Program-made: the position numbers and the translations under genes | Notes under the pieces: model-generated | Told to the model about the DNA's origin: nothing | The model's input: only the letters and a program-made list of their open reading frames with translations | Database searches by the model: none | Part shown: positions 1 to 64,000 of the stretch, piece by piece | How the letters are laid out: each line of letters opens with the position of its first letter | Position numbering within the stretch: position 1 is the stretch's first letter | Virus record (IMG/VR): IMGVR_UViG_3300013232_000047 | Coordinates: 32,001 to 96,000 of that record | From: a virus | DNA: 64,000 nucleotides | Strand: one strand, 5' to 3'

Positions 1-3000
1 AAAGCCGTTCGGTACGACAAGTTTTATCGGGATGTGCTGCTTTACTGGCACGGTGAAACGCTGATCGAGGACGTAGACACGGGCAAAACTCGGGTACCGA
101 GTGCTTTGGTCACCTTGTTTGATCCGAACAATCCGCTGGGAGCTGAGCCTTTGCAGCCGGGAGCTGCGTCTCCGATATGTGCTAAATGCAAACTATTCGA
201 GACAGGGTGCAAGAGCCCCTTTATGCAGCCAGTTGGTTCTGAGACGCCGCTGGTTACCATAATCTGTGACAGCGTGACCAAGAATGAGGACGCGAAAGGG
301 CAGATAAGCATCGACGGTTTTCCCGGTTGGATAGCGAAAATAATCCACGCTTGCAGAGAAGAAACGGGTGTGTCACTCGATGACATCCGATGGTTTCCGC
401 TGACTCGGTGTGCTAATGCAGGTAAAGCCAAGGTGGACTATAAGATCAAAGGAAACTGGTGCCGTTACCATCTCGTGGATGACCTGATGAGGCACCCGCC
501 TAAGCTCATCATACCCGTAGGCACAGCTTCGCTGGGCATGCTCTGCCATAAGTCTAATGCGCAGGATTGGCAGGGTAAATTGCTTACCTACCGTGGTTGG
601 CCTGACGACTGGTTGACTGACAAGCGCTTCGTTTTGCCCCGGCCTCATCCAGTAGACGCAACAAAACAGATAACGGGACATCCTGTCTTTGGCGAAGTTC
701 CTAGTGTGCGCATACCGATGATGCCAATTCAGAGTCCTCGTCTTGTTTTGCTTGCGATGAACAAGGTTGTAACCGCTCGGTGGAAACAGATCCTTGTTAA
801 TGCCATGAAGCTCGTGAAGGAGGGCGTTAAACCGAAGGTGTACACGCGTCCGTGGTATCGTTTTACTACTGACCCGGACGTAGCAGCGGAGGGCCTTTGT
901 GAAATTATTAACAATCCGGGGATGCTGCTCTGCTACGACACAGAAACTACTGGATTAAAGCCATGGTCATTTCACAAGCTCTGTACGACTAAGCTGCCCA
1001 CACCGCCAGCTATCGTCAGCATGATGTTCCGATGGAGCGATCCAAAGACAGGTAATTCACGGTCGATTGGTTTTCCATGGGATTACGAAGCCAGTCCAAT
1101 GAAGCCCTATTTAAAAATACTGGGTCCATTGGTTTACGAGGCGCTGACTAAGTCTAAGCTTATTGGTCATAATTTGACTTTTGATGTTTTGTATACTTTT
1201 GCCACGTTGTACCAGAAATGGTTGGTAGGATGGGATAATCCCGAGTTTAACAAAAAGCGTGATCGTTGGCTTTGTGCTTTGGCTGACGCTGCGAAATTCG
1301 ACACATGGCATGCGGCGTACACTTACATGCAGCGTGTCGGGTCATTGGGCTTGGAAATCATAGCCTATGATTGGGCACCTGAATTGGCCGGTTACGAGGA
1401 GGACATGGTTCTGCTTATCGAGCTTCATAAGGAGGCCATGCATCCCGGTGAAAATAAAGGCGGGCACTATCTCAACTGCGACAAGAAATATTGGCCTACG
1501 CATGTTATTCCGTATGTGATGGGAGACGTGGAATCCTGCTTTTTGGCTTCAGGACGCTTGCGTGAAAAGCTCAAGTCTACGGAAGGAAGACGCTACAACA
1601 TTCCACTTGCCCGGCCCGGCTCGCCCGGTCGTTTTCGTTTCTATACTCCCCTTTCACGTGCTTTTGTCTACGAAAGCATCATGGTTCCAGCGGCAGCGGT
1701 CCTTATGAAAATCATGGGTCGTGGCATGACCGTTGATCTCAAAAAACTCAATCAGATGGAGACCGCGTTGCCTAAAACTATCAGCGATCTTAGAACCAAG
1801 TTGAAGCAGGAGACTCCGGCGATCGGTCAATGGTGTGAGGAACAGGCATCACTTACTCCGGGATGGGAACTGGATTTGGAGAATAAGGGCCACTTGAAAG
1901 ACCTTTTGTTTAACGTGCTCAATCTGCCTGTTCAGCGCTTTACCAAAAATGGTAAGAAGTTTTACGGTGAGGACGAAAAGGCTTGGTCTGAGAATATCGA
2001 GAGCGCGGTTAAAAAACGGTTTCCTGACCTTGCTGAAGTTGAGCTGACTAAGAAAATAAGGGAGGAATGGCTTGAATTTGCAGCTACGGATAAGTTTACG
2101 CTAAACAGGATGGCTGTTGACCATGAGAGTGTACGACCATTGCAGGACTATCGTAAAGTCTACAAGTTATATTCAACCTACGTGCGTCCGCTGCGAAATA
2201 TTACCGTGGTTGGCCTCGACAAAAAGGCTCGTGTTAAGGACCCTCACCTGTGCTCAGATGCTTGTATTCACGCTAGCTTTTTAATGACAGGTACGCGTGG
2301 GGGACGACTTTGTGTGTCTGGTGATACTCGACTTGAAGTTAGAGTCGATGGCGTGAAGAAAGTTGTTGTAATTTCAGACTTGTGGAAGCACATTAATCAG
2401 CATGTTACAGTCAAAACACACTGTGGGCGATGGCAGCGAATCAAACGTCTGTACTTCAAGGGTTACGAGCGGATGTTTGAAGCAACTACTGAAAGCGGCG
2501 GCACGGTTAAAGCAACAGCCGAGCACAGGGTTTTCAGTGAGCGAGGATGGCAGTCTCTTGGGGTTGTTGCCGGACAAAAGCTCAAGTTATTCGTTGATTT
2601 GGCATCCGCAACTAGGACTGGTTTTGAACGAACAAAGTTTTCGGAGGTTGGCGCTACAAAAACAAATGAGTTTTCAGCAGATGAGCGAAACGATTTCAAG
2701 GCGTGTGGCTTTACGGAGCTGGCGGGCCTACCCTCAGTTGAAAGCGGAACTTCAACGGTTGCATCGGGCGCGTTTGGCCGATGCTCAGAAGGGCAACGAA
2801 AATGGTCGGAGAATGCCGTCAGTAGCGCTGCCAGAGGCCAAATTGGAGGCTTTGATCAGCCGTGGAATACCCATAGAGCGCATCGCGAAGGAGATGAAAA
2901 CAACGCCTTTTTTAGTCGAACGGAACATTCAGGTGTATGGGTTGCAGAAATTGGGCAACGCGCCGGTTCGTGCCAGAGTTCTGACAGAGTTTCAACTGAA

Positions 3001-5658
3001 GCAGATAGAAGCAGCGTGTCCGGGGTTGACAACATCTTTTGCGAGTTATTCTACGGACAAGGAGAGTTTTTTCCGAAAAGCTTATCAAGCGTACATGAGT
3101 CTTTTGCAGCAGGCTTGGTTTTTGAAGGATATGTGTCAGATGCCGTTTACACGATTGAAGGAGGACAGAGGTGGTATGGAGGAAATTTCGTGGTCGATGA
3201 ACCGCCACGAGTTGGCACTGTCTCAAGAGCTATTGTCTTTGAATATTCCGAATTATCGGGAGTACGTATACAGTGGGAACAAACGAGCCGACTTTGGGCT
3301 GATTGGCACGAACATCCTGATAGAAGTGGACGGAGATTACCATGTAGAGGCTCAAGACAAAGTCAATACAAGCATAGCCGAGCATTTAGGCTATCAAGTA
3401 CTGCGCTTCACAACACGCCAAGTCCAATTCAAAATGTCGGCGGTGATTGCCGAAATACAGGGCGCTTTGAAGCAGTCATTCAGTGGCGTTCCGTTGGTGT
3501 CCAAGCGGTGTGGGACATTGAAGTTGAAGGCGACCACAGCTACTTAGCACAAGGTCTTTTTCATCATAACTCATGCCGGGACCCAAATTTGCAGCAGCTA
3601 CCTCGTGATGGGGAAGTTAAGAGCCTTTACATTTCTCGATTTGGGAAGCGTGGCTGCATGTATCAGGGCGATCTTTCACAAGTTGAGCTGCGTCTGATGG
3701 CATCGGCTTGCGGTGATCCGACCATGGTTAAGGCGTACTTTGACGAAACAGACCTTCACACGCTTACAACTAGCCGTATTTTTAACACGCCTTACGAGCA
3801 TTTTAGTAAGGACTACATGAAGTGGCTTCAGGAGAGGCATAGAGACAAGGAAGCCAAGGAATTGAGTCAAAAGCGTAACATTGGAAAGTGTGTCGATCCG
3901 TCTACACTGGTGTCTGTAAACGGTCGAATCACGCGTATCGGTGATATTCACGCAGGAAGGGAAGAAGATACGTTTTATCCGATGAGCGGCAGGCACGTAC
4001 AGACTCCGAACGGCACGCAGGAAATTAGAGAATTTTATTGTAGCGGCATAAAAGAAAGAGTGCTTGTATGCAGTTTACACGGGATTATCAGCTGTAGTCC
4101 AAATCACCGCTTTCAACTTGCCGACGGTAGTTTGATTCAAGCGTCTCTTTTGAAAAAGGGTATGCTGTTGGCTGATGGCCAATCCTTGGTATGCGAACAC
4201 GTAAAAGCTGGCGTGTTTTTCGACCCATTTGGCACTTCGCCTAAATCAAATGTGTTCCAGATAAATATAACTCCAGATTTAGCTTACGTTCTTGGTCTGT
4301 TTTATGGTGATGGATGCTCTAACCTCGGTGAAGTTTCTATCTGTACAGGTGGAACACCCGAGTTTTTTGAATGGCAGGACATCATTGCGGATTCAGTGAG
4401 AAGGGCTGGTTTTTATCCAAAAATTGACCGAACAGTTTGGAGTAGTGAGGTTAGTGGGCCAAAAGTAATTAAGACAGGACCCACGGTTGGGCAGGAGATT
4501 AACGGAGCTTACGGACTTGTTAACTTTGGATGCACTAGGGTTTCCGACTTATTTATTCAGCTTGGGGCTGTAGACGAGACACGTTTTCGACGGCGGACGC
4601 TTACTTTACCTGAATGGATGTTCAACGCTCCAGACGATGTAAAATTGGAGTTTATTGCCGGAGTGCTGGATACGGATGGCTATGTAAAAAAGGACGGTAG
4701 CGCCTCTATTTGTACAAAATCGTGGCGATTTGCCCAAGACTTAATGGTGCTTGTTGGAACACTCGGCATTGCCTGCACGGTTGCGCCGGACTGGAATAAA
4801 ACCTACGAGCGCTATTACTTTATAGTCCGTTTTGCTCGACGTGACTCACACTTGTTTGCAGATAAATTGCGTAATCCCGGCAAGCGTGGCAGGATTAAAC
4901 CGGTAGTGTTTAGGTACTCAAAACGTGTTAAAAATAGGGTGACCTTGGTAATGGAGCAGGAACCTTCAATGCTTGTAGAGATCGCTATTGATAGCCCACA
5001 TCTGTATACTCCTGAAGGACTTACAACTCATCAAACGGTAAACTTCTTAACAGGTTATGGAGGAGGAGCTTTTGGGCTTCAAAACGTGTTAGCAGCCAAG
5101 TCTATCTATTTGAGCATCGAGCAGTGCGAAGCTATTATTGAATCCTTTTTCGCGTCGTACCCTGCTCTCCAGCGGTTCCTGATGTATTACAAGCAATTCA
5201 TAGTGGAGCAGCACGTGGCTGTTTCTATTTTTGGACGTGTCAGGGTGTTTGAAGAAGTTCAAGGTGACGACCAAGAGGCTAAAGCCAAAGCGCTTCGGGC
5301 CGGGTGTAACCACGTTATTCAATCGACGGCTTCAGACATGATGCTTTTGGCACTTGTTGCCATCGAAGACATGATGAAAGAAGCGGACCTTGAATCCATT
5401 TTGGTATCAACAGTGCATGACTCTCTTTTGGTAGATTGTGTACAATCTGAATTGCCTGTGGTTCACGATATTGTGACAACTGTTTTGAATAATTTTCCAA
5501 CAGTGCTGCCTGCACTGCTTGGCGCTGATTTTGATACAAGCTGGCTTCTGGTCCCCTTCACGGGGGACTGTGAAGTAGGCTTGGATTATTTGAGTGCAAA
5601 GTCCATTCCAAAGGATAACATCGACTGGGACAAACTTCTGTATCCTAGCAATGAGTAG
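1..5658 (+). CDS. polA: Family A DNA polymerase with N-terminal uracil-DNA glycosylase-like domain, 3'-5' exonuclease and two inteins (probably 5'-truncated)
   Basis: Exo I YDTETTG; TRGGRL|SCRDPNLQQLP; motif A DLSQVELR; motif B KRNIGK|TVNFLTGYG; motif C TVHDSL; CxxC..C N-terminal UDG-4-like region; frame is open from base 1. Confidence 0.95.
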   Translation, partial: KAVRYDKFYRDVLLYWHGETLIEDVDTGKTRVPSALVTLFDPNNPLGAEPLQPGAASPICAKCKLFETGCKSPFMQPVGSETPLVTIICDSVTKNEDAKGQISIDGFPGWIAKIIHACREETGVSLDDIRWFPLTRCANAGKAKVDYKIKGNWCRYHLVDDLMRHPPKLIIPVGTASLGMLCHKSNAQDWQGKLLTYRGWPDDWLTDKRFVLPRPHPVDATKQITGHPVFGEVPSVRIPMMPIQSPRLVLLAMNKVVTARWKQILVNAMKLVKEGVKPKVYTRPWYRFTTDPDVAAEGLCEIINNPGMLLCYDTETTGLKPWSFHKLCTTKLPTPPAIVSMMFRWSDPKTGNSRSIGFPWDYEASPMKPYLKILGPLVYEALTKSKLIGHNLTFDVLYTFATLYQKWLVGWDNPEFNKKRDRWLCALADAAKFDTWHAAYTYMQRVGSLGLEIIAYDWAPELAGYEEDMVLLIELHKEAMHPGENKGGHYLNCDKKYWPTHVIPYVMGDVESCFLASGRLREKLKSTEGRRYNIPLARPGSPGRFRFYTPLSRAFVYESIMVPAAAVLMKIMGRGMTVDLKKLNQMETALPKTISDLRTKLKQETPAIGQWCEEQASLTPGWELDLENKGHLKDLLFNVLNLPVQRFTKNGKKFYGEDEKAWSENIESAVKKRFPDLAEVELTKKIREEWLEFAATDKFTLNRMAVDHESVRPLQDYRKVYKLYSTYVRPLRNITVVGLDKKARVKDPHLCSDACIHASFLMTGTRGGRLCVSGDTRLEVRVDGVKKVVVISDLWKHINQHVTVKTHCGRWQRIKRLYFKGYERMFEATTESGGTVKATAEHRVFSERGWQSLGVVAGQKLKLFVDLASATRTGFERTKFSEVGATKTNEFSADERNDFKACGFTELAGLPSVESGTSTVASGAFGRCSEGQRKWSENAVSSAARGQIGGFDQPWNTHRAHREGDENNAFFSRTEHSGVWVAEIGQRAGSCQSSDRVSTEADRSSVSGVDNIFCELFYGQGEFFPKSLSSVHESFAAGLVFEGYVSDAVYTIEGGQRWYGGNFVVDEPPRVGTVSRAIVFEYSELSGVRIQWEQTSRLWADWHEHPDRSGRRLPCRGSRQSQYKHSRAFRLSSTALHNTPSPIQNVGGDCRNTGRFEAVIQWRSVGVQAVWDIEVEGDHSYLAQGLFHHNSCRDPNLQQLPRDGEVKSLYISRFGKRGCMYQGDLSQVELRLMASACGDPTMVKAYFDETDLHTLTTSRIFNTPYEHFSKDYMKWLQERHRDKEAKELSQKRNIGKCVDPSTLVSVNGRITRIGDIHAGREEDTFYPMSGRHVQTPNGTQEIREFYCSGIKERVLVCSLHGIISCSPNHRFQLADGSLIQASLLKKGMLLADGQSLVCEHVKAGVFFDPFGTSPKSNVFQINITPDLAYVLGLFYGDGCSNLGEVSICTGGTPEFFEWQDIIADSVRRAGFYPKIDRTVWSSEVSGPKVIKTGPTVGQEINGAYGLVNFGCTRVSDLFIQLGAVDETRFRRRTLTLPEWMFNAPDDVKLEFIAGVLDTDGYVKKDGSASICTKSWRFAQDLMVLVGTLGIACTVAPDWNKTYERYYFIVRFARRDSHLFADKLRNPGKRGRIKPVVFRYSKRVKNRVTLVMEQEPSMLVEIAIDSPHLYTPEGLTTHQTVNFLTGYGGGAFGLQNVLAAKSIYLSIEQCEAIIESFFASYPALQRFLMYYKQFIVEQHVAVSIFGRVRVFEEVQGDDQEAKAKALRAGCNHVIQSTASDMMLLALVAIEDMMKEADLESILVSTVHDSLLVDCVQSELPVVHDIVTTVLNNFPTVLPALLGADFDTSWLLVPFTGDCEVGLDYLSAKSIPKDNIDWDKLLYPSNE
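2311..3570 (+). mobile_element. Intein 1 in polA (420 aa)
   Basis: Starts CVSGDT, block B TAEHRVF, ends VWDIEVEGDHSYLAQGLFHHN followed by Ser; removal restores GGRL-SCRDPNLQ. Confidence 0.93.
2402..3547 (+). CDS. Vsr/DUF559-like endonuclease overprinted in +1 frame inside intein 1 (true start uncertain, perhaps 2620-2680)
   Basis: YREY..RADFGLIGTNILIEVDGDYH..LGYQVLRFT motif, preceded by HTH-like IPIERIAKEM segment. Confidence 0.8.
   Translation: MLQSKHTVGDGSESNVCTSRVTSGCLKQLLKAAARLKQQPSTGFSVSEDGSLLGLLPDKSSSYSLIWHPQLGLVLNEQSFRRLALQKQMSFQQMSETISRRVALRSWRAYPQLKAELQRLHRARLADAQKGNENGRRMPSVALPEAKLEALISRGIPIERIAKEMKTTPFLVERNIQVYGLQKLGNAPVRARVLTEFQLKQIEAACPGLTTSFASYSTDKESFFRKAYQAYMSLLQQAWFLKDMCQMPFTRLKEDRGGMEEISWSMNRHELALSQELLSLNIPNYREYVYSGNKRADFGLIGTNILIEVDGDYHVEAQDKVNTSIAEHLGYQVLRFTTRQVQFKMSAVIAEIQGALKQSFSGVPLVSKRCGTLKLKATTAT
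3889..5034 (+). mobile_element. Intein 2 in polA (382 aa) with LAGLIDADG endonuclease and C-terminal Gln
   Basis: Starts CVDPST, block B SPNHRF, LAYVLGLFYGDG and FIAGVLDTDG motifs, ends TTHQ followed by Thr; removal restores motif B. Confidence 0.93.
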
Positions 5659-5914
5659 TTATTATCGAATGAAAGCACGAGAACTTTTTGAGATGGGAGC
5701 AGCCCCAGTTGCTCCACCAAGACCGGGAGTTAAACCGGAGCATCCTACGACGCATCCGGGACGCCCAGCTCCACGGCCCGGCAGATTTCCAAGTCCATCA
5801 CGACGAAAGTTCCCCGGTAAGCGTGAGGAAGAGCTGCCAAAGCCTAAAGCTTGTGACAGTGCGACCAAGTACGAAAGTCGGGCACAACTAATCGTTAAAC
5901 GCCTTTTGGCATGA
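5651..5914 (+). CDS. Small Pro-rich hypothetical protein
   Basis: ATG overlaps polA end; C-terminal ESRAQLIVKRLLA motif shared with other putative head proteins. Confidence 0.6.
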   Translation: MSSYYRMKARELFEMGAAPVAPPRPGVKPEHPTTHPGRPAPRPGRFPSPSRRKFPGKREEELPKPKACDSATKYESRAQLIVKRLLA

Positions 5915-7245
5915 ACAACAAAGTTAAACGTTTGGTGGAAATGGCGCTCGATCTCGGCGGAGCGCCAGACTGGATTGACCGTGAAAAGAAACGGAAGATT
6001 ACAAGTCACGAGCATCCCTACGCACAGAATCCAGCCTTCCCGCGTGAGCCGGGTCCCGGTTCGTTTCCACAAGGCGAGGGTGAGCCACGTCCCGGTCAGG
6101 TTCGTAGCTACGCGGAGCTAGTTGCCTCAGACGTTTATCCGAAGATTGTGCGGAAGCTTCAGGCATCTCTGGGTGGCCAGATTCCACGTGGTGGCCCGAT
6201 GCAAATTTTGCAGATGCTTCAAGGAGCGCTTCAACGGGCAGTTCAGTTTGAGCAGGGACATGAACGGGAGCTGGAGCAGGCAGCTGTTCGCGTTGTGCTC
6301 GATTTGCCTGAGTTCAAGGATGCCAAGGCGGCGTATGCTGACGGTGACTTAAAGATAGTAGCTCAGCTTCGCCCGCAAATTGATCTTGGCGGCACCAGTG
6401 TCGAACCGGAAGCTCCAGATGAGGAACAAGAGGCGGAGCTTGAGATTGCGCAAATTGCGCAGGAGCTTGACCTTGAAAAAGAGAAGCGCCGAATGGTGAA
6501 CATGATGATTCAAGGCGCGGCAATAAATAAAAACCATGCCTACATGCAGATTGAGCAGGAGCTTCGGCGGATTAATCCACAAATTGTAAACACTTACGCT
6601 TTGTTGATGTCCGGCGGTGAACTTGCCTATTGGGTCCTGCCTGAAGAAATGCAGAAGATGATGTCTGGCGGAGGTGGCGGAGGTGGCGCTGCTGGTGTGG
6701 AAAAATTGAGTTTTGATGAGAATGGCACGCCTGTTATCACCGCACAGGCCGTTGTGTTCCCCGTGCTGATTCAGGAACTGGTCAAAGGGTTGATGGAATT
6801 CTATTCCTACGACGACAACGCGGACCCGAACACGCAGAGGCACGTCCATGGTCAAACAGATACTCTCGGTAATGAGCTTTGGGACATCAAGTTTGGTCCA
6901 GCTGTCTGGCGGCAGATTCTTCGCATGATTGGCGACGACAACCAAGAGTACATGCCTTACATCTATCGGCATTTGCTTGAATTGCCGACGACTGAATTTA
7001 ACACTCGAATGCAGCAGTTTTTGAGAGGCGAGCCTGAAGGTCGTCAGTTCATCGCTGATTTGGTTACACAGATCAAGAAGGAACATGAAGGCGAAGGTCA
7101 GCAACAGCAGCCTGAATTCGGTAGCGAACCTGCACCTGACGAAGGTGGCGAACCCGGCGCTGAGCCGGGGGAAGACGATAGTGCTGATTGGTGGAAGCAG
7201 GAGTCCGGTGCCAAGAAAATTGTCAAAGATTTACTGGGGGAGTAA
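5911..7245 (+). CDS. Hypothetical protein, possibly head-internal
   Basis: 444-aa ORF coupled to upstream gene; N-terminal VKRLVE and C-terminal KIVKDLLGE motifs. Confidence 0.75.
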   Translation: MNNKVKRLVEMALDLGGAPDWIDREKKRKITSHEHPYAQNPAFPREPGPGSFPQGEGEPRPGQVRSYAELVASDVYPKIVRKLQASLGGQIPRGGPMQILQMLQGALQRAVQFEQGHERELEQAAVRVVLDLPEFKDAKAAYADGDLKIVAQLRPQIDLGGTSVEPEAPDEEQEAELEIAQIAQELDLEKEKRRMVNMMIQGAAINKNHAYMQIEQELRRINPQIVNTYALLMSGGELAYWVLPEEMQKMMSGGGGGGGAAGVEKLSFDENGTPVITAQAVVFPVLIQELVKGLMEFYSYDDNADPNTQRHVHGQTDTLGNELWDIKFGPAVWRQILRMIGDDNQEYMPYIYRHLLELPTTEFNTRMQQFLRGEPEGRQFIADLVTQIKKEHEGEGQQQQPEFGSEPAPDEGGEPGAEPGEDDSADWWKQESGAKKIVKDLLGE

Positions 7246-7590
7246 AGTTTCTTTTTTGCACTCCGGGCAGGCATAAACAAGAAAGCTTTTATCATCAAGG
7301 GCGATTCCTCGAATGGGATCGCCTTTAATGCGTACTCCACAGTGCCCACAGCTTCTACCGGGTTTCAAAGCAGCTTCCGCTTTCTTAGCAGATACCAACG
7401 CAGCAGCTCCGCTGATTACAGGCAGCGATTGGGACGGTTTAGGCGTACTCGTTAAGGCACACTGCAGCAGATCCATCAGGGTGCGATTTATCAGGAAGAT
7501 TATCAGAACGGTGCTTGTAAGCGTAATCAGTGCTACAGCTGAACAGGCCAGTAGCAGCCCAATCCAAGTTGTTGTGGTATTCTCAAGCAT
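7231..7590 (-). CDS. Membrane-anchored zinc-ribbon protein
   Basis: N-terminal hydrophobic helix; CGHC...CPEC. Confidence 0.6.
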   Translation of the reverse strand: MLENTTTTWIGLLLACSAVALITLTSTVLIIFLINRTLMDLLQCALTSTPKPSQSLPVISGAAALVSAKKAEAALKPGRSCGHCGVRIKGDPIRGIALDDKSFLVYACPECKKETLLPQ

Positions 7591-7748
7591 AAATTTTTTA
7601 GTTTACAACGCCTACGGTATGTGTACGCTTCATCTATCGTTACATTTAAGAACTGAATATATGCGAGAAGCACTAAACACCGCTTGGGCTGAAACAGGGG
7701 CAACAGGCTATGTGTTTTGATAATCTCTCCATACAAATTCTACCGTTT

Positions 7749-9743
7749 ATGCTCGAAATAAATACTCGTATAGTGGAACTCCGCAATCTCATTCGCCAGT
7801 ATGACTACTTCTACTACGTGGTGGATGTTCCTAAAGTTGAAGACCATATCTACGATAAGCTCTACAAGGAACTGCAGGATCTGGAGACTAAGTACCCTGA
7901 ATTCTCCGATGTGAATTCACCAACCAAACGCATCGGTGGCATAGGTTCAAGCGGCTTTATTAAAACCAAGCATGATCGGAGAATGCTTTCGCTTCAGAAC
8001 GTCTATAACGCAAAGGAAGTTTTGGACTATTTTGGCCAAGGTGAGGAGGGAGTCTTGGAGCCAAAAATTGATGGCTTATCATTGAAGCTTATCTACAAGG
8101 AAGGAGAGCTGTACAAGGCTGTTACGAGGGGTAACGGTGAATTCGGCGACGATGTTACAGAGAATGCCCGGACTATTGTCAGCATTCCGCTGGTGTTAAC
8201 CAGTCCTACTGATATCGAGGTTACAGGTGAGGTCTACATGACCTATTCCGTGTTCAACAGGCTGAACGAAGAGCTGGAGGCAGAAGCACTGGAACAGTTC
8301 GCTAACGCTCGCAACGCTGCAAGTGGAACACTGAAACTCAAAAGTTCGGCGGAAGTTGCCAAGCGTAATCTGTCCTTTGTTGCGCACGGTAGCGTTACGG
8401 AATTTACGGAAATTGAGACACAGATGGAGCTTATTAGCATGTTGGAAAACTTAGGTTTTCAGACGACGTTCATGCTGCCAGTGCTTTCATCGTGTCCTAC
8501 GGTGACTCGATTACTGACATTCGATAATGCGTACGATATTCAAAAAAGCATAGAGAATGCGGATATAAATCGGAAGTTTCTTAATTTGGCGACGGATGGT
8601 TTGGTATTCAAGCTTAACAACTTGAAAAAACAGCGTGAATTAGGCGAAGGCACAAAATCTCCTCTATGGGCTTGCGCTTACAAGTTTCCGCCAGAGCGAA
8701 AATCTACAACCCTTCTCGACGTTACCCTTCAGGTTGGCAAATCAAGTAAGATTACACCGGTCGCAGAACTGAAACCTGTCCTTTTAAGCGGGACCTTGGT
8801 TAAACGGGCGAGTCTTTGTAATCAGGACGAAATTAATCGTCTTGGTGCTAATATCGGTGATGAGGTCTATGTTGAGAAGTCGGCAGAAATTATTCCCAAG
8901 GTCATGGGGGTCGCGAATAAGGTAACGGGTGGTGTCTATAAAATGCCCGACGTCTGTCCCTGCTGCAGGACCAAGCTGGTGAATCCAAGCGGCAAAGTAG
9001 ACTGGTTCTGCCCTAACCGTGACTGCGATGATCAGGTGTACGCCCGGCTGCGCCACGCAACAGGTAAGGCTGCTCTCGATATGGACGGATTCGGAGCGTC
9101 TATGATCCGTGAACTGATGACGCATGGCGTTCGTAAACTTTCAGACATATTCTTGCTTGATAACCTCACTTTTCTAAAAAATTCGGCTCGTAAAAAGCTT
9201 TTGGAAGGGCGCATTGCAGCAAAGAAACAACCGTTTTGGCGACAGCTGCACGCGTTGGGCATCGAAGGCATTGGCCAGACAACTTGCCAAGAAATTGCTG
9301 CTCAGTGGACTTCCCTTATTTCAGTCTTCGATGAGCTTGACAGGTTCAAAGAATTGTTCGGCGAAGTAGCCTTTAATAGTTTCCTTGAATACTACGCGTG
9401 TGAGGAACAAGAGCTGAATACGCTAGAGGCGTGCGGACTCACGTTTGAGACGGAACGGAACGGTATAGGAAGGCTCGCTGGAAAAGTATTTGCCATCACC
9501 GGAACCTTGATGTCAGGCAGTCGCGATCAAGTGATGCGTCGCATTGAGGCTGCAGGTGGAATGGTGAAAGCCAATGTTAGCGCGAAGTGCCATTATCTGG
9601 TTCTAGGCACAGACGCTGGTGCAATCAAGCCGGGCAAAGCGGAGAAGCTGGGAGTACCTGTCATAACAGAAGAACATCTGTATGAGATGATAGGTGAAGC
9701 GATGCCGGTTGCTCCGGAAGTAGAACCAGAAAGGGAGTATTAA
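7749..9743 (+). CDS. ligA: NAD-dependent DNA ligase
   Basis: EPKIDG adenylation motif, TRGNG, NARNAASG, Cys4 zinc finger, HhH repeats, BRCT (FAITGTL). Confidence 0.97.
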   Translation: MLEINTRIVELRNLIRQYDYFYYVVDVPKVEDHIYDKLYKELQDLETKYPEFSDVNSPTKRIGGIGSSGFIKTKHDRRMLSLQNVYNAKEVLDYFGQGEEGVLEPKIDGLSLKLIYKEGELYKAVTRGNGEFGDDVTENARTIVSIPLVLTSPTDIEVTGEVYMTYSVFNRLNEELEAEALEQFANARNAASGTLKLKSSAEVAKRNLSFVAHGSVTEFTEIETQMELISMLENLGFQTTFMLPVLSSCPTVTRLLTFDNAYDIQKSIENADINRKFLNLATDGLVFKLNNLKKQRELGEGTKSPLWACAYKFPPERKSTTLLDVTLQVGKSSKITPVAELKPVLLSGTLVKRASLCNQDEINRLGANIGDEVYVEKSAEIIPKVMGVANKVTGGVYKMPDVCPCCRTKLVNPSGKVDWFCPNRDCDDQVYARLRHATGKAALDMDGFGASMIRELMTHGVRKLSDIFLLDNLTFLKNSARKKLLEGRIAAKKQPFWRQLHALGIEGIGQTTCQEIAAQWTSLISVFDELDRFKELFGEVAFNSFLEYYACEEQELNTLEACGLTFETERNGIGRLAGKVFAITGTLMSGSRDQVMRRIEAAGGMVKANVSAKCHYLVLGTDAGAIKPGKAEKLGVPVITEEHLYEMIGEAMPVAPEVEPEREY

Positions 9744-9746
9744 GTC

Positions 9747-10223
9747 ATGCCAACGGTAATATGTTCACATGAAGGCTGCGACGCAGTCTTTACCAAAGAA
9801 ACACAAAACAGTGCGAATCAAGCTCTGAGAATGCATATAGGGCGGACGCACGAAAAACGAATCATTATGTTAAAAAATAATAATATCGAGTATTCTCAAC
9901 GGTGCCTTAGCAACGCGGAAACAGATAAGATCGTCGCGTTCATTAACGAGCGTCGAACAAAGTTTCCAACTAAGCTGGCCTGTTTTCAAGCTGCGTTGGA
10001 GCATATTGGTGCGACTAAACGCATATCCGCTACATCCAGCACAGTTACGCGCTACTTTGATAAGGCTGATAAGCGTAATAGTGCTGATGTGCCTGCCAAA
10101 CGCAAGTACACCCGGCGTCAGATCCAGCCAGAGTCGCGTGAAGTTCGTGTGAACTTTTGTCCGAACTGTGGCTGTAACATTCACGCTGTCGCCACAGGGT
10201 TGGCGATGGATAAAATCGCTTAG
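9747..10223 (+). CDS. Hypothetical zinc-finger protein
   Basis: C2H2-like N-terminus; C-terminal FCPNCG. Confidence 0.65.
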   Translation: MPTVICSHEGCDAVFTKETQNSANQALRMHIGRTHEKRIIMLKNNNIEYSQRCLSNAETDKIVAFINERRTKFPTKLACFQAALEHIGATKRISATSSTVTRYFDKADKRNSADVPAKRKYTRRQIQPESREVRVNFCPNCGCNIHAVATGLAMDKIA

Positions 10224-10225
10224 CC

Positions 10226-10570
10226 ATGAGCACTACTAAAATTGAAAAAGCAGCACGCAAGCTCTGCACGCATACGGTTATCTTCACTGACATCACAGAC
10301 AAGCTGGTGGCTGTTCGGGCGATGCAGGGACGCACTACTGGAGCCATTGCGCACGAGTTCGGCCTCACAAAGTCAGAGGCTCAGTACCGTATAACTAAGG
10401 CGCAGAAAAGCCTGAATACGCGCTTCCGCGCTGACTACCGCAATGGAGAAGGAGAGCTAGCTGCGAAGATGCTTGCAGCGACTACCAACATTGCAAGGCA
10501 GGTCGTGGAAAAACAGATTGCTCCGAAGTTTATTCCTTTCGCTCGTTCAGGGGTGCCACGTACTCCTTGA
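10226..10570 (+). CDS. Small HTH-like protein
   Basis: TTGAIAHEFGLTKSEAQYRI resembles a helix-turn-helix. Confidence 0.55.
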   Translation: MSTTKIEKAARKLCTHTVIFTDITDKLVAVRAMQGRTTGAIAHEFGLTKSEAQYRITKAQKSLNTRFRADYRNGEGELAAKMLAATTNIARQVVEKQIAPKFIPFARSGVPRTP

Positions 10571-10668
10571 AAAAGATTCTTTAAAAAACTTGTAAAAAGT
10601 TCTTGCGCGATAGCGAGTGTATACAGTAACGTGTATCCACGGTCAGGCACTAACGCTCTGACCCAATA

Positions 10669-10803
10669 ATGACGACAATGAATTTAGCAGCGAACATTAA
10701 AGACCGGACAAGTATGAAGGGGTATCCCCTGCATAATTGGCAGGTGTTTGCTCCGTCATCGTTGTGTGTCCGTACGGAGGAACCAGTTGGGGTAGGCGGG
10801 TAG
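10669..10803 (+). CDS. Putative attenuator leader peptide (44 aa)
   Basis: MTTMNLAANIKDRTSMKGYPLHNWQVFAPSSLCVRTEEPVGVGG; last codons are complementary to the 5' arm of the downstream terminator. Confidence 0.7.
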   Translation: MTTMNLAANIKDRTSMKGYPLHNWQVFAPSSLCVRTEEPVGVGG

Positions 10804-10823
10804 GACACAGGAAAATACTTTCC

Positions 10824-10857
10824 AAAACCCGCTACCCGAAAGAGTAGCGGGTTTTTT
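10824..10857 (+). terminator. Intrinsic terminator of putative attenuator
   Basis: AAAACCCGCTAC-ccgaaaga-GTAGCGGGTTTTTT. Confidence 0.85.
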
Positions 10858-10985
10858 ATTTTCAGTTTATGCGCCGTAAGGCGACGAGAGCCGGGCCGAT
10901 AATCCGGTAAACAACCACCGTGAAGTAAACCTGTGGATGCTGAAAAGCAAATGGGTGTTTGTTCTTTAGTTAAGTTATACGATCC

Positions 10986-11285
10986 TTGCGCCGCAATCCA
11001 CATACTCTGGTGGACGGCGCAGGGGCCGTATTTACTTTTGTGAAACCAAGTATTGCAGCCGCAGCTATCCGTATAGGCGAACGAATTTTTGCTGGTAAAA
11101 CCCAGTTTGAGGCTGTCGGCAAGCTTGTCAGAACGCCCAATGTCAGTGCCGAGGAGAAAATCGAGATGCTACTAGCGGGCGAAGCCGGGTATGTTACCGA
11201 CGACGGCCAGTTCGTAAACACCGATGATGCTTACGAGATTTCGCGGCAAGCGGGTGTTGTTTCCAATGCGGGTGTAGCTCAATAG
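10986..11285 (+). CDS. Hypothetical phage protein (start uncertain)
   Basis: GYVTDDGQFV..DAY motif typical of small phage proteins; end overlaps tRNA-Gly. Confidence 0.5.
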   Translation: MRRNPHTLVDGAGAVFTFVKPSIAAAAIRIGERIFAGKTQFEAVGKLVRTPNVSAEEKIEMLLAGEAGYVTDDGQFVNTDDAYEISRQAGVVSNAGVAQ

Positions 11286-11341
11286 TAGAGCGCGTGCTTG
11301 CCAAGCACAGGACGACGGTGCGATACCGTTCACTCGCTCCA
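11268..11341 (+). tRNA. tRNA-Gly(GCC)
   Basis: Cloverleaf, loop TT-GCC-AA, encoded CCA. Confidence 0.9.
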
Positions 11342-11460
11342 ATTTTAGATCGTACGTTAAACCGGGAGTACTGCGATTAGCTATCGCAGGGTGGATGCGA
11401 AGGCCACACAGCTCAGGATCGGGGGTTGCAACCTCTGATCACTCTGGCCGGTCACTTTAT

Positions 11461-11536
11461 GGGGATATGGCGCGACAAGTAAGGCAGTTGCTTTGCAAGC
11501 AATTTCATGTGGGGGCGGTACCCACTATCTCCACCA
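11461..11536 (+). tRNA. tRNA-Ala(TGC)
   Basis: GGGGATA/TATCTCC acceptor with G3:U70, loop TT-TGC-AA, CCA. Confidence 0.85.
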
Positions 11537-12083
11537 CTGTTTTAGTAAGTGTAAACTTTCCTGTTTTGGTTAAAAAATGAAGTTCTAAATGACAGGTTGG
11601 GCACAGCACCTGTAGGTTTTTGGGTTTGTTATTTTTTCTATTTTTGTCTAGGTGGTGTACTTCTAGCACTTCTAAGTAACGGTTATATCCACATTTAGCA
11701 CATTTTGCACCATGCACGCGCAGTCCCACTTGTCTGTAAGCAGAGGCTCCTCCTTTAAAGTGCCGGAGAAGTTCTGGGTAATTTTCGGTACATTGTGCTT
11801 CGTCTCTGCATTTTCTGGAGCAAAAGTGTAATCCTGATTTGCTTAGACGTAGCCGTTTATTCGTTCGGTTAAAGTGTTTGCCACAAAGGCTGCATTCGAT
11901 TTGAACTTGTTTTTGGCTGTTTATTCCACTGCACTCTCTTGAACAGAATTTTTGAGCTAGAAAATGTTTTGGCACCCAAAAAGGTTTATCACAAATTTTA
12001 CAGCATTTTTGGTGCAGGTTTCTGGCTTTTCCATCGTAATCTTTAGACGTTTTAGCTTGCATCGTGTAGATATAACGTAGCAC
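11505..12083 (-). CDS. HNH homing endonuclease with zinc-finger repeats
   Basis: CxxC..FCSRxC repeats; CAKCG..LEVHHLDKNRKNNKPKNLQVLCPTCH. Confidence 0.9.
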   Translation of the reverse strand: MLRYIYTMQAKTSKDYDGKARNLHQKCCKICDKPFWVPKHFLAQKFCSRECSGINSQKQVQIECSLCGKHFNRTNKRLRLSKSGLHFCSRKCRDEAQCTENYPELLRHFKGGASAYRQVGLRVHGAKCAKCGYNRYLEVLEVHHLDKNRKNNKPKNLQVLCPTCHLELHFLTKTGKFTLTKTVVEIVGTAPT

Positions 12084-12184
12084 GCAAAGCCAGTCTTTTC
12101 CACCAATTTATGAGGTGGTAAACGTTAAAATAGTCGGTCGCAGGTGGAAATCCTGTTATCTCCACCATTTCGTGTAGTTAAGGC

Positions 12185-13252
12185 ATGGCAGCGATTATTC
12201 GATCCTACGGAAGGTCAGGCGTGAATCACATTCGTCCTGCGCCGGGAAGTTACTACCTTCGAGGTCCAGAGATTCGTGAGCCCTACATCCCACCGTATCC
12301 GCCACTTCCTGCACCTGTCGTGCCACCATCTCCGCCTTCAACGTTGCCCGTAGTCATTACAGGTGAAGTACGTTTGGAAGGTATTCCTTATGATTCTGCA
12401 GTGGTTGCCTTCAGTGGTTCCGGATCTGTGGTTACGGATTCTTTTGGAACTTATGTTGGAACGGTGAGCTATGGCTACACAGGCACATCTTCGCTTTCAG
12501 GCTTTGATTTGCCAGTGTATACGGTAACACCTTCTTATCGCAGCTATGCAGGTCTGTCTACGGATGTGGCAGGTCAGGACTTTGACGTTGACATCAACTT
12601 TCTCAATATTTCAGGAACCGTGACGGAGAATGGCACTGGATTTAGTGTTCCGATTACCAACGGTGCCGGGACGTGGGCAACGAGTTCAAATGGATCTTAC
12701 GGATACTACGTGCCGTATGGTTGGAGCGGATCAACTGTTCCTCTTTCTGGTAGCGGAACATTTTCTCCTGATTCGTATGTTTATGGTCCTGTTGGCATTG
12801 ATCATTCCAATCAGAATTTTGCATTCACAGCGTTTGCGCCTGTGCCGCCTACACCTTCTATTGTTGACTGGACATTCTACGGTCCCTACAGCCCGGCACC
12901 TGTGTCTAATGGGGACACCATGAATGAGGCTTTCATGACTGTGAACGCCGGTGCGTCATGGTTAACTGCAGGTCCTACTACCCATTCAGTTAAAAACGTA
13001 GGAGCGTCGCCGCTTACGATTACGGACGTTCAACTTGCGGGCACCGGCTGGACAATGGATCTGTGGGACTATACCAGCATGGTTCCGTTTGTTCCTCCTT
13101 CCGCGTTAAATGACATTCCTGCTGGAGCACCGTTCCTGTTTAATATCGTTTTGACAGCTTCTGGGACGGGCGGTTATTCGTCGGCAGTAGTCACGGTAAC
13201 GCATACAGGTTCTAACTCTCCTTATACTGTAAATCTTGAGCGCACAGCATGA
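12185..13252 (+). CDS. Beta-rich repeat protein, probable virion decoration protein; paralog of 23820-24488
   Basis: Repeats ISGTV..SNGSYG..YGWSGSTVP..GTFSP..NQNF; Gly/Ser/Thr rich. Confidence 0.7.
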   Translation: MAAIIRSYGRSGVNHIRPAPGSYYLRGPEIREPYIPPYPPLPAPVVPPSPPSTLPVVITGEVRLEGIPYDSAVVAFSGSGSVVTDSFGTYVGTVSYGYTGTSSLSGFDLPVYTVTPSYRSYAGLSTDVAGQDFDVDINFLNISGTVTENGTGFSVPITNGAGTWATSSNGSYGYYVPYGWSGSTVPLSGSGTFSPDSYVYGPVGIDHSNQNFAFTAFAPVPPTPSIVDWTFYGPYSPAPVSNGDTMNEAFMTVNAGASWLTAGPTTHSVKNVGASPLTITDVQLAGTGWTMDLWDYTSMVPFVPPSALNDIPAGAPFLFNIVLTASGTGGYSSAVVTVTHTGSNSPYTVNLERTA

Positions 13253-13803
13253 GAGCGCTGATAGTCTTAAACATGTGGTCGTTTAAGGAGTTGGACGAAG
13301 TAAAGGCTCATGACGCGATGTTCGGTGATAAGCTTCGTATTGTAACGCCGCTGAACATCGACTTTGGTAACGTATGGCAGGTGCCCGATTCTATGAAGCT
13401 TCGAGTGGAGTGGACCAAGCGTTTTCTGCGTCGGTTTTTGCAGGAGTCGCATGACGTGCTCGTAAAAATTGATCCAGACACCGTTATCAAGAAACTGCCG
13501 GACATGCCTGCCGATTGTGACGTGGCAGGTGATTTCAGAAAGTCATCTGTAGGCTGGGTGTGGCTGGGTGCTTGCCAGTACTATACGCGTTCTGCTGTGG
13601 AAAAGATTTTATCCGATCCGCTTTACATTAACGGTTGTTACTATCAGGACGCAGCGCTGGCTAGCGTTGTATGCAGAACTGGTTTGAGGGCATTCAACAT
13701 GCCAGAGATCGACGGCTGGAGCCAGCCGGGTTCTACATCTGCTGTAACACATCGAGCCAAAAGTTCTATTCCAAAACAACCTGCTGGATTTGTTGAATTT
13801 TGA
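13249..13803 (+). CDS. Small glycosyltransferase-like protein
   Basis: VLVKIDPD DxD motif, LGACQYY, YQDAAL; paralog of 21359-22105. Confidence 0.6.
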   Translation: MRALIVLNMWSFKELDEVKAHDAMFGDKLRIVTPLNIDFGNVWQVPDSMKLRVEWTKRFLRRFLQESHDVLVKIDPDTVIKKLPDMPADCDVAGDFRKSSVGWVWLGACQYYTRSAVEKILSDPLYINGCYYQDAALASVVCRTGLRAFNMPEIDGWSQPGSTSAVTHRAKSSIPKQPAGFVEF

Positions 13804-13948
13804 GTGTCGCACTATACGCCCGGCGGATGGCAGCTCCGGAGTCGCTCTACTAAAAGGGCTGGCGTTAGAACGGATAAGCACGTGGTTATCGCCATGTCAC
13901 CTGTGTTAGGTCAAAGCTAGTCTACGCATCTGCGACACTCAAAACTTT

Positions 13949-14025
13949 AGCCCTGTGGTGGAATTAGTAGACACATCCGACTTTGAATCGGACAATTGCA
14001 GGTGCGAGTCCTGCCGGGGCTGCCA
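13949..14025 (+). tRNA. tRNA-Gln(TTG)
   Basis: TCCGA-CTTTGAA-TCGGA, CCA. Confidence 0.9.
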
Positions 14026-14091
14026 TTTGCGGTGTTTGGGTGCAACAACCATTTGAGCCGAGCCGCATTAAAAGTTTCGGCGCGATTTCAT

Positions 14092-14164
14092 ACGGAGGGC
14101 ATCAGCTGTGCAGACTGGTCTCCAAAACCGGTCGTGTCGAGAGCGTCACTCGAACTCCGTGCCA
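14092..14164 (+). tRNA. tRNA-Trp(CCA)
   Basis: CTGGT-CTCCAAA-ACCGG, CCA; atypical D arm. Confidence 0.8.
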
Positions 14165-14279
14165 TTTTCAGCGGGCCTCTGTGCATTGCAACACGGGGAT
14201 ACAACAGACCTGAGACACGGCAACGAGGATTTGTATACGTCCAAGTTGGCCGCAGGAAGAACCGCTGAACAATTTTGTT

Positions 14280-14370
14280 GGTAGCGTGAGCCGAGCAGCG
14301 ATGGCAACAGACTGTAAATCTGTCACCCTCTGGGAAAACACCACTGGTGCGAGTCCAGTCGCTACCACCA
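14280..14370 (+). tRNA. tRNA-Tyr(GTA)
   Basis: ACAGA-CTGTAAA-TCTGT, long variable arm, CCA. Confidence 0.9.
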
Positions 14371-14373
14371 TTT

Positions 14374-14850
14374 TCAAGCTAACTGCTGCAGATGTTGTTG
14401 ATGATGTTGGTGATGACGGACGTTAAAGATCGAAAAATAACGTTTTAGTAGCGTGACTAGATCCTCTAGCGTAATAGGTTTAACGATCACCGCTAGAGCG
14501 CCATAACTGTCAATTAGCCTGTATACATCATCGTCAGGAAATCCAGTAATGATGAGTACAGGCACGTTGATGTCTAAGCGGCGCATCTCCTTAATGACTT
14601 CAAATCCAGTCATACCTACCATGCGGATATCCAACAGTACACCTGAAAACTGGTCTTCGGCTAGAGCTCTTAGAGCGCTGGCACCGTCGTTGGCTACTCT
14701 TGACGTACAGCCTAGCCGAGCTAATCCAAACGCCAGTACGCTACAAACAGACGCCTCATCGTCTACGATTAGAAAGTGCGAAGGTTTAGCCAGCTTTTCA
14801 GCCAATTTTAAAACTGTCATTGGCTCGTTTAACACAGCATAACTACTCAA
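14374..14850 (-). CDS. Stand-alone response regulator receiver domain (likely start 14820)
   Basis: LIVDDE, LLDIRM..MTG, IITG, KP motifs. Confidence 0.9.
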   Translation of the reverse strand: MSSYAVLNEPMTVLKLAEKLAKPSHFLIVDDEASVCSVLAFGLARLGCTSRVANDGASALRALAEDQFSGVLLDIRMVGMTGFEVIKEMRRLDINVPVLIITGFPDDDVYRLIDSYGALAVIVKPITLEDLVTLLKRYFSIFNVRHHQHHQQHLQQLA

Positions 14851-14861
14851 CTCATTTTAAC

Positions 14862-14939
14862 GGGACGTTAGCTCAGTCCAGTCAGAGCGCTCGCCTGTCT
14901 AGCGAAAGGCCACGGGAGCGAAGCCCGTACGTCCCGCCA
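14862..14939 (+). tRNA. tRNA-Asp(GTC)
   Basis: TCGC-CTGTCTA-GCGA, CCA. Confidence 0.88.
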
Positions 14940-14955
14940 ATTGCGTAGATAGAGC

Positions 14956-15138
14956 ATGGCATTGACTGTACTCAAAGGTAAGAAGTTCAGTGTTTCTGTC
15001 AAATCGAAGGATAAGCGGCCAGATTACGTCAAAGTAGAACTGGTTGCAGGTGACAGAAGCCGAAAAGTATCACATCATCTTACACCGGCAGAGTGTAAGG
15101 TTTTTGCCTTCGCACTGCAGAAAGCCTCTAAAGCATGA
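14956..15138 (+). CDS. Small hypothetical protein
   Basis: 60-aa ORF after GTAGATAG motif, coupled to PAS gene. Confidence 0.55.
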   Translation: MALTVLKGKKFSVSVKSKDKRPDYVKVELVAGDRSRKVSHHLTPAECKVFAFALQKASKA

Positions 15139-15584
15139 TGATGAACGCACTTGAATTAGCACAGAAACTTACAGAAGCACGCGAAATTGTAGACGAAGCT
15201 ATCGTAAAAAATTGCCCAGTGCCGGTATTTTATGCCGATAAGGATGGAAAATTGTGCCGGGTTAACAACCTTTTGGGAAAATTACTGGCTGCAGATCCTG
15301 ATGATATTTTGGCTGATCGTTGGTTGAAGTTTGTAAAAGCAGGCAAGAAAGACTGGGAAGCTACCCTAAGAGCTAAACAAGATTCGACCAAAGTCTATTT
15401 GAAGCTTAAAGCAAGTGATGGAAGAGAGTTTGCTGTTTTTGTGAGTTTGATTCGATTAGTGAATGGTGGTTATATCGGATTTGTTTTACCAATTTGCGAG
15501 CATCCTACGGGGTGCCCGATGCATGGTTTCCTGCTTCACAATGTTGAGGATGATGGAACCAATGCAGCCCAAGTGCGTGGCTGA
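15135..15584 (+). CDS. Stand-alone PAS-domain protein
   Basis: IVKNCPVPVFYADKDGKLCRVNN..DDIL..WLKFV and KASDGREFAV pattern. Confidence 0.75.
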   Translation: MMMNALELAQKLTEAREIVDEAIVKNCPVPVFYADKDGKLCRVNNLLGKLLAADPDDILADRWLKFVKAGKKDWEATLRAKQDSTKVYLKLKASDGREFAVFVSLIRLVNGGYIGFVLPICEHPTGCPMHGFLLHNVEDDGTNAAQVRG

Positions 15585-15652
15585 ACCTGTCTACACGAGG
15601 GACAGTGGAAGTAATGATGGGAATGCTGCGAGTCCCCTTGGGCAAAGTTTTT

Positions 15653-15730
15653 CGAGCTGTAGCGTAGCCTAGTTAGCGCGTCTGTTTCGGGAACAGAAGG
15701 TCGTGAGTGCGAATCTCACCAGCTCGACCA
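15653..15730 (+). tRNA. tRNA-Pro(CGG)
   Basis: TCTGT-TTCGGGA-ACAGA, CCA. Confidence 0.9.
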
Positions 15731-16235
15731 TCTTAAGCTGATAAGCCTCTTGGACCCGGCTCACCTTGTTCGCCTTGTTCGCCTTGAATACCTTGTATGC
15801 CCTGAATACCTTGACTACCTTGGGTGCCTTTATCTCCTTTTTTATCTTCTTTGTGACTGATAAAATAGAGTGCCATGACGTAAGCAGCTGAGTTTTGGCT
15901 TTTGGTTTTTGCGCTAGATCAAGGGTTGCGTTAACCAAGGCTTCTTCACGTAGCAGGTGTGCTCGTAGTTGGAGCACAGCTAGCACCATGAATGCGGAGA
16001 CAGATATCCCCACAACAGTGGTGATGTTTTCGTAAGGTTCGCCGTGCCATTGAAAGCCGACTTCAGCTAGGCTTAATAGCCGACGAGCCAGAACAAATAG
16101 ATTTAAACCCATTAGGGCGTACCAAAGTTTTGGCGGTGTAAGTCTGCGAAGTGGCCGGGCTAAAAAAGTGGCAACAATTTGCAGTAAAATAGCCGTAACA
16201 GACATTGAGAATTGAATAATGTCTAGCGTCGTCAT
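15669..16235 (-). CDS. Three-helix membrane protein resembling a sensor input domain; C-terminus probably frameshifted into a collagen-like tail
   Basis: Three hydrophobic helices; similar to 16441-16848; ORF tail runs antisense into tRNA-Pro. Confidence 0.65.
   Translation of the reverse strand: MTTLDIIQFSMSVTAILLQIVATFLARPLRRLTPPKLWYALMGLNLFVLARRLLSLAEVGFQWHGEPYENITTVVGISVSAFMVLAVLQLRAHLLREEALVNATLDLAQKPKAKTQLLTSWHSILSVTKKIKKEIKAPKVVKVFRAYKVFKANKANKVSRVQEAYQLKMVELVRFALTTFCSRNRRAN
15733..15876 (-). CDS. Collagen-like Gly-X-Y peptide not in the ORF track
   Basis: MALYFISHKEDKKGDKGTQGSQGIQGIQGIQGEQGEQGEPGPRGLSA*, ending just before tRNA-Pro. Confidence 0.7.
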   Translation of the reverse strand: MALYFISHKEDKKGDKGTQGSQGIQGIQGIQGEQGEQGEPGPRGLSA

Positions 16236-16277
16236 CGCTTTAACTACGTTTAGCTTTTTAAGCGGACTCGTTATTTT

Positions 16278-16355
16278 CGGGGTGTAGCGAAGTTAGCCTA
16301 ACGCGCCTGATTTGGGGTCAGGAGATCATCGGTGCGAATCCGATCACCCCGACCA
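16278..16355 (+). tRNA. tRNA-Pro(TGG)
   Basis: CCTGA-TTTGGGG-TCAGG, CCA. Confidence 0.9.
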
Positions 16356-16361
16356 TTTTAT

Positions 16362-16438
16362 TGCTAGGTAGCTCAAATTAGTCGAGCGCGATATTGTTAA
16401 TATCGAAGATGTTGGTGCGAATCCGACCCTAGCAGCCA
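16362..16438 (+). tRNA. tRNA-Asn(GTT)
   Basis: CGATA-TTGTTAA-TATCG, CCA. Confidence 0.9.
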
Positions 16439-16440
16439 TT

Positions 16441-16848
16441 TTAGTTAGGGTACTTCGGCAGGTTGTTGGCTCTAGCTTGATCCTCGTACCAGCTGATTTC
16501 ATCTCGGAGTTTGGCTAGATGTTCAGCTAGTTTTTCTGCGACACAATCGCACGCGTTTCCGTTTAAGTTGAGTGATTTCCGCAATGCTGCTTTGCGAAGC
16601 ACAAATTTGTATACAGCTAACGTGGAAATTAAGGCTACGAGTGCGATGCCGTTGGCCGTGACAACGCTGAACCAGTCTGACAGTTTTAAGGTTTCACAGA
16701 TACGGTGCAAGAACATTATGACGAAGCCTAGAAATACTGCCAACCATGTCTGCATGTTTATCTTACGCCAGCAGAGACACCATACAATAACTGCGACCAT
16801 TTGTAGCATCAGTGCGAGCGTCACAAAAATTGATACAGTAGTGCTCAC
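16441..16848 (-). CDS. Three-helix membrane protein with coiled-coil tail
   Basis: Hydrophobic helices, LQ..W..HR pattern shared with 15669-16235; fits exactly between two tRNAs. Confidence 0.7.
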   Translation of the reverse strand: MSTTVSIFVTLALMLQMVAVIVWCLCWRKINMQTWLAVFLGFVIMFLHRICETLKLSDWFSVVTANGIALVALISTLAVYKFVLRKAALRKSLNLNGNACDCVAEKLAEHLAKLRDEISWYEDQARANNLPKYPN

Positions 16849-16862
16849 AGACTAACTATCAT

Positions 16863-16938
16863 GCTCCCGTGGCCGAGTACACGAGGCATTCGCCTTCTGA
16901 GCGAATAAACGCAGGTGGGATTCCTGCCGGGAGTACCA
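16863..16938 (+). tRNA. tRNA-Arg(TCT)
   Basis: TTCGC-CTTCTGA-GCGAA, CCA. Confidence 0.88.
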
Positions 16939-16948
16939 ATTTTTAGAT

Positions 16949-17038
16949 GGAGGATTGGCTGAGTACTTAAAGCATCGGTCTTGAAAACCGAAGTCTGCCT
17001 TAAAAGCAGCGCAGGTGGAAATCCTGCATCCTCCGCCA
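16949..17038 (+). tRNA. tRNA-Ser(TGA)
   Basis: TCGGT-CTTGAAA-ACCGA, long variable arm, GCCA. Confidence 0.92.
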
Positions 17039-17189
17039 CTTTGTGAGTAGCGCCCGCGCAGCGCTACGTTCCTGCCAAAATCCACGAGTAGCCAGCGGCT
17101 GGCCAGCCAACAGCTACAAACCTCGCTACAGAGGGTAACGCATTGGATATTCTGTTGGTGAAAATCCACGGGGCAGGACACAAACTTTT

Positions 17190-17277
17190 GGAAGATTGGC
17201 CGAGTCCAGTAAGGCACCGGCTTGGAAAGCCGGAGTCGTCGCAAGGCGCGTGAGAGCGAAGCTCACATCTTCCGCCA
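17190..17277 (+). tRNA. tRNA-Ser(GGA)
   Basis: CCGGC-TTGGAAA-GCCGG, long variable arm, GCCA. Confidence 0.92.
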
Positions 17278-17291
17278 TTTGTAATTAAGAC

Positions 17292-17444
17292 ATGGCAACA
17301 CCAACAACAGGTCAAGTCGGTATGCCGGTGGAAGTGGTATTTGATGGGACTAATTTTCCGTCACCGGAGCCGCTGGTAGACTCAACAGATGCAGGTGAAC
17401 CTGTGAAGTATGTTCCAACGCCGGGCGCAGCAGATGATGCTTAA
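17292..17444 (+). CDS. Small acidic protein (50 aa) not in the ORF track
   Basis: MATPTTGQVGMPVEVVFDG..; preceded by GTAATTAAG motif; fills the gap between two tRNAs. Confidence 0.6.
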   Translation: MATPTTGQVGMPVEVVFDGTNFPSPEPLVDSTDAGEPVKYVPTPGAADDA

Positions 17445-17445
17445 T

Positions 17446-17533
17446 GGAAGATTGGCCGAGTACTAAGGCTCCCGCCTCGAAAGCGGAGGACTAGGGTAAC
17501 CTAGCGCAGGTGGGATTCCTGCATCTTCCGCCA
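17446..17533 (+). tRNA. tRNA-Ser(CGA)
   Basis: CCGC-CTCGAAA-GCGG, long variable arm, GCCA. Confidence 0.9.
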
Positions 17534-17536
17534 TTT

Positions 17537-17863
17537 TTATGGAATTACGATATACCTTGGTTCTACAATGACCGCATCTCGCTGGTCCAATTTGGCGTAG
17601 GCGATGATGTAATCTGAAGTCAGTGTAACAGTTCCATTGCTGGTGTCTGACAAATTGGTTACCCCTGCTGTGGCTGAGGGATTCTTTTCCAGTCCGACCA
17701 TGTATGCTGTCAAGTCTTGTCCTGAAAGAGTTTGAATTGGAGGGCTATCTGCACCTACGACATTCGGCCCTGTCGTGACTGGTTGGCCGATGGCGTTGCG
17801 GCCTGCTACTGAAACAGCTCCAGCGGCTCCCGGCCCGGAGTAATTCTTTGAGTCGTATGTCAT
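17537..17863 (-). CDS. Hypothetical protein, possibly structural
   Basis: Preceded by GTAGTTAAG motif; Gly/Ala/Thr rich. Confidence 0.65.
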   Translation of the reverse strand: MTYDSKNYSGPGAAGAVSVAGRNAIGQPVTTGPNVVGADSPPIQTLSGQDLTAYMVGLEKNPSATAGVTNLSDTSNGTVTLTSDYIIAYAKLDQRDAVIVEPRYIVIP

Positions 17864-17888
17864 ACCTTAACTACGATTTGGTTCTTGG

Positions 17889-18254
17889 ATGTACATGTAC
17901 ATTAAGCCAAAAGTCTACAAAAAGGGTTGGGGCCGTGAACACTGGCTACACAATTCTGAGAAATACGCCTTCAAGATTTTGGAGTTCAAAAAGGGTGGAC
18001 GTAGCAGTCTCCACTTTCACGCGAAGAAAACGAAGACGTGGTTCGTTGAGTCTGGTGGGTTTGAGGTAGTGTTTGTAGACGGTGCGAATGCAAAGCGCAT
18101 CAAGCTTACAGTTACCCAAGGTATGGTGTTTCACATTCTGCCCGGCATTCCGCACCAAGTTCGTTGCTTTATGGCGGGTAGAATATTTGAGGCTAGCACC
18201 CAGCACTTTGAGGACGACAGTTATCGCATCGAAAAAGGCGGTATCTGCCATTGA
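17889..18254 (+). CDS. Cupin (mannose-6-phosphate isomerase-like)
   Basis: KGWGRE..SSLHFH..PGIPHQ..EAST motifs. Confidence 0.85.
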   Translation: MYMYIKPKVYKKGWGREHWLHNSEKYAFKILEFKKGGRSSLHFHAKKTKTWFVESGGFEVVFVDGANAKRIKLTVTQGMVFHILPGIPHQVRCFMAGRIFEASTQHFEDDSYRIEKGGICH

Positions 18255-18257
18255 TTT

Positions 18258-18382
18258 TGACGGGTCGAACTGAATACGGGTTATCATATGTAAAATGAAC
18301 AACGTGAGTTCAATTCTCACCCATGGCTCCAAATGCCATGGCCTTGGAGGTAAACACTCCGTGTCTAAAACCTTACCCGTCA
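18258..18382 (+). ncRNA. Y RNA-like (YrlA-like, T arm plus acceptor-like hairpin)
   Basis: CGGGTCGAA..GGTTATC..CTTACCCG closing stem; internal GTGAG-TTCAATT-CTCAC then CCATGGC-TCCAAAT-GCCATGG. Confidence 0.7.
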
Positions 18383-18387
18383 TTATC

Positions 18388-18463
18388 GGTCAGTTAGCTC
18401 ATTTGGTAGAGCAGCGTCTCGATAAGGCGCAGGCGGCTGGATCGTAGCCAGCACTGACCACCA
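18388..18463 (+). tRNA. tRNA-Ile(GAT)
   Basis: GCGTC-TCGATAA-GGCGC, CCA; C33. Confidence 0.85.
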
Positions 18464-18469
18464 ATTTAC

Positions 18470-18545
18470 GTCGGAGTAGCTCAGATGGAAGAGCAGAAGA
18501 CTGAAAATCTTCGTGTCACCAGCTCGAAACTGGTCTCCGGCACCA
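18470..18545 (+). tRNA. tRNA-Phe(GAA)
   Basis: GAAGA-CTGAAAA-TCTTC, CCA. Confidence 0.92.
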
Positions 18546-18548
18546 TTT

Positions 18549-18612
18549 CTGCGAGTCGAACAGCATCGGTTATCTTTGGATGAAAATCCGATGCGAATTA
18601 ACTTACTTGCAG
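18549..18612 (+). ncRNA. Short Y RNA-like
   Basis: GAGTCGAA..GGTTATC..ACTTACTT motif shared with the other Y-like RNAs. Confidence 0.6.
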
Positions 18613-18616
18613 GATT

Positions 18617-18695
18617 GTCCGTGAGCGCAAAGTCGTCGAGCGACCTGCCCTTCAAGCAGGAAATCTAAGGGGTGCGAGTCCCCTCACGGATACCA
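18617..18695 (+). tRNA. tRNA-Glu(TTC)
   Basis: CCTGC-CCTTCAA-GCAGG, CCA; C33. Confidence 0.82.
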
Positions 18696-18702
18696 ATTTA
18701 AC

Positions 18703-18777
18703 GGCCCGTTCGGCTATCAGCTAGGCCATCGGATTCTCAATCCGGGAAAGCGAGGGCGGCACTCGCACGGGCTACCA
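18703..18777 (+). tRNA. tRNA-Glu(CTC)
   Basis: TCGGA-TTCTCAA-TCCGG, CCA. Confidence 0.88.
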
Positions 18778-18792
18778 TCTTGTAATTAGGAT

Positions 18793-19236
18793 ATGACACG
18801 TGTTGAGTTTATTGTAGCTTCTTTGCTGGAATCTCCGGTGCGTGTGAGGCTTACGCATCTAGAGCCGAAGGGTCCTCCTGTTTGGAAGAAGCCCGCTGAA
18901 ATTCGAATGGTGCGGCTACAACCTGTGGACGAGTGGACTTCTTTTTGGAGCAACGGACACGGTGCTGTAAACGTGAAAGACCGTTTGAAGCGCGAACATT
19001 GGGATGCTTATCTGTCAGCGATGCGAGCTTTGAATGCTTATTTGAAACGTGAGTCGTTTATGGTAGATGCTTCTGGTTGGACGCTTAAAATGCCAGATGG
19101 CTACTGTATCGTTGGTAAGGGATCGCAAGGTGTTAGCTTTTTTGGTTCGGATATGTCTTCAAGAGAAAGAGGCAAAGAGATGGATAACCCTATCCTTCCT
19201 GAGTACGAAAATCGCACGTGGCGAAGGGGCTTTTAA
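18793..19236 (+). CDS. Hypothetical protein with IVASLLE leader
   Basis: 147-aa ORF after GTAATTAG motif. Confidence 0.65.
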   Translation: MTRVEFIVASLLESPVRVRLTHLEPKGPPVWKKPAEIRMVRLQPVDEWTSFWSNGHGAVNVKDRLKREHWDAYLSAMRALNAYLKRESFMVDASGWTLKMPDGYCIVGKGSQGVSFFGSDMSSRERGKEMDNPILPEYENRTWRRGF

Positions 19237-19253
19237 ATAACTGTTTTTTCTAG

Positions 19254-19281
19254 TTGACGAACAGATTAAATCTGTTACTTT
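19254..19281 (+). promoter_or_regulatory. Sigma70-type promoter, leaderless
   Basis: TTGACG-16-TACTTT, ATG 6 nt downstream. Confidence 0.6.
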
Positions 19282-19287
19282 TATCAC

Positions 19288-19509
19288 ATGAACGCGAAAT
19301 TTTTAGCTGAATCTATAAACAATGTGAGTGATGTTAAAGACGCATGTCGTCATCTGCGCACCGTGAGTGTTGTTGAGCGCGATGCAGCGTGTGGCCAAAT
19401 CCACGACGCTTGCTGCAGACTAAATGACAAGCTGTGTCACCAATACGCTAGTGACGCGATGTACTTTACTCTCTTTGGTAAAGAATTCGTAAAAGCTTTG
19501 CCCCTGTAA
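19288..19509 (+). CDS. Small hypothetical protein
   Basis: 73-aa ORF behind promoter. Confidence 0.6.
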   Translation: MNAKFLAESINNVSDVKDACRHLRTVSVVERDAACGQIHDACCRLNDKLCHQYASDAMYFTLFGKEFVKALPL

Positions 19510-19525
19510 GTTTCGCCTATCACTT

Positions 19526-20188
19526 CTATTGCTTCGGTGGTCTACATGCTGGCGTGTACTGACCACCGTTTTCACGTAAAGCCTGTAGCGCGGCAACTAT
19601 CGGCACAGGTCTTCGCCCCATTCCAGAGTACCAGTAATGCGTTACTAAGGCGTCGGGGCAGAACGTTGAATCTGGGTTTTGTATAACAGCATCGGAGACT
19701 ATGTCTACATTTTCGTGAATAACGTTGAAATCACCTAGTATAGCTTTGAACGTATGTTGTTCCCAGAGCTGGTTACTGCTGAATCGTTGGTGAGATGCTA
19801 ATGACATTTCGCCCAAAAACAGCCATGTGGCCAAAAGTTGAACTGACCAAGCACAGTTTTTAAGGGCGAATACGCCGCAGCATACGCCACAAGAATCTGA
19901 AGAAATCAGCATTGGTTTTACAGTGCTTTGGAACAGATCTACGAGTGTGCGTTGCCTGTTTACGAATACCGCATCTGCATCAATCCAGAATATCCAGTCA
20001 CAATTGGCTATTTCCTGCTGGATTACGCGTAACTTGTTCCACGAAGGATTCAGGTTAGGATCAGGTAAGCTTCGATAGCACACGAAATCATAGCCGTGGC
20101 TCTGCGCGTAATGCCGATTGAGTTCGCAGGTGACGTCGCCGATGGCGCTCATTGCGTCATCATAAAGTGTCACGATTTTAATGCGCAT
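19526..20188 (-). CDS. Glycosyltransferase, GT34 (MNN10/GMA12)-like
   Basis: YAQSHGYDF, PSWNKL, DWIFWIDADAVF, WEQ motifs. Confidence 0.85.
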   Translation of the reverse strand: MRIKIVTLYDDAMSAIGDVTCELNRHYAQSHGYDFVCYRSLPDPNLNPSWNKLRVIQQEIANCDWIFWIDADAVFVNRQRTLVDLFQSTVKPMLISSDSCGVCCGVFALKNCAWSVQLLATWLFLGEMSLASHQRFSSNQLWEQHTFKAILGDFNVIHENVDIVSDAVIQNPDSTFCPDALVTHYWYSGMGRRPVPIVAALQALRENGGQYTPACRPPKQ

Positions 20189-20189
20189 G

Positions 20190-21320
20190 CTAGTCTGGCA
20201 AGTCGCCGTGCTTTTTAAGTTCTTCGAGTTTTGGAGCGGGATCTGCGAGTCCGCCGATGACGGTGTAGACTGTCAGGTTGTCCTTGTTGCCTCGGTAAAT
20301 GCCACGGTGTACCGTATTTCCCGGCTTAAGCATGCGATTCATTTGATCAAAAGCGTGATCGAGGTTCAGCTGCGGTATCGAGGAAAGAACACCTACTCCG
20401 CCGATAATGACTACCCCGGCTACGCTGCCTGTGCCCAAGTCCACGTCTCCGGAAAGCAGGTTTTTCTTCAGATTGTTGCGGACGGCATAGCTGATGTCCG
20501 TGGCGTCATTCCATTTTACGACAGGCGTTGCACCGAAGGTAATGAGACCTGAGTCAAATACCGTCTTTAGATCATTCACGTCAAAGCTGCTGTAGTGGCT
20601 GTGTTTTACAGACACCGTGTTGAACAGGTGAAGCAGGCTGCATACGCTCATGTTTGCAGTGTCCCAGAACGGGTCTACGGCAAGCGATGGATACATCTTT
20701 CCGATCTTCTCGTTGTCACAGATAATGAGGGGGGATATGACGCCTTTATCCCGGAGGAATAGCAGATCCTTTAAGGTGTTGTAGGCATTTACACTGACTT
20801 TCTTACCTTCTGAAATCTTGGGTAAGGCAACGATGACACCCACTTTTTCGGAAGGGCAGCGAAGGGCTTTCTGAAGTTCGACGGCGGTGTCTACAAGGTG
20901 TACTGCAGTGCCAGCGCCGGTTCCTCCGCCCGCTCCTACGCAGACGAAGATGCGCTCAAAGCCCTGACCAAATGAACGGCGCATAAAATCAAGGACATCT
21001 TCCTTGCGTTCATGCATAAGCGCCTTGGCTACTGACGGGTTCTTACCTGCGCCTCCAGTGCCAAAGCATAGCTTGCGATCAGCTGGCAATTGGATATGGG
21101 TTAGGTCTTGTTCTGCTGTGTTGATACAGCAGACGCGTTTGTATCCCATTTTGTAAAATGTGGCAGCTAGCCGGGAGCCACCTTGGCCGCTGCCAATGAA
21201 GGCGAATTTGAAACCAGCCTGAAAGTCGTCAATAATTTCTTGATTTGCGACTTCTTCGGGCATTGGGATTTCTGGCACATTTACGTCAAATTCTACTGCG
21301 TTATTGGCTTCATCACTCAT
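20190..21320 (-). CDS. Tubulin/FtsZ-family GTPase
   Basis: IGSGQGG, INTA..D, GAGKNP, GAGGGTGAG signature, DNE, FDVND. Confidence 0.93.
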   Translation of the reverse strand: MSDEANNAVEFDVNVPEIPMPEEVANQEIIDDFQAGFKFAFIGSGQGGSRLAATFYKMGYKRVCCINTAEQDLTHIQLPADRKLCFGTGGAGKNPSVAKALMHERKEDVLDFMRRSFGQGFERIFVCVGAGGGTGAGTAVHLVDTAVELQKALRCPSEKVGVIVALPKISEGKKVSVNAYNTLKDLLFLRDKGVISPLIICDNEKIGKMYPSLAVDPFWDTANMSVCSLLHLFNTVSVKHSHYSSFDVNDLKTVFDSGLITFGATPVVKWNDATDISYAVRNNLKKNLLSGDVDLGTGSVAGVVIIGGVGVLSSIPQLNLDHAFDQMNRMLKPGNTVHRGIYRGNKDNLTVYTVIGGLADPAPKLEELKKHGDLPD

Positions 21321-21347
21321 AACTTAGATACAGAACAGATTTTTAGT

Positions 21348-21423
21348 GCTCCCGTAGCTCAGTTTATAGAGCGTCGCTTTCCTAGGGCGAATGTCGCTGG
21401 CGAGATCCCAGCCGGGAGTGCCA
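21348..21423 (+). tRNA. tRNA-Arg(CCT)
   Basis: TCGCT-TTCCTAG-GGCGA, CCA. Confidence 0.88.
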
Positions 21424-22105
21424 ATTTATTCACGGCAAGGGACTGAGTTTGTTTAAGGGAGTCTGTGGGGGTGCGTGATGTCATATTTTCGGTCTCTATT
21501 GGAGTACCGTTCATAAAGTAATAGCAGGACATGTCTGGGTGATTGTCCCACGTCATGTTGAGTCGTTTCAAAACGTGCATGTTGATACGGTCCGTAGACA
21601 AGTAATCTGCCCAACCCGTTGGTCCGAAGTCAGTATCTGCGTGGCCACCGCCGAAAGCCCATGTGTGCCAGTCTTTGTAAGCGTCATCAAGGAGAACTTG
21701 GCTATTAAAAATGCGTTCGGCGGCGCTGCGCCAGAAGCCTTGGCAGCCTCCTTGGATGTGTTCCTGAATGTGATTTTTACCCAGTAGGGTGCCAAAGCAG
21801 TCAGCTGCAGGGATGACTTTAAGCGGTCTATTTACGTGAGCATCTGGATCTATTTTGAAGATGAGCTCACCTTGTTCCTTTAAGCCTTCTCGAAATAAAC
21901 GGTCCCACCAAAGGGCTCCGCTGGCTTGATTTTTCATGGGAGTGCTTTGAACGAATCGGGCATTTATGTCCATTAGATCAGATCGAATTCTATCTGCAAT
22001 TAGCACGATTGAAGCCGTCGGGTATGCGCGGTAGATCAGATCAACTGATTCTTGAATGGCTACTTTTTGTTCACAAGCGACAGTCATCGCCCAAATAGTT
22101 TTCAT
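21359..22105 (-). CDS. Glycosyltransferase-like protein; true end probably 21453 via frameshift
   Basis: FKIDPDA, IQGGCQGF; -1 frame gives YDITHPHRLP* before the tRNA. Confidence 0.65.
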   Translation of the reverse strand: MKTIWAMTVACEQKVAIQESVDLIYRAYPTASIVLIADRIRSDLMDINARFVQSTPMKNQASGALWWDRLFREGLKEQGELIFKIDPDAHVNRPLKVIPAADCFGTLLGKNHIQEHIQGGCQGFWRSAAERIFNSQVLLDDAYKDWHTWAFGGGHADTDFGPTGWADYLSTDRINMHVLKRLNMTWDNHPDMSCYYFMNGTPIETENMTSRTPTDSLKQTQSLAVNKLALPAGISPATFALGKRRSIN

Positions 22106-22125
22106 AGCGTATTAGAACTTAATTT

Positions 22126-22201
22126 GCTCGCGTAGCTCAGTTTATAGAGCGCAGCCCTGCGAAGGCTGAGGTCGTTGGTGAGACTCCAACCGCGAGCACC
22201 A
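22126..22201 (+). tRNA. tRNA-Arg(GCG)
   Basis: CAGCC-CTGCGAA-GGCTG, CCA. Confidence 0.88.
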
Positions 22202-22244
22202 TCGTATTTAAAAAGACGGTTACCGTTCTTTCTAGTAACAGTAT

Positions 22245-22862
22245 ATGATACGAAAATTATTTACGCCGTTGTTTACACCAATGTCTGATGCAGGCATGCT
22301 AGATCCGGGTAGGGCTGTAAACATTGCTCACTACGCTCTTCAGTGCTCAGAACTGCCGGGTGCAATGGTTGAGTTTGGATGCTATAACGGTTGTTCATCT
22401 GCAGTCTTAGCGGTAGTGGCTGATAAGCCGCTTTACGTCTATGACAGCTTTGAGGGGTTGCCAGAGCGTGCGCCACAAGATGTAGGAGCACACGAATCAT
22501 TCAAAGCTGGATCGCTGGCTGTCGGCGAACATGAGATTCATGCTCTTTTTGCCAAATACGATCTGCGCAAGCCGATTGTTTGGAAGCTCTGGTTTAATCA
22601 GGTTGGACCTGAGCATCTGCCAGAGAGCATCTGTTTTGCTTATCTGGACGGTGATTTTTACACCAGCATTCGCGATAGTTTGAGCCTCGTTTATCCACGG
22701 ATGGTGCCGGGTGCAGCCTGCATCATTGACGACTACGGTTGGGAGGCTTTGAGTGGTGTTAAGATCGCAGTTGATGAATACATGGCTGATAAGCCTGAAA
22801 AGGTGAAACAGCTCGTGACTGGGAATCCTAGTGGTCTTCACGCCGTTTTCATAAAGATTTAG
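22245..22862 (+). CDS. TylF/MycF/NovP-family O-methyltransferase
   Basis: GAMVEFGCYNG, YDSFEGLP, FAYLDGDFY, IIDDY. Confidence 0.92.
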   Translation: MIRKLFTPLFTPMSDAGMLDPGRAVNIAHYALQCSELPGAMVEFGCYNGCSSAVLAVVADKPLYVYDSFEGLPERAPQDVGAHESFKAGSLAVGEHEIHALFAKYDLRKPIVWKLWFNQVGPEHLPESICFAYLDGDFYTSIRDSLSLVYPRMVPGAACIIDDYGWEALSGVKIAVDEYMADKPEKVKQLVTGNPSGLHAVFIKI

Positions 22863-22869
22863 TCAGTAG

Positions 22870-22943
22870 ATCCCGCTTGCATAATAGAAGTGCCTGAATC
22901 CTACAAATTCAAGGTGGCGGTGCGACTCCGTCGCGGGATACCA
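22870..22943 (+). tRNA. tRNA-Val(TAC)
   Basis: TGAAT-CCTACAA-ATTCA, CCA; C33. Confidence 0.82.
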
Positions 22944-22947
22944 TTTT

Positions 22948-23023
22948 GCCAGTATGCCTCAGCAGCTACAGGATTGGTTTTGTAAACCAATATTCGGCGG
23001 TGCGAGTCCGCCTACTGGCTCCA
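22948..23023 (+). tRNA. tRNA-Thr(TGT)
   Basis: TTGGT-TTTGTAA-ACCAA, CCA. Confidence 0.88.
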
Positions 23024-23026
23024 GAT

Positions 23027-23103
23027 GTGGCCGTAGCTCAATTTAGCTAGAGCCGTGGATTGTGAATCCACCTATACGGATGCGAATTCCGTCGGCCACC
23101 CCA
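23027..23103 (+). tRNA. tRNA-His(GTG)
   Basis: GTGGA-TTGTGAA-TCCAC, C73, CCA; position -1 is T rather than G. Confidence 0.9.
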
Positions 23104-23107
23104 AGTC

Positions 23108-23182
23108 AGCCCGTTGGTCGAGTAGTAAGGCATCCGTCTGCAAAACGGAATTACGCTGGTGCGATTCCAGTACGGGCTTCCA
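23108..23182 (+). tRNA. tRNA-Cys(GCA)
   Basis: TCCGT-CTGCAAA-ACGGA, U73, CCA. Confidence 0.9.
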
Positions 23183-23202
23183 ATTTGTTTTGTATTTAGG
23201 GC

Positions 23203-23547
23203 ATGTTCAGTATCGCACGCGTTATGCAATCCAATGTTTTTAAAGTGGTTAGAGCGCTTCTTGAAAATGAGAAAATTCCTGCCCCAACAGGAAGCGGTCG
23301 CATCGTGCGCATAAGAACACCTGAAGGTGAAATCAAAGGCAACTGGAATGGCTACTATGATCTGCGTCATGTTGGTGCCGGTACGCATCATTCTATTGGC
23401 TATATAGACGCAAATGGCCAGTGGACTCATGGGATGCTCAAATCCGGTTACGAGCTTTTAGATCCAGTGCCTTCTTTCGAAGAATGGACTAAAGAAAATG
23501 AGCGTAAGGACGCGGAGCGCAGAGCTCGTAAGGATCAGATATACTAG
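23203..23547 (+). CDS. Hypothetical protein with VVRALLE leader
   Basis: 114-aa ORF after GTATTTAG motif, between tRNAs. Confidence 0.65.
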   Translation: MFSIARVMQSNVFKVVRALLENEKIPAPTGSGRIVRIRTPEGEIKGNWNGYYDLRHVGAGTHHSIGYIDANGQWTHGMLKSGYELLDPVPSFEEWTKENERKDAERRARKDQIY

Positions 23548-23557
23548 AAATTTTAAT

Positions 23558-23632
23558 GCGGCATAGGTGCTGATAGACGCACGTGAGTTTTCCGAACTTG
23601 AGGAGTGGGCGCGATACCCACATGCCGCTCCA
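23558..23632 (+). tRNA. tRNA-Gly(TCC)
   Basis: TGAGT-TTTCCGA-ACTTG, GCG acceptor, U73, CCA. Confidence 0.82.
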
Positions 23633-23635
23633 GAT

Positions 23636-23710
23636 GTCACGCATTGGATACGTCACGGTGTGACCCGGCCTGTAGCCGGGATATTGTTGGTGTGATCTCA
23701 GTGCGTGGCT
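23636..23710 (+). pseudogene. Degenerate tRNA (loop CCTGTAG, identity unclear)
   Basis: Acceptor-like and anticodon-like stems present, T arm broken, no CCA. Confidence 0.45.
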
Positions 23711-23716
23711 TTATTT

Positions 23717-23787
23717 CGCAGCAGGTCAAGTGACTGCGATGGTCCCATAAGCCGTCTAGCCCGGCGCGATACCGGGTGCTGCGACCA
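23717..23787 (+). tRNA. tRNA-Met(CAT), atypical
   Basis: ATGGT-CCCATAA-GCCGT, short D arm, CCA. Confidence 0.72.
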
Positions 23788-23819
23788 CTTTTTTCAAGGT
23801 AATGTGCGTAGTTAAGACG

Positions 23820-24488
23820 ATGAATCCGAATTATAATCCGAATGTTGCCGGTGCTGAAAGAACCAGCATTTTCAGTTGGGCTTATCATCCGACTGGTTAC
23901 GTAAACACTGACGCTGGACCTTCGGCAGCTGGAATGGACCCGGATTTGGAAATCGGAACAGCCGGGACAACTACGTCTGCGCTCAGCTGGCTTATCTCTG
24001 GGAGGTTTACACAGAGCGGCACAGGCATGGGTGGTATGGGCCTCGTGTTTCCTGCTGTGGGCACGGCTGCAACGACAGGTGATGGCAACTACGCTATTAC
24101 GGTGCCTGATGGCTATAGTGGCACGGCTACTCCGCTTGGAATCGGTGGAACATTTTCACCTCTTTTCCGAGTGTATACAAATGTTGCGGCCAGCGCGATT
24201 AATCAGGATTACGCTTTCACACCTACACCTTCAGCTTCGATCCTTATTTCAGGCACTATTGCTGAAGACGGCACAGGTTTTAGCACAGCTATTCTTGCCA
24301 CTGGTTTGTTACCAACCTTCTGGAGTGCTTCTAACGGCAGCTACGGTATATCTGTAGATTCTGGATATAGCGGCACAATTCGTCCTGTTCACATTGTTGC
24401 GGGTACATTCGTGCCTGAAAACCGTGTATACACCAACGTTCTGGCTCCTTACACTGCTCAGAATTTCGCTTACTCTGGCACAGTCTAA
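23820..24488 (+). CDS. Beta-rich repeat protein, paralog of 12185-13252
   Basis: Two GYSGT..GTF.P..RVYTNV..QDY/QNF repeats; GTAGTTAAG motif before ATG. Confidence 0.75.
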   Translation: MNPNYNPNVAGAERTSIFSWAYHPTGYVNTDAGPSAAGMDPDLEIGTAGTTTSALSWLISGRFTQSGTGMGGMGLVFPAVGTAATTGDGNYAITVPDGYSGTATPLGIGGTFSPLFRVYTNVAASAINQDYAFTPTPSASILISGTIAEDGTGFSTAILATGLLPTFWSASNGSYGISVDSGYSGTIRPVHIVAGTFVPENRVYTNVLAPYTAQNFAYSGTV

Positions 24489-24494
24489 TTTTAC

Positions 24495-24570
24495 GCCTCC
24501 CTAGCTCAACTACTAGAGCATCTGGCTCTTAACCAGAATGTTGTGAGTGGAAATCTCACGGGTGGCACCA
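24495..24570 (+). tRNA. tRNA-Lys(CTT)
   Basis: TCTGG-CTCTTAA-CCAGA, CCA. Confidence 0.9.
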
Positions 24571-24573
24571 TTT

Positions 24574-24645
24574 GCCGATACCGCCAGCGCGGATGCGAGT
24601 TCCGTAAACTTGCAGTGGTTGGAGCGACACCAACTATCGGCTCCA
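24574..24645 (+). tRNA. tRNA-Thr(CGT), atypical
   Basis: CGAGT-TCCGTAA-ACTTG, short D arm, CCA; C33. Confidence 0.72.
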
Positions 24646-24646
24646 C

Positions 24647-24721
24647 GGGGGTGTAGCTCAACAGTAGAGCAGCGGAGAGACAATCCGAAGGTCGTTGGGG
24701 CGGCACCAACCATTCCCACCA
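24647..24721 (+). tRNA. tRNA-Val(GAC), atypical
   Basis: CGGA-GAGACAA-TCCG, CCA; G32/A33. Confidence 0.78.
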
Positions 24722-24771
24722 TTTTTTCATTTTCTGCGAAGAAAATGAGGTTCATGTGCGGATATAGTAGT

Positions 24772-25005
24772 ATGACTACACATGAACTTGTTAATCTGGA
24801 GATTGATTATCTGACTCGCGTAACGAAAAAAGCTAATCGTATACAACTTCGGGAAGAGCTGTTGGCACATCCAGACCGTTTTGCTGACAGTGAACTGGCA
24901 GCCTTGCTGTTCTTTGGAGATGAGTATGAACTGACAGCTTTGTCGTTCTTAGGAAATGAATATGAGTATGAACATTCCAATGCAGCCCATGCCGGTAGCG
25001 TATAG
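24772..25005 (+). CDS. Small hypothetical protein
   Basis: ATG at 24772 within the 24547 ORF; the upstream part overlaps tRNAs and is not coding. Confidence 0.5.
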   Translation: MTTHELVNLEIDYLTRVTKKANRIQLREELLAHPDRFADSELAALLFFGDEYELTALSFLGNEYEYEHSNAAHAGSV

Positions 25006-25228
25006 ACTCGTCTATTCGAACGATGCTACTGAGTTTGAAAACACCATAAACAGCCTGCTTAAAAAGGGTTGGACATTTCATGGTCCAACCATTGTGAAGC
25101 TTCTAGGCGAACACGGCGGACAAGGCTGGTACCAGCCTATGATTCAGCTTGAAGTCCAACCTGTTAAGATGGGCAAGATGGATACTCTCGACATTGTGTC
25201 TCCGATGAGTGGCATAATGACACGTTAA
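24956..25228 (+). CDS. DUF1737-like small protein
   Basis: YRLV..FENTINSLLKKGWTFHG..YQPMI pattern. Confidence 0.65.
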   Translation: MNMSMNIPMQPMPVAYRLVYSNDATEFENTINSLLKKGWTFHGPTIVKLLGEHGGQGWYQPMIQLEVQPVKMGKMDTLDIVSPMSGIMTR

Positions 25229-25304
25229 GCTCCCGTAGCTCAATTACTAGAGCAATTGTCTTCGGAACAATTGGTTGCAGGTGGGATTCCTGCCGGGAGT
25301 ACCA
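25229..25304 (+). tRNA. tRNA-Arg(TCG)
   Basis: ATTGT-CTTCGGA-ACAAT, CCA. Confidence 0.88.
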
Positions 25305-25306
25305 CT

Positions 25307-26287
25307 TTACAGAGATGACGGGCCACCCATGCTTGGGTAAAACGAAGCTTTGGGTGGCGGACCTTTAAGCTCAGGAGTCAACCCGGCTTTTTTGGCAGTG
25401 GCGTAATAGTCTTTCCGCTCAGCATGATGATGGCTGCGTATGACTTCAGCTGTTGCCGGGTCGCTGGTGTGCTCACGTTCAACCTTACGTCCAGCTTTCT
25501 TTTCCCAGTCTGAAACGTTCTTTACGTCGGCTTTGGGCTTAAGCGCCTCTGTCTGACGGAGAGTAGCGTAGTGATTTGGATTATCGGCGATGTTTGCTAG
25601 TACAGTCTCTTTGGCTTTTTCGTAGTCACCGAGGCGGCGAAATTCGTAACGAATAGCTGGGGCCAGTTTTATGGCATCAAAAGGTGAGTTCGGAGCTTCG
25701 CCCCATTCGTTTATAAGGAGGTCCATAACGATGTGTCCTGCGCTTTCTTTGGTGTAGAATATGCCGCTGTCTAAACAATCGTCTGCACAGCCTTGGCACA
25801 TAGGGGTGCCTGTTTCGTCCTTCATGTCTGACCGATAAACGGTTGTTCGAGCAGGTTTGTAGCATTTACCTTGGCAGACTGGGCAGCCGGGATCACCACA
25901 TTCGCAGAAATGCGGCGGTGGAATTTTCACGCGCTGCCGGGGCACAGTAGGGTCCAAGGCTTCTTGGGCGGGTTGGGTGAACTGTTTGGCGAGTTTCTGT
26001 AACAGCTCGTTTTTGATATTTTTGGGCGACTGCTTTTGATTTAAAACATAGTCTCTGGCGTTGAAGTCGCTACCTTCGGTTTCGTTAGGAATTATCCAGC
26101 CTCTGCTTTCTAATTCCTTTTGAAAACCTTGGTCTATGACGGGTCCAGCACCAACTCCGTTAGTAGCCCGGCCCCACACCTCCGGTGACAGGTCCATAAC
26201 CTGAATGTGCCAGCCATGTTCTGGCCAATACTGTCCTTTAGCAGGGTACTGTTTGCCATCGTACTGGTTTTTTACCAAAAAGTTCAT
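25307..26287 (-). CDS. Multi-module hypothetical protein with Cys cluster and DUF5661-like C-terminus
   Basis: CECGDPGCPVC..CQGC; GRKVEREHTSDP..DYY; TAGTTAA motif upstream. Confidence 0.7.
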   Translation of the reverse strand: MNFLVKNQYDGKQYPAKGQYWPEHGWHIQVMDLSPEVWGRATNGVGAGPVIDQGFQKELESRGWIIPNETEGSDFNARDYVLNQKQSPKNIKNELLQKLAKQFTQPAQEALDPTVPRQRVKIPPPHFCECGDPGCPVCQGKCYKPARTTVYRSDMKDETGTPMCQGCADDCLDSGIFYTKESAGHIVMDLLINEWGEAPNSPFDAIKLAPAIRYEFRRLGDYEKAKETVLANIADNPNHYATLRQTEALKPKADVKNVSDWEKKAGRKVEREHTSDPATAEVIRSHHHAERKDYYATAKKAGLTPELKGPPPKASFYPSMGGPSSL

Positions 26288-26305
26288 TTGATTTAACTAC
26301 ACATT

Positions 26306-26389
26306 GGGGATGTGGTTTACCCAGAATAGCAGATGGGACTCATTCAGATTGAGACAGCCTTGGAGGTGCGATTCCTCTTATCCCCACCA
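26306..26389 (+). tRNA. tRNA-Leu(CAG), atypical
   Basis: CTCA-TTCAGAT-TGAG, expanded D region, short variable region, CCA. Confidence 0.65.
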
Positions 26390-26397
26390 ATTTAAAT

Positions 26398-26474
26398 GCC
26401 CACGTAGCCCAACAGCAAGAGGCGCTAGTTTTAGGAACTAGCTGTTGTCGGTGCGAATCCGACCGTGGGTACCA
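26398..26474 (+). tRNA. tRNA-Leu(TAG)
   Basis: CTAGT-TTTAGGA-ACTAG, short variable arm, CCA. Confidence 0.88.
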
Positions 26475-26480
26475 ATTTGT

Positions 26481-26555
26481 GCCCCCGTAGCCCAACGCAG
26501 AGGCAACGGGTTTAAGCTCCGTTAAGTGCAGGTTCAAGACCTGTCGGGGGCACCA
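26481..26555 (+). tRNA. tRNA-Leu(TAA)
   Basis: ACGGG-TTTAAGC-TCCGT, short variable arm, CCA. Confidence 0.88.
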
Positions 26556-26558
26556 TGA

Positions 26559-26636
26559 CGCGCCGTAGCCCAACTAGCAGGAGGCAGCAGTTTCAAAAAC
26601 TGAACAGTGCAGGTGCGAATCCTGTCGGCGCGACCA
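26559..26636 (+). tRNA. tRNA-Leu(CAA)
   Basis: CAGT-TTCAAAA-ACTG, short variable arm, CCA. Confidence 0.88.
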
Positions 26637-26670
26637 TTTTTGGAACCTGAAAAATAGTAATTATTTCGTG

Positions 26671-26717
26671 TTGACAGTTAAAACATGTTTGAATACATTG
26701 GTTGTGTTCTTTGAAAT
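26671..26717 (+). promoter_or_regulatory. Sigma70-type promoter followed by boxA-like element
   Basis: TTGACA-17-TACATT then GTTCTTTGAAAT at 26706. Confidence 0.75.
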
Positions 26718-26721
26718 CTAT

Positions 26722-26771
26722 GTTCCGAAAGCTCTCCAAGAGCCGTGGTTTAATTCCACATCGGAACACCA
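26722..26771 (+). ncRNA. Minimal tRNA-like RNA (acceptor, one hairpin, T arm, CCA)
   Basis: GTTCCGA/TCGGAAC-ACCA; GCTC-TCCAA-GAGC; GTGG-TTTAATT-CCAC. Confidence 0.6.
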
Positions 26772-26782
26772 ATTTACGGTAT

Positions 26783-26859
26783 CGCGGGGTGGAGCAGCCC
26801 GGAAGCTCGCGACGCTCATAACGTCGAGGTCACAGGTTCAAATCCTGTCCCCGCAACCA
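26783..26859 (+). tRNA. Initiator-type tRNA-fMet(CAT)
   Basis: CGCGGGG 5' end with C1:A72 mismatch, CT-CAT-AA, canonical TTCAAAT, CCA. Confidence 0.9.
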
Positions 26860-26978
26860 ATTTTTACAGGTGTTCATTGAGGGCATAACCTAGAGTACCG
26901 AGGTGAGGGGATACTCCGTTTGTAACTGAGGAAGGGTAAGGAGTGAGCGACCTGAGACACCTGTAAGTTTTAATGCTT

Positions 26979-27063
26979 GGTCTCGTGCGCCTAACGGTAG
27001 GGCGGGGTTTACTTCCCCACGAAGTTTTACCCAGTGCTGGTTCGAATCCAGCTGAGACCACCA
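26979..27063 (+). ncRNA. tRNA-like RNA with extended non-anticodon arm
   Basis: Acceptor GGTCTCG/TGAGACC-ACCA, D arm, canonical T arm; central arm lacks a 7-nt anticodon loop. Confidence 0.65.
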
Positions 27064-27067
27064 TTTT

Positions 27068-27154
27068 GGGCGGTTAGTGACATTCAAATAGCACGTTGCG
27101 CCCCCGCAAGGGACGAGCGCAAAAGAGTCGGTGAAAAGCCGATGCCGTCCACCA
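27068..27154 (+). ncRNA. tRNA-like RNA with GCAA-capped central arm
   Basis: Acceptor GGGCGGT/GCCGTCC-ACCA; TTGCGC-CCC-GCAA-GGG-GCGCAA. Confidence 0.65.
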
Positions 27155-27215
27155 ATTTTACTTTATTTGGTAAGCGCATAACCGTTCCGCTATTTAAACC
27201 AAAGGTTGTAAATCA

Positions 27216-27472
27216 TGGGCCAAGATCATCAATTTGCCGAAAGGCACTGTAGATGTAGTCATTGAACTACTGGTGGAGGGCACCTGTAGTGCCCCCGAAA
27301 GTGCAGCGTTGTGTGACAACGCACATGGCGCTGCACACTCGATTTAGACAAGTAGTAGAGCCGTGTGGATGCGGCGACGGCACGTACCGTTGAATGCGGG
27401 TTCAACTCCCGCTACGAAAGTCTCGGTCTAAGCTCTAGATCGTAACTCAGGTGAAAGCCCTGAATGAGCCCA
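27216..27472 (+). ncRNA. Unknown structured RNA (~260 nt)
   Basis: Many hairpins, GAAA tetraloops, T-loop-like GCGGG-TTCAACT-CCCGC; no ORF. Confidence 0.5.
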
Positions 27473-27644
27473 ATTTTAGTTTGTTCTTTGAAGCGTGCAA
27501 ACAGGGTGAAGCCTGTGTCGTTCCGTTCGGGCATGGTTACTAACTCCCTTCACGCACGATCCGTTAGTGTGTCTGACGCCAGAATGGCGAAAGCTTGATT
27601 CTGGACAGTAGAGCAATGACAGCACGCTTTTGTTCTTTGAAATG

Positions 27645-28088
27645 GGGGCCGTAATGGTTTCGATTTACGAAAACTTACGGTTATGACATGTCGAGGATGG
27701 CTATCGGCCTCGTTAAGTAGTAGCCACAAGTCAAATGCTGACAACAGTGATGACAATATCCTGAACATCGACAGTTTGCTGGCTCAAGCAGAGTCCATCG
27801 TGAATAACGCGGACGAAGTGTTGGCCCAGTTTCCTGTCGAACAGGAACTTGCTGCAGCCTGAAGTGCTGTAGGCGGTGCAGTGGAGACTCCTGCTATCCA
27901 TTGTATCGCTAAACTAGCAGGGAAGTGTTCTACCGAGCACAGTCGGTGGGCTTGTCGATAAAGCTTAATCGAATCCTGCAGTTACTTTTTAGCTATTTAA
28001 AGCCTGCAGGTATAAAAATAGAGAAGCATGTGTAAGTAACCGGCGAGAGGTCGTAAAGAAAGGGGTTCGACTCCCCTCGGCTCCACCA
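27645..28088 (+). ncRNA. ssrA: tmRNA
   Basis: GGGGCCG..TTCGA 5' end, G3:U70, 3' GGGGTTCGACTCCCCTCGGCTCCACCA; tag frame 27737-27862 ending LAAA*. Confidence 0.95.
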
Positions 28089-28095
28089 TTTTTAA

Positions 28096-28222
28096 GGCTT
28101 GTGGGTCTAGAAGAGTAGGATTGCTATTAAGGGTGCTGCAACATCATGAGGCGTCCTCGGATAAGACGGCTGTAGGGTTACAGCTACAGATAAGTGAGGT
28201 TCGAATCCTCAACAAGCCATCA
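28096..28222 (+). ncRNA. tRNA-like RNA with multi-hairpin insertion
   Basis: Acceptor GGCTTGT/ACAAGCC, T arm TGAGG-TTCGAAT-CCTCA, ~70 nt structured centre, ends ATCA. Confidence 0.55.
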
Positions 28223-28435
28223 ATTTCCCGCCCGTTGCATCATAGTACAGAGCAGTACGACGGCCTAAAAACCGTATGAATAGGAGCGTAGCGAACTCTA
28301 GGGTGCCGGTATCTCGAAGTCACGAGGTCGCGGCGGGAAAGCTCTTTGAAATTTTGTGGTTGCGTTGTTGAACATAGGCTTATTAACTCACTATGTTCAG
28401 CACTATACACGCAGCCACAAAGCTCTTTGAAAATT

Positions 28436-28578
28436 TAGCGGGTCGAAATCGTTGGTTATCACCAAACTGTTTGTCGAAGGTTCGAATCCTTCTCCCGGCT
28501 CCATATGCCGGGGTAGCTCAGTTGGCAGAGCAATAGTCTTCCCGAAAGGGAATTTCCGACGGTAAACCTTATCCGCTA
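28436..28578 (+). ncRNA. yrlA: YrlA-type Y RNA
   Basis: GCGGGTCGAA..CTTATCCGC closing stem enclosing T arm, closed acceptor-like stem CCCGGC-TCCATAT-GCCGGG and D arm TAGCTCAGTTGGCAGAGC; upstream of Ro60. Confidence 0.85.
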
Positions 28579-28663
28579 TACTTTATGCAGTCAGCCTGTT
28601 CTTTGGCTACATGTTTCTTGCTTCAGTGTAGCCTAACTTTTCAGACAGGCTGACTGCGCTATT

Positions 28664-28726
28664 TTGTCGGGTCGAACGTAAAGGGTTATCTCTAAAAATC
28701 GCCCTTTGCCACCACTTACCTGACAA
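28664..28726 (+). ncRNA. Short Y RNA-like
   Basis: GTCGGGTCGAA..GGTTATC..CTTACCTGAC. Confidence 0.7.
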
Positions 28727-28732
28727 GAGCTT

Positions 28733-28890
28733 AAAAGTGTCGAGAGACCGCGTGTCGCTGGTTCAATTCCAGCCGTGTTCGCAGTAGCTCAGCGGTAGAG
28801 CAGCGCCGGAAGCGTGTGTCGCAGGTTCAAATCCTGCCTGTAAATGAACATGTAGCTCAGTGGTAGAGCAGCGAGTTCTCTCGACATTTT
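28733..28890 (+). ncRNA. Nested double tRNA-mimic RNA
   Basis: TGTCGAGAGA/TCTCTCGACA closing stem; order T arm, D arm, T arm, D arm, all with canonical GG and TTC. Confidence 0.75.
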
Positions 28891-28906
28891 TTGTCGTTTT
28901 TTCTAG

Positions 28907-28935
28907 TTGACGGAAAACACGTGATTCGATAGCTT
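28907..28935 (+). promoter_or_regulatory. Sigma70-type promoter, leaderless
   Basis: TTGACG-17-TAGCTT, ATG 6 nt downstream. Confidence 0.65.
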
Positions 28936-28941
28936 AGTCCT

Positions 28942-29304
28942 ATGAAAAGAATCTACCTAAGCAAAGCAGGTGAAGTAAGGATGCCGACTATCGACGAGCG
29001 TAGTCACTACGGAATGGCTAAAACTATTCTCGGTCCTTCTTGGGTAGGTGACACAGAAGATGCCTATACTGCTATGTGGCTGCTTGGCTGGGTGCGTGTA
29101 GCAGAATATGATGACACAGTTTACGCTGAAAAGTACATAAATGGAGAACCTGTAAAGTGGGTTGATCTTCCAAGAGCACAACGTGAATGGCTCGAAGACA
29201 GAAAGTTAGAAGGTAAGCAGGTCATGTGGAACGACACAGTGTTCGAGTCAACGCGTGAAGGAAAACAATTTGCAGGTGATATTGTTAAGGCTCTTTTGCA
29301 GTAA
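28942..29304 (+). CDS. Hypothetical protein
   Basis: 120-aa ORF; C-terminal DIVKALLQ motif. Confidence 0.7.
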   Translation: MKRIYLSKAGEVRMPTIDERSHYGMAKTILGPSWVGDTEDAYTAMWLLGWVRVAEYDDTVYAEKYINGEPVKWVDLPRAQREWLEDRKLEGKQVMWNDTVFESTREGKQFAGDIVKALLQ

Positions 29305-29320
29305 GTTACGTTTTTTCTAT

Positions 29321-29410
29321 GCCAATGTGAGCTAACCTAAAGGCTACCGCGTCCCGGAGAAAGTCTGGACAAGCGCGGCAGTGAGGGCGAAACCCCCTCC
29401 ATTGGCTCCA
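29321..29410 (+). ncRNA. tRNA-like RNA with extended central arm
   Basis: Acceptor GCCAATG/CATTGGC-TCCA, T-like arm GAGGG-CGAAACC-CCCTC, long arm capped by GAAA-containing loop. Confidence 0.6.
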
Positions 29411-29515
29411 ATTTCCGACGGGTCACCAACTTACCTGTCGGGTCAGTAAACCGCAAACGGCCCTCGCAGGGGCTTACGCGAGTTGGAGCGACTGCACAGA
29501 AGGAGGCGCAAAATT

Positions 29516-31222
29516 ATGGGCGCTATCAAGGTTAGTTCGTTAAATACTTCCCGCCAGCAGGCGCGGAACAAGAACCTCTCAGTTCAACAGCCTATTCCAG
29601 ACAAGGGGCAAGTGCTTAACAGCACGGGTGGCTACGTCTGGCAAGCCAATGACTGGGATCTGCTCACTCGGTTTCTTATTCTCGGTGTCGAGGGCGGCAC
29701 CTACTACGTGAATGAGCCGGAACTGTTGAAGAGTAACACAGAAGCCGTAAAGCGTTGCATTCATACGCACGGTGTTCGCACTGTAAAGGAAATCGTAGAC
29801 GTGTCTGTAAATGGACGTGCCTATCGTAACGATCCGGCTATCTACGCATTGGCACTGGCTACCTATCTTGGAAATCAAAAGACCACAGAGGCTGCATACG
29901 CAGCTGTTCCTAACGTGTGTCGCACCGGCACTCACCTGTATCACTTCGCCATGTACTGCGACGCCCTCCGTGGCTGGGGTCGTGGTTTGAAGAAGGCAGT
30001 GGGCCGTTGGTTTACGTGTCAGGACGCTAATCGTCTGGCCTACCAGATGGTAAAGTATCAGCAGCGGGATGGTTGGTCTGCGGCAGACTTGCTGCGAAAG
30101 TCACATCCTGTTGCCGAGGACGCTGCTCAAGATGCGGTGTTTCGTTGGGTCGTTGCTGGAATGGATTGCCTTGGTGCCCGTCAGATCAAGCGCAAGTGCG
30201 GTTCTACGGAACTGATACATGACTACGCAGACGTGACGGCACATCTGCCAAAGTTTATCGAGGTGTTTGAGAAGGCCAAGACTGCCAGTGAGAAGGAACT
30301 GGTCAAGCTCATCCTTGACCATGGTCTTCCTCGTGAGGGCGTGCCAACGGAGAAGTTGAACAGCGTCGCTGTTTGGGACGCACTGCTCCAGAAGATGCCG
30401 CTCACGGCCATGATTCGTAACCTCGGAAAGATGACCAGTATCGGGCTGTTGAAGCCGATGTCCGAAGGTTCTAAGCTGGTAAGTGAGCGCCTTCGAGACG
30501 CTGATTACCTGAAGAAGTCTCGTGTTCATCCGATGGCGGTGCTTGTTGCGTCCAAGGTGTATGCAAACAACAAGGGCTTGAAGGGCAAGCTGACGTGGAA
30601 TCATGTTCCGCAACTCCTGACTGCGCTTGATGAGGCGTTCTACGCGACCTTTGGCAACGTTGTGCCTTCGGGCAAGGATATGCTAATCGCGCTGGATGTA
30701 TCTGGTTCCATGTCCAGTGCAATTGCGGGTAGCGTGATATCTTCTGCGGAAGCTGTTGCAGCTATGTCTTTGGTTTGGGCATCTACGGAGCCGTCGGTTC
30801 ACGTGTTTGGATTTGCTAACACGTTTCGTGATCTGGGTATCCGCAAGGGTATGTCACTCGCTGAGGCAACGCGCCGGGCGCAAGACTCGAACTTCGGTTC
30901 GACAGATGTTTCGCTGGCTTACCAGTTTGCGCTTGATAACCGCATCAAGGTTGGTGGATTCATCGTAATGACGGATAACGAAGTCAATAGTGGTCGGCAC
31001 CCTGCGCTGGCTTTGCGTGAATACCGTGAGCGCTTTGTCAGCGATGCGCGTAGCGTCGTGGTTGCTACAGCTGCAACCAGATTCACGATTAACGATCCTA
31101 CAGATAAGTGGGGTTTGGATGTATCCGGGTTCGACACCTCGGTGCCGAACGTAGTCACCGACTTTATCCGTGGTGAGCACGTAAAGGCTGAAATGGATGA
31201 AGAAGTTTCGGTTGAGGATTAA
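29516..31222 (+). CDS. rsr: Ro60/Rsr TROVE-domain RNA-binding protein
   Basis: NSTGGYVW..LTRFLILG.EGGTYY, RTGTHLYHF, RGWGR, KYQQRDGWS, MPLTAMIRNLG, vWA MIDAS LDVSGSM, TDNE; AGGAGG upstream. Confidence 0.96.
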   Translation: MGAIKVSSLNTSRQQARNKNLSVQQPIPDKGQVLNSTGGYVWQANDWDLLTRFLILGVEGGTYYVNEPELLKSNTEAVKRCIHTHGVRTVKEIVDVSVNGRAYRNDPAIYALALATYLGNQKTTEAAYAAVPNVCRTGTHLYHFAMYCDALRGWGRGLKKAVGRWFTCQDANRLAYQMVKYQQRDGWSAADLLRKSHPVAEDAAQDAVFRWVVAGMDCLGARQIKRKCGSTELIHDYADVTAHLPKFIEVFEKAKTASEKELVKLILDHGLPREGVPTEKLNSVAVWDALLQKMPLTAMIRNLGKMTSIGLLKPMSEGSKLVSERLRDADYLKKSRVHPMAVLVASKVYANNKGLKGKLTWNHVPQLLTALDEAFYATFGNVVPSGKDMLIALDVSGSMSSAIAGSVISSAEAVAAMSLVWASTEPSVHVFGFANTFRDLGIRKGMSLAEATRRAQDSNFGSTDVSLAYQFALDNRIKVGGFIVMTDNEVNSGRHPALALREYRERFVSDARSVVVATAATRFTINDPTDKWGLDVSGFDTSVPNVVTDFIRGEHVKAEMDEEVSVED

Positions 31223-31251
31223 GTTCCGACAGAGGAACAGGTAGTTTACAA

Positions 31252-31290
31252 AGAGCGCCCCGGCGAAAGCTCGGGCGCTCTGTTCTATTT
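31252..31290 (+). terminator. Terminator-like hairpin after rsr
   Basis: AGAGCGCCC..GAAA..GGGCGCTCT then T-rich tail. Confidence 0.7.
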
Positions 31291-31296
31291 AAGCGT

Positions 31297-31611
31297 ATGA
31301 ACGCATCAATAAGTTTTCAGGATTGTGAAAGAAAAAGTCCGCCCGTGAATTATCCGATCATGTTTCTGGACGCTAAACCGTCTGGGATTGATCTTAAATT
31401 CAGCAAAGAAACCGATCCACGCAGCCGTCGTCCTAACGTCTACACTGTTTCTTTGACGCCAGCTGTTAAGATGGGCGAGTGGAACAATGTCGAAGGCGAC
31501 GAAGGCGACATTGAACAAGTGCAGTCTACAAAGCTTCCGCAAGGTACCCGAGTTGAAGGCATTTGGTGCGAAGCCGGGGAGCGACGCATCGTGGTGCTAG
31601 AATACGTTTGA
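31297..31611 (+). CDS. Hypothetical protein
   Basis: 104-aa ORF after TATTTAAG motif. Confidence 0.6.
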   Translation: MNASISFQDCERKSPPVNYPIMFLDAKPSGIDLKFSKETDPRSRRPNVYTVSLTPAVKMGEWNNVEGDEGDIEQVQSTKLPQGTRVEGIWCEAGERRIVVLEYV

Positions 31612-31616
31612 TTTTT

Positions 31617-31704
31617 GGAGGATTGCTAGAGTACTAATAGGCCGACCTGCTAAGTCGAGGCCGTCGTAAAAGGCGCACAGGTGGAAATCCTGTATCCTCC
31701 GCCA
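31617..31704 (+). tRNA. tRNA-Ser(GCT)
   Basis: CGAC-CTGCTAA-GTCG, long variable arm, GCCA. Confidence 0.9.
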
Positions 31705-31711
31705 TTTTAGT

Positions 31712-31789
31712 GGACCCGTAGCTCAATGTTTAGAGCACCAGACTCATAATCTGCGAGGTTGTGGGTGCGAATCTCCACCGGGTCCACCA
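31712..31789 (+). tRNA. tRNA-Ile2 or Met (CAT)
   Basis: CAGA-CTCATAA-TCTG, CCA. Confidence 0.85.
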
Positions 31790-31791
31790 AC

Positions 31792-31876
31792 GGGCACGTG
31801 GCTAAGAGGGAATTAGCAGACCCCTGAGCTTGAGAAGTTCAGAACCTTGGGAGTGCGAGTCTCCCCGTGCCCACCA
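31792..31876 (+). tRNA. tRNA-Leu(GAG), atypical
   Basis: TGAGC-TTGAGAA-GTTCA, expanded D region, short variable region, CCA. Confidence 0.75.
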
Positions 31877-31882
31877 ATTTTC

Positions 31883-31956
31883 GCCTTGCAAGCATTAAAG
31901 TGATGCAGCGCGCTTTTAACGCGCAGAACACGGAGCGTTACCGTGGCGGGGCACCA
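31883..31956 (+). tRNA. tRNA-Lys(TTT)
   Basis: GCGCG-CTTTTAA-CGCGC, CCA. Confidence 0.85.
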
Positions 31957-32413
31957 TTTCATAGTTCCAGACTCTGCTGTTTTCGGTTCCTTTTTTAGGG
32001 CTAACTTTTTCTCGGATTATTTCGTAAGAATACAGTTTGAGTGGCAACGACCATACGTGCGTTTTACATCTGTTGCAGTAGCAGCCGAACAGGACCCACG
32101 AAGGAGACCGGCGACGCCACACACCGCGTGGCTGATGAGGTGTAATGTAGCGAGGGTAAGTTATGATTTTGTCTAATTTGCTTTCGCAGTGAGCGCAAAT
32201 TAGTTTCTTTTTCTGACGTTCCAGCCATCCACGTTTCCAGAGGCGCTGGGCGGTTGAAACGCTGCGGTCGATGGCAGTGCCCACTTGTTCCCAGCTCTGA
32301 CCTCGTTCGCGAAGTTCACACATTAACTCCCAGCGCCGGGCTGAGTTTCTCCTAGCCCATGACCCGGCGTGTAATCGAAAAAGTTCGCGTTTGCTTACGA
32401 CATCTGCATTCAT
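31916..32413 (-). CDS. HTH and zinc-ribbon hypothetical protein
   Basis: GQSWEQVGTAIDRSVSTAQRL HTH; CAHC..CNRC; GTTCTTTAGTTAAG upstream. Confidence 0.65.
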   Translation of the reverse strand: MNADVVSKRELFRLHAGSWARRNSARRWELMCELRERGQSWEQVGTAIDRSVSTAQRLWKRGWLERQKKKLICAHCESKLDKIITYPRYITPHQPRGVWRRRSPSWVLFGCYCNRCKTHVWSLPLKLYSYEIIREKVSPKKGTENSRVWNYEMVPRHGNAPCSAR

Positions 32414-32454
32414 ACTTAACTAAAGAACAAACACCCCGCCGTTGCGCAATATTT

Positions 32455-33003
32455 ATGAACATGCTGGAACAACCAGTTTTGGTGCTAAATGCCTATTGGC
32501 AACCATTGGATGAAATCACAGTAGAGGCTGCTTTGTGCAATCTGTGCAAAGGATCTCTGCGTGGTATCGACACGACAGCTATGCGTGCCGTCCTGTGGGC
32601 TGAATGGCTTACCCTCCCTATCAGATCGAATGACCAGTCTATTCGGTCTATTCGAGGTGTTGTGCGCATTCCACGTGTCACTGTGGCGTTTTACGAAGGG
32701 ATGCCAGAGCGGATGCCACGAACAATTGCGGAGCGTGACAACTACATTTGCGCCTACACAGGTGAGCATTGTCCGCCACATATCGGCTCGGTGGATCATA
32801 TCGTGCCTCGGGATCAAGGAGGCTCCAATGACTGGATGAACAAAGTGTGGTCACGCCGGGATGTTAACAACAAGAAGAGCAACAGGACGCCTGCCGAGGC
32901 TGGTTTAAAGCTGCTTCGGCCACCGCGTAAGCCTAAGCCTATCAAGGCATGCCTGAAGATTAAGGCAAAGCATCCGGAGTGGGCTTTGTTCACCTACGTT
33001 TGA
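32455..33003 (+). CDS. HNH endonuclease (McrA-like)
   Basis: VLVLNAYWQP, RDNYICAYTG, SVDHIVPRDQGG, NNKKSNRTPAEAGL. Confidence 0.9.
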   Translation: MNMLEQPVLVLNAYWQPLDEITVEAALCNLCKGSLRGIDTTAMRAVLWAEWLTLPIRSNDQSIRSIRGVVRIPRVTVAFYEGMPERMPRTIAERDNYICAYTGEHCPPHIGSVDHIVPRDQGGSNDWMNKVWSRRDVNNKKSNRTPAEAGLKLLRPPRKPKPIKACLKIKAKHPEWALFTYV

Positions 33004-33342
33004 CATGTAAACGTAAACACGCGCAAGTGGCACAAAAAGTCACTTGCGCGTTTCGTCTGTACACACTAGATTGTATACGTGGACATCAATGCAACATCTC
33101 GTGGTTGTCAGTGCGAGCTCTGCCACCCAAACTGGTATTTGGGATGGGATGGCGGCTTTACGCCTAATCAACCTGAAACTTTTCCTGTTTTAAAGCGGGA
33201 AGAGGAAGGGGACGAAGCGCTTGTTACCAGATCGGCTCAAATGAGTCCGGTAATGGCAAACTAAAAATCCGACCTCTTAGGCCGGGTGTGCTAGCAAGTG
33301 TGGGGGAACCTTTGTCTTTAAACTACCTTTGATAGTTAAGGC

Positions 33343-33801
33343 ATGAGTAGCGAACAGATTGTCCGCCGTTTACTGGGCGAGAGTGACATGACTTTTACGA
33401 CGCGGCTTAAGCAGCGCACAGAAGTCGATGTCTATCATAGCTCGGAGTGGGTGGACGGAAATGCTGAGGTATTAATCGAGTGGTCATTACAGCTGGACGT
33501 CCGCTCTTTCGGCATTAAATCCTTCGATGTAACTGTGAACAAGGTCACTGCTTACATGTGGCTTATAGACGAGCTGGATAGAGAGCATCAAGAGGTTATT
33601 ACGGTTCCGTCTGTAGCACCTGAAGCACCTGCTGAGGGCGATATTCGCGGGGAGCTTTTGCACTATGGAAGACCGGACGATTATAAAATCGTAACCAAGT
33701 TTAATACGCGGGAGGCCGGTAGTAACGATTACATGTTGGGTGTGATGCCGCTCCACGCTGAGATTGATATGCGTAAACGGCGCATCGAAATTTCCTTTTG
33801 A
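33343..33801 (+). CDS. Hypothetical protein with IVRRLLGE leader
   Basis: 152-aa ORF after TAGTTAAG motif. Confidence 0.7.
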   Translation: MSSEQIVRRLLGESDMTFTTRLKQRTEVDVYHSSEWVDGNAEVLIEWSLQLDVRSFGIKSFDVTVNKVTAYMWLIDELDREHQEVITVPSVAPEAPAEGDIRGELLHYGRPDDYKIVTKFNTREAGSNDYMLGVMPLHAEIDMRKRRIEISF

Positions 33802-33833
33802 CAGAACAGGCGTTTGTATACATACTGTGCGGC

Positions 33834-34133
33834 ATGACTGAAGCCGACCTGAACTACTGGAGAAATTGGAAACCGGATCAAGTAGCCATAGACTTTATGC
33901 TTGGGCTAATCAGCAGCTCAAAAGCGGGATGGAAGATACCCCGTAACGGAACTGTTTACAGATTTGATCGGGAACGAAAAGCCTTTGTGCTCATAGAGGG
34001 CCAGATTGATGGGCTGTTCTATATGAACAAGAAAGTACTGGAAGCAATCGGCTGGACGATCGAGGTAGATCCCCTCGCTGCGTTGTTATCTGTTGGTCAC
34101 GGTAAAACACAAGCGGTTATCACAATAGCATGA
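33834..34133 (+). CDS. Hypothetical protein
   Basis: Promoter TTGACA-17-CATACT at 33798-33826 places the start at ATG 33834. Confidence 0.65.
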   Translation: MTEADLNYWRNWKPDQVAIDFMLGLISSSKAGWKIPRNGTVYRFDRERKAFVLIEGQIDGLFYMNKKVLEAIGWTIEVDPLAALLSVGHGKTQAVITIA

Positions 34134-34348
34134 CCTATCGACTCGTAGACCGTTTCTTTTCACGTCTCTGGCGCAGGACCAAGCGCTATTCTGAAAAGGA
34201 ATTGCGCTGGCAGGCGCGAAAGCACGGTCTCACGCTGCGCCTGAAAGGCGATACGATTGAACTGACACACCCGGCTACCAAGCAGGTTGTGGCTCATTTC
34301 AAAGGTAAAGAAGATTCTGTTCTAGTCCTTCCGTTTGGTACCCGATGA
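34130..34348 (+). CDS. Small hypothetical protein
   Basis: ATGA-coupled on both sides. Confidence 0.6.
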   Translation: MTYRLVDRFFSRLWRRTKRYSEKELRWQARKHGLTLRLKGDTIELTHPATKQVVAHFKGKEDSVLVLPFGTR

Positions 34349-34803
34349 AATTTTTAATTTTAGCCCTATTGATGTTGCTCGACCCTGTGTTGTACGCTCA
34401 GCCCTATCAGGAGAAGGTTGTGGCTGCTGTGCTGGTTGCTGAAGCTTCCAGCGAAGGCGTGCGTGGCATGAAAGCTGTAGCGGAGGTTATCCGGCAGCGA
34501 TCTAGAGACACGAGTAAAACACCTTTGCAGGTTGTGACCAAAGGTAACAGGCAACGACGAGCTTTCAGCTGTTTGAATGGCAAGACTCCTGACAGCCTTT
34601 ACAGGCATTGGTGCCGGGATGAGAACTACGGCAACGCTTTGAAAATAGCTGCTACTCTCGTGCATAATCCACAAAGTCTTGGCAACAGTACCTATCAGGC
34701 TACGCATTATACGCGGAAACGAGAAAAGCCTTACTGGGCTAGAGGCAAGAAGCCTGTGGCTGTGATCGGCCAGCACGCTTTCTACAAGTTGAGCGACTAT
34801 TGA
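34345..34803 (+). CDS. Cell wall hydrolase (SleB/Hydrolase_2 family)
   Basis: Signal helix, AEASSEG..GMKAVAEVI..R, FSC, ATHY, PYWA, IGQHAFY. Confidence 0.88.
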   Translation: MKFLILALLMLLDPVLYAQPYQEKVVAAVLVAEASSEGVRGMKAVAEVIRQRSRDTSKTPLQVVTKGNRQRRAFSCLNGKTPDSLYRHWCRDENYGNALKIAATLVHNPQSLGNSTYQATHYTRKREKPYWARGKKPVAVIGQHAFYKLSDY

Positions 34804-34847
34804 CTTTTAAGGTTGACAGCAGTCGTCAGTGTGTATACATTCTTGGG

Positions 34848-35414
34848 ATGGATAAGATTGAAATTGTGCGCGGTTTGATGATGCCTTTCTACCCCATGCT
34901 ACCTTTGAATGGCCGTTCGATCCGAACTTCCAAGGCTGTCAACGAGCTCTATGCGGAGATTGAAGACGGTGAATGGATTTGCCAGCCGAATGTGAATGGC
35001 GATCGGGCCTGTATAGGCGTGCTCGATAAACAGGTCTATATTCAGGATCATCAAGGTGGATGGTACCCCCATTCGGTTAAAAATGTTTCAGTTTATGCCG
35101 GGCTGCCGAATAGGACGTGTTTGGATGGTGTAGTTTTCGAAGACAACTTTTACCCGTTTGAATGCTTGGCAGTGGGTGGTAACTTGTTTACGTTTTTTAC
35201 CATAGATGAGCGGGAGACAGCGGCTTGTATGCTAATGCGACTTATTAACCAGCCGTGGATTTTTGATACACCTTCTAAAGAATGGCTGCTAAAGCGGCGT
35301 GCTAACTTGCCAAAGTTTGAAGGTGTGATACTGAAGCGATCCAACTCACCTTACGTGTTTCAGAACGGTCCTAACAAATCTAGTCCTGATTGGTTAAAGC
35401 GTAATTGGGATTAG
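34848..35414 (+). CDS. ATP-dependent ligase-like adenylation domain lacking the catalytic Lys
   Basis: QPNVNGDR in motif I, LDG, EGVILK..SPY, WLK; promoter TTGACA-17-TACATT at 34813-34841. Confidence 0.7.
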   Translation: MDKIEIVRGLMMPFYPMLPLNGRSIRTSKAVNELYAEIEDGEWICQPNVNGDRACIGVLDKQVYIQDHQGGWYPHSVKNVSVYAGLPNRTCLDGVVFEDNFYPFECLAVGGNLFTFFTIDERETAACMLMRLINQPWIFDTPSKEWLLKRRANLPKFEGVILKRSNSPYVFQNGPNKSSPDWLKRNWD

Positions 35415-35466
35415 TATGCTTACTTATTTCGTATGGAGTACACCTGTTTTCTGTTCTTTAGGGTGT

Positions 35467-36489
35467 ATGACAAAAGAAGCGCCCGAAGGTCAAACGTATA
35501 CAACTGGATACTACAACAGCAAAAGTTGGCCCATTCAGCTGGTGGTGTCGCGATACAACGTAACACTGTACTTGCCTCCCGGCGAGTTTTTGCGAGATAG
35601 ACAAAAGCGCAAGATTAACGACCCATTTTTCGAGGTCTACGTGAAAGGTGGCACGCTCGCCCGCGAAACTTCTGATAAGCCCGTTCCTATTTTGCATGTG
35701 CCAATCCCAACACCGGTGGTTGGTCCAGCCAACGATGGTCAGTCTGTGCGCTCGGTTACCGAATTTACGACAGATTCCAAAGGTCAAAAGCAGCCAGTCA
35801 TACCGCAGCCTAAACCGTCTACTGAGCAGTCTATCAACAAGCCAGCCTACGTTGGTATGTCCATGGATGAAGCAAAGAAGATGGGTTTGGTGCGTAAGGT
35901 TCGAGAAGTGCCGGAAGATTACGGTGTACCGGACAACAGCTCAGCTACACCGCCTCGTACGCCTCCTCCTCTGCGCATTGCAATGGATACTGACCAGCCT
36001 GCGCGTCCCAGCGCTCCAGTTCTTCCGATTCAGCCTCCACCTCCACCTGCTGCTGTTCCTGTTGCCAAGACTGCTGCACGTAAGCAAATGCAAGAGCAAC
36101 TAAGGAGAGGAGCCGTGGAGACCAAGGAACTGGATAGTGAGACTGGGTTCATGAACGTCGCTATGCAGAACATTCCTGCGGGCGTGGGTTTCGCTCAACC
36201 TGAAATAGCTATGCAAGCTCAAGAGCAGGTGTTTGAAACGGATGCGTTGCCTACTCCAAATATCGGAGCTGACGAGGTTCTTCCAGTTCCGCAGGAAGAT
36301 TCAGATACCGAAGAACAAGCTTCGATTCCTCAGCCAACAGTTAAGCCTGCTCGTGTTCCAGTTCGTGCTAACAAATTTGCTTGTATGGAATGTGGCCAGA
36401 CCTTCAAGTTACGGCCTGAGCTGGTAGGGCACGCTAAACGCGAACACGCGGAACAGATCACCGCGATTCTAGCTCCCTATCCCGGTTAA
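35467..36489 (+). CDS. Pro-rich protein with C-terminal C2H2 zinc finger
   Basis: FACMECGQTF..LVGHAKREH. Confidence 0.7.
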   Translation: MTKEAPEGQTYTTGYYNSKSWPIQLVVSRYNVTLYLPPGEFLRDRQKRKINDPFFEVYVKGGTLARETSDKPVPILHVPIPTPVVGPANDGQSVRSVTEFTTDSKGQKQPVIPQPKPSTEQSINKPAYVGMSMDEAKKMGLVRKVREVPEDYGVPDNSSATPPRTPPPLRIAMDTDQPARPSAPVLPIQPPPPPAAVPVAKTAARKQMQEQLRRGAVETKELDSETGFMNVAMQNIPAGVGFAQPEIAMQAQEQVFETDALPTPNIGADEVLPVPQEDSDTEEQASIPQPTVKPARVPVRANKFACMECGQTFKLRPELVGHAKREHAEQITAILAPYPG

Positions 36490-36540
36490 ACACGTGTAGC
36501 TTTTGTGTTGCTTAATCGGGTGCCTAATGTAAGATAAGAC

Positions 36541-37761
36541 ATGTCTGAAATTTACGGCAGGTTGACGGTACTAGAGCGAAAAGGAAGAAAATGCCGTTGT
36601 GTCTGTGCGTGTGGCAAACAGGTAGATAAGAACTGGTACGACGTCAAGAGGGGCGCGTCGCGCAGCTGCGGATGTCTGCGCGTGGAGGATCTTAAAGAAC
36701 GCACTGTAAAGACAATAGAAACCGGGACTATCTATGGCAGGCTGACGGTTGTTTCTTACGAGGGTAAGCGCTGCAAATGTCAGTGTGCGTGCGGAAATAT
36801 AGTCAAGGTAGCTTCCACAAAACTTCGAACCGGGCACACCCAGAGTTGCGGTTGTTATCAGAAAGATAGAGCGCGGGCAGCGGCGCTTAAAGTTGTGACT
36901 CCCGGCACGTGTTTTGACCGATTGACTGTGCTCAGGCAAGAAGGGGAATACTGTGTTTGCCGTTGTGTCTGTGGGCAGGAGGTACGCGTAGAAACGAAGA
37001 AGCTGCGTATTGGTCACGTGCGCAGCTGCGGTTGTCTACGCGTAACGCAGGCACAGGTGATGACTCAAGCTAAAATGTTGCCAGCCGGGGAAACTGCGTT
37101 CAACAGCCTCTATGCGCAATACCGGGTGCAAGCAAGTTTGAGACAGCATGTCTTTGAACTCACGCCGGACGACTTTAGAGCTCTGACTAAGCAGCCATGC
37201 TACTACTGCGGGGTTGAGCCCGCTCAAATCAAACGTACTCCCGGTTCTGCTGGAAACTATGTCTACAATGGCATTGATCGGCGCGACAACAATCTAGGCT
37301 ACACTGTGCAAAACTGTGTTTCTGCTTGCTGGATGTGCAATGGTGCAAAGTCGGAAAAAAGTGAGAAAGAATTTTTGGAGTGGGTTGTACTTCTGGTAAC
37401 GCCTCAGAAAGATTCACGATCTACACCCGCACAGATGACGGTGCCTTATCGGAATTTGTACCGACGGTACGGGAATACCGCTAAGTCCAAGAATCTGGTA
37501 TTTGAAATCGACCCAGCTCAGTTTCTGGATTTGGTTTCATCTCCTTGCCGGTACTGCGGTAGACCTGCTCATCGTAAAATCTCAGAATCGAAACCAGATT
37601 TGTACACGGGCATAGACAGGCTGGATAATCGTACAGGTTACGTCCTTAAAAATGTGGTACCCTGCTGTTGGGATTGCAATAACGCTAAAGGCTGCGGTAG
37701 CTTGGAGGATCTTAGAGCTTGGGCTGAACGTGTAGTTAAGTGGAAATATGCTTACAAGTAA
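36541..37761 (+). CDS. Homing endonuclease with three N-terminal repeats and two HNH-like domains
   Basis: 3x RLTV..CxCxCG..SCGC; YNGIDRRDNNLGY..CWMCN and YTGIDRLDNRTGY..CWDCN. Confidence 0.88.
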   Translation: MSEIYGRLTVLERKGRKCRCVCACGKQVDKNWYDVKRGASRSCGCLRVEDLKERTVKTIETGTIYGRLTVVSYEGKRCKCQCACGNIVKVASTKLRTGHTQSCGCYQKDRARAAALKVVTPGTCFDRLTVLRQEGEYCVCRCVCGQEVRVETKKLRIGHVRSCGCLRVTQAQVMTQAKMLPAGETAFNSLYAQYRVQASLRQHVFELTPDDFRALTKQPCYYCGVEPAQIKRTPGSAGNYVYNGIDRRDNNLGYTVQNCVSACWMCNGAKSEKSEKEFLEWVVLLVTPQKDSRSTPAQMTVPYRNLYRRYGNTAKSKNLVFEIDPAQFLDLVSSPCRYCGRPAHRKISESKPDLYTGIDRLDNRTGYVLKNVVPCCWDCNNAKGCGSLEDLRAWAERVVKWKYAYK

Positions 37762-38511
37762 TAGCAGTACGCCTGTAAAGACCAGTGCAGACAGCCCTGA
37801 TACGCTGCCTATTAGAGGCTACACTTGCGACCAACTCTCAAATTACATAATACGGCAGCTCGGCGGGCCGGTGTGGAATGTCGAGCTGAGCAAGCAAATG
37901 ATTTTGGACTGTATACAGGATTCATTGGGTTTGTACTCACAGTGGGTGCCTAACCTGAAAGTTGGCAATGTGGTGATGGTTCGCGGCCAGTTCAAATATC
38001 TTCAGGGACAGGACATGGGTCTAGGTATTATTCAAATAGACTTTGTCGAACCTAACCCTGTGCCAACTGAGATTTTTTATATGGGAACCTCATTAACCCG
38101 GCTCCCCTGTTTCGTACTGGATTGGATGAGTACGATACTTTCCTTCGTTGGCGCAAAACTTGGGCACGTGTGACGAGTATACGGCCAGACTGGTTCTACG
38201 ATGAGATGGAACAGGCGCTTTACATCCACAATCCTATCGAGCGCTATCAGGCAGGCATTTACTGTTACTGGCCGCACGAGCGCACAGAGAACTTGACCTA
38301 CACTGGAGCAGATTGGGTGAAGCGCTATGCGACGGCCAAAGCAAGGTTTTTACAGGGTGAACTTTGGTTGAAGTACTCTGGTGCTATTCCCGGCCCGGTT
38401 AAGGATATTCAGCTGGACGTGAGTAAGCGTGACAAAGCCCAAGAGGAAATGAATATGCTGATGGAGCAGCTCAAAGGTATGCAGCGCAGCGTCCCGGCTA
38501 TGATTGACTAG
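37748..38511 (+). CDS. Neck/head-completion protein (T4 gp13-like), split by a frameshift near 38075
   Basis: YIIRQLGGPVWNVEL N-terminus; WVKRYATAKA..GE..KYSG.IPGP C-terminus in the -1 frame. Confidence 0.75.
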
Positions 38512-38520
38512 GCAGCCAAA

Positions 38521-38865
38521 ATGAACTCTTTGGTCCGAAAAGTCATGGGTGAAGCTTACAATTTTCCTGACTATGGTGAGCAGGAAAATCCGGAGCACTG
38601 GGCGGACGTATATCCTCAAGGATTTGTGGCTATTCGTCCGGAGGACCCTACTGATAAAAGAGAGTTTAGATTCGAAGAAGAGCAGTATAAAGGCCGCGTC
38701 TCTCGGGGTTATTACCTCTCAGTGTTTTGGTCTGCTTATGGAAAATCGCGACAGCTCTTGCGAGGGATATGTCATGAGGTTGGATCTCCGGAACAGGCTA
38801 AAAGACTTGTAGCACGCGAGGTTAAGAAACACCAAGATCAAGGCTGGCAGATTAAAATGCTATGA
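38521..38865 (+). CDS. Hypothetical protein with VRKVMGE leader
   Basis: Leader shared with the next two genes. Confidence 0.7.
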   Translation: MNSLVRKVMGEAYNFPDYGEQENPEHWADVYPQGFVAIRPEDPTDKREFRFEEEQYKGRVSRGYYLSVFWSAYGKSRQLLRGICHEVGSPEQAKRLVAREVKKHQDQGWQIKML

Positions 38866-39104
38866 ATCCATTAATTCGACGGATTATAGGCGAAAGTATC
38901 GACGAGAACGCCGTTATAAGAAAACAACGTTCCGAGGATTATTCCGTCTGTCCACATTGTCACAAAGAGATTTACGAGAAAAGCACTTATAGCGAGGACG
39001 GGGGCGCTACAATGCGTCACAACTGCGGCGGCGTTGTTGAGTTCCCGAGTGCCCCACCGCCTAAAGGATTCGTGATTGGAGACACCACGGGTACGTCTCT
39101 ATGA
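38862..39104 (+). CDS. Small zinc-ribbon protein with IRRIIGE leader
   Basis: CPHC..HNC; ATGA coupling. Confidence 0.7.
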   Translation: MNPLIRRIIGESIDENAVIRKQRSEDYSVCPHCHKEIYEKSTYSEDGGATMRHNCGGVVEFPSAPPPKGFVIGDTTGTSL

Positions 39105-39436
39105 ACCCGGTTGTCCGAAAAGTAATCGGTGAAGGTGCAGACGATTTCGATGCCAAGCAATACTTGATGTCCATGCCACAGGAGTATGACGGCTACAAGG
39201 TCCACATCAGTGCCGATCCTATGTTTTGGAATGAAGCTAGCTGGGAACAGTGCCTGCTTTATGCCAAGAAAATGGCAGAGATGCTTACGTATCAGTTTCC
39301 CGGCATTGAAACAGACGTATCTCTTAATCCTAACACTTTTCCAAGCGGCGGAGAAGACGCTGAAGTGCTGGAACTGATAGACAGTTGGATTAATGACCAT
39401 TTTGTTGAGGCAATCCGGGCTGTCGAGGGCAATTAA
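39101..39436 (+). CDS. Hypothetical protein with VRKVIGE leader
   Basis: ATGA coupling; shared leader. Confidence 0.7.
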   Translation: MNPVVRKVIGEGADDFDAKQYLMSMPQEYDGYKVHISADPMFWNEASWEQCLLYAKKMAEMLTYQFPGIETDVSLNPNTFPSGGEDAEVLELIDSWINDHFVEAIRAVEGN

Positions 39437-39454
39437 AAAATCCATTTTTTCTGG

Positions 39455-39483
39455 TTGACGACAATGTTGGCGTAGTCTACATT
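39455..39483 (+). promoter_or_regulatory. Sigma70-type promoter, leaderless
   Basis: TTGACG-17-TACATT, ATG 6 nt downstream. Confidence 0.7.
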
Positions 39484-39489
39484 GTAGCC

Positions 39490-40908
39490 ATGAACTACAT
39501 GCTTTACGAAGCCAACGTCGCTGGACTCATTGCTCGACTTGAAAAATTGAACAAGCGCTGCGCTCGTCTGGGTGTGGCTCCAATCACGTGGACTATCCTC
39601 GGCCACGAAGACGTGCCTGTGGATGGCCAGCCCGGCAGGGTTGAGCGCAGAGTCAGCATTAGCGTGAACGGTGAAACGCCGAAGTTCAATGGTTGGTCTT
39701 TCATTGGCACGCTAAATCATACGGTTGAAGGCAACGTTATTCGCGCCATTCCCGGCGTTGAGGTGCCTGTTCAGCTCCGTAACCGCCAGCCAGTGTGTGA
39801 TCATTGCCAGTGTAACCGGAATCGCCGGGACACCTACATCGTCCGTCACGATGACGGCACCCACAAACAGGTTGGATCGAGCTGCCTCAAAGACTTTCTA
39901 GGTCACACCGATCCATCCAAGCTTGCAGCGGCTGCTGAACTTATTTTGAACGCGTTTGAGGTCTGTTCCTCCCACACCGGTCGTTGTAATGGATCGGTCG
40001 ATACCTACCGTATTGATCTGCCAGAATACCTGAACGCAGTCGCTACTGAAATCTTGCGTTCTGGTAGCTTCATTACGCGTAAGATGGCTAGAGAGAGTGC
40101 TACACCTCTTATACCTACAGCCGATACAGCCATGAACATGTTCAATACCTACCGTTTTCACCCTACCCATTGGACTGCGCAAGCTAAAAAGCTGGCTACA
40201 GACGCTCGTGAGTGGGCTATCAGCAAGTATGCGCCTCACTTGTGTGAAACAGGTAGTGACGCCGATTTCAAATCCGCTCTGCTCAACTTCGTGACGAATC
40301 GCAACGATAGCCTCAGTGACTTCGAGCATAACCTGCTCATTGTAGCTTCTTGCGAAGCCATCGAACCGAGAATGATTGGGGTCGCCGCCTACATCATTGA
40401 GGCTTATCGCCGTGCTCAGCCAAAGGCGCAGGCCACGCAGTTGAACACCGCCGGGCTGAGTGTCATTCTCGGCATGTTCAGTAAGGCCAAGGAAAATTTG
40501 AAGTTCCCGGCTATTCGCCTCATGGACGATAGTCGTAACGAATACCAGCTTTCTCTCGCGGGCGCAGCCAGCAAGAATGCGGGTTGCATTTACGTCAAAG
40601 GTGAGAAAGTAGACAACGATGAAGAGGGTGCCACCCGGCCCTACCTTGGCAAAATTACTCCTCAAGGGCGTTTCTTCCCTGCCCAAGACTGTCCTCGCAA
40701 CGTTGAAAGTGAGCTTCAGAAGTTTGCCGCCGATCCTGAAGGTCTGGCTACTAGATATGGGCGCATGACTGGTTGTTGCTGCTTCTGCGGACGCAAGCTC
40801 ACAGATGCCCGGAGCACCGACGTCGGTTACGGTCCTACGTGTGCCGATAAATTTGGTTTAGACTGGGGTTCTAAGGCTATTGAGGCTCCTGCTGTGGTGG
40901 CTGCCTAA
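39490..40908 (+). CDS. Conserved phage protein with C-terminal DUF6011-like zinc domain
   Basis: CDHC..R.R..QVGSSCLKDF; CCFCGRKLTDARSTDVGYGPTCA. Confidence 0.8.
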   Translation: MNYMLYEANVAGLIARLEKLNKRCARLGVAPITWTILGHEDVPVDGQPGRVERRVSISVNGETPKFNGWSFIGTLNHTVEGNVIRAIPGVEVPVQLRNRQPVCDHCQCNRNRRDTYIVRHDDGTHKQVGSSCLKDFLGHTDPSKLAAAAELILNAFEVCSSHTGRCNGSVDTYRIDLPEYLNAVATEILRSGSFITRKMARESATPLIPTADTAMNMFNTYRFHPTHWTAQAKKLATDAREWAISKYAPHLCETGSDADFKSALLNFVTNRNDSLSDFEHNLLIVASCEAIEPRMIGVAAYIIEAYRRAQPKAQATQLNTAGLSVILGMFSKAKENLKFPAIRLMDDSRNEYQLSLAGAASKNAGCIYVKGEKVDNDEEGATRPYLGKITPQGRFFPAQDCPRNVESELQKFAADPEGLATRYGRMTGCCCFCGRKLTDARSTDVGYGPTCADKFGLDWGSKAIEAPAVVAA

Positions 40909-40916
40909 TTTTGAAG

Positions 40917-40951
40917 TAAGGTGGCTCGCTTAAAGTGAGCCACCTTATTTT
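40917..40951 (+). terminator. Intrinsic terminator
   Basis: TAAGGTGGCTCGC-TTAAA-GTGAGCCACCTTA-TTTT. Confidence 0.75.
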
Positions 40952-40991
40952 CCAGTTGACTGCATCTCAAAACTTGTATACTTTAATTTTT

Positions 40992-41201
40992 ATGATTTAT
41001 CCTGCGTCTAGTACTGTGCGCACCAAGCCTACACCTGTTACTTTCACGCTAGAGTCAGCTCGACGGCTTAAAGCTGTCTACATTGAGGAGTGCAAGACTA
41101 AGACCAAGCATGATTCCTTCTTTTTTGAAGGGGATGAGTACGTGCTAAGCTACACCAAGTACCTCATCGAATATTTAGAAACCTTGTTTGGAAAGTTATG
41201 A
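40992..41201 (+). CDS. Small hypothetical protein
   Basis: Promoter TTGACT-17-TACTTT at 40956-40984; Y.KYLIEYLE motif. Confidence 0.65.
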   Translation: MIYPASSTVRTKPTPVTFTLESARRLKAVYIEECKTKTKHDSFFFEGDEYVLSYTKYLIEYLETLFGKL

Positions 41202-41465
41202 GTCAAGGCACATCTCAAAGCCCTCAAGGTAAGCTATCTTCGGGTCTTTCGAGTCCACGTGTATATGTACGCCTAGTGCTGTAGGTGTACTTTTAGGCGG
41301 TGTAGGCGTCAATTCTCGGCATTCCACTGGGATTCCATTCCATACCAGCGCAACGCTGCGTCGTAATCCCAGAGATACCAACGCTAACGGATCAACGAAT
41401 ATCCGACTTGGCATCCGGTTGTGCTTGGCTCGGAATTGCTCCACCAGTTGGCTTAAAATCTTCAT
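41196..41465 (-). CDS. Small hypothetical protein
   Basis: 89-aa ORF in an intergenic gap. Confidence 0.55.
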   Translation of the reverse strand: MKILSQLVEQFRAKHNRMPSRIFVDPLALVSLGLRRSVALVWNGIPVECRELTPTPPKSTPTALGVHIHVDSKDPKIAYLEGFEMCLDS

Positions 41466-41628
41466 TCAGTTTGGCTTTCAATTTGTCTGCGTGTTCCAGC
41501 AGGCGGTTGGTCAGTTGACGCTGCTCCATAATGACTTCGCAGGCGATTAGAAGCATGTTTGCTTTTTGTCCTGTCACATTTGCAGCAGCTTTTAACGCCA
41601 AGTGTTCTCTTTCAAGTTCAGTTGTCAT
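41392..41628 (-). CDS. Small coiled-coil hypothetical protein
   Basis: MTTELEREH.. portion of the 41392-42102 ORF outside the opposite-strand gene. Confidence 0.45.
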   Translation of the reverse strand: MTTELEREHLALKAAANVTGQKANMLLIACEVIMEQRQLTNRLLEHADKLKAKLNEDFKPTGGAIPSQAQPDAKSDIR

Positions 41629-41653
41629 AAATACTCTGTTCTTAGAGAACACA

Positions 41654-43237
41654 ATGAATTCGGAACACGTGCCAACATTTTCACTGGCGTACACTTCTGT
41701 TCGCCCGGCTTTAATTCCACAAGTGGTTAACCTTTGGACCACCCGCGCTAAGCGTCCGTTTGAGATTGAGTGGGTGATATCTGTAGACGAAGGTGACGCT
41801 GAATCTCTAGCTGCGGCTATGTCCTGTATGCCTTTGGCTGAGCCTCTTGAGCCCAAGTGTGGGGCGGTTAAGGTCCGCATCAATAACGGAGCTAAAACCT
41901 GCGTGGCCGGGTGGAACGTTGCAGCTGAGCATACAACTGGAAAAATCATCATCGCTGTGGCGGATGATTTTAATCCGCCAATAGGCTGGGATGACTTGCT
42001 TCTTTCGGCTGTGCCTCCGAGCAAACAGGATGGGGAATACGTCATCCACGTAAATGACGGATACGTGCAATCTCTCTGCACTTTAGCCATCTTGTCGCGC
42101 AAGCGCTATGATCGGTTTGGTTATCTTTGGTACCCCAAGTACGAGAGTATGTTTGTTGACACAGAATTCGGTGAAGTTGCTGTCAGGGATGGTGTCGTCA
42201 TCGAGGCCATGCATCTTTTATTCGAGCATCTTCACCCGGACTGCGGTAAGCGTCCACGTGACCAGCAGGACATTAAGCATGCTTCTCAGACGCGCTGGCA
42301 GACTGGCGAAACGTTGTTTAATTATCGCCGTGCTATTGGCTTCCCTATTGATGACGGTCCCAAGGCTGTTAGAGCGCCGATCGCATCGCCTAAGCAAGTT
42401 GATACTACTGGTTTTTGTGCCTACATGCAGGTCACGCGTGATGACATATGCCTGTTTGAGGTCTGTAACCGAATGAAGGAGGAAGGTGTTAATGACATCT
42501 TCTGGGCAGAGCCTGACGAATACTGGTCCGGTGAACCTTTGGAACCTAACTGCAAAGATGAGCTGGACGCCGCAGCGGAACAGGTGCGGAAAGTAGGCAT
42601 TAATTTGCGTAGGCGTACTTTCAACGTGAAATCTAACAGGATGCCCGGCGATTCTCGCATTACCGTTGAAACCCGCGTAAGGAACGACAGTTTACGCTGG
42701 ATTCGCAGCGAAGGCTTTAAACATATCTTGATTGTAGACGGTGACGAGCTGTGGAAGCGGGGTACGCTGGCAACTATTAAGCCCTACATTGATCAAGGTC
42801 ATTCAGCTGTGTTGACATACATGATTCCGGTTATTGGACTGCCGGGCTGGCCCGTGGGCGAAGCTGTAGACACTGCTGTCGTGTACATTGGTGGGACTTC
42901 CTTGTTCAAGTGCTGTCGCTCACCTTTGGGGCGTCTCGTTATCGTGCCAGCACCGTTGGTGATTCATTTTACGGGCACTCGTCGCACAATGGAGGACACT
43001 ATTGTAAAGCACACTCGTTCTGGTCACTACGATGATAAGGACTACCTCTTTGATCTCTGGATAAAAGACGTGTTGCCTAACATTAAGCCGAATTGGACAT
43101 ACAAGTGGCCTAACGGCATCGAAGGTCTGCACATGTTTCAGCCAAAACAAATTTGGCCTCGGGTTCGTGAGTGGCTACCTGACGAGCTTGCTGCCATACC
43201 GGATAGTGTTCGAAAATATATTGGAATGACTCCCTGA
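41654..43237 (+). CDS. Two-domain GT-A fold glycosyltransferase
   Basis: CVAGWN..IIIAVADDF, YESMFVDTEF; second domain RNDSL..ILIVDGDELW. Confidence 0.8.
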   Translation: MNSEHVPTFSLAYTSVRPALIPQVVNLWTTRAKRPFEIEWVISVDEGDAESLAAAMSCMPLAEPLEPKCGAVKVRINNGAKTCVAGWNVAAEHTTGKIIIAVADDFNPPIGWDDLLLSAVPPSKQDGEYVIHVNDGYVQSLCTLAILSRKRYDRFGYLWYPKYESMFVDTEFGEVAVRDGVVIEAMHLLFEHLHPDCGKRPRDQQDIKHASQTRWQTGETLFNYRRAIGFPIDDGPKAVRAPIASPKQVDTTGFCAYMQVTRDDICLFEVCNRMKEEGVNDIFWAEPDEYWSGEPLEPNCKDELDAAAEQVRKVGINLRRRTFNVKSNRMPGDSRITVETRVRNDSLRWIRSEGFKHILIVDGDELWKRGTLATIKPYIDQGHSAVLTYMIPVIGLPGWPVGEAVDTAVVYIGGTSLFKCCRSPLGRLVIVPAPLVIHFTGTRRTMEDTIVKHTRSGHYDDKDYLFDLWIKDVLPNIKPNWTYKWPNGIEGLHMFQPKQIWPRVREWLPDELAAIPDSVRKYIGMTP

Positions 43238-43255
43238 AAATAAGTTCTTTATCAC

Positions 43256-44488
43256 GTGCAAGAATCTAAACTACCATCCAATTCGCAGTACGTAATCGTT
43301 ACAGTGAACAAGCCGGTAATGTTCATGCAGACAGATGACGAAACGTGGCTGTTTAACCCTAACCGGCGTTACATTATTAATGCTTCTCGGATACCTTCGA
43401 TTCATCCATTTATTGAGTCAGTTTCAGAGCTAGACAATAGCTCAATGCTCAATCCCTTACGGGCTGGTAAGGCTGTGACTGGTGCGAAGATTCTGGTTGA
43501 GCGTTTTCGTGAACGGGGCATTGGTGACCTTCTATTTCTGACAGGTCCGTTGAGCTACATCCATCACTGCTCAGGTGCGAACTGCGAGATTGATGTGTAC
43601 GCCTTCAGTGATCGGGGCTTGGTGTTGACACACGCACCGTTTTTGCACAATCAAACAGTGTATTGCGGGCCTATTGAATACGACCAATTGAAGATGTACA
43701 ACTACCATTGGTTTGTAGGCTCGGTGACTGAGTGCGATGAAGAGGGCGATCAACTTAATGTGTACGATGCCTTGTTTAAGCAACTGGGCTTTGAACCGGA
43801 TACTATTGACGCTCGCTGGAAGAAGCCTACGGCTACACTGGTACCTTCAGATTACCGAGACCTAGATGCGCTTTTGAAGTGGATTTTCGACGCTAAAAAA
43901 TTGGACATGCGTCGTATGCCCTATTACGTGGTTGCACCGTTTTCCAACAGTTCCCTGCGGTGCGCCAAGTACTCTACATGGTTGCACGTTATCAAGCAGC
44001 TGTCTCAGCGTCGTCCGGTAGTCGTGATTGGAACGTCTACAATGCGTTTGCCTGATACAGACATGAGCGTTGGAACCTTTATGCAGGCACTGGACAACTA
44101 TGGCGGTAGCGGCGTCATAAACCTAGTAGACAGGACACCCTCTGTGCGTTTGTTGATGGCTCTTATTGCACGTGCCAAAGCCGTTGTATGCCTAGATTCG
44201 GCTCCACTATACATAGCCGAGGCTGTTGGCACCCCGGCTATTTCTCTGTGGGGCAGCCATGATCCCGGCGTGCGCATTGGATATGACGAGAATTATATGC
44301 GTTATGCCATCTGGAATCGCAATGATTGCAACTGTTCTCCTTGCTATGCCTACTCGACATTTCCAGCAAATAAGTGTCCAGATGGGCCAAAGCAAAAAAT
44401 TTGTGAGTGCTTTGAAAATATCGAGGCAGATCAAGTTCTCAAGGTCATGGATGACGTGGAAAAAGACACAGGTCTAACAACTAAATGA
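43256..44488 (+). CDS. GT9 (heptosyltransferase-like) glycosyltransferase
   Basis: RGIGDLLF, LDSAPLYIAEAVGTPAISLWG, CSPC. Confidence 0.85.
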   Translation: MQESKLPSNSQYVIVTVNKPVMFMQTDDETWLFNPNRRYIINASRIPSIHPFIESVSELDNSSMLNPLRAGKAVTGAKILVERFRERGIGDLLFLTGPLSYIHHCSGANCEIDVYAFSDRGLVLTHAPFLHNQTVYCGPIEYDQLKMYNYHWFVGSVTECDEEGDQLNVYDALFKQLGFEPDTIDARWKKPTATLVPSDYRDLDALLKWIFDAKKLDMRRMPYYVVAPFSNSSLRCAKYSTWLHVIKQLSQRRPVVVIGTSTMRLPDTDMSVGTFMQALDNYGGSGVINLVDRTPSVRLLMALIARAKAVVCLDSAPLYIAEAVGTPAISLWGSHDPGVRIGYDENYMRYAIWNRNDCNCSPCYAYSTFPANKCPDGPKQKICECFENIEADQVLKVMDDVEKDTGLTTK

Positions 44489-44988
44489 ATACCTTAATTC
44501 CACCCTTAAAGAAGTTCAAGGTAGGCAACGACGAGATGGATATTGACGCGCTTCTTAAGCGTGACTATTCGGATGTGCGCGAGGCCAGTCAGGTGCTACC
44601 GGCAGCCATGTCATACCTTGGCTGGCAGCGCAGCTACTACAGGGAGCAACAGTACCTTGCGGAAGTGGCCGTCAAGGAAATTAAGGCTAGGCTGACGCTC
44701 AAGTACAAAATGGAGGGAATGGACAGCGATGGTTACATCGGTGTTAAACCGACTGAAGGCGCAATTGAAGCAGCGGTGCTTGTTCACCCTGACGTGGTTG
44801 ATGCCCAAAATCGTGTCGGAAAATGCCTGCGTATCGTCGATAACTTATTCGCTCAGATTGACGCTTTCAAATACAAAATAGAGTTAGTTCGTTCAGGTGA
44901 AGCAACGACGCGGCAGGCTGCTGCTCACGAATTACCGTCGGACGAAGAACTCGAAAATCGGTCACAAAACCAACAAACGGGAGACTAA
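44485..44988 (+). CDS. UvsY-like recombination mediator (putative)
   Basis: Helical protein with KPTEGAIEAAV..PD; position before SSB and RecA-like genes. Confidence 0.5.
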   Translation: MNTLIPPLKKFKVGNDEMDIDALLKRDYSDVREASQVLPAAMSYLGWQRSYYREQQYLAEVAVKEIKARLTLKYKMEGMDSDGYIGVKPTEGAIEAAVLVHPDVVDAQNRVGKCLRIVDNLFAQIDAFKYKIELVRSGEATTRQAAAHELPSDEELENRSQNQQTGD

Positions 44989-44990
44989 AA

Positions 44991-46412
44991 ATGCAAAGAA
45001 ACGCACCAAGTAAAATAGATCCTGAAATACTGGGTGAGCTGCACTATGAGCAGAACTTCACTCAGTCTATTAGCAACACCAAGCGCCAAGTCAAATTGGA
45101 AAAAGGCAAAATGTGGCGTATTCGTTATCTGCCTGCGAAGCTGGGTCCTAAAAAGACTTTCTTCGCTCGTATTGCCAAACATTGGTTGGCAACTAAGCCT
45201 GTTGTTTGTCCCCGGCAAACCTCACCCGCTTTTGGAGGTGATCCAGATTCGTATTGTCCAGTTTGTGATCGTTCCCATGAGCTTAATGAAAGTACCAACC
45301 AAGCAGAAAGTCAACTTGGTTACGAGAGCCGATCAAATCCACAGTGGCTTGTTTACTGTGTCGTATTTGAAAAGGACGGCTCTGAGCAGTCCATGCAGGA
45401 GGTGCTTGTGCCTTACGAGCATTGGATGTACAAAAGCACGTGGGAGGAACTGAAAGCCTTTTACATGGCAGGCGGTCAAAAGTCTCCGCTCAGCGTGTTG
45501 GACTACAAGTTGGGCAACGACTTCATAGTCAGCCGCACCAGTAAAGGCTTCAAACTCGATAAGCAGGACTCAATGCCTATTTTTGATTCTAACGATTCAA
45601 AATACGTAGATTGGATTAAGAAAATCGAGGAACAGCTTAAAAATCCTCGTGTTCAAATGCCCAAAGACGAGGAGCTACAAGCGTTTGTCATCAAGTTAGA
45701 AGAACAGGTAAACCAGCTCCGTGGTATTCGCGGCAGTGCTCGCCGGGGCCAGCCTTCTGTTGGACTTGAAGAAGAAGAAACGCAGCCTCAGCACGAGGAG
45801 AACGTGGATGATCCAGAGTCTCCGTCTCGCGCACCTGCTGCAGCCGCCCGTCCAGCCGCTCGCCGTCCAGCGCCAGCGCCAGCACCAGAACCCGAACCAG
45901 AACCCGAACCAGCCCCTGAAGACGAAGATCAGATTCCCGGCGCTGAAATGCCTGCCAAACCGGCTCCCGCTCGCGCAGCTGCTCCAGTTGCAGCCGCACG
46001 TCCAGTAACTCCAGCTCCGGCTCCCGCTCGCGCAGCTGCTCGTCCAGTAGATTCAGCTCCGGCTACGCGCCGCCCTGCTCCTCAACCCGAACCGGAGCCT
46101 GAGCCTGAACCACAAGATCCGGACTTTGAGCCCGAGCCAGCACCTGCACCGCGAGTTCAAGCCGGGCGTGCTGCGGCTCGTCCCGCAGCTCCTGTGGCTA
46201 CTCGTCGGCCTGTTTCACAACCTGAGCCCGAGGCCGAGGACGATCCTTTGCCTCCGGACGAAACCAGCGATCAAGCTCCTCCAGCACCCTTGGATGGAGT
46301 AGAAGACGAAGGCGAGCCTGCTGCTGCGCCTCCTACAATCAGCCGCAAAGGCGCTGCTTTAGGTAGCGCTATCAGAGACAAGATTAACGCAGTAAAAAAT
46401 CGTGGCTTATGA
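44991..46412 (+). CDS. Single-stranded DNA-binding protein (gp32-like) with long Pro/Ala/Glu tail
   Basis: RIRYLP..HW..CP..CPVC..GNDF pattern; acidic low-complexity tail. Confidence 0.7.
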   Translation: MQRNAPSKIDPEILGELHYEQNFTQSISNTKRQVKLEKGKMWRIRYLPAKLGPKKTFFARIAKHWLATKPVVCPRQTSPAFGGDPDSYCPVCDRSHELNESTNQAESQLGYESRSNPQWLVYCVVFEKDGSEQSMQEVLVPYEHWMYKSTWEELKAFYMAGGQKSPLSVLDYKLGNDFIVSRTSKGFKLDKQDSMPIFDSNDSKYVDWIKKIEEQLKNPRVQMPKDEELQAFVIKLEEQVNQLRGIRGSARRGQPSVGLEEEETQPQHEENVDDPESPSRAPAAAARPAARRPAPAPAPEPEPEPEPAPEDEDQIPGAEMPAKPAPARAAAPVAAARPVTPAPAPARAAARPVDSAPATRRPAPQPEPEPEPEPQDPDFEPEPAPAPRVQAGRAAARPAAPVATRRPVSQPEPEAEDDPLPPDETSDQAPPAPLDGVEDEGEPAAAPPTISRKGAALGSAIRDKINAVKNRGL

Positions 46413-47800
46413 GTAAGAAAGAAAAGATCGAGGCTCCACCGCCCACTTTTCAAGAGCTTATTCTGGCTAATCTGCGAAAACATGCACCCCGCAGTGAGAA
46501 CAGCGGGGTGTATGAAATCAGTAGCACGAATGAACAAGTTTTGTCTAAAATCCAGTACGTTTTAACAACCGGTAATCCTGCCTTCGATGAACTCGTGGGC
46601 GGGATGCCCTTTGGTAGAATCGTCGAGGTTTATGGACTGGAAGGCTGTGGAAAGACGGCGTTGGCTATCCGTTGCGCCGGGCGAGCTGAGCGTGGTTTTG
46701 TCAGCGAAATCATTCGAGACGTGGACGGCAACGTAACATACCGTCAGCTTGACCCCGATGAGTTCGATGTCGGCGTTATCTACATTGACAACGAACGATC
46801 ACTAGACGATGACCGAAAGCTTATTGTCGATGGTCAGCGTATCAACGTGGGTTTAGCCTACTGTGATACAGTGGATAAGCTGTTCAAGCAGATTGATGAT
46901 TCCATCGGGACTATTGAGGCGTTGGAGAAAACTGTGGCTGGGCGTAAGAAGCTTCATTTCCTTGTCATCGTGGTAGATACAATTGCATCGACCAGCAATA
47001 AACAGGAACAGGCTCAGGCATGGGGTAAGGTTGATTTTAACCGTGCTCCGCAGGCTTATAGCCAAGGTTTCCGCAAGCTGATGAGCAAGGTTAACAGTCA
47101 CAACGTCTGTCTTATCTGCACCAATCAGGTTCGCGTGAACTTCAAAGCAGCTCAGCAGGCCCAGCAAATGGGCCGCCAATTGTCTGGCACCAGTAGCTTT
47201 GAGTACACCAGCTACGGTGGCTACGCATTGCGTTTTTACGCCACGCATCGCATTTTTATGCATGCCAATCAGGCGAAGTACAAACTGTTGCCCAGCGCTC
47301 AGTTTGCTGCGGGTATCGTGGTGGGTTTCCACAGCGTTAAAAATCGCATCAAGATGCCGTTCCGCGACGGGAAGATGGTTTTGCTGCTTGATCCTGAGCA
47401 GGGTGGCCTTCATCCTGTTTTTAGCATGCTGGAAACCTTGGTTCTGCTAAAGGCCATTGAGGTTAAATCGAAGGAAAAGGGCTGCAACTTTGTCTGTAAA
47501 TTCGCGGCTTGCGGAATCACGCCGACCACCTTTGACCCGGATCAGCTAGATACTTCGTTAGACGAAGATGACGATAAACCTAAACGCCGGGGCGCTCCTC
47601 GTGAAAAGAAGGAGGTTGGTTTCAAATATCGTGCGGATTGGCCTGCGTTCTACGCGCAGCATCAGGCTGATTGTGATCTGCTTTGGAAAGCTGCCGTGAC
47701 CGGTGCGTTCGTAACTGTGGGACTAGACGGACAAACTGACGAAGAAATAGACGCTGATGACTTAATCAGCAATCCAGTCCTACCTGAATTGGAAGATTGA
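46409..47800 (+). CDS. recA: RecA/UvsX recombinase
   Basis: GGMPFGRIVEVYGLEGCGKT, YIDNE, IVVDTIA, TNQVR, GGYALRFYA, KNRI. Confidence 0.93.
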   Translation: MSKKEKIEAPPPTFQELILANLRKHAPRSENSGVYEISSTNEQVLSKIQYVLTTGNPAFDELVGGMPFGRIVEVYGLEGCGKTALAIRCAGRAERGFVSEIIRDVDGNVTYRQLDPDEFDVGVIYIDNERSLDDDRKLIVDGQRINVGLAYCDTVDKLFKQIDDSIGTIEALEKTVAGRKKLHFLVIVVDTIASTSNKQEQAQAWGKVDFNRAPQAYSQGFRKLMSKVNSHNVCLICTNQVRVNFKAAQQAQQMGRQLSGTSSFEYTSYGGYALRFYATHRIFMHANQAKYKLLPSAQFAAGIVVGFHSVKNRIKMPFRDGKMVLLLDPEQGGLHPVFSMLETLVLLKAIEVKSKEKGCNFVCKFAACGITPTTFDPDQLDTSLDEDDDKPKRRGAPREKKEVGFKYRADWPAFYAQHQADCDLLWKAAVTGAFVTVGLDGQTDEEIDADDLISNPVLPELED

Positions 47801-47802
47801 TT

Positions 47803-48417
47803 ATGGCAAAGAAAACTGAATATGTAACAGATGAAGAACTGACTAATGCTGTTAGTCAGCTGCTTACCACCGTTCCTCAGCTTAAGGCACTTCGTGATTG
47901 CGATGTGGTTATCCTTTGCTGCATGCGTGTTCGCATGGATGATAATGGTGAAACTGAACAACCGAAAGGCTGTCCAGTTAAACTCAAGAAGTTGTCGGAT
48001 TTGGAGCGTTTGTTCGTTGAGGGCAATGCGCACTACATTCTGACGATGGATTATCATTTCTGGAAAAACTCCAATGAGAGGCAGCACACTGCTCAGTTGT
48101 TCGATGAACTGATGGGCATCAAGGTTGAAACGTCTGAAACAGGATTGAAGCTCAAAAAGCGTGATGCGACTGTTACAGTGCGACACGTTGAAACTGTTGA
48201 GCTGTTTGGCGCATTTGACGACCCTACACTGGCACTTCGTGAAGCCATGAAAAACGTGGGAAAACGAATGAAAGACTTTGTAGACGATATTACCCCGGCA
48301 GCGTCATCTGCCGATGATTCTGATCCGGAACAAGCACCCGAATCGGGGGAACAGCCCGAAGATGCTGACGAAGTTCCAGTGTCAAAACAAAAGGTAAAAA
48401 CTGTGCCTAAAAAATAG
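47803..48417 (+). CDS. Hypothetical protein, phage metallopeptidase-like
   Basis: YILTMD..W..QHTAQLFDELMGI pattern with HExxH not intact; acidic tail. Confidence 0.5.
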   Translation: MAKKTEYVTDEELTNAVSQLLTTVPQLKALRDCDVVILCCMRVRMDDNGETEQPKGCPVKLKKLSDLERLFVEGNAHYILTMDYHFWKNSNERQHTAQLFDELMGIKVETSETGLKLKKRDATVTVRHVETVELFGAFDDPTLALREAMKNVGKRMKDFVDDITPAASSADDSDPEQAPESGEQPEDADEVPVSKQKVKTVPKK

Positions 48418-48492
48418 TGAATATTTTTTGATTATCCATCTTGTCAAAAGTTTACAATTGCATAGCCTTGGAGCTAGCAACATCAAATTTTT

Positions 48493-49218
48493 ATGAGCAG
48501 TAAACCAATAACTTTTGGCCGATATCAAAAGGTTGAAGCCATTCTAGAGGCGGATCGAGCGATTAAAGCCAAGCTAGGTCCAAAGACTCAAATTGTCTGC
48601 CGACCCCCGCCCAGCAATGAAAAGGTTTTTTTCGCTAAGCCCGTTGTTTACATAACGGAGACGCTACACGCCAACGGCGCAGATGCCCATACGACCAGTA
48701 GGACGGATGTGCTGAAGCTCGCGTTGAAACTTATGCAGGAAGGTGACGGTGTGTTTAAAGTCCCTGATATCATTCACCCACCTGCTGCGCTTGAAACAGG
48801 CAAGCCTGTTGCAGAACCAAAGAAAGAAAAGCCTGAAAAACCGAGTCCTGATGTTCCAAAGCCAGCTGTTAAAAAGGCTGCTTCAGGACTGGCAAAAGCG
48901 ACAGCTGCTACAAAGAGTCCGGTTGCTAAAAAAGAGGACAAAGTTGTTCCAAAAACCGAAGAGGATTTAACTCGACCTCCACGTCCGGAACTGATAGAGG
49001 GCATTAAGAGGATGGCCACTCTTGATCCAACGCTTCCGTACGCTTATGGGATAAGCATGTCAACCTTGTTGATGACGGCAGATCAAATAGCAGAGGCTCA
49101 TGACCGTTCTCCCGGTCGTAAGGAACGTCAGCAGAAATTGGCCGAATTGATACGTGATTACCAAGCTCTGACGATAATTCCAAAGGGTGTTAAAGAAAAT
49201 AGTTCAGGTTCTGAGTAA
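48493..49218 (+). CDS. Hypothetical protein
   Basis: 241-aa ORF with Lys/Pro linker. Confidence 0.65.
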   Translation: MSSKPITFGRYQKVEAILEADRAIKAKLGPKTQIVCRPPPSNEKVFFAKPVVYITETLHANGADAHTTSRTDVLKLALKLMQEGDGVFKVPDIIHPPAALETGKPVAEPKKEKPEKPSPDVPKPAVKKAASGLAKATAATKSPVAKKEDKVVPKTEEDLTRPPRPELIEGIKRMATLDPTLPYAYGISMSTLLMTADQIAEAHDRSPGRKERQQKLAELIRDYQALTIIPKGVKENSSGSE

Positions 49219-49267
49219 CCGCGTTGATCGCCATTCTTAAACTGTATGGCGATCTTGTTTAAGCCAC

Positions 49268-50281
49268 ATGCCTAAGAAAGCAAATGACCTTAGTCCGTCA
49301 CCAGAGGGGGAACATATTTTCCCAGCCTCTCAGCTTACGCCTCTTGCTGTCCGGTGGAAGGAACTTTCCGCCGCCGGGCGGCATAAAGAGGCCATGTTCG
49401 TTTTAGAGCAAATTGTCGAGGGATCAACTGCCATGTTTCAACGGTTGGCCCAGTTCGAAGACTTTCACTATACGGTTGACCTGCCTATCCTCGTCAGCGC
49501 TGCGCAGGAGAAGGTGGTAAAGTGGCTTCAAAAGTGGCAGCCAAAGAAGGGTCGTTTATTCTCGTGGTTTTCAAAGTGCGCTAAAAACGCTTATCGTTCC
49601 GAACTGGTTAAGGTGATTCAGTACCGTAAGCGCTACCACGTCACGAGCGACAATCTAGAAAAATTTTATGGTCACGAAGATCATGCTATCGACAAGCATG
49701 ATCTTGCTCAAGAGTTTCAAAACAAGTTAAAGCAGATGACTTGTCGCTGGGGAGATCCACAGGAAATAGCTACCATTCGATACCATATAGACTGCATTGT
49801 TGATGATGAGCGCGACAAACAAGGTGCTATTAGAGGAGCATCTTATGCCTACGGATTGAGTCTGGAGAGTTCAAAATTTTTCTACGGTTGGACTTTGGCA
49901 GCTATGCGCCATGAGCTGTACAGCAAAATTCATGTGCCTTTCACAGAGCAAGACTTGTTTCGGGCAGCGTGTTCTTACGAGCCTGTGGTCGATCTACTGG
50001 AATACGTGTCTTGGGACACTCTAAAGAGAATCATCACACGCTATCAAGGGACCCGGCTTAAATTCCCTACGCTTGCTTACTTGGCAAAGATACATGAGAA
50101 CTACGCGATTCATCGAGATATTGAAAGAAGCGACCTTGATCCGGATGCTGTCGCGGAAGTAGCGCGGAAACGGAAACGCACTGCCCGTTCAGCGCAAGAA
50201 ATATTTAACGATATGGTGAAAATTTTAGATCCAAACCGTACGGGAGAATATGGAATTTACGAACACGGAGACGACAATTGA
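49268..50281 (+). CDS. Sigma factor-like protein
   Basis: Region-2-like KWQPKKGRLFSWFSKCAKNAY. Confidence 0.65.
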   Translation: MPKKANDLSPSPEGEHIFPASQLTPLAVRWKELSAAGRHKEAMFVLEQIVEGSTAMFQRLAQFEDFHYTVDLPILVSAAQEKVVKWLQKWQPKKGRLFSWFSKCAKNAYRSELVKVIQYRKRYHVTSDNLEKFYGHEDHAIDKHDLAQEFQNKLKQMTCRWGDPQEIATIRYHIDCIVDDERDKQGAIRGASYAYGLSLESSKFFYGWTLAAMRHELYSKIHVPFTEQDLFRAACSYEPVVDLLEYVSWDTLKRIITRYQGTRLKFPTLAYLAKIHENYAIHRDIERSDLDPDAVAEVARKRKRTARSAQEIFNDMVKILDPNRTGEYGIYEHGDDN

Positions 50282-51734
50282 GTGGTCATCTTTAAGACTG
50301 ACCGACAGAAATTTCAGGTTGGTGTTGTATCAAGCACCTAACCTGCGCCCACCAGTGCTGGACGAGATGATGCCTGACTGTGAACGACTGATACATTCAG
50401 TTGCTCAAATTTATTCTGACCAAAGCAGCCCCCATTTGCAGTTTGAGGAAATGGTTGGGGAAGGCCGGTTAAAGCTAGCTGAGATCATAGACAAGGGTCA
50501 TGTGATGAAGCAGCCAACCCGCAGTAATTTTTTCAAATTTTTCAAGGCATCTCTTCAGAATCATGCCAAGTCCAGAGTTCAAAAGTACAGGTTCACTGAA
50601 AAGCGCACAGGGGTAAAACCTCCTCCTAGAAAAGAACGCTTCGCTGTAACCCTTCCCGGCGTGACTTCTGAGGAGGAAGAAAAGCAGCGCCCAGCTTATC
50701 ATAAGCAGGTCGAGCTGAGCTTAGACGATACGGACCTCCATCTTCAAGTCGCGGATACCAGTGATGATGAAGCAGAGCTGCGAGAAGTTGCAGAAGATTA
50801 CGAGGTACTCCTAGGCGAGGTAGAGAAAGTTGTGTTTAGGCAGCTTTACTGGCCTAATGAAAAAGCTCGCTGTATTGCCTTTGTAGACGCTCATTTTCAA
50901 CGGATGTCCGGAAAATTTTCTGTTAAAATAAAACACAGTCATTTAGCTGAAGGACTAGAAATATCCTTAGAATTGTTTGAAGAAACTGTTCTAAGGATTA
51001 AGAAGAAGATTGCCGCTTACCAAGCTATGACTGATGCAGAACAATTAGACAAAGCGCGTCAAAGCGCAGTGATTTCGCAGTTGAAGTCTGTATTTGGTGT
51101 GCAGATTCCACCAACTGCGGACAGTATGCTTATACGCCGATTGTTTACACTAGCAGCGCGTGACCAGCATACAAAGGTAAACCAGCAGGTTGCTGAGATG
51201 CTGGAAATCATTGGTGCAAAAGTTCCGCGTCTACACAAGGACATGATCTCTTGTTACGGCGTGTTGTATACAGCCTACGATCGCCGCTGTCAGTCTTGTG
51301 GTTTGAAGAAAAGTTGTTTTGTAGAGGCTTCCAATCTTGGGCTGACTAAGATAACGCTCAGTCCCCTGTTGCTCGGCTCTCGCCAGCAGCGCAGTCCAGT
51401 TATACTGCCGACTATTGAAGGGGAAGAAACGCCGGGCGCAGCCAGCTACGACGAAGCTGAGATTCTCAGTTATCTTGACGAGTACTTCAAGAGATTCAAA
51501 CGGGGTGACACTATCTACTACGGCCATCCGACCGAGGATGCTGATAAGCAGGTCCTCCTGTTCTGTCTTGGTGCTCAGACCAGTCCGCTTGTGATTCGTT
51601 TTTGCAGCCCAAGTGAGTCACTGAAAAAGAAACTGGTCGCTAAAGGCAAAAGCTGGTTTGCGCCAGATAATACGCCTACAGCGGCCATAACTGCGTTGAT
51701 AGATCAACACGCCAAGGATAATCTTAATGGCTAA
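50250..51734 (+). CDS. Second sigma factor-like protein with C-terminal extension
   Basis: FEEMVGEGRLKL..FFKFFKASLQNH, VELSLDD, region-4-like HLAEGLEIS; CYG..CQSC..C. Confidence 0.55.
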   Translation: MEFTNTETTIEWSSLRLTDRNFRLVLYQAPNLRPPVLDEMMPDCERLIHSVAQIYSDQSSPHLQFEEMVGEGRLKLAEIIDKGHVMKQPTRSNFFKFFKASLQNHAKSRVQKYRFTEKRTGVKPPPRKERFAVTLPGVTSEEEEKQRPAYHKQVELSLDDTDLHLQVADTSDDEAELREVAEDYEVLLGEVEKVVFRQLYWPNEKARCIAFVDAHFQRMSGKFSVKIKHSHLAEGLEISLELFEETVLRIKKKIAAYQAMTDAEQLDKARQSAVISQLKSVFGVQIPPTADSMLIRRLFTLAARDQHTKVNQQVAEMLEIIGAKVPRLHKDMISCYGVLYTAYDRRCQSCGLKKSCFVEASNLGLTKITLSPLLLGSRQQRSPVILPTIEGEETPGAASYDEAEILSYLDEYFKRFKRGDTIYYGHPTEDADKQVLLFCLGAQTSPLVIRFCSPSESLKKKLVAKGKSWFAPDNTPTAAITALIDQHAKDNLNG

Positions 51735-52095
51735 GCCTATTGAACCAACGTCGCCTGCAACGCCCACGGCGCAGGCACAGCCAATGCAGCCAATCAGTCG
51801 TTTTGAAGCTCAGCGTAGTCTTGGTTTATTTGCCAAATGGGACTACACCATGTTCGGTTTGATACTGTTCACGTGGGTTAGTGTCCTTTACTACTGGCTT
51901 CTGCGTCCTGAACCCAGTTTCAGTATTATTCTGTTTGGTTTGTTGATAACGCTGTTACTCGCTGTTGCGTGGCTTATTGTGCTGGTTTACCGGGTGCTCG
52001 TGTTCATTCTGGATGTACACGCGGACATCATGTTACTCCCGGAGGCTGCTTCACGCATTGTGCTCGGATACTACGAAGGTCGAACTAAAAAATGA
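51727..52095 (+). CDS. Two-helix membrane protein
   Basis: Two hydrophobic segments. Confidence 0.65.
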   Translation: MAKPIEPTSPATPTAQAQPMQPISRFEAQRSLGLFAKWDYTMFGLILFTWVSVLYYWLLRPEPSFSIILFGLLITLLLAVAWLIVLVYRVLVFILDVHADIMLLPEAASRIVLGYYEGRTKK

Positions 52096-52388
52096 AAGCT
52101 TACACACGAAATAACCTCGCGGATGACTTAGCTGATCACCTTAAATTACCAGTCAGTCAGGTAAAGCCTACAGTGGAATTTATCATTGATCGTTTGGCTC
52201 AGGTCATGGTTGAAGGTCAAAAAGTTGAATTTCGCGGTTTTGGCATTTTTGTGCCACAAATTCGCAAAAGCAAAATTGGAAGGAATCCAAAGTGCCCGGA
52301 AGCGGGTACCTATGTAATTCCTGCGCGGAAGGTGATTCGGTTCCGAGTTGGCAAGGAACTGGATATTAAGCTCAATCCTTCAGTGTAG
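52092..52388 (+). CDS. HU/IHF-family DNA-binding protein
   Basis: VEFRGFGIF..RKSKIGRNP..IPARKVIRFRVGKEL. Confidence 0.93.
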   Translation: MKAYTRNNLADDLADHLKLPVSQVKPTVEFIIDRLAQVMVEGQKVEFRGFGIFVPQIRKSKIGRNPKCPEAGTYVIPARKVIRFRVGKELDIKLNPSV

Positions 52389-52408
52389 GCGGTCGGCAAC
52401 TCAAGCCT

Positions 52409-52443
52409 AAAGCGGTTCGTTTCTCCCGGCGAACCGCTTTTTT
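52409..52443 (+). terminator. Intrinsic terminator
   Basis: AAAGCGGTTCG..CGAACCGCTTTTTT. Confidence 0.8.
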
Positions 52444-52457
52444 CGTTCTTACATACT

Positions 52458-53384
52458 ATGAAATCAGCTATTGCCATACTCACGTATCGTCGAATTAACG
52501 CGCTCAAAACCATGCTCGAAGGCGTCGAAAAACACTGTCCACAATATGCAACAGCTATAATGGAAGACTGTGGTCAACGAGATGGCACAGCGGATATGCT
52601 GTGCGCTGGGCGGTCACCTGAACCTCAAAAGCATTTGATGGCGACCCAGTGGATTCCAGAGGATTCAGAAAAGGCTAATTACCCAAACGTGGATGTATAC
52701 ATGGGTGATCGTAATTTGGGCGTGGCTGGAAATTCTAACAGGGCACTCAAATGGTTTTTGGACGGTGACTGCGATCATTTGTTGCTCTGTAATGACGACC
52801 TATTTGTGCTGGGCGATTTCGCTGATCTTTACGCACGGGCACACCAAGATTTGGGCGTCGGCATGTTCGCTTTTTGTGATTTTACGGAGGCTTCTCCTGC
52901 CATATCAGGTGCTCCAGAATCATACAAGTGGACGACTTACCCGGTGCGAGGGTGGAATGTGAAATTCCTGCCTCGGTTTACAGGCATAATGATGTCTGTA
53001 ACACGTAAGACTGTGGAGGCTGCTGGTTACTTTGACGCGAGCTTCGGTCAGTTTGGTGAGGAGCACTGTGATTGGACTATCCGTTGTCGTTTAGCCGGTG
53101 GCATCCGGTTGAATAATCAAGACATGAACTGCCTCGATGTCGAGCACGCGAGGCTTAGACACCAAGATGTTGAGACATCCATGCCACGGGGCGTAGAACG
53201 TCAGATGGCAGATGAAGAAGCTAGCCGGGTCATGCAGGAGGCAGCACGATCGTATGCTTACCGGCATTTTTATCGTCCGTTTCGGTTGAAGTTGCCAAGT
53301 AAAGCGGGCGGGTACCGTGGAGGAGGTATCTCGGTTTCGCGCCTTTTAGACTACGACTATAACCTTGTAGTGGATCTCGTGTAG
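52458..53384 (+). CDS. GT2-family glycosyltransferase
   Basis: AILTYRR, EDCG, NLGVAGNSN, LLCNDD, GYFD..FG.EHCDW. Confidence 0.88.
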   Translation: MKSAIAILTYRRINALKTMLEGVEKHCPQYATAIMEDCGQRDGTADMLCAGRSPEPQKHLMATQWIPEDSEKANYPNVDVYMGDRNLGVAGNSNRALKWFLDGDCDHLLLCNDDLFVLGDFADLYARAHQDLGVGMFAFCDFTEASPAISGAPESYKWTTYPVRGWNVKFLPRFTGIMMSVTRKTVEAAGYFDASFGQFGEEHCDWTIRCRLAGGIRLNNQDMNCLDVEHARLRHQDVETSMPRGVERQMADEEASRVMQEAARSYAYRHFYRPFRLKLPSKAGGYRGGGISVSRLLDYDYNLVVDLV

Positions 53385-53393
53385 TTAGGCTAT

Positions 53394-53990
53394 ATGGTAA
53401 ACAAATGGTTAAGCCGTGTCATGGGACAGGCCGTGGTCGAATCTGTGCCTGCGCGTAGGGTGTCTGCACTGACTAAAGTGCTCGGTGAAGCCGAGGATAG
53501 TGAAGACGAGAAGGCTGACAGTCCTGAACCCGAGGATAAGCAGGAAAGTCCTAAACAGGAGCCTTTACCTGCACCTGCTACCGATAAGCCTGAAGCAGCT
53601 GTAGACGCCGACATCGAAGCCGGTGCGGAATCGAGCGCAGACGACACCGTGATCAGTCAAACTGTTGCCCACTTGGTTTCAGCTTGGGAGAGCGGCAGTA
53701 AAATGGACGTTGCCTCTGAGCTGTTGTATACGGCGGTAAGTTACACAGATTTTGTGAGGATGCTATTTCAGATCGGTGAGCAGGCTGGCGTGGAACTGGG
53801 CGGGATGCTTGACGAGCTTTCTGAAGTGCAGCCCAGTATAGACCAGCCGGGCGGTGGCAGACCACCTGAAGCCGATCAAGGGAATAGTGCCGGGCGAATT
53901 TTGTCCCGCGTTGCTCAGCATCGTAGAACCGAGAAACCGGTAATTCAGCCTGCTGGTGAATCTTCTCCTGAACTTGATACAGCACCATGA
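53394..53990 (+). CDS. Acidic hypothetical protein, possible prohead core
   Basis: SRVMGQ..VES leader; GTAGTTAG motif; upstream of protease. Confidence 0.65.
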   Translation: MVNKWLSRVMGQAVVESVPARRVSALTKVLGEAEDSEDEKADSPEPEDKQESPKQEPLPAPATDKPEAAVDADIEAGAESSADDTVISQTVAHLVSAWESGSKMDVASELLYTAVSYTDFVRMLFQIGEQAGVELGGMLDELSEVQPSIDQPGGGRPPEADQGNSAGRILSRVAQHRRTEKPVIQPAGESSPELDTAP

Positions 53991-54799
53991 GCAATTCAAT
54001 TCTTGACCAAGTGATGGGGCGCAAGCCTCGTGTGAATGAGGATGTGCCAGTGCCTTGTGCTGCTTTGCCGCGTCGCAGCTATCGAGATCGTTTGGAACAA
54101 CAGCGCTTGCGTCGTGATCCGGAGGGCACTGAAACTAACAAAAAACGCGAGGAAGATAGTATGGACGCTGATTTGCGTGCTGCTGTGGGTGAGTCAGAGG
54201 AAGAATCGAGTAGTGACACAAAATCTATCATACCAGATGGTGCCGAAGAAATAGACGGCGCAACGAACGTCATAACGACCCGGCTTAAGCCTATCAGGGA
54301 CGTTGTTCAGGAGCCATCTTATCCATCTGGTGCGAAGGAAAAGCTGCTTACACCCTACGCGGCGCTTACAGCTCCAGATGCTACACCAGAGGGAATGTCG
54401 CCGTTGGACCCGTCAAAAGTGCCGGGCATGGCGTCGCCGAATAAGTTTTCATGGTCGGAGTTGCAGAAGGCTGCGCCAGAACCTCCGCAGGAAACGGTAA
54501 TACCTTCTACTGGCGGTGATACAGCTGTTAACGCCATGGACGTGCTGCTTGGACGTAATCGTGGTGCTGGGCGGCCTCCGGTGGATGCAGCGGAAATGGC
54601 AGCCGCAGGTCAGTTTGCTACCGAAGAAGCGGCATTGGCGTCCATGGGCATTCAAAATCCAGCTATAGTAGAAGAAGCGGCTGCAAAAGCTTCAGCCGCA
54701 TTGGTTGCTAATCCTGATCCAACAGGCGGCAGTTTGATGCCGGAACACGTGCCTGCAGACATCAAAAAAGTTTGTGAGGCAGCTCGTAAATGGATCTGA
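53987..54799 (+). CDS. Acidic hypothetical protein, possible prohead core
   Basis: DQVMG..VNE leader; ATGA coupling. Confidence 0.65.
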   Translation: MSNSILDQVMGRKPRVNEDVPVPCAALPRRSYRDRLEQQRLRRDPEGTETNKKREEDSMDADLRAAVGESEEESSSDTKSIIPDGAEEIDGATNVITTRLKPIRDVVQEPSYPSGAKEKLLTPYAALTAPDATPEGMSPLDPSKVPGMASPNKFSWSELQKAAPEPPQETVIPSTGGDTAVNAMDVLLGRNRGAGRPPVDAAEMAAAGQFATEEAALASMGIQNPAIVEEAAAKASAALVANPDPTGGSLMPEHVPADIKKVCEAARKWI

Positions 54800-54859
54800 T
54801 TTGTATACATTCGTTTATTACTCACTTTGAATGGGAAGCAATTGTAGGCGTTTACATCT

Positions 54860-55150
54860 GTGTCAACTACTGTAGAGCAAAAACTTTCTGAACCGATCGA
54901 GCCGTTGGGTTTACACGTTTTGGTAACTCGTGAGCCTTGGTCTGATTTTTTCGTGCTTACACTTGACAACGGTCATTCCGAAGAGCTTGAAGTTGAGGAT
55001 ACTAGGACTTGGTTTAAGCAGCGAGGAGCGAATATGGATCTTATCGAGAAGGCTCTTGACCAATGTTGGAATTTCCAAAGATGCGAAGTCATTATCGACA
55101 ATCCTAAAGATCCTTCGCTGCCTCCCCTGCCATACGCTCCTCGTTTATAA
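54860..55150 (+). CDS. Hypothetical protein
   Basis: 96-aa ORF in head gene cluster. Confidence 0.6.
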   Translation: MSTTVEQKLSEPIEPLGLHVLVTREPWSDFFVLTLDNGHSEELEVEDTRTWFKQRGANMDLIEKALDQCWNFQRCEVIIDNPKDPSLPPLPYAPRL

Positions 55151-55259
55151 AGTGTTTGGATTGATTTTCAATTCTCTTAGATGCGGTTTACGCGTCTCTA
55201 ACATGGTCTAAGGAGTTTTCAGCATAGTTTACAGCAAGCAGTGAAGTGCTGTAAACATC

Positions 55260-57149
55260 ATGCGACAATACCTAGTTGAAGGCGCTACAGGCGCATTTCC
55301 TTTCATCGTAGACCGGAGTAAACCTCCGGTTGTCGAAAGCAAGCCTACTGGTGGATCTTTAACGCGTATTCCCGGTAGGTTTTCAGTCTGTGACTGCGTG
55401 AATGGTAATAACCGGCGTTATTCACGCCGGGTCTGGGAGAAAAATTTGACGGACGGTTCTCTGCTTCAAGGGTCCATTAAGCGCAATGCTGCATTCGGAC
55501 TTCTGGAACATCCCAAGGACGGAATAGTAACGCTGCTTTCTCCCATATCCCACCACGTCACGATGGCACAGATGGTCGAAGGCAAAGACTCGACTGGAAA
55601 GTCTATCAGTGAAGTCGTCGGCGAAATCACGCTTCTGGATACCGTCGAGGGAAACAAGCTCAAGGCGCTCATAGAGGGCGGCTACAATCCACTTGTTTCA
55701 AGCCGTGGTTACGGCTCTTTACAACGCGCCGGTGACGGTGTGGACGAAGTTCAGGAGGATTACGTCTGTGAAAGCTGGGACGTGGTGATTAAGCCTTCTT
55801 TCGAACAAGCTGAACTTATTCCGGATCGCAGCTCTACTACAGCAACGATGGCAGAGCCTGTTAAACCTCAAGCTGAATCATTTGTTGAAGATCCTTCCAA
55901 GTTTGATCCTAGCGCATGTCCTGAATGCGGTCTTGTTAACAAGCTGGAAACCAATCGCTGCTCGTGTGGACACACCTTCGTTAAACCTCCGGCCAATATT
56001 CCGATAGAGCAGATGCCTGATGACGTGAAAGCGAGCCTGCTGGCTCAGCTACAGGCTTGGCGTAAAAATAAAGCTACAAAGATCCCAACCTTCGGTAGCG
56101 GTAACGAGGAGATTTCATTTTCCGAAACCTTAAATTTGAAGGAATCGACGCCTTCAACTGGTACGGCACGCCCGGCCAGCGAAACCAAAACAAAGACAAA
56201 CCATATGGAACTGAACGAAATCAAGTTGCGCGTTGATGCCCTTCGCAACATCGACCCGGCGAAGCCACGGTTCGCTGAGTCGATGGCGCAAGTCGAAGAA
56301 TTGCATCAGAGTGTAGCTCAGTGGGCCGCTACGGACGCTACCCGTTCGTGGGAGGCTCAGAAGCTCCACAAGGAACTTGAGAGCGTTAGTGAAGCACTCA
56401 CTAACAGTATCAAGGCACCTGTTAAAGAGGCCAAGCGCCTCAGTGAACAAAACCTGAAGCTGATGAAGGTCATCAACGCTGTTGCACAAACTGCGCTGAC
56501 CTACAAGAAGCGTGTCGGCGAGTCCATGAAGTCCACGACAGAAGGTCAAAAACTCAAAGAAGAACTTACCCGCCGGGGACAAGGCTGGAAGCGCGTTGCT
56601 GAAGAACGCGGCCAGAAGCTGTCGGTGCTGGAAAAAGACTTCTCTGACTCCTGCGAAGCTCTCGATGCCATATCGAAGCGGTATCACGAAGATACCACTG
56701 AGCTGGCTCGACGTCTCATTGTGCTGGAGTTCAAGGAAAAGGCGGCAGCCCCTGAAATCCAGAAGTCGCTCAAGGAAGCTACTCGCCTTCGTCATATCGC
56801 GTCAATTCGCGAGACGTTGGAAGGCAAGAATACTCCTGTGGTAACTGAAGAAGAAGGCAAGAAAGCCGCTGGAGTTGGCAAGCCTGCGGACGGAGAGAAT
56901 CCGACGATGGCGAAGAAGACAGGTGACAAGAAGAAAGAGGGTGAAGGCGATTGCGTTGCCAAAGAACCCGGCAGTGTCACTAACGAGTCGAAAGACAAAA
57001 CGGCTTCGGAAACTACCCCGTTGGTGGAATCCAAAGAGAAACAGCCTGTCAACGAGACAGGTGCGAAGCTCGTGTACAGCACCCGCGACCCACGCTCTAT
57101 TAATGAGAGCGTAGACCTCGTGAAGCGCCTGAGCACAGCCGCCAAGTAA
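55260..57149 (+). CDS. Prohead protease (T4 gp21-like) fused to a coiled-coil scaffold
   Basis: NGNNRRY, GLLEHP, ISH, VSSRGYGS, WDVVIKPS; long coiled-coil C-terminal half. Confidence 0.88.
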   Translation: MRQYLVEGATGAFPFIVDRSKPPVVESKPTGGSLTRIPGRFSVCDCVNGNNRRYSRRVWEKNLTDGSLLQGSIKRNAAFGLLEHPKDGIVTLLSPISHHVTMAQMVEGKDSTGKSISEVVGEITLLDTVEGNKLKALIEGGYNPLVSSRGYGSLQRAGDGVDEVQEDYVCESWDVVIKPSFEQAELIPDRSSTTATMAEPVKPQAESFVEDPSKFDPSACPECGLVNKLETNRCSCGHTFVKPPANIPIEQMPDDVKASLLAQLQAWRKNKATKIPTFGSGNEEISFSETLNLKESTPSTGTARPASETKTKTNHMELNEIKLRVDALRNIDPAKPRFAESMAQVEELHQSVAQWAATDATRSWEAQKLHKELESVSEALTNSIKAPVKEAKRLSEQNLKLMKVINAVAQTALTYKKRVGESMKSTTEGQKLKEELTRRGQGWKRVAEERGQKLSVLEKDFSDSCEALDAISKRYHEDTTELARRLIVLEFKEKAAAPEIQKSLKEATRLRHIASIRETLEGKNTPVVTEEEGKKAAGVGKPADGENPTMAKKTGDKKKEGEGDCVAKEPGSVTNESKDKTASETTPLVESKEKQPVNETGAKLVYSTRDPRSINESVDLVKRLSTAAK

Positions 57150-57181
57150 CAAACCAAAACCCCAAAGAAACAGAAATACAT

Positions 57182-58657
57182 ATGGTAATCCTCTCTGAAA
57201 GTGGACGGCCAGTTCTGGCGAGTGATGGCGGGCATATCAGCCGCTTCACCGACATTCTGGAGTGGGGCTACCGTCTGGCGGAAACGCCTGTCGGCATCCC
57301 TGAGAAGAATCCTCGTGGCTTATGGGAAGCGCGTGGCTGGAAAGAGTTCGTGGCGCACATGCCCGAGCACAAACGGCCTATCGCTGCCATCATGCTCGAA
57401 AATTGCCGGTCTCGCTTCGGTCGTCTCGACGAAGTGACCCGCACGACCTCACTCGGCACGTTCGATAAATGGATTTTCCCCATTATCGCCAACATGTCTG
57501 AGAATGATGTCATTGACCAGCTGATTGCCCTCCAGCCTATGGCTGGCCCGGTCTCTCAGATCGTCTACATGGACATCGTGACTGGTCGCCGAAAAGGTCG
57601 CACCCCGGCTGGTTCGCCCATGTGGCGTGCTCTGCAGGGCGCGGTTGACCGTGACGACGACGCTGATGAGCTGATTCAGGACGAGAGCGGAACCACAAAC
57701 GGTTCTGGCGTACTCGTGCTGGAATGGACTCCTATCCGCGCCGGGACTGTTACAGGCACCGTGGGTGCAGCTTCTGTTGCTGACGATGGCAATGGTAACA
57801 TGATCAACGTCGCTACAAACGCCGTTGTGGGTGCTATCATCTATCAGGGCACAGGCGCTGGTGCAGTTAACTTCACCTTGGGTGGTGGAGCATACCAGAA
57901 CGCGGCTTACAGCCTGACGTATGCGTTCAATTCTGAAGGCAACCTCGCCATTCAGGACTACGAAATGAAGCTCAGTTCGACTCCTGTCACCGCAAAGGTG
58001 ATGAAGTTGAAAACGCTGTGGTCGGAAGAAGCCGATCAAAACTTGCAAGCGATGTATAACATCAAGGCGGAGAGCGTCCTGCTCAATGCTCTGACAAATG
58101 CGTTGCAGTACCAGAAACATCGTCAGGTCATCTTTGACTTGCGTGCCAAGGCTGATGCAGGTTTCGTGGTTTGGGACGCTATCGCCCCGGCGAGCGTTAA
58201 CTACCAGACGCATAAGTTCTCCATCATTGATGCCTTCGAGACTGCCTCGAACTTCATCTTTGGAAGTACAAACATGGTTGCTGGTAACTGGTTGCTGCTT
58301 GGTCTCCAAGCTGCGACTGTTGTGGCCACGCTGCCTCAGTTCGTACCCAAGAATGCTCGCACCCAAATGCAAGGAATTACTTATTTGGGTGACCTCGGAA
58401 ACAAGAAGGTCTTTGCTGATCCTCACTATCCGAACAACGAGTTTCTGGTTGGTCACAAGGGCGATCAGTTCTTGACGACTGGCTACGTGTTGGCTGAGTA
58501 CCAAAAGCTGTACACCACGCCTGATATCGTTCTGCCTGATTTCATCCATCAACGCGGGTTTGCTACGAGTTTCGCTCGTAAGATGATCAACGCGAAGATG
58601 TACTGTCGCGGCCTCATTCAGAATAGTCCAACGGCATTCGGTCAAACTATTGGCTAA
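57182..58657 (+). CDS. Major capsid protein (T4 gp23-like)
   Basis: AIMLEN, LQPMAGPVSQIVY, VTAKVMKLKTLWSEEADQNLQA, GHKG..GYVLA.Y; directly after protease. Confidence 0.92.
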   Translation: MVILSESGRPVLASDGGHISRFTDILEWGYRLAETPVGIPEKNPRGLWEARGWKEFVAHMPEHKRPIAAIMLENCRSRFGRLDEVTRTTSLGTFDKWIFPIIANMSENDVIDQLIALQPMAGPVSQIVYMDIVTGRRKGRTPAGSPMWRALQGAVDRDDDADELIQDESGTTNGSGVLVLEWTPIRAGTVTGTVGAASVADDGNGNMINVATNAVVGAIIYQGTGAGAVNFTLGGGAYQNAAYSLTYAFNSEGNLAIQDYEMKLSSTPVTAKVMKLKTLWSEEADQNLQAMYNIKAESVLLNALTNALQYQKHRQVIFDLRAKADAGFVVWDAIAPASVNYQTHKFSIIDAFETASNFIFGSTNMVAGNWLLLGLQAATVVATLPQFVPKNARTQMQGITYLGDLGNKKVFADPHYPNNEFLVGHKGDQFLTTGYVLAEYQKLYTTPDIVLPDFIHQRGFATSFARKMINAKMYCRGLIQNSPTAFGQTIG

Positions 58658-58675
58658 TCTGTTTGGTAGAAATTC

Positions 58676-58708
58676 AAAAGCCCCCGGAGTTTCCTCCGGG
58701 GGCTTTTT
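58676..58708. terminator. Bidirectional intrinsic terminator between capsid gene and TIGR array
   Basis: AAAAGCCCCCGGAG-TTTC-CTCCGGGGGCTTTTT. Confidence 0.9.
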
Positions 58709-58721
58709 CGCTTATAACCTA

Positions 58722-59824
58722 TGGTGCTTTAACCCTGCACGGCTCGCTCTCACGTGTTGGTGCTCTCTACCTATCTGGCTCGCTCTGTAGTATCGGTGCT
58801 CTTGCTCGCTCTGGCTCGCTCATCTATAATGCTACTTTCACTTATTTTGGCTCGCTCGTTCATCACGGTGCTCTCATGTGTGACGGCTCGCTCACATCTC
58901 GTGGTGCTCTTCGCGGCTGTGGCTCGCTCTTCAGTTTTGGTGCTCTCTCGGTCTCTGGCTCGCTTCTTTACGTTGGTGCTCTCTACCTATCTGGCTCGCT
59001 CTGTAGTATCGGTGCTCTTGCTGGTTATGGCTCGCTCGTAATCTTTGGTGCTCTCAGCTTCCCCGGCTCGCTCTATTTCATCGGTGCTCTCTGAAATTGC
59101 GGCTCGCTCAGTCGCTTTGGTACTCTTTGTGGCCCCGGCTCGCTCTTTCATCTCGGTGCTCTACTTCGCAATGGCTCGCTTCTTTCCTGTGGTAATCTCT
59201 TAGGCTATGGCTCGCTCTATCGTTTTGGTGCTCTTCCTTTCAAAGGCTCGCTTCCGCATTTTGGTGCTCTCGGGTTCAATGGCTCGCTACTCCTGCTTGG
59301 TGCTCTTTGGCGATTTGGCTCGCTCTGTGTCTTTGGTGCTCTCCGACATGGCGGCTCGCTCGCGCTCTACGGTGCTCTTCAACGGATTGGCTCGCTCCTG
59401 CTGGTTGGTGCTCTCTGTCGGCACGGCTCGCTCTACTGTTTTGGTGCTCTCACGGTCTCTGGCTCGCTTATTCTTTTTGGTGCTCTCCTGCCATTTGGCT
59501 CGCTATCTTACTGTGCTGCTATTGTCATTTTTGGCTCGCTCGGGTTCTACGGTGCTCTATGCGTCCTTGGCTCGCTTTCCTGATGTGGTGCTCTAGCTTC
59601 TTGTGGCTCGCTCATCTATAACGTTGCTGTCACCTTTTCTGGCTCGCTCAATCTTCGTGGTGCTCTCTGGCTTTGTGGCTCGCTCATCATCTCTGGTGCT
59701 CTCCCTTGAGGTGGCTCGCTCCTAGACTTTGGTGCTCTTCGTTTACGTGGCTCGCTCTCGCATCACGGTGCTCTCGTATGTAATGGCTCGCTTGCATTCA
59801 ACGGTGCTCTACGTCTGTTTGGCT
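58722..59824 (-). repeat. TIGR-type array 2: 31 units of 36 nt
   Basis: Minus strand AGCGAGCCA-9 nt-AGAGCACCA-9 nt; exact 36-nt phase checked at 58722, 59082, 59442, 59802. Confidence 0.92.
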
Positions 59825-60081
59825 TAAATTCGTCGCCATTCTGCAATTGCTCGCATGTTGCTGGAAGGAACTTGGCTGGGTGCGTATCGACCCGTTTTTT
59901 CAATCAATTTGTCTTTTCTAGCTTGTCGAAAAACGCATCCCCAAGCGTTGGGATGCGCTGGATTTGCAGATTGGTTTTGATGTGCCTTAATGCGGATATC
60001 ATCAGAGTTAAAGAGTGTTCCGATGGGAATCCGGATGATGAGACGCATAATTTCCTCTTGCCATGCGCTGTGGTGTTGCAT
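59824..60081 (-). CDS. Small basic protein between arrays (winged-helix-like)
   Basis: FNSDDIR..PAHPNAWG.VF..LIEKTG pattern. Confidence 0.7.
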   Translation of the reverse strand: MQHHSAWQEEIMRLIIRIPIGTLFNSDDIRIKAHQNQSANPAHPNAWGCVFRQARKDKLIEKTGRYAPSQVPSSNMRAIAEWRRI

Positions 60082-60083
60082 GT

Positions 60084-60998
60084 CTAGCTCGCTTTCGCTT
60101 CTGTTGCTTGTCTGTCTAAAAGGTCATTCAGTTTAAGGACTAGGCGCTGTAGTGCCCTGTAGTCTTTCAGGTGGGTATAGTACTCTGTGACGATATTTTC
60201 AACGGTTGCTGTGTCAAAGGACGTACCGTCGATGATCAGGTTTTTGTCACTGAATCCCCAGCGGCAGGATTTGATCTTTTGAACCTGCAGCGTAGCTTGT
60301 GCCTCTTTCAAAATCGTAGCCTTGTCTTGGACGAGCTTCTTGCCCGGCAGGATGATTCTGGACTGCCACGCGCTGATCTTGTCCTTGTCTACGGCCTGTT
60401 CCACTACGATCTTAGTCTTGCCATCCGTTGTCACCTTTCTAGGGATAAGGAGAGTTTTGGTTTTAAGGATGTGATCCTGTGTATCGGCGGTGGCTTCTGT
60501 CATTATGACGCGCTGATAAAGCGGGCATCGGGACGTGAAAAACTGATAGCTTATACGGTTACGGCCAATCGCGTCTAAAGCACGCAGAAAACCTGCGTCG
60601 ATGCTGGGACAGTTCCGAAGGATATCAGCATCTATTTCAGCTTGTTGTCCGGACGGCGTGCGATCAATCCAAGCGACATAGAGAATTCCGGTAGCTGTCC
60701 ATGCCAGATGTCCAAGGTTAATGCCTCGTATGAACGCTTTTTTAAGTTCCCCGAGGTCAGTCGGAACTAGCAGACGCGATTTAACAAATTCATACGTCGT
60801 CACCGCGTCTGGTGTTGTTGTGAGCAATTCCTGTAAGGACTGCTTGTCGTTAGTTTTAGTGTTTGTGTTTGTTGGTTTAGTCATATATTCGCGCAACTCC
60901 TGTGTTTGTGCGCCCAGTCGGAACTGGGCGCGGTTATGTTGCCGGGCCATCATCGACCCGCGCATTCTGGATATGGCGTTGTTTAATGCTTCGCTCAT
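60084..60998 (-). CDS. Hypothetical protein between arrays
   Basis: 304-aa ORF; start overlaps the last degenerate repeat of array 1. Confidence 0.7.
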   Translation of the reverse strand: MSEALNNAISRMRGSMMARQHNRAQFRLGAQTQELREYMTKPTNTNTKTNDKQSLQELLTTTPDAVTTYEFVKSRLLVPTDLGELKKAFIRGINLGHLAWTATGILYVAWIDRTPSGQQAEIDADILRNCPSIDAGFLRALDAIGRNRISYQFFTSRCPLYQRVIMTEATADTQDHILKTKTLLIPRKVTTDGKTKIVVEQAVDKDKISAWQSRIILPGKKLVQDKATILKEAQATLQVQKIKSCRWGFSDKNLIIDGTSFDTATVENIVTEYYTHLKDYRALQRLVLKLNDLLDRQATEAKAS

Positions 60999-61004
60999 TT
61001 ATTT

Positions 61005-61459
61005 TGGTGCTCTCTGGCTTTGTGGCTCGCTTGCGCATCTCGGTGCTCTCTTCCGCAATGGCTCGCTCTTTGGTTCTGGTGCTCTCATCCTGCTTGGCTC
61101 GCTCTGGTAGACTGGTGCTCTCTCCTGATGTGGCTCGCTCGTGTTGTTTGGTGCTCTCTGGTCCATTGGCTCGCTCTTTGTCCGTGGTGCTCTCCTTTGG
61201 TATGGCTCGCTTGCGTTCAACGGTGCTCTCCTTCACTCTGGCTCGCTTACATTCGGTGGTGCTCTCCTGCAATTCGGCTCGCTCCGCAATAGTGGTGCTC
61301 TCCTGCATTCTGGCTCGCTCTTACGGTTTGGTGCTTTCGCCTTGCGCGGCTCGCTCTTTGGTTCTGGTGCTCTCATCCTGCTTGGCTCGCTCTGGTCAGT
61401 TGGTGCTCTCCGGTGTAATGGCTCGCTCATCGGTGTTGGTGCTCTCCCTAATCATGGCT
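61005..61459 (-). repeat. TIGR-type array 1: 13 units of 36 nt
   Basis: Same two alternating 9-nt repeats and 9-nt spacers; starts at the stop codon of the Nop-domain gene. Confidence 0.92.
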
Positions 61460-62601
61460 TAAGCTGCATCTGCGTTACGCTGCGCATCTGTGTTAAGCTG
61501 TGCTTCTGCCTTATTTTTTCCCAACGGATCTTGCAGGTGGGCATGGCCCAGATGTGAGAAAACATAGGGCTTAGGAGGTTCTTTGTGGAAGTGTTGGCGG
61601 TACATTTCTTGTTGAAAATCAGCCAAGAAACGTTTTGCCACCCAGCGTAAAACTCGGTTGTGGATGTGGCCGGGAGCTAGCTTTCCCTGCTTAAGGATGG
61701 CGCGTTGCTCGTGATCGGGTACCTCCCGTAACTTGGCAGCAGCTTGAGCGGCGTACAGTCCCGCTTCGTTACGAGCTGTTTCATAGGCTTTGCGCTCATC
61801 GTAGCTAAGGCTGTAGGTACTGGCGTCCACAAAACCTTTATTTTTACAGAATGAGTCACCGATGTAATGTTGAAGCACTTTGCACCGAGCATTCCAAGGA
61901 CGCAGCGCCAAAGTTTTCACAATCTGATCTCGTGTCAGCTTGACGCGTTTACCCTTGGCATCGGTGGTGGCGTATTTAAGCATCGAATGATAGTTGCGGT
62001 GAAACGTTTCAGACGCACGTGCCAGAATTTCCAGCGGGGTGCCCTTCTGGGCTTTTACCCATGCTTTTGATTTGTCAGCTCCCAACCACTCCTGCTGTGG
62101 ATTTACTCCGAAAATGGACCAGACATCGCCTGCGGTGAGGGCTTTTTCTGGATCAATGTAAGCCACCAGTGCGGCAGCAATTCCGTGCGAGATGCCTCTG
62201 AATTGCATCGCCCATCGGGCCATGGGCTGTTGCTCGGCCCAGTAACGAACTGCGGTGTTAATCAGCTGTTCCTGCTTGGCAGCGTTTTTGTGGAACCATG
62301 TGAGGACTGCAGGCTGGCGCTGCTCTTCTTTTGGTTTGTGTTCCTCGCGTTTTTTAAGGCTTTTAACCTGATTCCCGGCGCTGATTCGCTTGTCCATGGC
62401 TTGCAGATATTCGCCTATCAATATCTTGGCTTCGAGCCGTGGCATTACGCGGACGTCTTCTGCCATGCCTTTCGGCATTTCAGTGTAGCCGATCGCTTCG
62501 GCTATTTTTTCCATGTCAGTGAGAAAGCAGCTCTCTGTGATTCTCACGTCCACTTTTCTTGGTTTGGTCTTGTCCACTTTTCTCTTAATTTTTTTATCCA
62601 T
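61459..62601 (-). CDS. tasA: TIGR-associated Nop-domain protein without nuclease domain (TasA-like)
   Basis: Coiled coil (QAMDKRISAGNQ), FRGISHGIAAALVAYID..AGDVWSIFG, PWNARCK..IGDSFCK, HIHNRVLRWVAKRFLADF; no DEDD RuvC or HNH; array abuts stop. Confidence 0.85.
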   Translation of the reverse strand: MDKKIKRKVDKTKPRKVDVRITESCFLTDMEKIAEAIGYTEMPKGMAEDVRVMPRLEAKILIGEYLQAMDKRISAGNQVKSLKKREEHKPKEEQRQPAVLTWFHKNAAKQEQLINTAVRYWAEQQPMARWAMQFRGISHGIAAALVAYIDPEKALTAGDVWSIFGVNPQQEWLGADKSKAWVKAQKGTPLEILARASETFHRNYHSMLKYATTDAKGKRVKLTRDQIVKTLALRPWNARCKVLQHYIGDSFCKNKGFVDASTYSLSYDERKAYETARNEAGLYAAQAAAKLREVPDHEQRAILKQGKLAPGHIHNRVLRWVAKRFLADFQQEMYRQHFHKEPPKPYVFSHLGHAHLQDPLGKNKAEAQLNTDAQRNADAA

Positions 62602-62641
62602 ATGTTTGAGGTATCTATAAGGTTTCTACGTTTGCGGGGTA

Positions 62642-62671
62642 AGACTACTACAGAAGTGTATACTCTGTCAA
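62642..62671 (-). promoter_or_regulatory. Sigma70-type promoter for the tas operon
   Basis: TTGACA-18-TAGTCT on minus strand. Confidence 0.6.
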
Positions 62672-62712
62672 ATAAAAGTTCACACAAAAATTTAGTGTGG
62701 GATTTAGCAGGC

Positions 62713-62747
62713 ACTCAGTCTTCTGTCCAAGTGACAGAAGACTGAGT
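62713..62747. terminator. Strong hairpin, possible terminator
   Basis: ACTCAGTCTTCTGTC-CAAGT-GACAGAAGACTGAGT; no clear U tail. Confidence 0.55.
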
Positions 62748-62761
62748 TGATCTGTTAAGCC

Positions 62762-63958
62762 TTATTGAATGCCTTTACCGGCTTTGATAGTTCCAAAAAT
62801 GCCTTGCGCCGCCTGCTGCAAAGGCCGTATACCTGCTACGATACTGGTCAGTGCTTCAGGACTGAAAAGCTTGTCGCGCAGATGTTGACGTCCATTTTTG
62901 ACGAATGTCCACAAGTGAGTGGTCGCTAACCTTACGTGCAGCTCTACCTCTTGGTAGAAGGCTTGTTCAAACGTGTCGAGCTGTTCGATTGGTACGCCAT
63001 TCTTTTGTACTAGGCGCTGTTTGCATGCTTGCCATGCCGCCTGAATCATAGGGTGCCGCAGATGGATTTCAATTGTGGGACCTTGGTTTGGATTAAGGTC
63101 CGAGTTTTGCTGTAATGGCAACGCATCCTTATCTTTTGGATCGTAGGGCTTGTCCACAGTTATGGCCTCTAGCAAGCCGTACGGAACTTTGAATAGTCTA
63201 CCACTACCACGACCTGTTTCTTGTGAGGGAATACGGGGACCGCCCGTGCCAATCGGTATATATGCTTCACCCGCATTGTCATTGTCTAGCTCATGACGAC
63301 GACGACGACGTGTTCCTTTGTATCGCTCTACAAGGATAGTGTTCATGTAGGGCAAGTACTGTTCACCAACCCGGCGTAGTGTTTCATCGTCTATTTCTCC
63401 TCGCATGCTTGCGAAATCGGCAAAATAGTCGTTAATGGCATTCGTAATGAATTGAGGTCGTTTAGACTGGTAGCTGGCTGTCCACTCTTCGACAGGCAGG
63501 TCAGCACCACCTTTGATTCGGTCTTGGTAGTGCAGTGTTCGACGAGACGGGTCAGGAAAAACCTTCGCATCATCTGTGCTTAAAGGCTCCACTACAATAG
63601 CGAGCCGACGGCGTACGGTGTCTGTATTGACCCATGGAAATAGTGCTGTTTTACCACGAGCATGCGTCTGAACGCCGAAGGCTTCAATGATGCCGGGATG
63701 GGCTTCGTGTATGTAGGCAAAGATTGGCACAGATGGTGCGTCTCCAGACTGGTAGCCTGTCCAGCTGTCCTGTCCGGGTTTGCTTTCACCTATGTTAGGA
63801 AAAAGATAAGTCGTTACGTTGGCAGAGACGGTGCTATCTCCGTTAATAAGGACTGTTTCTGTGAAGGGATCGGTGCTAGCCGTTTTTTGCTTACGACGTC
63901 CCATTTCAGCATAGTGCTGTAGGCATTTTTCCATGCCACAGACAGTCCGTTTGTTCAC
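62762..63958 (-). CDS. Hypothetical protein (start may lie further upstream)
   Basis: 398-aa ORF, no motif recognised. Confidence 0.65.
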   Translation of the reverse strand: MNKRTVCGMEKCLQHYAEMGRRKQKTASTDPFTETVLINGDSTVSANVTTYLFPNIGESKPGQDSWTGYQSGDAPSVPIFAYIHEAHPGIIEAFGVQTHARGKTALFPWVNTDTVRRRLAIVVEPLSTDDAKVFPDPSRRTLHYQDRIKGGADLPVEEWTASYQSKRPQFITNAINDYFADFASMRGEIDDETLRRVGEQYLPYMNTILVERYKGTRRRRRHELDNDNAGEAYIPIGTGGPRIPSQETGRGSGRLFKVPYGLLEAITVDKPYDPKDKDALPLQQNSDLNPNQGPTIEIHLRHPMIQAAWQACKQRLVQKNGVPIEQLDTFEQAFYQEVELHVRLATTHLWTFVKNGRQHLRDKLFSPEALTSIVAGIRPLQQAAQGIFGTIKAGKGIQ

Positions 63959-64000
63959 GCCCTTACTTTGTTGTGTTTTCGGCCAGTATTCCTTTTTGCG

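What the first reader, a model, noticed from the sequence alone, without database searches (positions are those of the whole stretch)
10631..10857. All-amino-acid leader peptide attenuator controlling the tRNA array
Seen: a 44-codon ORF (10669-10803) contains all 20 amino acids and 37 different codons (all four Val codons, three each for Pro, Leu, Ser, Ala). Its last codons GGGTAGGCGGGT pair, with one bulge, with ACCCGCTACCC, the 5' arm of the strong terminator at 10824-10857. The tRNA array starts right after. A short GTG ORF (10631-10669) is coupled to it by TAATG. Known: in ribosome-mediated attenuation a ribosome reaching the stop masks the antiterminator and a stalled one permits read-through. 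Inference: unlike single-amino-acid attenuators, this would be a general sensor that switches on phage tRNAs when almost any host tRNA is depleted, for example by defence nucleases.
Basis: partly seen in the sequence, partly recalled or inferred. Interest (0 to 1): 0.9.

Follow-up and report, generated by a model that had tools for sequence, protein, structure and literature searches.

The report
Pan-amino-acid attenuator ahead of phage tRNAs
A tiny translated gene that holds all 20 amino acids ends inside an RNA switch that competes with a transcription stop signal in front of this uncultured phage's tRNA genes, so the phage probably transcribes more tRNA when ribosomes decode slowly.

Summary
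The 44-codon ORF has 20 amino acids and 37 codons. Its last codons pair with the 5' arm of a strong terminator.

Seventeen distinct copies in this window and related uncultured phages keep four features:
- a promoter-like block and a 5' hairpin;
- an ORF of 39-46 codons, starting at window 10678 rather than 10669;
- a stop codon inside or touching the antiterminator strand;
- the terminator.

The antiterminator co-varies with the terminator arm. The ORF is kept open: 9 of 9 gap blocks are multiples of 3. Its conservation is mostly at RNA level. All 20 amino acids are present in 13 of 16 distinct leaders, against about 2-3 of 11 lineages expected.

The leader co-occurs with a tRNA array, but the array is not "right after". 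A conserved structured RNA, a second hairpin and, in this window, an 81-codon ORF lie between them.

Best reading: a ribosome-dependent attenuator of the whiB7-uORF type that gauges overall decoding. Everything is computational; no transcript or reporter data exist. Earlier notes of this scan describe the same kind of element on other DNA. My paper searches found no published account for tRNA genes.

The parts
10226..10570 (+). 114-aa gene just upstream, with weak helix-turn-helix matches. It is context and a possible regulator of the leader promoter.
   Evidence: Pfam gives HTH_10 and MarR_2 matches below threshold. The protein has 38 homologues. A 41%-identical copy also lies upstream of the leader in L061/L065, loci fetched through a different motif.
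10583..10630 (+). Conserved promoter-like block: an A-rich stretch, a GTTCTTGC box, about 10 variable bases, then a TGTATACAGTA box.
   Evidence: Columns are invariant or nearly so across the 16 rows of A2. It is not a sigma-70 consensus match. Its promoter function is inferred.
10641..10663 (+). 5' hairpin of the leader transcript.
   Evidence: It appears in the minimum-energy fold. RNAalifold on 12 rows predicts 9 pairs, 6 of which have changes on both sides.
10678..10803 (+). Leader ORF from the conserved start: 41 codons plus the TAG stop.
   Evidence: An ORF is present in 16 of 16 rows and in L025, L033 and L061. All 9 of 9 gap blocks are multiples of 3. The start context is A-rich with no Shine-Dalgarno motif, like the phage's own genes.
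10746..10783 (+). Helix a: 10746-10756 pairs with 10774-10783, inside the ORF.
   Evidence: 93.3% of cells are paired over 11 pairs, with 1 pair changed on both sides. It forms together with the antiterminator in folds of the partial transcript.
10765..10809 (+). Helix b: 10765-10771 pairs with 10803-10809. It encloses the end of the ORF and the stop codon.
   Evidence: Present in 17 of 17 sequences. Mean duplex energy is -13.5 kcal/mol against -6.6 (sd 2.5) for a shuffled 3' arm. Column counts give 75% paired, lowered by register shifts.
10790..10801 (+). Antiterminator strand: the last four codons plus the first base of the stop codon. It pairs with 10827-10837.
10824..10857 (+). Intrinsic terminator.
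   Evidence: Over 14 pairs, 90.6% of cells are paired and 6 pairs changed on both sides.
10858..10975 (+). Conserved structured RNA after the terminator. Relatives have a longer form with an extra hairpin.
   Evidence: A7 has many invariant columns. RNAalifold on 8 relatives predicts 52 pairs, counted together with the second hairpin, and 13 of them changed on both sides. No Rfam family matches.
10984..11025 (+). Second conserved hairpin. In most relatives it is followed by a T run directly before tRNA-Gly.
   Evidence: The window coordinates were read.
11040..11285 (+). 81-codon ORF between the switch and the first tRNA. It overlaps the start of tRNA-Gly.
   Evidence: Homologues lie in the same place in L012, L016/17, L018, L033 and L061/65. 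No Pfam family matches.
11268..11341 (+). tRNA-Gly (GCC), the first gene of the tRNA island that runs to about 32000.

Best explanation
This is a ribosome-dependent transcription attenuator at the head of the phage's tRNA island.

Proposed mechanism:
1. A conserved promoter-like block starts a transcript. The transcript carries a 5' hairpin, an A-rich start region without a Shine-Dalgarno motif, and a 41-codon ORF.
2. The last four codons and the stop codon form the 5' strand of an antiterminator helix. Its partner is the 5' arm of the intrinsic terminator, about 25 bases downstream.
3. If the leading ribosome keeps pace with RNA polymerase, it sits on the last codons or the stop when the terminator is made. 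It then covers the antiterminator strand, the terminator hairpin forms, and the transcript ends at about 10857.
4. If the ribosome lags anywhere in roughly the first 36 codons, helix a and the antiterminator form first. Polymerase then reads on into the conserved downstream RNA, the small ORF and the tRNA genes.

The ORF carries every amino acid, most of them once or twice, so a shortage of almost any charged tRNA, or any general slowing of translation, should raise read-through.

Shown here by sequence comparison: the parts, the alternative pairings with co-variation, selection for an open frame, retention of all 20 amino acids, and co-occurrence with tRNA arrays.

Inferred: the promoter, translation itself, which state is the default, and the physiological trigger.
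For: - Alternative pairing. The antiterminator has 11 pairs with 91.4% of cells paired, and 3 pairs changed on both sides. This was counted on an alignment fitted to helix b and the terminator only. Slid controls for the whole structure give 39.5-53.5% paired against 88.4%.
- Terminator. 14 pairs, 90.6% paired, 6 pairs changed on both sides.
- Duplex energy. Each leader's own antiterminator/terminator-arm duplex averages -21.2 kcal/mol, against -11.3 (sd 3.1) for shuffled strands. The five most divergent variants (L004, L007, L020, L033, L061) each pair best with their own arm.
- Stop codon position. The stop lies inside or directly abuts the antiterminator strand in all 17 sequences (strands printed).
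- Co-transcriptional folding. When the transcript is folded without the terminator's 3' arm, helix a plus the antiterminator is the minimum-energy structure in 15 of 17. L033 also shows it in the printed structure. With the 3' arm added, the terminator forms in 14 of 17.
- Open frame. An ORF is present in every copy. Gap blocks are multiples of 3 in 9 of 9 cases inside the ORF, against 3 of 15 in the promoter and 5' UTR and 2 of 12 after the stop.
- Not a protein-type constraint. At equal amino-acid identity (0.66 vs 0.67), identical codons at same-residue sites are 0.83 in the leader and 0.51 in the neighbouring gene. Synonymous divergence (dS) is 0.52 against 1.47.
- All 20 amino acids. 13 of 16 distinct leaders and 8 of 11 lineage representatives hold all 20. 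Expected values are 1.9 (resampling from an all-20 relative, P about 4e-5) and 2.7 (column permutation, P about 5e-5). In 12 of 16 leaders, all 20 already lie before the last five codons.
- Context. tRNAs follow the leader in all 15 lineages that have enough downstream DNA (my tally). The three lineages that have the upstream gene but no leader also have no tRNA.
- Start context. Fraction of A at -12 to -1 is 0.51, against 0.34 for the phage's genes, of which only 6 of 72 have a Shine-Dalgarno-like motif.
Against: - No transcript, ribosome or reporter data exist. No RNA run holds this phage.
- The promoter is only a conserved block and does not match the sigma-70 consensus.
- Between the terminator and the first tRNA lie another conserved structured RNA, a second hairpin (with a T run in most relatives) and a motif that recurs in front of genes. 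The tRNAs may therefore have further controls or their own promoter.
- Synonymous sites are conserved along the whole ORF, more than helices a to d explain. The RNA may therefore also bind a protein or a ligand.
- Helix b co-varies, but its role is unclear. It encloses the antiterminator strand rather than pairing with it.
- Three of 16 leaders lack one or two amino acids.
- Both composition tests can be inflated by relatedness of the sequences.
- A stall in the last five or so codons would favour termination, not read-through.
- Matching the leader's codons to the phage's tRNA set told nothing: 37 of 41 decodable against 84% in the background, using a lax tRNA list.
Confidence: 0.62

Rival explanations
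1. The element is a real terminator/antiterminator switch, but it is set by a bound factor rather than by ribosome position. Candidates are the neighbouring helix-turn-helix protein, another phage protein, a small ligand or a tRNA. On this reading, translation of the ORF is secondary.
For: - Synonymous sites are strongly conserved along the whole ORF: identical codons 0.83 against 0.51 in the neighbouring gene.
- Sequence blocks outside helices a to d are invariant.
- A second conserved multi-helix RNA followed by a terminator-like hairpin lies just downstream.
- The small DNA-binding-like gene is syntenic even in a locus fetched by another route.
Against: - Indels preserve the frame in 9 of 9 cases, and the start and stop are conserved. 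This shows selection for translation.
- The stop codon always overlaps or directly abuts the antiterminator strand.
- No Rfam riboswitch or T-box family matches.
- The retained all-20 composition has no role in this model.
Confidence: 0.15
2. The switch reports only whether ribosomes are available and coupled to transcription. Examples are host shut-off, the stage of infection, or translation inhibitors. The amino-acid completeness would then be an inherited by-product without function.
For: - The folding result implies that any delay, including slow initiation, gives read-through.
- Three of 16 leaders have lost one or two amino acids and still keep the switch.
- Both composition tests are open to inflation by relatedness.
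Against: - Eight of 11 lineages hold all 20 against 1.9-2.7 expected, even when starting from an all-20 relative.
- Single-copy residues move position rather than disappear. Trp shifts between two columns, and Phe moves in L027, L028 and L025.
- All 20 lie before the last five codons in 12 of 16 leaders.
Confidence: 0.15
3. The ORF encodes a functional small protein with its own promoter and terminator. The complementarity to the terminator arm would serve only mRNA 3'-end structure or stability.
For: The peptide is 61-66% identical across relatives. The unit has promoter-like and terminator signals of its own.
Against: - The ratio of third-position to first-and-second-position divergence is 1.24, against 2.34 in the neighbouring gene. 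dN/dS is 0.43 against 0.16.
- The C-terminal residues change to follow the RNA pairing.
- No Pfam or PHROG family matches. A profile search of 5.8 billion proteins found only 1 hit.
- The antiterminator and terminator are mutually exclusive, which is a switch rather than a stabiliser.
Confidence: 0.05
4. The stretch is a non-coding small RNA, or merely the 3' end of the upstream operon, and the ORF is incidental.
For: The fold is strong, z = -4.5, and conservation is at RNA level.
Against: All 9 of 9 indels preserve the frame, against 5 of 27 outside the ORF. The start and stop are conserved in every copy. A conserved promoter-like block lies between the upstream gene and the ORF.
Confidence: 0.03

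Closest known systems
[quoted passage not shown]
   Same: Both have a leader ORF of mixed composition in front of a terminator, and stalling is taken to favour an antiterminator. [quoted passage not shown] It reports hits for 18 of 20 amino acids in its screen. It also reports that removing Trp or His codons removes the response to that amino acid. This is the same logic of a sensor for many amino acids.
   Different: - whiB7 controls a transcription factor of Actinobacteria; this element controls phage tRNA genes.
- There is no sequence relation, and no Rfam family matches here.
- The paper says the whiB7 uORF varies much in length and sequence and is enriched for alanine. Here the leader is short (39-46 codons), has most residues once or twice, and keeps completeness itself.
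- The paper's supplementary data could not be seen.
Classical leader-peptide attenuators of amino-acid operons (trpL, hisL, pheL, leuL, and the multivalent thr and ilv leaders). Textbook knowledge, recalled; general description seen in the abstract of PMC1183508.
   Same: Both combine a short translated leader ORF, an intrinsic terminator and an alternative antiterminator that uses the terminator's 5' arm. In both, a ribosome at the stop codon masks the antiterminator strand.
   Different: - There are no runs of one regulatory codon.
- The regulated genes are tRNAs, not biosynthetic enzymes.
- In trp, absence of translation gives termination through the 1:2 hairpin (recalled). Here, folds predict read-through without a ribosome.
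- The Rfam Trp_leader model scores 21.9 bits against a threshold of 41, and the match is mostly the terminator.
toiL uORF of E. coli topAI-yjhQ (PMC12121999; abstract read)
   Same: Both are a single leader ORF that responds to many kinds of translation stress, through ribosomes stalling at different positions and re-folding the downstream RNA.
   Different: toiL acts on ribosome-binding-site access and Rho-dependent termination, and it was studied with antibiotics. Here the element is an intrinsic terminator with a co-varying antiterminator.
trn tRNA operon of Anabaena PCC 7120 (PMC8421152, passages found by term search; PMC10272220, abstract)
   Same: Both are an accessory array of many tRNA genes that is kept low and induced when translation is impaired.
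   Different: In Anabaena, control is by promoter repeats and the repressor TrcR. The words leader, attenuat- and terminator do not occur in the main text of PMC8421152. It is a cyanobacterial megaplasmid, not a phage.
pyrBI leader of E. coli
   Same: Both have a leader ORF of about 44 codons that gauges how closely ribosome and polymerase are coupled.
   Different: As recalled, the pyrBI ORF runs through the terminator and the ribosome blocks the terminator directly, and the signal is UTP-dependent pausing. Here the ORF stops before the terminator and a separate antiterminator exists.

Membership tests
Ribosome-mediated (leader-peptide) transcription attenuators | A short ORF in the 5' leader, upstream of the regulated genes | tested here: met
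   A 41-codon ORF at 10678-10803 follows a conserved promoter-like block, and tRNAs lie downstream.
Ribosome-mediated (leader-peptide) transcription attenuators | An intrinsic terminator between the leader ORF and the regulated genes | tested here: met
   10824-10857. It is conserved, with 6 of 14 pairs changed on both sides.
Ribosome-mediated (leader-peptide) transcription attenuators | An antiterminator helix that uses the terminator's 5' arm, so that the two are mutually exclusive | tested here: met
   10790-10801 pairs with 10827-10837. Cells paired: 91.4%, with 3 of 11 pairs changed on both sides. Own-arm duplex -21.2 kcal/mol against -11.3 shuffled.
Ribosome-mediated (leader-peptide) transcription attenuators | The stop codon is placed so that a terminating ribosome covers the antiterminator strand | tested here: met
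   The stop lies inside or directly next to the strand in 17 of 17 sequences. That the ribosome footprint covers the strand is inferred.
Ribosome-mediated (leader-peptide) transcription attenuators | Tandem or enriched regulatory codons for the amino acid that is sensed | tested here: not met
   There are no runs. The ORF uses 37 different codons in 41, and all 20 amino acids.
Ribosome-mediated (leader-peptide) transcription attenuators | The ORF is translated, and read-through responds to the supply of charged tRNA | not testable with these tools
   Only indirect evidence exists: 9 of 9 frame-preserving gap blocks and a start context like the phage's genes. No RNA holder was listed.
Ribosome-mediated (leader-peptide) transcription attenuators | An upstream segment that sequesters the antiterminator strand when there is no translation (the trp 1:2 type) | tested here: inconclusive
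   Helix b co-varies, but it encloses the strand rather than pairing with it. Partial folds give the antiterminator by default.
whiB7/wblC-type uORF attenuator | A uORF of broad amino-acid composition in front of a terminator/antiterminator | tested here: met
whiB7/wblC-type uORF attenuator | It lies upstream of a whiB7-family regulator in Actinobacteria, and the uORF is enriched for alanine | tested here: not met
   Downstream are a structured RNA, a small ORF and tRNAs. Ala takes 3 of 41 codons. The element works like this family but is not a member.
T-box riboswitch | A match to the T-box covariance model (Stem I, specifier loop, T-box bulge) | tested here: not met
   No T-box hit at E up to 10, either in window 9500-12500 or in L005 3840-4420.
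Rfam leader families (Trp_leader and others) | A score at or above the family's gathering threshold | tested here: not met
   Trp_leader scores 21.9 bits against 41, and Thr_leader 18.7 against 55 on the other strand.
Known small-protein families | A match to a Pfam or PHROG profile | tested here: not met
   0 families for the 41-aa product. A profile search found 1 protein among 5.8 billion.

The most novel reading that the evidence does not exclude
The leader is a pan-codon test gene that closes a feedback loop on the phage's own translation kit. When any host tRNA is lost, for instance to anticodon nucleases, the lagging ribosome opens the terminator. The island is then transcribed: more than 25 tRNAs, a tmRNA and, by other readers' notes, Ro60 with Y RNAs. 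Restored decoding shuts it again. The conserved RNA and second hairpin behind the terminator would form a second, unknown checkpoint in series.
Probability: 0.3. Interest if true: 0.9.

Novelty: new variant of a known kind. Interest (0 to 1): 0.8.

Why it matters
Phage tRNA genes are usually discussed as codon supplements or as spare parts against tRNA-cleaving defences (PMC10264068, abstract). How their expression is controlled is largely unknown.

A leader ORF that samples every amino acid and gates the tRNA island would be a demand-driven control of tRNA supply. It would extend leader-peptide attenuation from amino-acid synthesis to the decoding machinery itself.

It would also be a natural compact sensor of decoding speed for all 20 amino acids. 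It can be tested directly with reporters in a coupled transcription-translation system.

The family is conserved across many uncultured freshwater and sediment phages, so the control would be widespread rather than an oddity.

Tried and rejected
**Searches that found nothing useful**
- Searches for relatives among isolated phages found only tRNA matches or nothing.
- Single-protein and exact-pattern scans of viral contigs found nothing.
- A 15-base pattern from the post-terminator RNA gave 33 viral loci. Only 2 of them (L061, L065) hold a leader; the rest look like chance matches.
- Rfam gave nothing above threshold for the leader or for the RNA behind it.
- Pfam and PHROGs gave nothing for the peptide, and Pfam nothing for the 81-aa ORF.

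**Sequencing runs**
- No RNA holder was listed.
- I laid four runs, all kept as contigs. One contig from a metatranscriptome library matches a relative. It appears to run from near the end of its leader ORF across the terminator to tRNA-Gly. Contigs cannot show transcript ends, and DNA may be present in such libraries, so I draw nothing from it.
- One DNA contig ends at 10857. I give that no weight either.

**Analyses that told nothing**
- Matching leader codons to the phage's tRNAs was uninformative. The lax ARAGORN list is full of doubtful calls and covers 59 of 61 codons.
- The sigma-70 scan did not find the conserved block.
- I considered a pause-hairpin role for the small hairpin at 10719-10729, and an H-type pseudoknot of helix b with the antiterminator. 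Neither can be tested here.
- I first leaned towards a plain operon-end terminator (stated). I dropped that after the comparative results.

**Tools and limits**
- Supplementary files of the papers were not consulted. The whiB7 screen tables may bear on the figure of 18 of 20 amino acids.
- Searches for a published account listed none among the papers shown.
Full report
**What is there**

The ORF at 10669-10803 has 44 sense codons, all 20 amino acids and 37 different codons. The short GTG ORF at 10631 overlaps it by TAATG. A canonical intrinsic terminator lies at 10824-10855, with 12 pairs and a T run. The 12 bases at 10790-10801 are the last four codons plus the first base of the stop. They are complementary to the terminator's 5' arm at 10827-10837, with one bulged G. 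The stretch 10620-10865 folds better than 199 of 200 shuffles. ARAGORN finds 24 tRNAs from 11268 to 31789. Rfam adds a tRNA at 11461-11533 and a tmRNA at 27645-28088.

**Chance**

The share of sequences holding all 20 amino acids depends on length.

| Length | Windows of this genome's long ORFs | Random codon strings |
|---|---|---|
| 44 codons | 74/5627 (1.3%) | 1.8% |
| 41 codons | 39/5686 (0.7%) | 1.0% |
| 36 codons | 4/5783 (0.07%) | 0.27% |

The window's leader already holds all 20 in its first 36 codons counted from the conserved start. Among the window's own ORFs of 40-48 codons, 2 of 106 hold all 20.

**Relatives**

The window is part of a 120-kb IMG/VR record estimated at 53% complete. 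Isolated phages hold no relative. The 114-aa protein just upstream has 38 homologues in metagenomes. A profile of them fetched 2 viral and 34 metagenome loci.

The leader DNA is recognisable downstream of most of them, at 67-84% identity where matched. I built a covariance model on helix b and the terminator. It finds the element in the window and in 24 of the 36 loci, with E of 2.8e-7 or lower. It finds nothing in L002, L003, L021, L022, L031 or L034-36, nor in four loci that are too short. Two more copies, L061 and L065, came from a scan with a motif of the post-terminator RNA. After removing duplicates, I compared 17 sequences for structure and 16 for the peptide.

**Anatomy kept in the family**
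- A promoter-like block: an A-rich stretch, a GTTCTTGC box, about 10 variable bases, then a TGTATACAGTA box.
- A 5' hairpin, in which 6 of 9 pairs changed on both sides.
- An A-rich region without a Shine-Dalgarno motif. The phage's own genes have the same context: 6 of 72 have a Shine-Dalgarno-like motif, and upstream A is 0.34 against 0.51 for the leaders.
- An ORF of 39-46 codons that starts at the position of the window's second ATG, 10678.
- Helices a and b, the antiterminator strand ending in the stop codon, and the terminator.

The ATG at 10669, and hence the TAATG overlap, is seen only in the window.

**Is the ORF translated?**

In a nucleotide alignment that knows nothing of codons, all 9 distinct gap blocks inside the ORF are multiples of three. 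The figures are 3 of 15 in the promoter and 5' UTR, and 2 of 12 between the stop and the terminator end. Start and stop codons are kept in every copy.

The conservation is not of the protein-coding kind. I compared the leader with the upstream gene in the same 13 genomes.

| Measure | Leader ORF | Upstream gene |
|---|---|---|
| Amino-acid identity | 0.66 | 0.67 |
| Identical codon at same-residue sites | 0.83 | 0.51 |
| Third-position / first-and-second-position divergence | 1.24 | 2.34 |
| dS | 0.52 | 1.47 |
| dN/dS | 0.43 | 0.16 |

The frame is therefore kept open while the sequence is constrained mainly as RNA. That is what a regulatory leader ORF predicts and what a small functional protein does not. 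The peptide has no Pfam or PHROG family. A profile search of 5.8 billion proteins gave one hit.

**The switch**

The counts below use an alignment fitted only to helix b and the terminator.

| Helix | Pairs | Cells paired | Pairs changed on both sides |
|---|---|---|---|
| Antiterminator | 11 | 91.4% | 3 |
| Terminator | 14 | 90.6% | 6 |
| Helix a | 11 | 93.3% | 1 |

- Slid controls for the whole structure give 39.5-53.5% paired against 88.4%.
- Divergent members make the point directly. L020, L004, L033 and L061 have different antiterminator strands, and each matches its own terminator arm. In L033 the pairing strand is a different sequence that spans its TGA stop.
- Own-arm duplexes average -21.2 kcal/mol, against -11.3 (sd 3.1) for shuffled strands and -17.5 for foreign arms.
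- Helix b is present in 17 of 17 sequences, at -13.5 against -6.6 shuffled.
- When the RNA is folded up to the terminator loop, helix a plus the antiterminator is the minimum-energy structure in 15 of 17. L033 shows it in the printed structure, and L005 does not. With the 3' arm added, the terminator wins in 14 of 17.

I infer that without a ribosome on the last codons the antiterminator forms first, and that a ribosome at the end of the ORF or at the stop prevents this. Helix b's role is open. It could act after ribosome release, or it could stack on the antiterminator as a pseudoknot.

**Amino-acid completeness**

All 20 amino acids occur in 13 of 16 distinct leaders. L012 lacks Asp, L004 lacks His and Val, and L033 lacks His. 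In 12 of 16, all 20 lie before the last five codons.

Among 11 lineage representatives, 8 hold all 20. Two null models expect far fewer:
- Column permutation gives 2.7 (sd 1.2), P about 5e-5.
- Resampling starts from an all-20 relative and redraws only the positions that differ. It gives 1.9, P about 4e-5.

Both nulls are imperfect because the sequences are related. Single-copy residues move rather than vanish. Trp sits in one of two columns but is always present. Phe moves in L027, L028 and L025. Asp alternates between two sites.

**What is controlled**

tRNA-Gly(GCC), usually followed by tRNA-Ala, follows the leader in all 15 lineages that have enough downstream DNA. This is my tally. ARAGORN missed the two tRNAs of L016/L017, which Rfam found. 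Three lineages have the upstream gene but no leader, and they have no tRNA either.

The array is not directly behind the terminator. A conserved multi-helix RNA comes first, at window 10858-10975. Then comes a second conserved hairpin at 10984-11025, which in most relatives has a T run directly before tRNA-Gly. RNAalifold predicts 52 pairs over both, 13 of them changed on both sides, and no Rfam family matches. In the window and some relatives an 81-codon ORF follows. These elements may add further control.

**Comparison with what is known**

- The closest system in print is the whiB7 uORF attenuator. The paper reports that the M. smegmatis uORF encodes every amino acid but cysteine. It reports that starvation for many amino acids activates it. 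It also reports that removing Trp or His codons removes the matching response (PMC10274678, abstract and one section).
- Classical trp- and his-type leaders share the architecture but use runs of one codon. The Rfam Trp_leader model scores only 21.9 bits against a threshold of 41.
- toiL is another multi-stress uORF (PMC12121999, abstract).
- An accessory tRNA operon induced by translational stress is known in Anabaena, but it is controlled by promoter repeats and the repressor TrcR.
- Four literature searches listed no account of leader-peptide attenuation of tRNA genes.

Earlier notes of this scan describe the same kind of element in many other phage genomes. They gave me the whiB7 and Anabaena leads. 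They are unchecked AI notes and I do not count them as evidence.

**Verdict**

I class it as a new variant of a known kind.

Noticed in passing
window 10858-11025; L005 4148-4337 and relatives: A strongly conserved multi-helix RNA lies between the leader terminator and the first tRNA. It is followed by a second conserved hairpin, which in most relatives has a T run directly before tRNA-Gly. RNAalifold predicts 52 pairs, 13 of them changed on both sides. No Rfam family matches. It could be a second regulatory stage or an unknown small RNA.
   Followed up: partly
window, whole (for example 10618, 33815, 34832, 40975): The heptamer TGTATAC occurs 33 times against 3.9 expected from shuffles. Many copies are the palindrome TGTATACA. 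Some lie 13 bases after a TTGAC box in front of genes, and many lie inside genes.
   Followed up: partly
genome-wide, just upstream of start codons (for example window 12170-12184, 32414-32440 on the minus strand, 33328-33342): Many genes are preceded within 1-14 bases by a GTTCTTT and/or TAGTTAAGG motif instead of a Shine-Dalgarno sequence. Only 6 of 72 long ORFs have a Shine-Dalgarno-like motif. The same GTTCTT box occurs in the leader's promoter-like block and at the 3' end of the post-terminator RNA.
   Followed up: partly
window 27645-28088 (+): A tmRNA gene lies inside the phage tRNA island, scoring 107 bits in Rfam against a threshold of 47.
   Followed up: no
window 11461-11533 (+) and 11505-12083 (-): A tRNA with anticodon UGC (Ala) is missed by default ARAGORN but found by Rfam and by relaxed ARAGORN. 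An HNH endonuclease ORF on the other strand overlaps its 3' end.
   Followed up: no
window 10226-10570; L061 186-482: A 114-aa protein with weak helix-turn-helix matches always sits just upstream of the leader. This holds even in a locus fetched through another motif. It may regulate the leader promoter.
   Followed up: partly
L016, L017: The batch ARAGORN call reported no tRNA in these loci, but Rfam finds two at L017 4725-4795 and 4920-4992. A blank from the batch tRNA call is not reliable.
   Followed up: yes
window 11040-11285 (+): An 81-codon ORF of unknown family lies between the switch and tRNA-Gly and overlaps the tRNA by 18 bases. It is conserved in the same place in L012, L016/17, L018, L033 and L061/65.
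   Followed up: partly

What the first reader, a model, noticed from the sequence alone, without database searches (positions are those of the whole stretch)
10669..31956. Integrated translation-rescue island: sensor, rewired tRNA set, tmRNA, Ro60 and tRNA mimics
Seen: every RNA gene over 21 kb is on the + strand; 38 tRNAs cover all 20 amino acids and mostly carry a non-canonical elbow, whereas several non-decoding mimics near rsr (26979, 28096, 28436, 28733) keep the host-like TTC T-loop. Inference: functional tRNAs are made unrecognisable to an elbow-reading nuclease while mimics present the vulnerable surface as decoys. An alternative is that a phage enzyme destroys canonical host tRNAs and spares phage ones.
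Basis: inference. Interest (0 to 1): 0.8.

Follow-up and report, generated by a model that had tools for sequence, protein, structure and literature searches.

The report
Stall-sensing phage island of rewired tRNAs
An uncultured freshwater phage carries a 21-kb block of RNA genes: a full set of 38 transfer RNAs, most built with a different but matching "elbow", plus a likely translation-stall switch, a ribosome-rescue RNA and a Ro60 protein with its partner RNAs. The likeliest purpose is to keep phage protein synthesis going when host transfer RNAs are attacked or run short.

Summary
The 49 best tRNA-like matches all lie on the + strand between 11268 and 31956. I count 38 decoding tRNAs covering all 20 amino acids. 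Of these, 34 have G55 instead of U55, paired with A18 instead of G18, and 19-56 covaries. Only initiator-like Met and Leu(UAA) keep U54-U55-C56.

All six tRNA-rich phage types (window included) lack that triplet in most tRNAs; one type mostly uses A54 instead. The new loop matches the riboswitch T-loop consensus (YGNRA plus an intercalating A). It lacks the U54-U55 that a published anti-phage T-loop nuclease (Cash) requires.

The "sensor" is a conserved leader ORF with a terminator and an antiterminator. The leader peptide holds all 20 amino acids in three phages.

The canonical "mimics" are YrlA-like Y RNAs next to Ro60, which is a known partnership. The decoy idea is not supported. Two other non-decoding tRNA shapes beside rsr are rewired, and in relative G006 the orthologous Y RNA and the tmRNA are rewired too. 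I found no phage nuclease candidate.

Function remains inferred; no host or RNA data exist. This scan has already noted A18/G55 elbows in at least 75 other genomes. I found no paper describing them.

The parts
10669..10803 (+). Leader ORF: 44 codons plus TAG, with all 20 amino acids and 37 different codons
   Evidence: Homologous ORFs head the island in G001 (58 aa, or 42 aa from the second ATG; both have all 20 aa), G006 (62 aa, 20 aa), G011 (43 aa, 19 aa) and G010 (39 aa, 18 aa).
10789..10800 (+). Antiterminator segment: the last codons of the leader ORF, complementary to the 5' arm of the terminator
   Evidence: Duplex energy -19.4 kcal/mol. The same pairing has different letters in five other phages, at -16.8 to -21.4 kcal/mol. 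The minimum-energy fold of the free RNA forms this pairing.
10824..10862 (+). Intrinsic terminator: 12-bp stem followed by a T run
   Evidence: It is the first site listed in the 20-kb scan. Weak sub-threshold likeness to Rfam Trp_leader: 21.9 bits against a cut-off of 41.
10866..10930 (+). Conserved two-hairpin RNA element after the terminator; function unknown
   Evidence: Alignment of G000, G001 and G006 shows compensatory changes in both hairpins. No Rfam match.
11268..11341 (+). tRNA-Gly(GCC); T-loop TGCGATA, D-loop AATAGTA
11461..11536 (+). tRNA-Ala(UGC) with G3-U70; T-loop GGCGGTA
11505..12083 (-). HNH endonuclease (192 aa)
   Evidence: Pfam HNH and phrog_1271, E 3.5e-23.
12114..12167 (+). 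tRNA-like fragment: T arm TGGAAAT, acceptor-like stem, CCA
   Evidence: R1 19.4 bits.
13949..14025 (+). tRNA-Gln(UUG); TGCGAGT
14092..14164 (+). tRNA-Trp(CCA); short D arm; T-loop AGCGTCA
   Evidence: R1 24.2 bits. Missed by ARAGORN and Rfam.
14280..14370 (+). tRNA-Tyr(GUA); long variable arm; TGCGAGT
14862..14939 (+). tRNA-Asp(GUC); AGCGAAG
15653..15730 (+). tRNA-Pro(CGG); TGCGAAT
16278..16355 (+). tRNA-Pro(UGG); TGCGAAT
16362..16438 (+). tRNA-Asn(GUU); TGCGAAT
16863..16938 (+). tRNA-Arg(UCU); T-loop TGGGATT with D-loop ..TAC.. (19-56 = C-G)
16949..17038 (+). tRNA-Ser(UGA); TGGAAAT
17190..17277 (+). tRNA-Ser(GGA); AGCGAAG
17446..17533 (+). tRNA-Ser(CGA); TGGGATT
18255..18385 (+). Y-like RNA 3: GGTCGAA..GGTTATC motif and T arm TTCAATT, 10 kb from rsr
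   Evidence: Motif pair. Fold z-score -4.16. R1 18 bits.
18388..18463 (+). tRNA-Ile(GAU); ATCGTAG (A54-U58 swap; GG kept)
18470..18545 (+). tRNA-Phe(GAA); CTCGAAA (C54; GG kept)
18617..18695 (+). tRNA-Glu(UUC); TGCGAGT
18703..18777 (+). tRNA-Glu(CUC); GGCGGCA
21348..21423 (+). tRNA-Arg(CCU); CGAGATC with D-loop AGTTTATA (56 = A)
22126..22201 (+). tRNA-Arg(GCG); TGAGACT with D-loop AGTTTATA
22870..22943 (+). tRNA-Val(UAC); TGCGACT
22948..23023 (+). tRNA-Thr(UGU); TGCGAGT
23027..23103 (+). tRNA-His(GUG); TGCGAAT
23108..23182 (+). tRNA-Cys(GCA); TGCGATT
23558..23632 (+). tRNA-Gly(UCC); CGCGATA
23717..23787 (+). Atypical tRNA: anticodon read as CAU, C33, short D arm; CGCGATA
   Evidence: R1 30.3 bits. 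Assignment made by eye.
24495..24570 (+). tRNA-Lys(CUU); TGGAAAT with D-loop AACTACTA
24574..24645 (+). Atypical tRNA: anticodon read as CGU (Thr-like), C33, short D arm; AGCGACA
   Evidence: R1 34.6 bits. Assignment made by eye.
24647..24721 (+). tRNA-Val(GAC)-like with A33; GGCGGCA
25229..25304 (+). tRNA-Arg(UCG); TGGGATT with D-loop AATTACTA
26306..26389 (+). tRNA-Leu(CAG), long-D-loop Leu type; TGCGATT, D-loop ..AATAG..
   Evidence: R1 31.8 bits. Read by likeness to G001 Leu tRNAs.
26398..26474 (+). tRNA-Leu(UAG), short variable loop; TGCGAAT
26481..26555 (+). tRNA-Leu(UAA); TTCAAGA (keeps UUC; D-loop has no GG)
26559..26636 (+). tRNA-Leu(CAA); TGCGAAT
26722..26771 (+). Mini tRNA-like RNA: 7-bp acceptor stem, two hairpins, ACCA
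   Evidence: Fold z-score -5.23. Preceded by the motif GTTCTTTGAAA.
26783..26859 (+). Initiator-like tRNA-Met (C1xA72); canonical GG / TTCAAAT
   Evidence: The same gene sits next to tmRNA in tRNA-poor G004.
26979..27063 (+). tRNA shape with canonical elbow (GG / TTCGAAT) and an odd anticodon arm (loop UUUACUU, 4-bp stem); decoding doubtful
27068..27154 (+). Non-decoding tRNA shape with CCA; rewired T-loop TGAAAAG
   Evidence: R1 31.4 bits; fold z-score -3.03.
27355..27415 (+). RNA with canonical T arm (TTCAACT)
   Evidence: Weak: fold z-score -0.37.
27645..28088 (+). tmRNA with canonical T-loop TTCGACT. Tag ORF 27737-27862 encodes 41 aa ending ELAAA
   Evidence: Rfam RF00023, 107 bits against a cut-off of 47. 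Tag read by alignment to the consensus and translation.
28093..28216 (+). RNA with closing stem and canonical T arm (TTCGAAT)
   Evidence: The fold is no better than shuffles, z-score -0.30.
28436..28578 (+). Y RNA 1 (YrlA-like): closing stem with GGGUCGAA, T arm TTCGAAT, acceptor-like helix, D arm with GG
   Evidence: Rfam YrlA 32.8 bits, below the cut-off of 69, covering model positions 23-85. Fold z-score -3.42. Orthologues in G001 and G006.
28662..28728 (+). Y RNA 2: minimal form with the GGGUCGAA and GGUUAUC motifs
   Evidence: Fold z-score -3.68.
28733..28905 (+). RNA with two canonical T arms and two canonical D arms, ending in a terminator-like hairpin
   Evidence: Rfam tRNA 44.2 bits and YrlA 32.2 and 29.5 bits. 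Fold z-score only -1.33.
28942..29304 (+). ORF of 120 aa with no family; not found in relatives
29321..29410 (+). Non-decoding tRNA shape with CCA; rewired T-loop CGAAACC; 73 nt upstream of rsr
   Evidence: R1 30.5 bits; fold z-score -2.61.
29483..31222 (+). Ro60 (rsr) homologue, 579 aa
   Evidence: Pfam TROVE 3.2e-40 and vWA_Ro60 1.3e-44. 62% identical in G001/G003 and 52% in G006.
31297..31611 (+). ORF of 104 aa downstream of rsr; conserved in G001/G003 (34% identity); no family
31617..31704 (+). tRNA-Ser(GCU); TGGAAAT
31712..31789 (+). tRNA-Met/Ile2(CAU), elongator type; TGCGAAT
31792..31876 (+). tRNA-Leu(GAG), long-D-loop Leu type; TGCGAGT
31883..31956 (+). tRNA-Lys(UUU); AGCGTTA (A54-U58, G55)
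32359..33003 (+). HNH endonuclease right after the last tRNA; marks the island's end
   Evidence: phrog_16726, E 2e-16. Present after the last tRNA in all six tRNA-rich phage types and in 0 of 4 tRNA-poor ones.

Best explanation
The window is half (CheckV estimate 53%) of an uncultured phage with a T4-type capsid. Between its DNA ligase gene and a cell-wall hydrolase gene sits a variable island read from one strand.

Shown by the sequence:
- The island starts with a short leader ORF whose last codons can pair with the 5' arm of a strong terminator.
- It holds 38 tRNA genes for all 20 amino acids. In 34 of them the elbow contact G18-U55 is replaced by A18-G55, and 19-56 stays a Watson-Crick pair of any kind.
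- It also holds a canonical initiator-like tRNA, a tmRNA, three to four YrlA-like Y RNAs and Ro60.

Inferred:
1. The leader works as a transcription attenuator. A ribosome that reaches the stop codon covers the antiterminator, so the terminator forms. A ribosome stalled on any of the roughly 20 kinds of codon leaves the antiterminator free, so the island is transcribed. The tRNA supply would therefore be turned up when charged tRNA of any kind runs short.
2. The rewired T-loop (Y-G-N-R-A with an intercalating A) keeps the fold but removes U54-U55. The phage tRNAs would then escape host factors that read the T-psi-C loop, most plausibly T-loop tRNA nucleases of the Schlafen/Cash or CdiA-CT E479 kind. 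They would also not be modified by TrmA or TruB.
3. Ro60 with its Y RNAs is an ordinary Ro60 particle for RNA quality control or trimming, recruited to some tRNA-rich phages. It is not a decoy set.
For: Rewiring is real and structural.
- 34 of 38 window tRNAs have G55.
- In 154 strictly parsed tRNAs from six phages, among those with C56, G55 goes with a D-loop AG and no GG in 87, GG in 4 and neither in 3. U55 goes with GG in 28 and AG in 1 (Fisher p = 5.7e-22, not corrected for relatedness).
- A D-loop purine followed by the complement of base 56 is present in 124 of 127 (C56), 13 of 15 (G56), 8 of 9 (A56) and 3 of 3 (U56).
- Arg(UCU) orthologues show AC/GG, GC/UG, AG/GC and AU/GA.
- Across 150 tRNAs the model's 20 helix pairs and the added 19-56 pair together are 96.6% paired, and every one of them covaries.
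- The same A/G55 switch also occurs in the tmRNA of G006 and G013 and in the Y RNA of G006.
- The fold has a precedent: FMN and cobalamin riboswitch T-loops are YGNRA, with an intercalating adenosine that bonds to G at position 2 (bioRxiv 10.1101/2022.12.26.521914, passages).

Evasion is plausible.
- CbCash cuts 5' of U55, and single U54 or U55 mutations abolish cleavage. Its authors leave open whether phage tRNAs are targeted (PMC13462974).
- Relative G001 mostly uses A54 instead, or TTG, TTA or TCC.
- The tRNAs of tRNA-poor relatives (7 of 8 by a loose scan) and of the control phage Alice (19 of 22) keep TTC.

Leader.
- ORF-end/terminator-arm duplexes of -16.8 to -21.4 kcal/mol occur in six phages with different letters.
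- All 20 amino acids are present in the three leaders of 44, 58 (or 42) and 62 aa. Random expectation is 0.015, 0.09 and 0.12.

Y RNAs and Ro60: and PMC4201824.
Against: - No expression, charging or cleavage data exist, and the host is unknown.
- The initiator-like tRNA, Leu(UAA), tmRNA, Y RNAs and an amber-suppressor tRNA outside the window keep canonical elbows. A nuclease that cuts every UUC T-loop would still cripple initiation and rescue in this phage.
- The leaders of G011 and G010 have 19 and 18 kinds of amino acid, not 20. The G013 leader has no ATG in the part examined.
- In six-frame ORFs of 40-65 aa, all 20 amino acids are not very rare: 9 of 199, 9 of 431 and 4 of 420.
- No Shine-Dalgarno sequence is visible before the leader ATG.
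- The covariation statistics count related genes as independent.
- Ro60 is found in only three of six tRNA-rich phage types, so it is not an integral part of the island.
Confidence: 0.45

Rival explanations
1. Neutral or hitch-hiking design. The YGNRA/A18 elbow is simply an equally good way to build a tRNA. It arose once in a mobile tRNA cassette and spread with it. The tRNAs serve codon usage or host range, and no nuclease is involved.
For: The alternative loop is a common, stable RNA motif. The island is a variable cassette at a fixed locus, with a homing-type HNH gene at its end in all six tRNA-rich phage types. Several window tRNAs look relaxed (C33, A33, short D arms). The scan saw the same design in at least 75 other genomes.
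Against: Close relatives reach the absence of U54-U55-C56 by different routes (G55, A54, C55, 19-56 swaps). Unrelated RNAs switched too: tmRNA in G006 and G013, and the Y RNA in G006. This looks directional rather than inherited from one ancestor. The control phage Alice keeps TTC in 19 of 22 tRNAs.
Confidence: 0.25
2. Phage offence. The phage makes an enzyme that destroys canonical host tRNAs through their T-psi-C elbow, and its own rewired set is immune.
For: A complete 20-amino-acid set makes the phage independent of host elongator tRNAs.
Against: By tblastn at E <= 1e-5, only Ro60 and the HNH gene at 32359-33003 are shared with at least two other tRNA-rich genomes and found in 0 of 4 tRNA-poor ones. 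No Schlafen (PF04326) match in G000, G003, G006, G010 or G009. The other island proteins are orphans or unrelated enzymes. The phage's own initiator tRNA, tmRNA and Y RNAs would be hit. G000 is only 53% complete, so a gene could lie outside it.
Confidence: 0.12
3. Decoy model. The canonical-elbow mimics near rsr soak up an elbow-reading nuclease while the rewired tRNAs do the decoding.
For: At least five non-decoding RNAs with canonical T arms cluster at 26.9-28.9 kb. Five copies of the motif G[TC]TCTTTGAA lie in that stretch, at 26706, 27483, 27632, 28341 and 28422; those at 26706, 27632 and 28422 sit just upstream of mapped RNA 5' ends. This hints at separate expression.
Against: These RNAs match the YrlA module, whose family consensus is canonical anyway. 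The orthologous Y RNA in G006 is rewired. Two non-decoders beside rsr are rewired. Ro60 and Y RNAs are missing from three of six tRNA-rich islands.
Confidence: 0.08
4. DNA-level selection. The conserved T-arm DNA of tRNA genes is a target for homing endonucleases or for recombination with host tRNA genes. T-loop changes escape this, and D-loop changes then compensate in the RNA.
For: Two HNH genes flank the island, and one is conserved at its end in all tRNA-rich relatives.
Against: The change is concentrated on two or three tertiary-contact bases rather than on a long recognition site. TTCGAA-type T arms persist in neighbouring RNA genes.
Confidence: 0.05

Closest known systems
tRNA, tmRNA and Ro60 sets of Bixzunavirus mycobacteriophages (Bxz1/Alice type)
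   Same: Large tRNA array, tmRNA among the tRNAs and a Ro-like protein in one phage. Y RNAs next to phage Ro60 were reported by Chen et al. 2014 (PMC4201824, passages).
   Different: Alice keeps TTC in 19 of 22 tRNAs and has no G55. Its Ro60 lies about 30 kb from the main array. Ro60 is only 42% identical. The capsid here is of the T4 Gp23 type.
Rsr/Ro60 with YrlA Y RNAs (Rfam RF02553)
   Same: TROVE plus vWA protein. Adjacent RNAs have a closing stem and a tRNA-like module of T arm, acceptor-like helix and D arm.
   Different: Scores of 29.5-32.8 bits are below the family cut-off of 69, and only the tRNA-like module aligns. There are three to four RNAs of different build, one of them 10 kb away. 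In G006 the module has the A18/G55 elbow.
Phage tRNAs that evade tRNA-targeting defences (T5 tRNA-rich region against retron-Eco7 and PARIS; anticodon-loop variants in mycobacteriophages)
   Same: Phage-borne tRNAs that replace or outlast host tRNAs under nuclease attack (PMC11555353, passages. I saw van den Berg 2023 and Burman 2024 only as references cited there).
   Different: Those cases concern single tRNAs and the anticodon loop or expression level. The words T-loop and elbow occur 0 times in PMC11555353. Here a whole set is changed at the elbow.
CRISPR-associated Schlafen nuclease Cash, and CdiA-CT E479
   Same: Both cut the T-loop at the U54-U55 step that the phage tRNAs lack.
   Different: Neither is known from this phage's unknown host. 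Nothing has been tested on phage tRNAs.
T-loop/receptor motif of FMN and cobalamin riboswitches (YGNRA plus intercalating A)
   Same: Same five-base consensus, and the same partner base as U/C54-G55-N56-R57-A58 with A18.
   Different: It was described in riboswitches. That paper states that tRNA T-loops differ by having U at the second position.
Leader-peptide attenuators (trp, his, thr operon leaders)
   Same: Short ORF, intrinsic terminator, and an alternative pairing that depends on ribosome position. Weak Trp_leader likeness.
   Different: There is no run of one regulatory codon; instead 18-20 kinds of amino acid occur in 39-62 codons. It controls an RNA-gene island in a phage. Only two alternative helices are evident.

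Membership tests
tRNA (Rfam RF00005) | Score at or above the gathering cut-off of 29 bits | tested here: met
   29 of 38 decoders reach it in the E-value search of 10000-33000. 9 of 38 do not: 14092, 18617, 18703, 22870, 23558, 23717, 24574, 26306 and 31883. Those nine were found with R1 or the stem scan.
tRNA (canonical bacterial elongator) | Cloverleaf with covarying helices and a 7-nt anticodon loop with U33 and R37 | tested here: met
   Over 150 tRNAs of six phages, 96.6% of cells are paired and all helix pairs covary (the alignment is fitted to the model). 35 of 38 window tRNAs have U33; three do not.
tRNA (canonical bacterial elongator) | Invariant elbow bases G18, G19, U54, U55, C56 | tested here: not met
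   34 of 38 have G55 with A18. Only 2 of 38 keep U54-U55-C56.
tmRNA (RF00023) | Full-length match above the cut-off; tag ORF ending in a stop; tRNA-like ends with CCA | tested here: met
   107 bits against 47, covering model positions 1-374. 41-aa tag ending ELAAA. ARAGORN did not call it.
Ro60 / TROVE | TROVE domain followed by the Ro60 vWA domain | tested here: met
   139.1 and 152.5 bits, both above the curated cut-offs.
YrlA Y RNA (RF02553) | Score at or above the cut-off of 69 bits over the whole model | tested here: not met
   Best scores are 32.8, 32.2 and 29.5 bits, covering model positions 23-86 only. G001 gives full-length matches of 39.9 and 35.9 bits, also below the cut-off.
YrlA Y RNA (RF02553) | Encoded next to rsr, with a tRNA-like module of T arm, acceptor-like helix and D arm inside a closing stem | tested here: met
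   28436-28578 lies 905 nt upstream of rsr, and its fold shows all parts.
YrlA Y RNA (RF02553) | Binds Ro60 | not testable with these tools
   No protein-RNA test is available. The GGUCGAA motif in the closing stem resembles the Ro-binding strand only by my recall.
Leader-peptide transcription attenuator | Short translated ORF, terminator and a mutually exclusive antiterminator | tested here: inconclusive
   All three parts are present and covary in six phages. Neither translation nor regulation is shown. Rfam Trp_leader scores 21.9 bits, below its cut-off of 41.
Anti-defence phage tRNA | The phage tRNA resists the host nuclease that cuts the host counterpart | not testable with these tools
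   The only support is the sequence argument from published U54 and U55 mutants.

The most novel reading that the evidence does not exclude
The island is a self-contained, stall-induced back-up translation supply. A leader peptide that samples nearly every amino acid senses a shortage of any charged tRNA, for example after a host T-loop nuclease fires. It then switches on a complete tRNA set whose elbow is rebuilt on the riboswitch-type YGNRA/A18 plan, so that the nuclease and the host's T-loop modification enzymes cannot read it. In some relatives the tmRNA and Y RNA have been converted to the same plan.
Probability: 0.3. Interest if true: 0.9.

Novelty: new variant of a known kind. Interest (0 to 1): 0.77.

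Why it matters
G18, G19, T54, psi55 and C56 are treated as near-universal in tRNA. This phage lineage replaces them wholesale with a matched alternative while keeping the cloverleaf.

If these tRNAs work, three things follow:
- The elbow's base identity is not needed for translation itself. It is kept in cells for other readers.
- Phages exploit that freedom, probably against T-loop nucleases whose effect on phage tRNAs is an open question in the literature.
- Standard tRNA finders under-count such genes. ARAGORN found 23 of the 38 decoders here.

The conserved leader that holds nearly all amino acids would be a new kind of attenuator. It would report general translation stress rather than one amino acid, and it is easy to test with a reporter. 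Orthogonal, nuclease-proof tRNA scaffolds would also be useful tools.

Tried and rejected
- Near-identical DNA in named phages: none. The tubulin-like protein hits only Bacillus phage G at 24% identity.
- Rfam on the leader region: nothing above threshold.
- Expression: no RNA holder listed. Four DNA runs hold 5-12% of the sampled words. I did not lay reads.
- Gene-content comparison for a nuclease tied to tRNA-rich phages: only Ro60 and an HNH gene came out.
- RtcB (PF01139) and Schlafen (PF04326): no match in G000, G003, G006, G010 or G009.
- Pfam and PHROGs on 41 different window ORFs: island proteins are HNH, receiver domain, PAS, cupin, GT34, tubulin-like and a TylF methyltransferase. The 355-, 326-, 248-, 228- and 184-aa ORFs have no family and no homologue in relatives.
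- TTCGAA restriction-site avoidance: considered as a cause and dropped, because the site persists in neighbouring RNA genes.
- Orthologue test between G000 and G001: tRNAs with the same anticodon are only 71-85% identical, so this was weaker than hoped. Position 55 differs in 7 of 9 pairs, against 55 of 216 acceptor and T-stem positions.
- 19-56 on the model-fitted alignment: only 68% paired, because D-loops of different length are misaligned. I therefore relied on my own parse.
- The loose scan includes false rows. The strict parse dropped tRNAs without U33/R37, without an encoded CCA, or with fewer than 19 of 20-21 possible stem pairs, so it leaves out about a third of the R1 matches.
- Literature: searches found no paper describing A18/G55 phage tRNAs or a leader attenuator ahead of phage tRNA genes.
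- Supplements were closed. The Cash U54/U55 mutant gels (its Supplementary Fig. 5f,g) and Chen 2014's list of phage YrlA were not seen.
- Not used: structure prediction, complex prediction, atlas search, large protein searches.

Full report
**What the window is.** The window is bases 32001-96000 of a 120,022-bp phage record with 49% G+C. CheckV estimates it at 53% complete. It has no near-identical named relative. Its major capsid protein is of the T4 Gp23 type. That protein has 52 related loci in IMG/VR at 31-97% identity. G+C of the seven related records assembled in full ranges from 52 to 68%, against 49% for the window's record.

**Checking the observation.**
- ARAGORN finds 24 tRNA genes, all on the + strand. 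Rfam finds a tmRNA at 27645-28088 (107 bits) and, in the E-value search, 30 tRNA matches at or above 29 bits.
- Many T-loops looked odd, so I scanned for stem patterns with an encoded CCA. I also built a covariance model from 28 window tRNAs. With filters off, its 49 best matches (E <= 0.28) all lie on the + strand between 11268 and 31956.
- Reading each by hand gave 36 decoders plus five odd tRNA shapes. Two of the odd ones (26306, 31792) have the long-D-loop build of the Leu tRNAs of relative G001. They read as Leu(CAG) and Leu(GAG).
Three are atypical at position 33.
- G55 replaces U55 in 34 of 38. Ile has ATC and Phe has CTC. Only Leu(UAA) and the initiator-like Met keep TTC.

**The rewiring is a matched change of tertiary contacts.**
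- In the window, T-loops with C56 go with a D-loop AG, those with G56 go with AC, and those with A56 have a T available.
- I parsed 154 CCA-encoding tRNAs strictly in six phages. Among those with C56, G55 goes with AG-not-GG in 87, GG in 4 and neither in 3. U55 goes with GG in 28 and AG in 1. The Fisher p-value of 5.7e-22 is not corrected for relatedness.
- A purine followed by the complement of base 56 is present in the D-loop in 124 of 127, 13 of 15, 8 of 9 and 3 of 3 tRNAs for C56, G56, A56 and U56.
- Arg(UCU) genes, three of them with the same acceptor stem, show four different matched solutions in four phages.
- The cloverleaf itself is under strong structural constraint. Over 150 tRNAs, 96.6% of cells are paired and all helix pairs covary. 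This alignment is fitted to the model.

**Relatives.**
- R1 finds 14-44 tRNAs in G001, G003, G006, G010, G011, G013 and G014. It finds 0-2 in G002, G004, G005, G007, G008, G009, G012 and G015. G009 is complete with terminal repeats and has none.
- By the strict parse, G55 occurs in 17 of 20 tRNAs in G006, 21 of 23 in G010, 19 of 22 in G011 and 32 of 32 in G013. It occurs in 0 of 31 in G001.
- G001 instead uses mostly A54 (ATC), or TTG, TTA or TCC with matching D-loops. Its four Leu tRNAs keep TTC.
- By a loose scan, 7 of 8 tRNAs in tRNA-poor relatives have TTC.
- In the control phage Alice, which also has tRNAs, tmRNA and Ro60, 19 of 22 tRNAs have TTC and 3 have ATC.
- The tmRNA T-loop is canonical in G000, G003, G004 and G011. 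It is GGCAGTG in G006 and CGCGACT in G013, each with AG replacing GG at the 5' end.
- The G006 orthologue of Y RNA 1 has T-loop TGCAAAT and D-loop AATCAGCA.
- The switch has therefore happened in three kinds of RNA, which argues against simple inheritance from one ancestral tRNA gene.

**Structural sense.** In FMN and cobalamin riboswitches the T-loop consensus is YGNRA (UGNRA 88.7%, CGNRA 10.9%). An adenosine intercalates between positions 4 and 5 and bonds to G at position 2. That paper contrasts this with tRNA's UUCRA (bioRxiv 10.1101/2022.12.26.521914, passages). The phage loops U/C54-G55-N56-R57-A58 with A18 fit this plan. That the geometry is the same in these tRNAs is my inference.

**Who reads U54-U55?**
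- CbCash, a CRISPR-associated Schlafen nuclease, cuts tRNAs mainly in the T-loop, 5' of U55 in the UUC motif. Single U54 or U55 changes abolish cleavage. The authors state that it is open whether phage tRNAs are targeted (PMC13462974, passages).
- CdiA-CT E479 cuts between T and pseudouridine in the T-loop (review PMC9086364, passages).
- Phage tRNAs that counter tRNA-cutting defences are known, but for anticodon loops or for expression level (PMC11555353, passages).
- From general knowledge, TrmA and TruB would also lose their target bases.
- Evasion of a T-loop reader therefore fits best. It explains why either position 54, 55 or 56 is changed. It remains untested.

**The sensor.**
- At 10669-10803 lies a 44-codon ORF with all 20 amino acids and 37 different codons. 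A strong terminator follows at 10824-10862.
- The last codons (10789-10800) pair with the terminator's 5' arm at -19.4 kcal/mol. The free RNA prefers that pairing.
- The region is homologous in G001 and G006. G011, G010 and G013 have the same arrangement ahead of their first tRNA.
- All six have an ORF end complementary to the terminator arm, with different letters.
- The leaders of G001 (58 aa, or 42 aa from the second ATG) and G006 (62 aa) also contain all 20 amino acids. G011 has 19 of 20 and G010 has 18 of 20. The G013 ORF has no ATG in the part examined.
- Random peptides of 44, 59 and 62 residues with this phage's composition hold all 20 in 1.5%, 9% and 12% of trials. Six-frame ORFs of 40-65 aa do so in 9 of 199, 9 of 431 and 4 of 420.
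- I read this as a ribosome-position attenuator: efficient translation to the stop codon gives termination, and stalling gives read-through. Neither translation nor regulation is shown.

**Ro60 and the mimics.**
- The 579-aa protein has TROVE and Ro60-vWA domains. Its best named relatives are mycobacteriophage Ro-like proteins at 42% identity, among 356 phage records with a match.
- Upstream lie RNAs with a closing stem containing GGGUCGAA, then GGUUAUC. In Y RNA 1 these are followed by a T arm, an acceptor-like helix and a D arm.
- Rfam YrlA matches only the tRNA-like module, at 29.5-32.8 bits. This is below the cut-off of 69, so I call them YrlA-like, not members.
- A third copy of the motif pair is at 18262. 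G001 has two YrlA-like RNAs, and a Ro60 that is 62% identical in the same order: initiator tRNA, tmRNA, Y RNA, Ro60.
- Chen et al. 2014 reported YrlA-like RNAs next to Ro60 in more than 250 bacterial and phage species, with tRNA-like domains recognised by TruB, DusA, RNase P and the CCA enzyme (PMC4201824, passages).
- The canonical elbow of these RNAs is thus a family trait. It is not kept in G006. Two other non-decoders next to rsr are rewired. The decoy reading is therefore weak.

**Co-occurrence.**
- The island lies between the ligase and cell-wall hydrolase genes in G000, G003, G006 and tRNA-poor G004. G004 holds only the initiator tRNA and tmRNA there.
- Across the six tRNA-rich phage types, the leader is present in 6, the HNH gene after the last tRNA in 6, tmRNA in 5 (not G010) and Ro60 in 3 (G000, G001/G003, G006).
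- Ro60 is in 0 of 4 tRNA-poor genomes. The other island proteins are not conserved.
- The block is a real, recurring assembly, but Ro60 is an optional passenger.

**Verdict.**
- The decoy half and the phage-offence alternative lack support.
- Earlier notes of this scan report the same A18/G55 design in at least 75 other genomes. My literature searches found no description of it.

Noticed in passing
window 26706, 27483, 27632, 28341, 28422 (+ strand): The motif G(T/C)TCTTTGAA(A/G) occurs five times within 1.7 kb at 0-1 mismatch. It lies 2-9 nt upstream of the 5' ends of the mini tRNA-like RNA, the tmRNA and Y RNA 1. The only other hit of that quality in the window is at 44407. It may be a promoter or a processing signal, and it suggests unannotated RNAs starting near 27495 and 28355.
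   Followed up: partly
window 10866-10930: A conserved two-hairpin element follows the leader terminator directly, with compensatory changes in G000, G001 and G006. It has no Rfam match.
   Followed up: partly
window 27737-27862: The tmRNA tag reading frame encodes 41 residues (ADNSDDNILNIDSLLAQAESIVNNADEVLAQFPVEQELAAA). By my recall this is much longer than usual bacterial tags.
   Followed up: no
G000 genome 4837-4912 (outside the window): A tRNA with anticodon CUA (amber suppressor; ARAGORN labels it Pyl) has a canonical GG/TTCGATT elbow. G010 has one too. The window's genes read normally under table 11, so its role is unclear.
   Followed up: no
window 26398-26636: Three Leu tRNAs (UAG, UAA, CAA) have short variable loops. 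By my recall bacterial tRNA-Leu has a long variable arm. Two other Leu tRNAs (26306, 31792) have an extended D-loop and a 9-nt variable region.
   Followed up: partly
window 20190-21320 (-): A tubulin/FtsZ-like GTPase (376 aa) lies inside the tRNA island. It is 57-68% identical in the tRNA-poor relatives G004, G005 and G009, and was not found in the tRNA-rich ones searched.
   Followed up: no
window 14374-14850 (-) and 15135-15584 (+): A response-regulator receiver domain protein and a PAS-like protein are encoded among the tRNAs.
   Followed up: no
L068:1126-1202 (G001): The initiator-like tRNA of G001 has T-loop TTGGAAT with D-loop ..CCGCAA (19-56 = C-G). In that phage even the initiator lacks U54-U55-C56.
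   Followed up: partly
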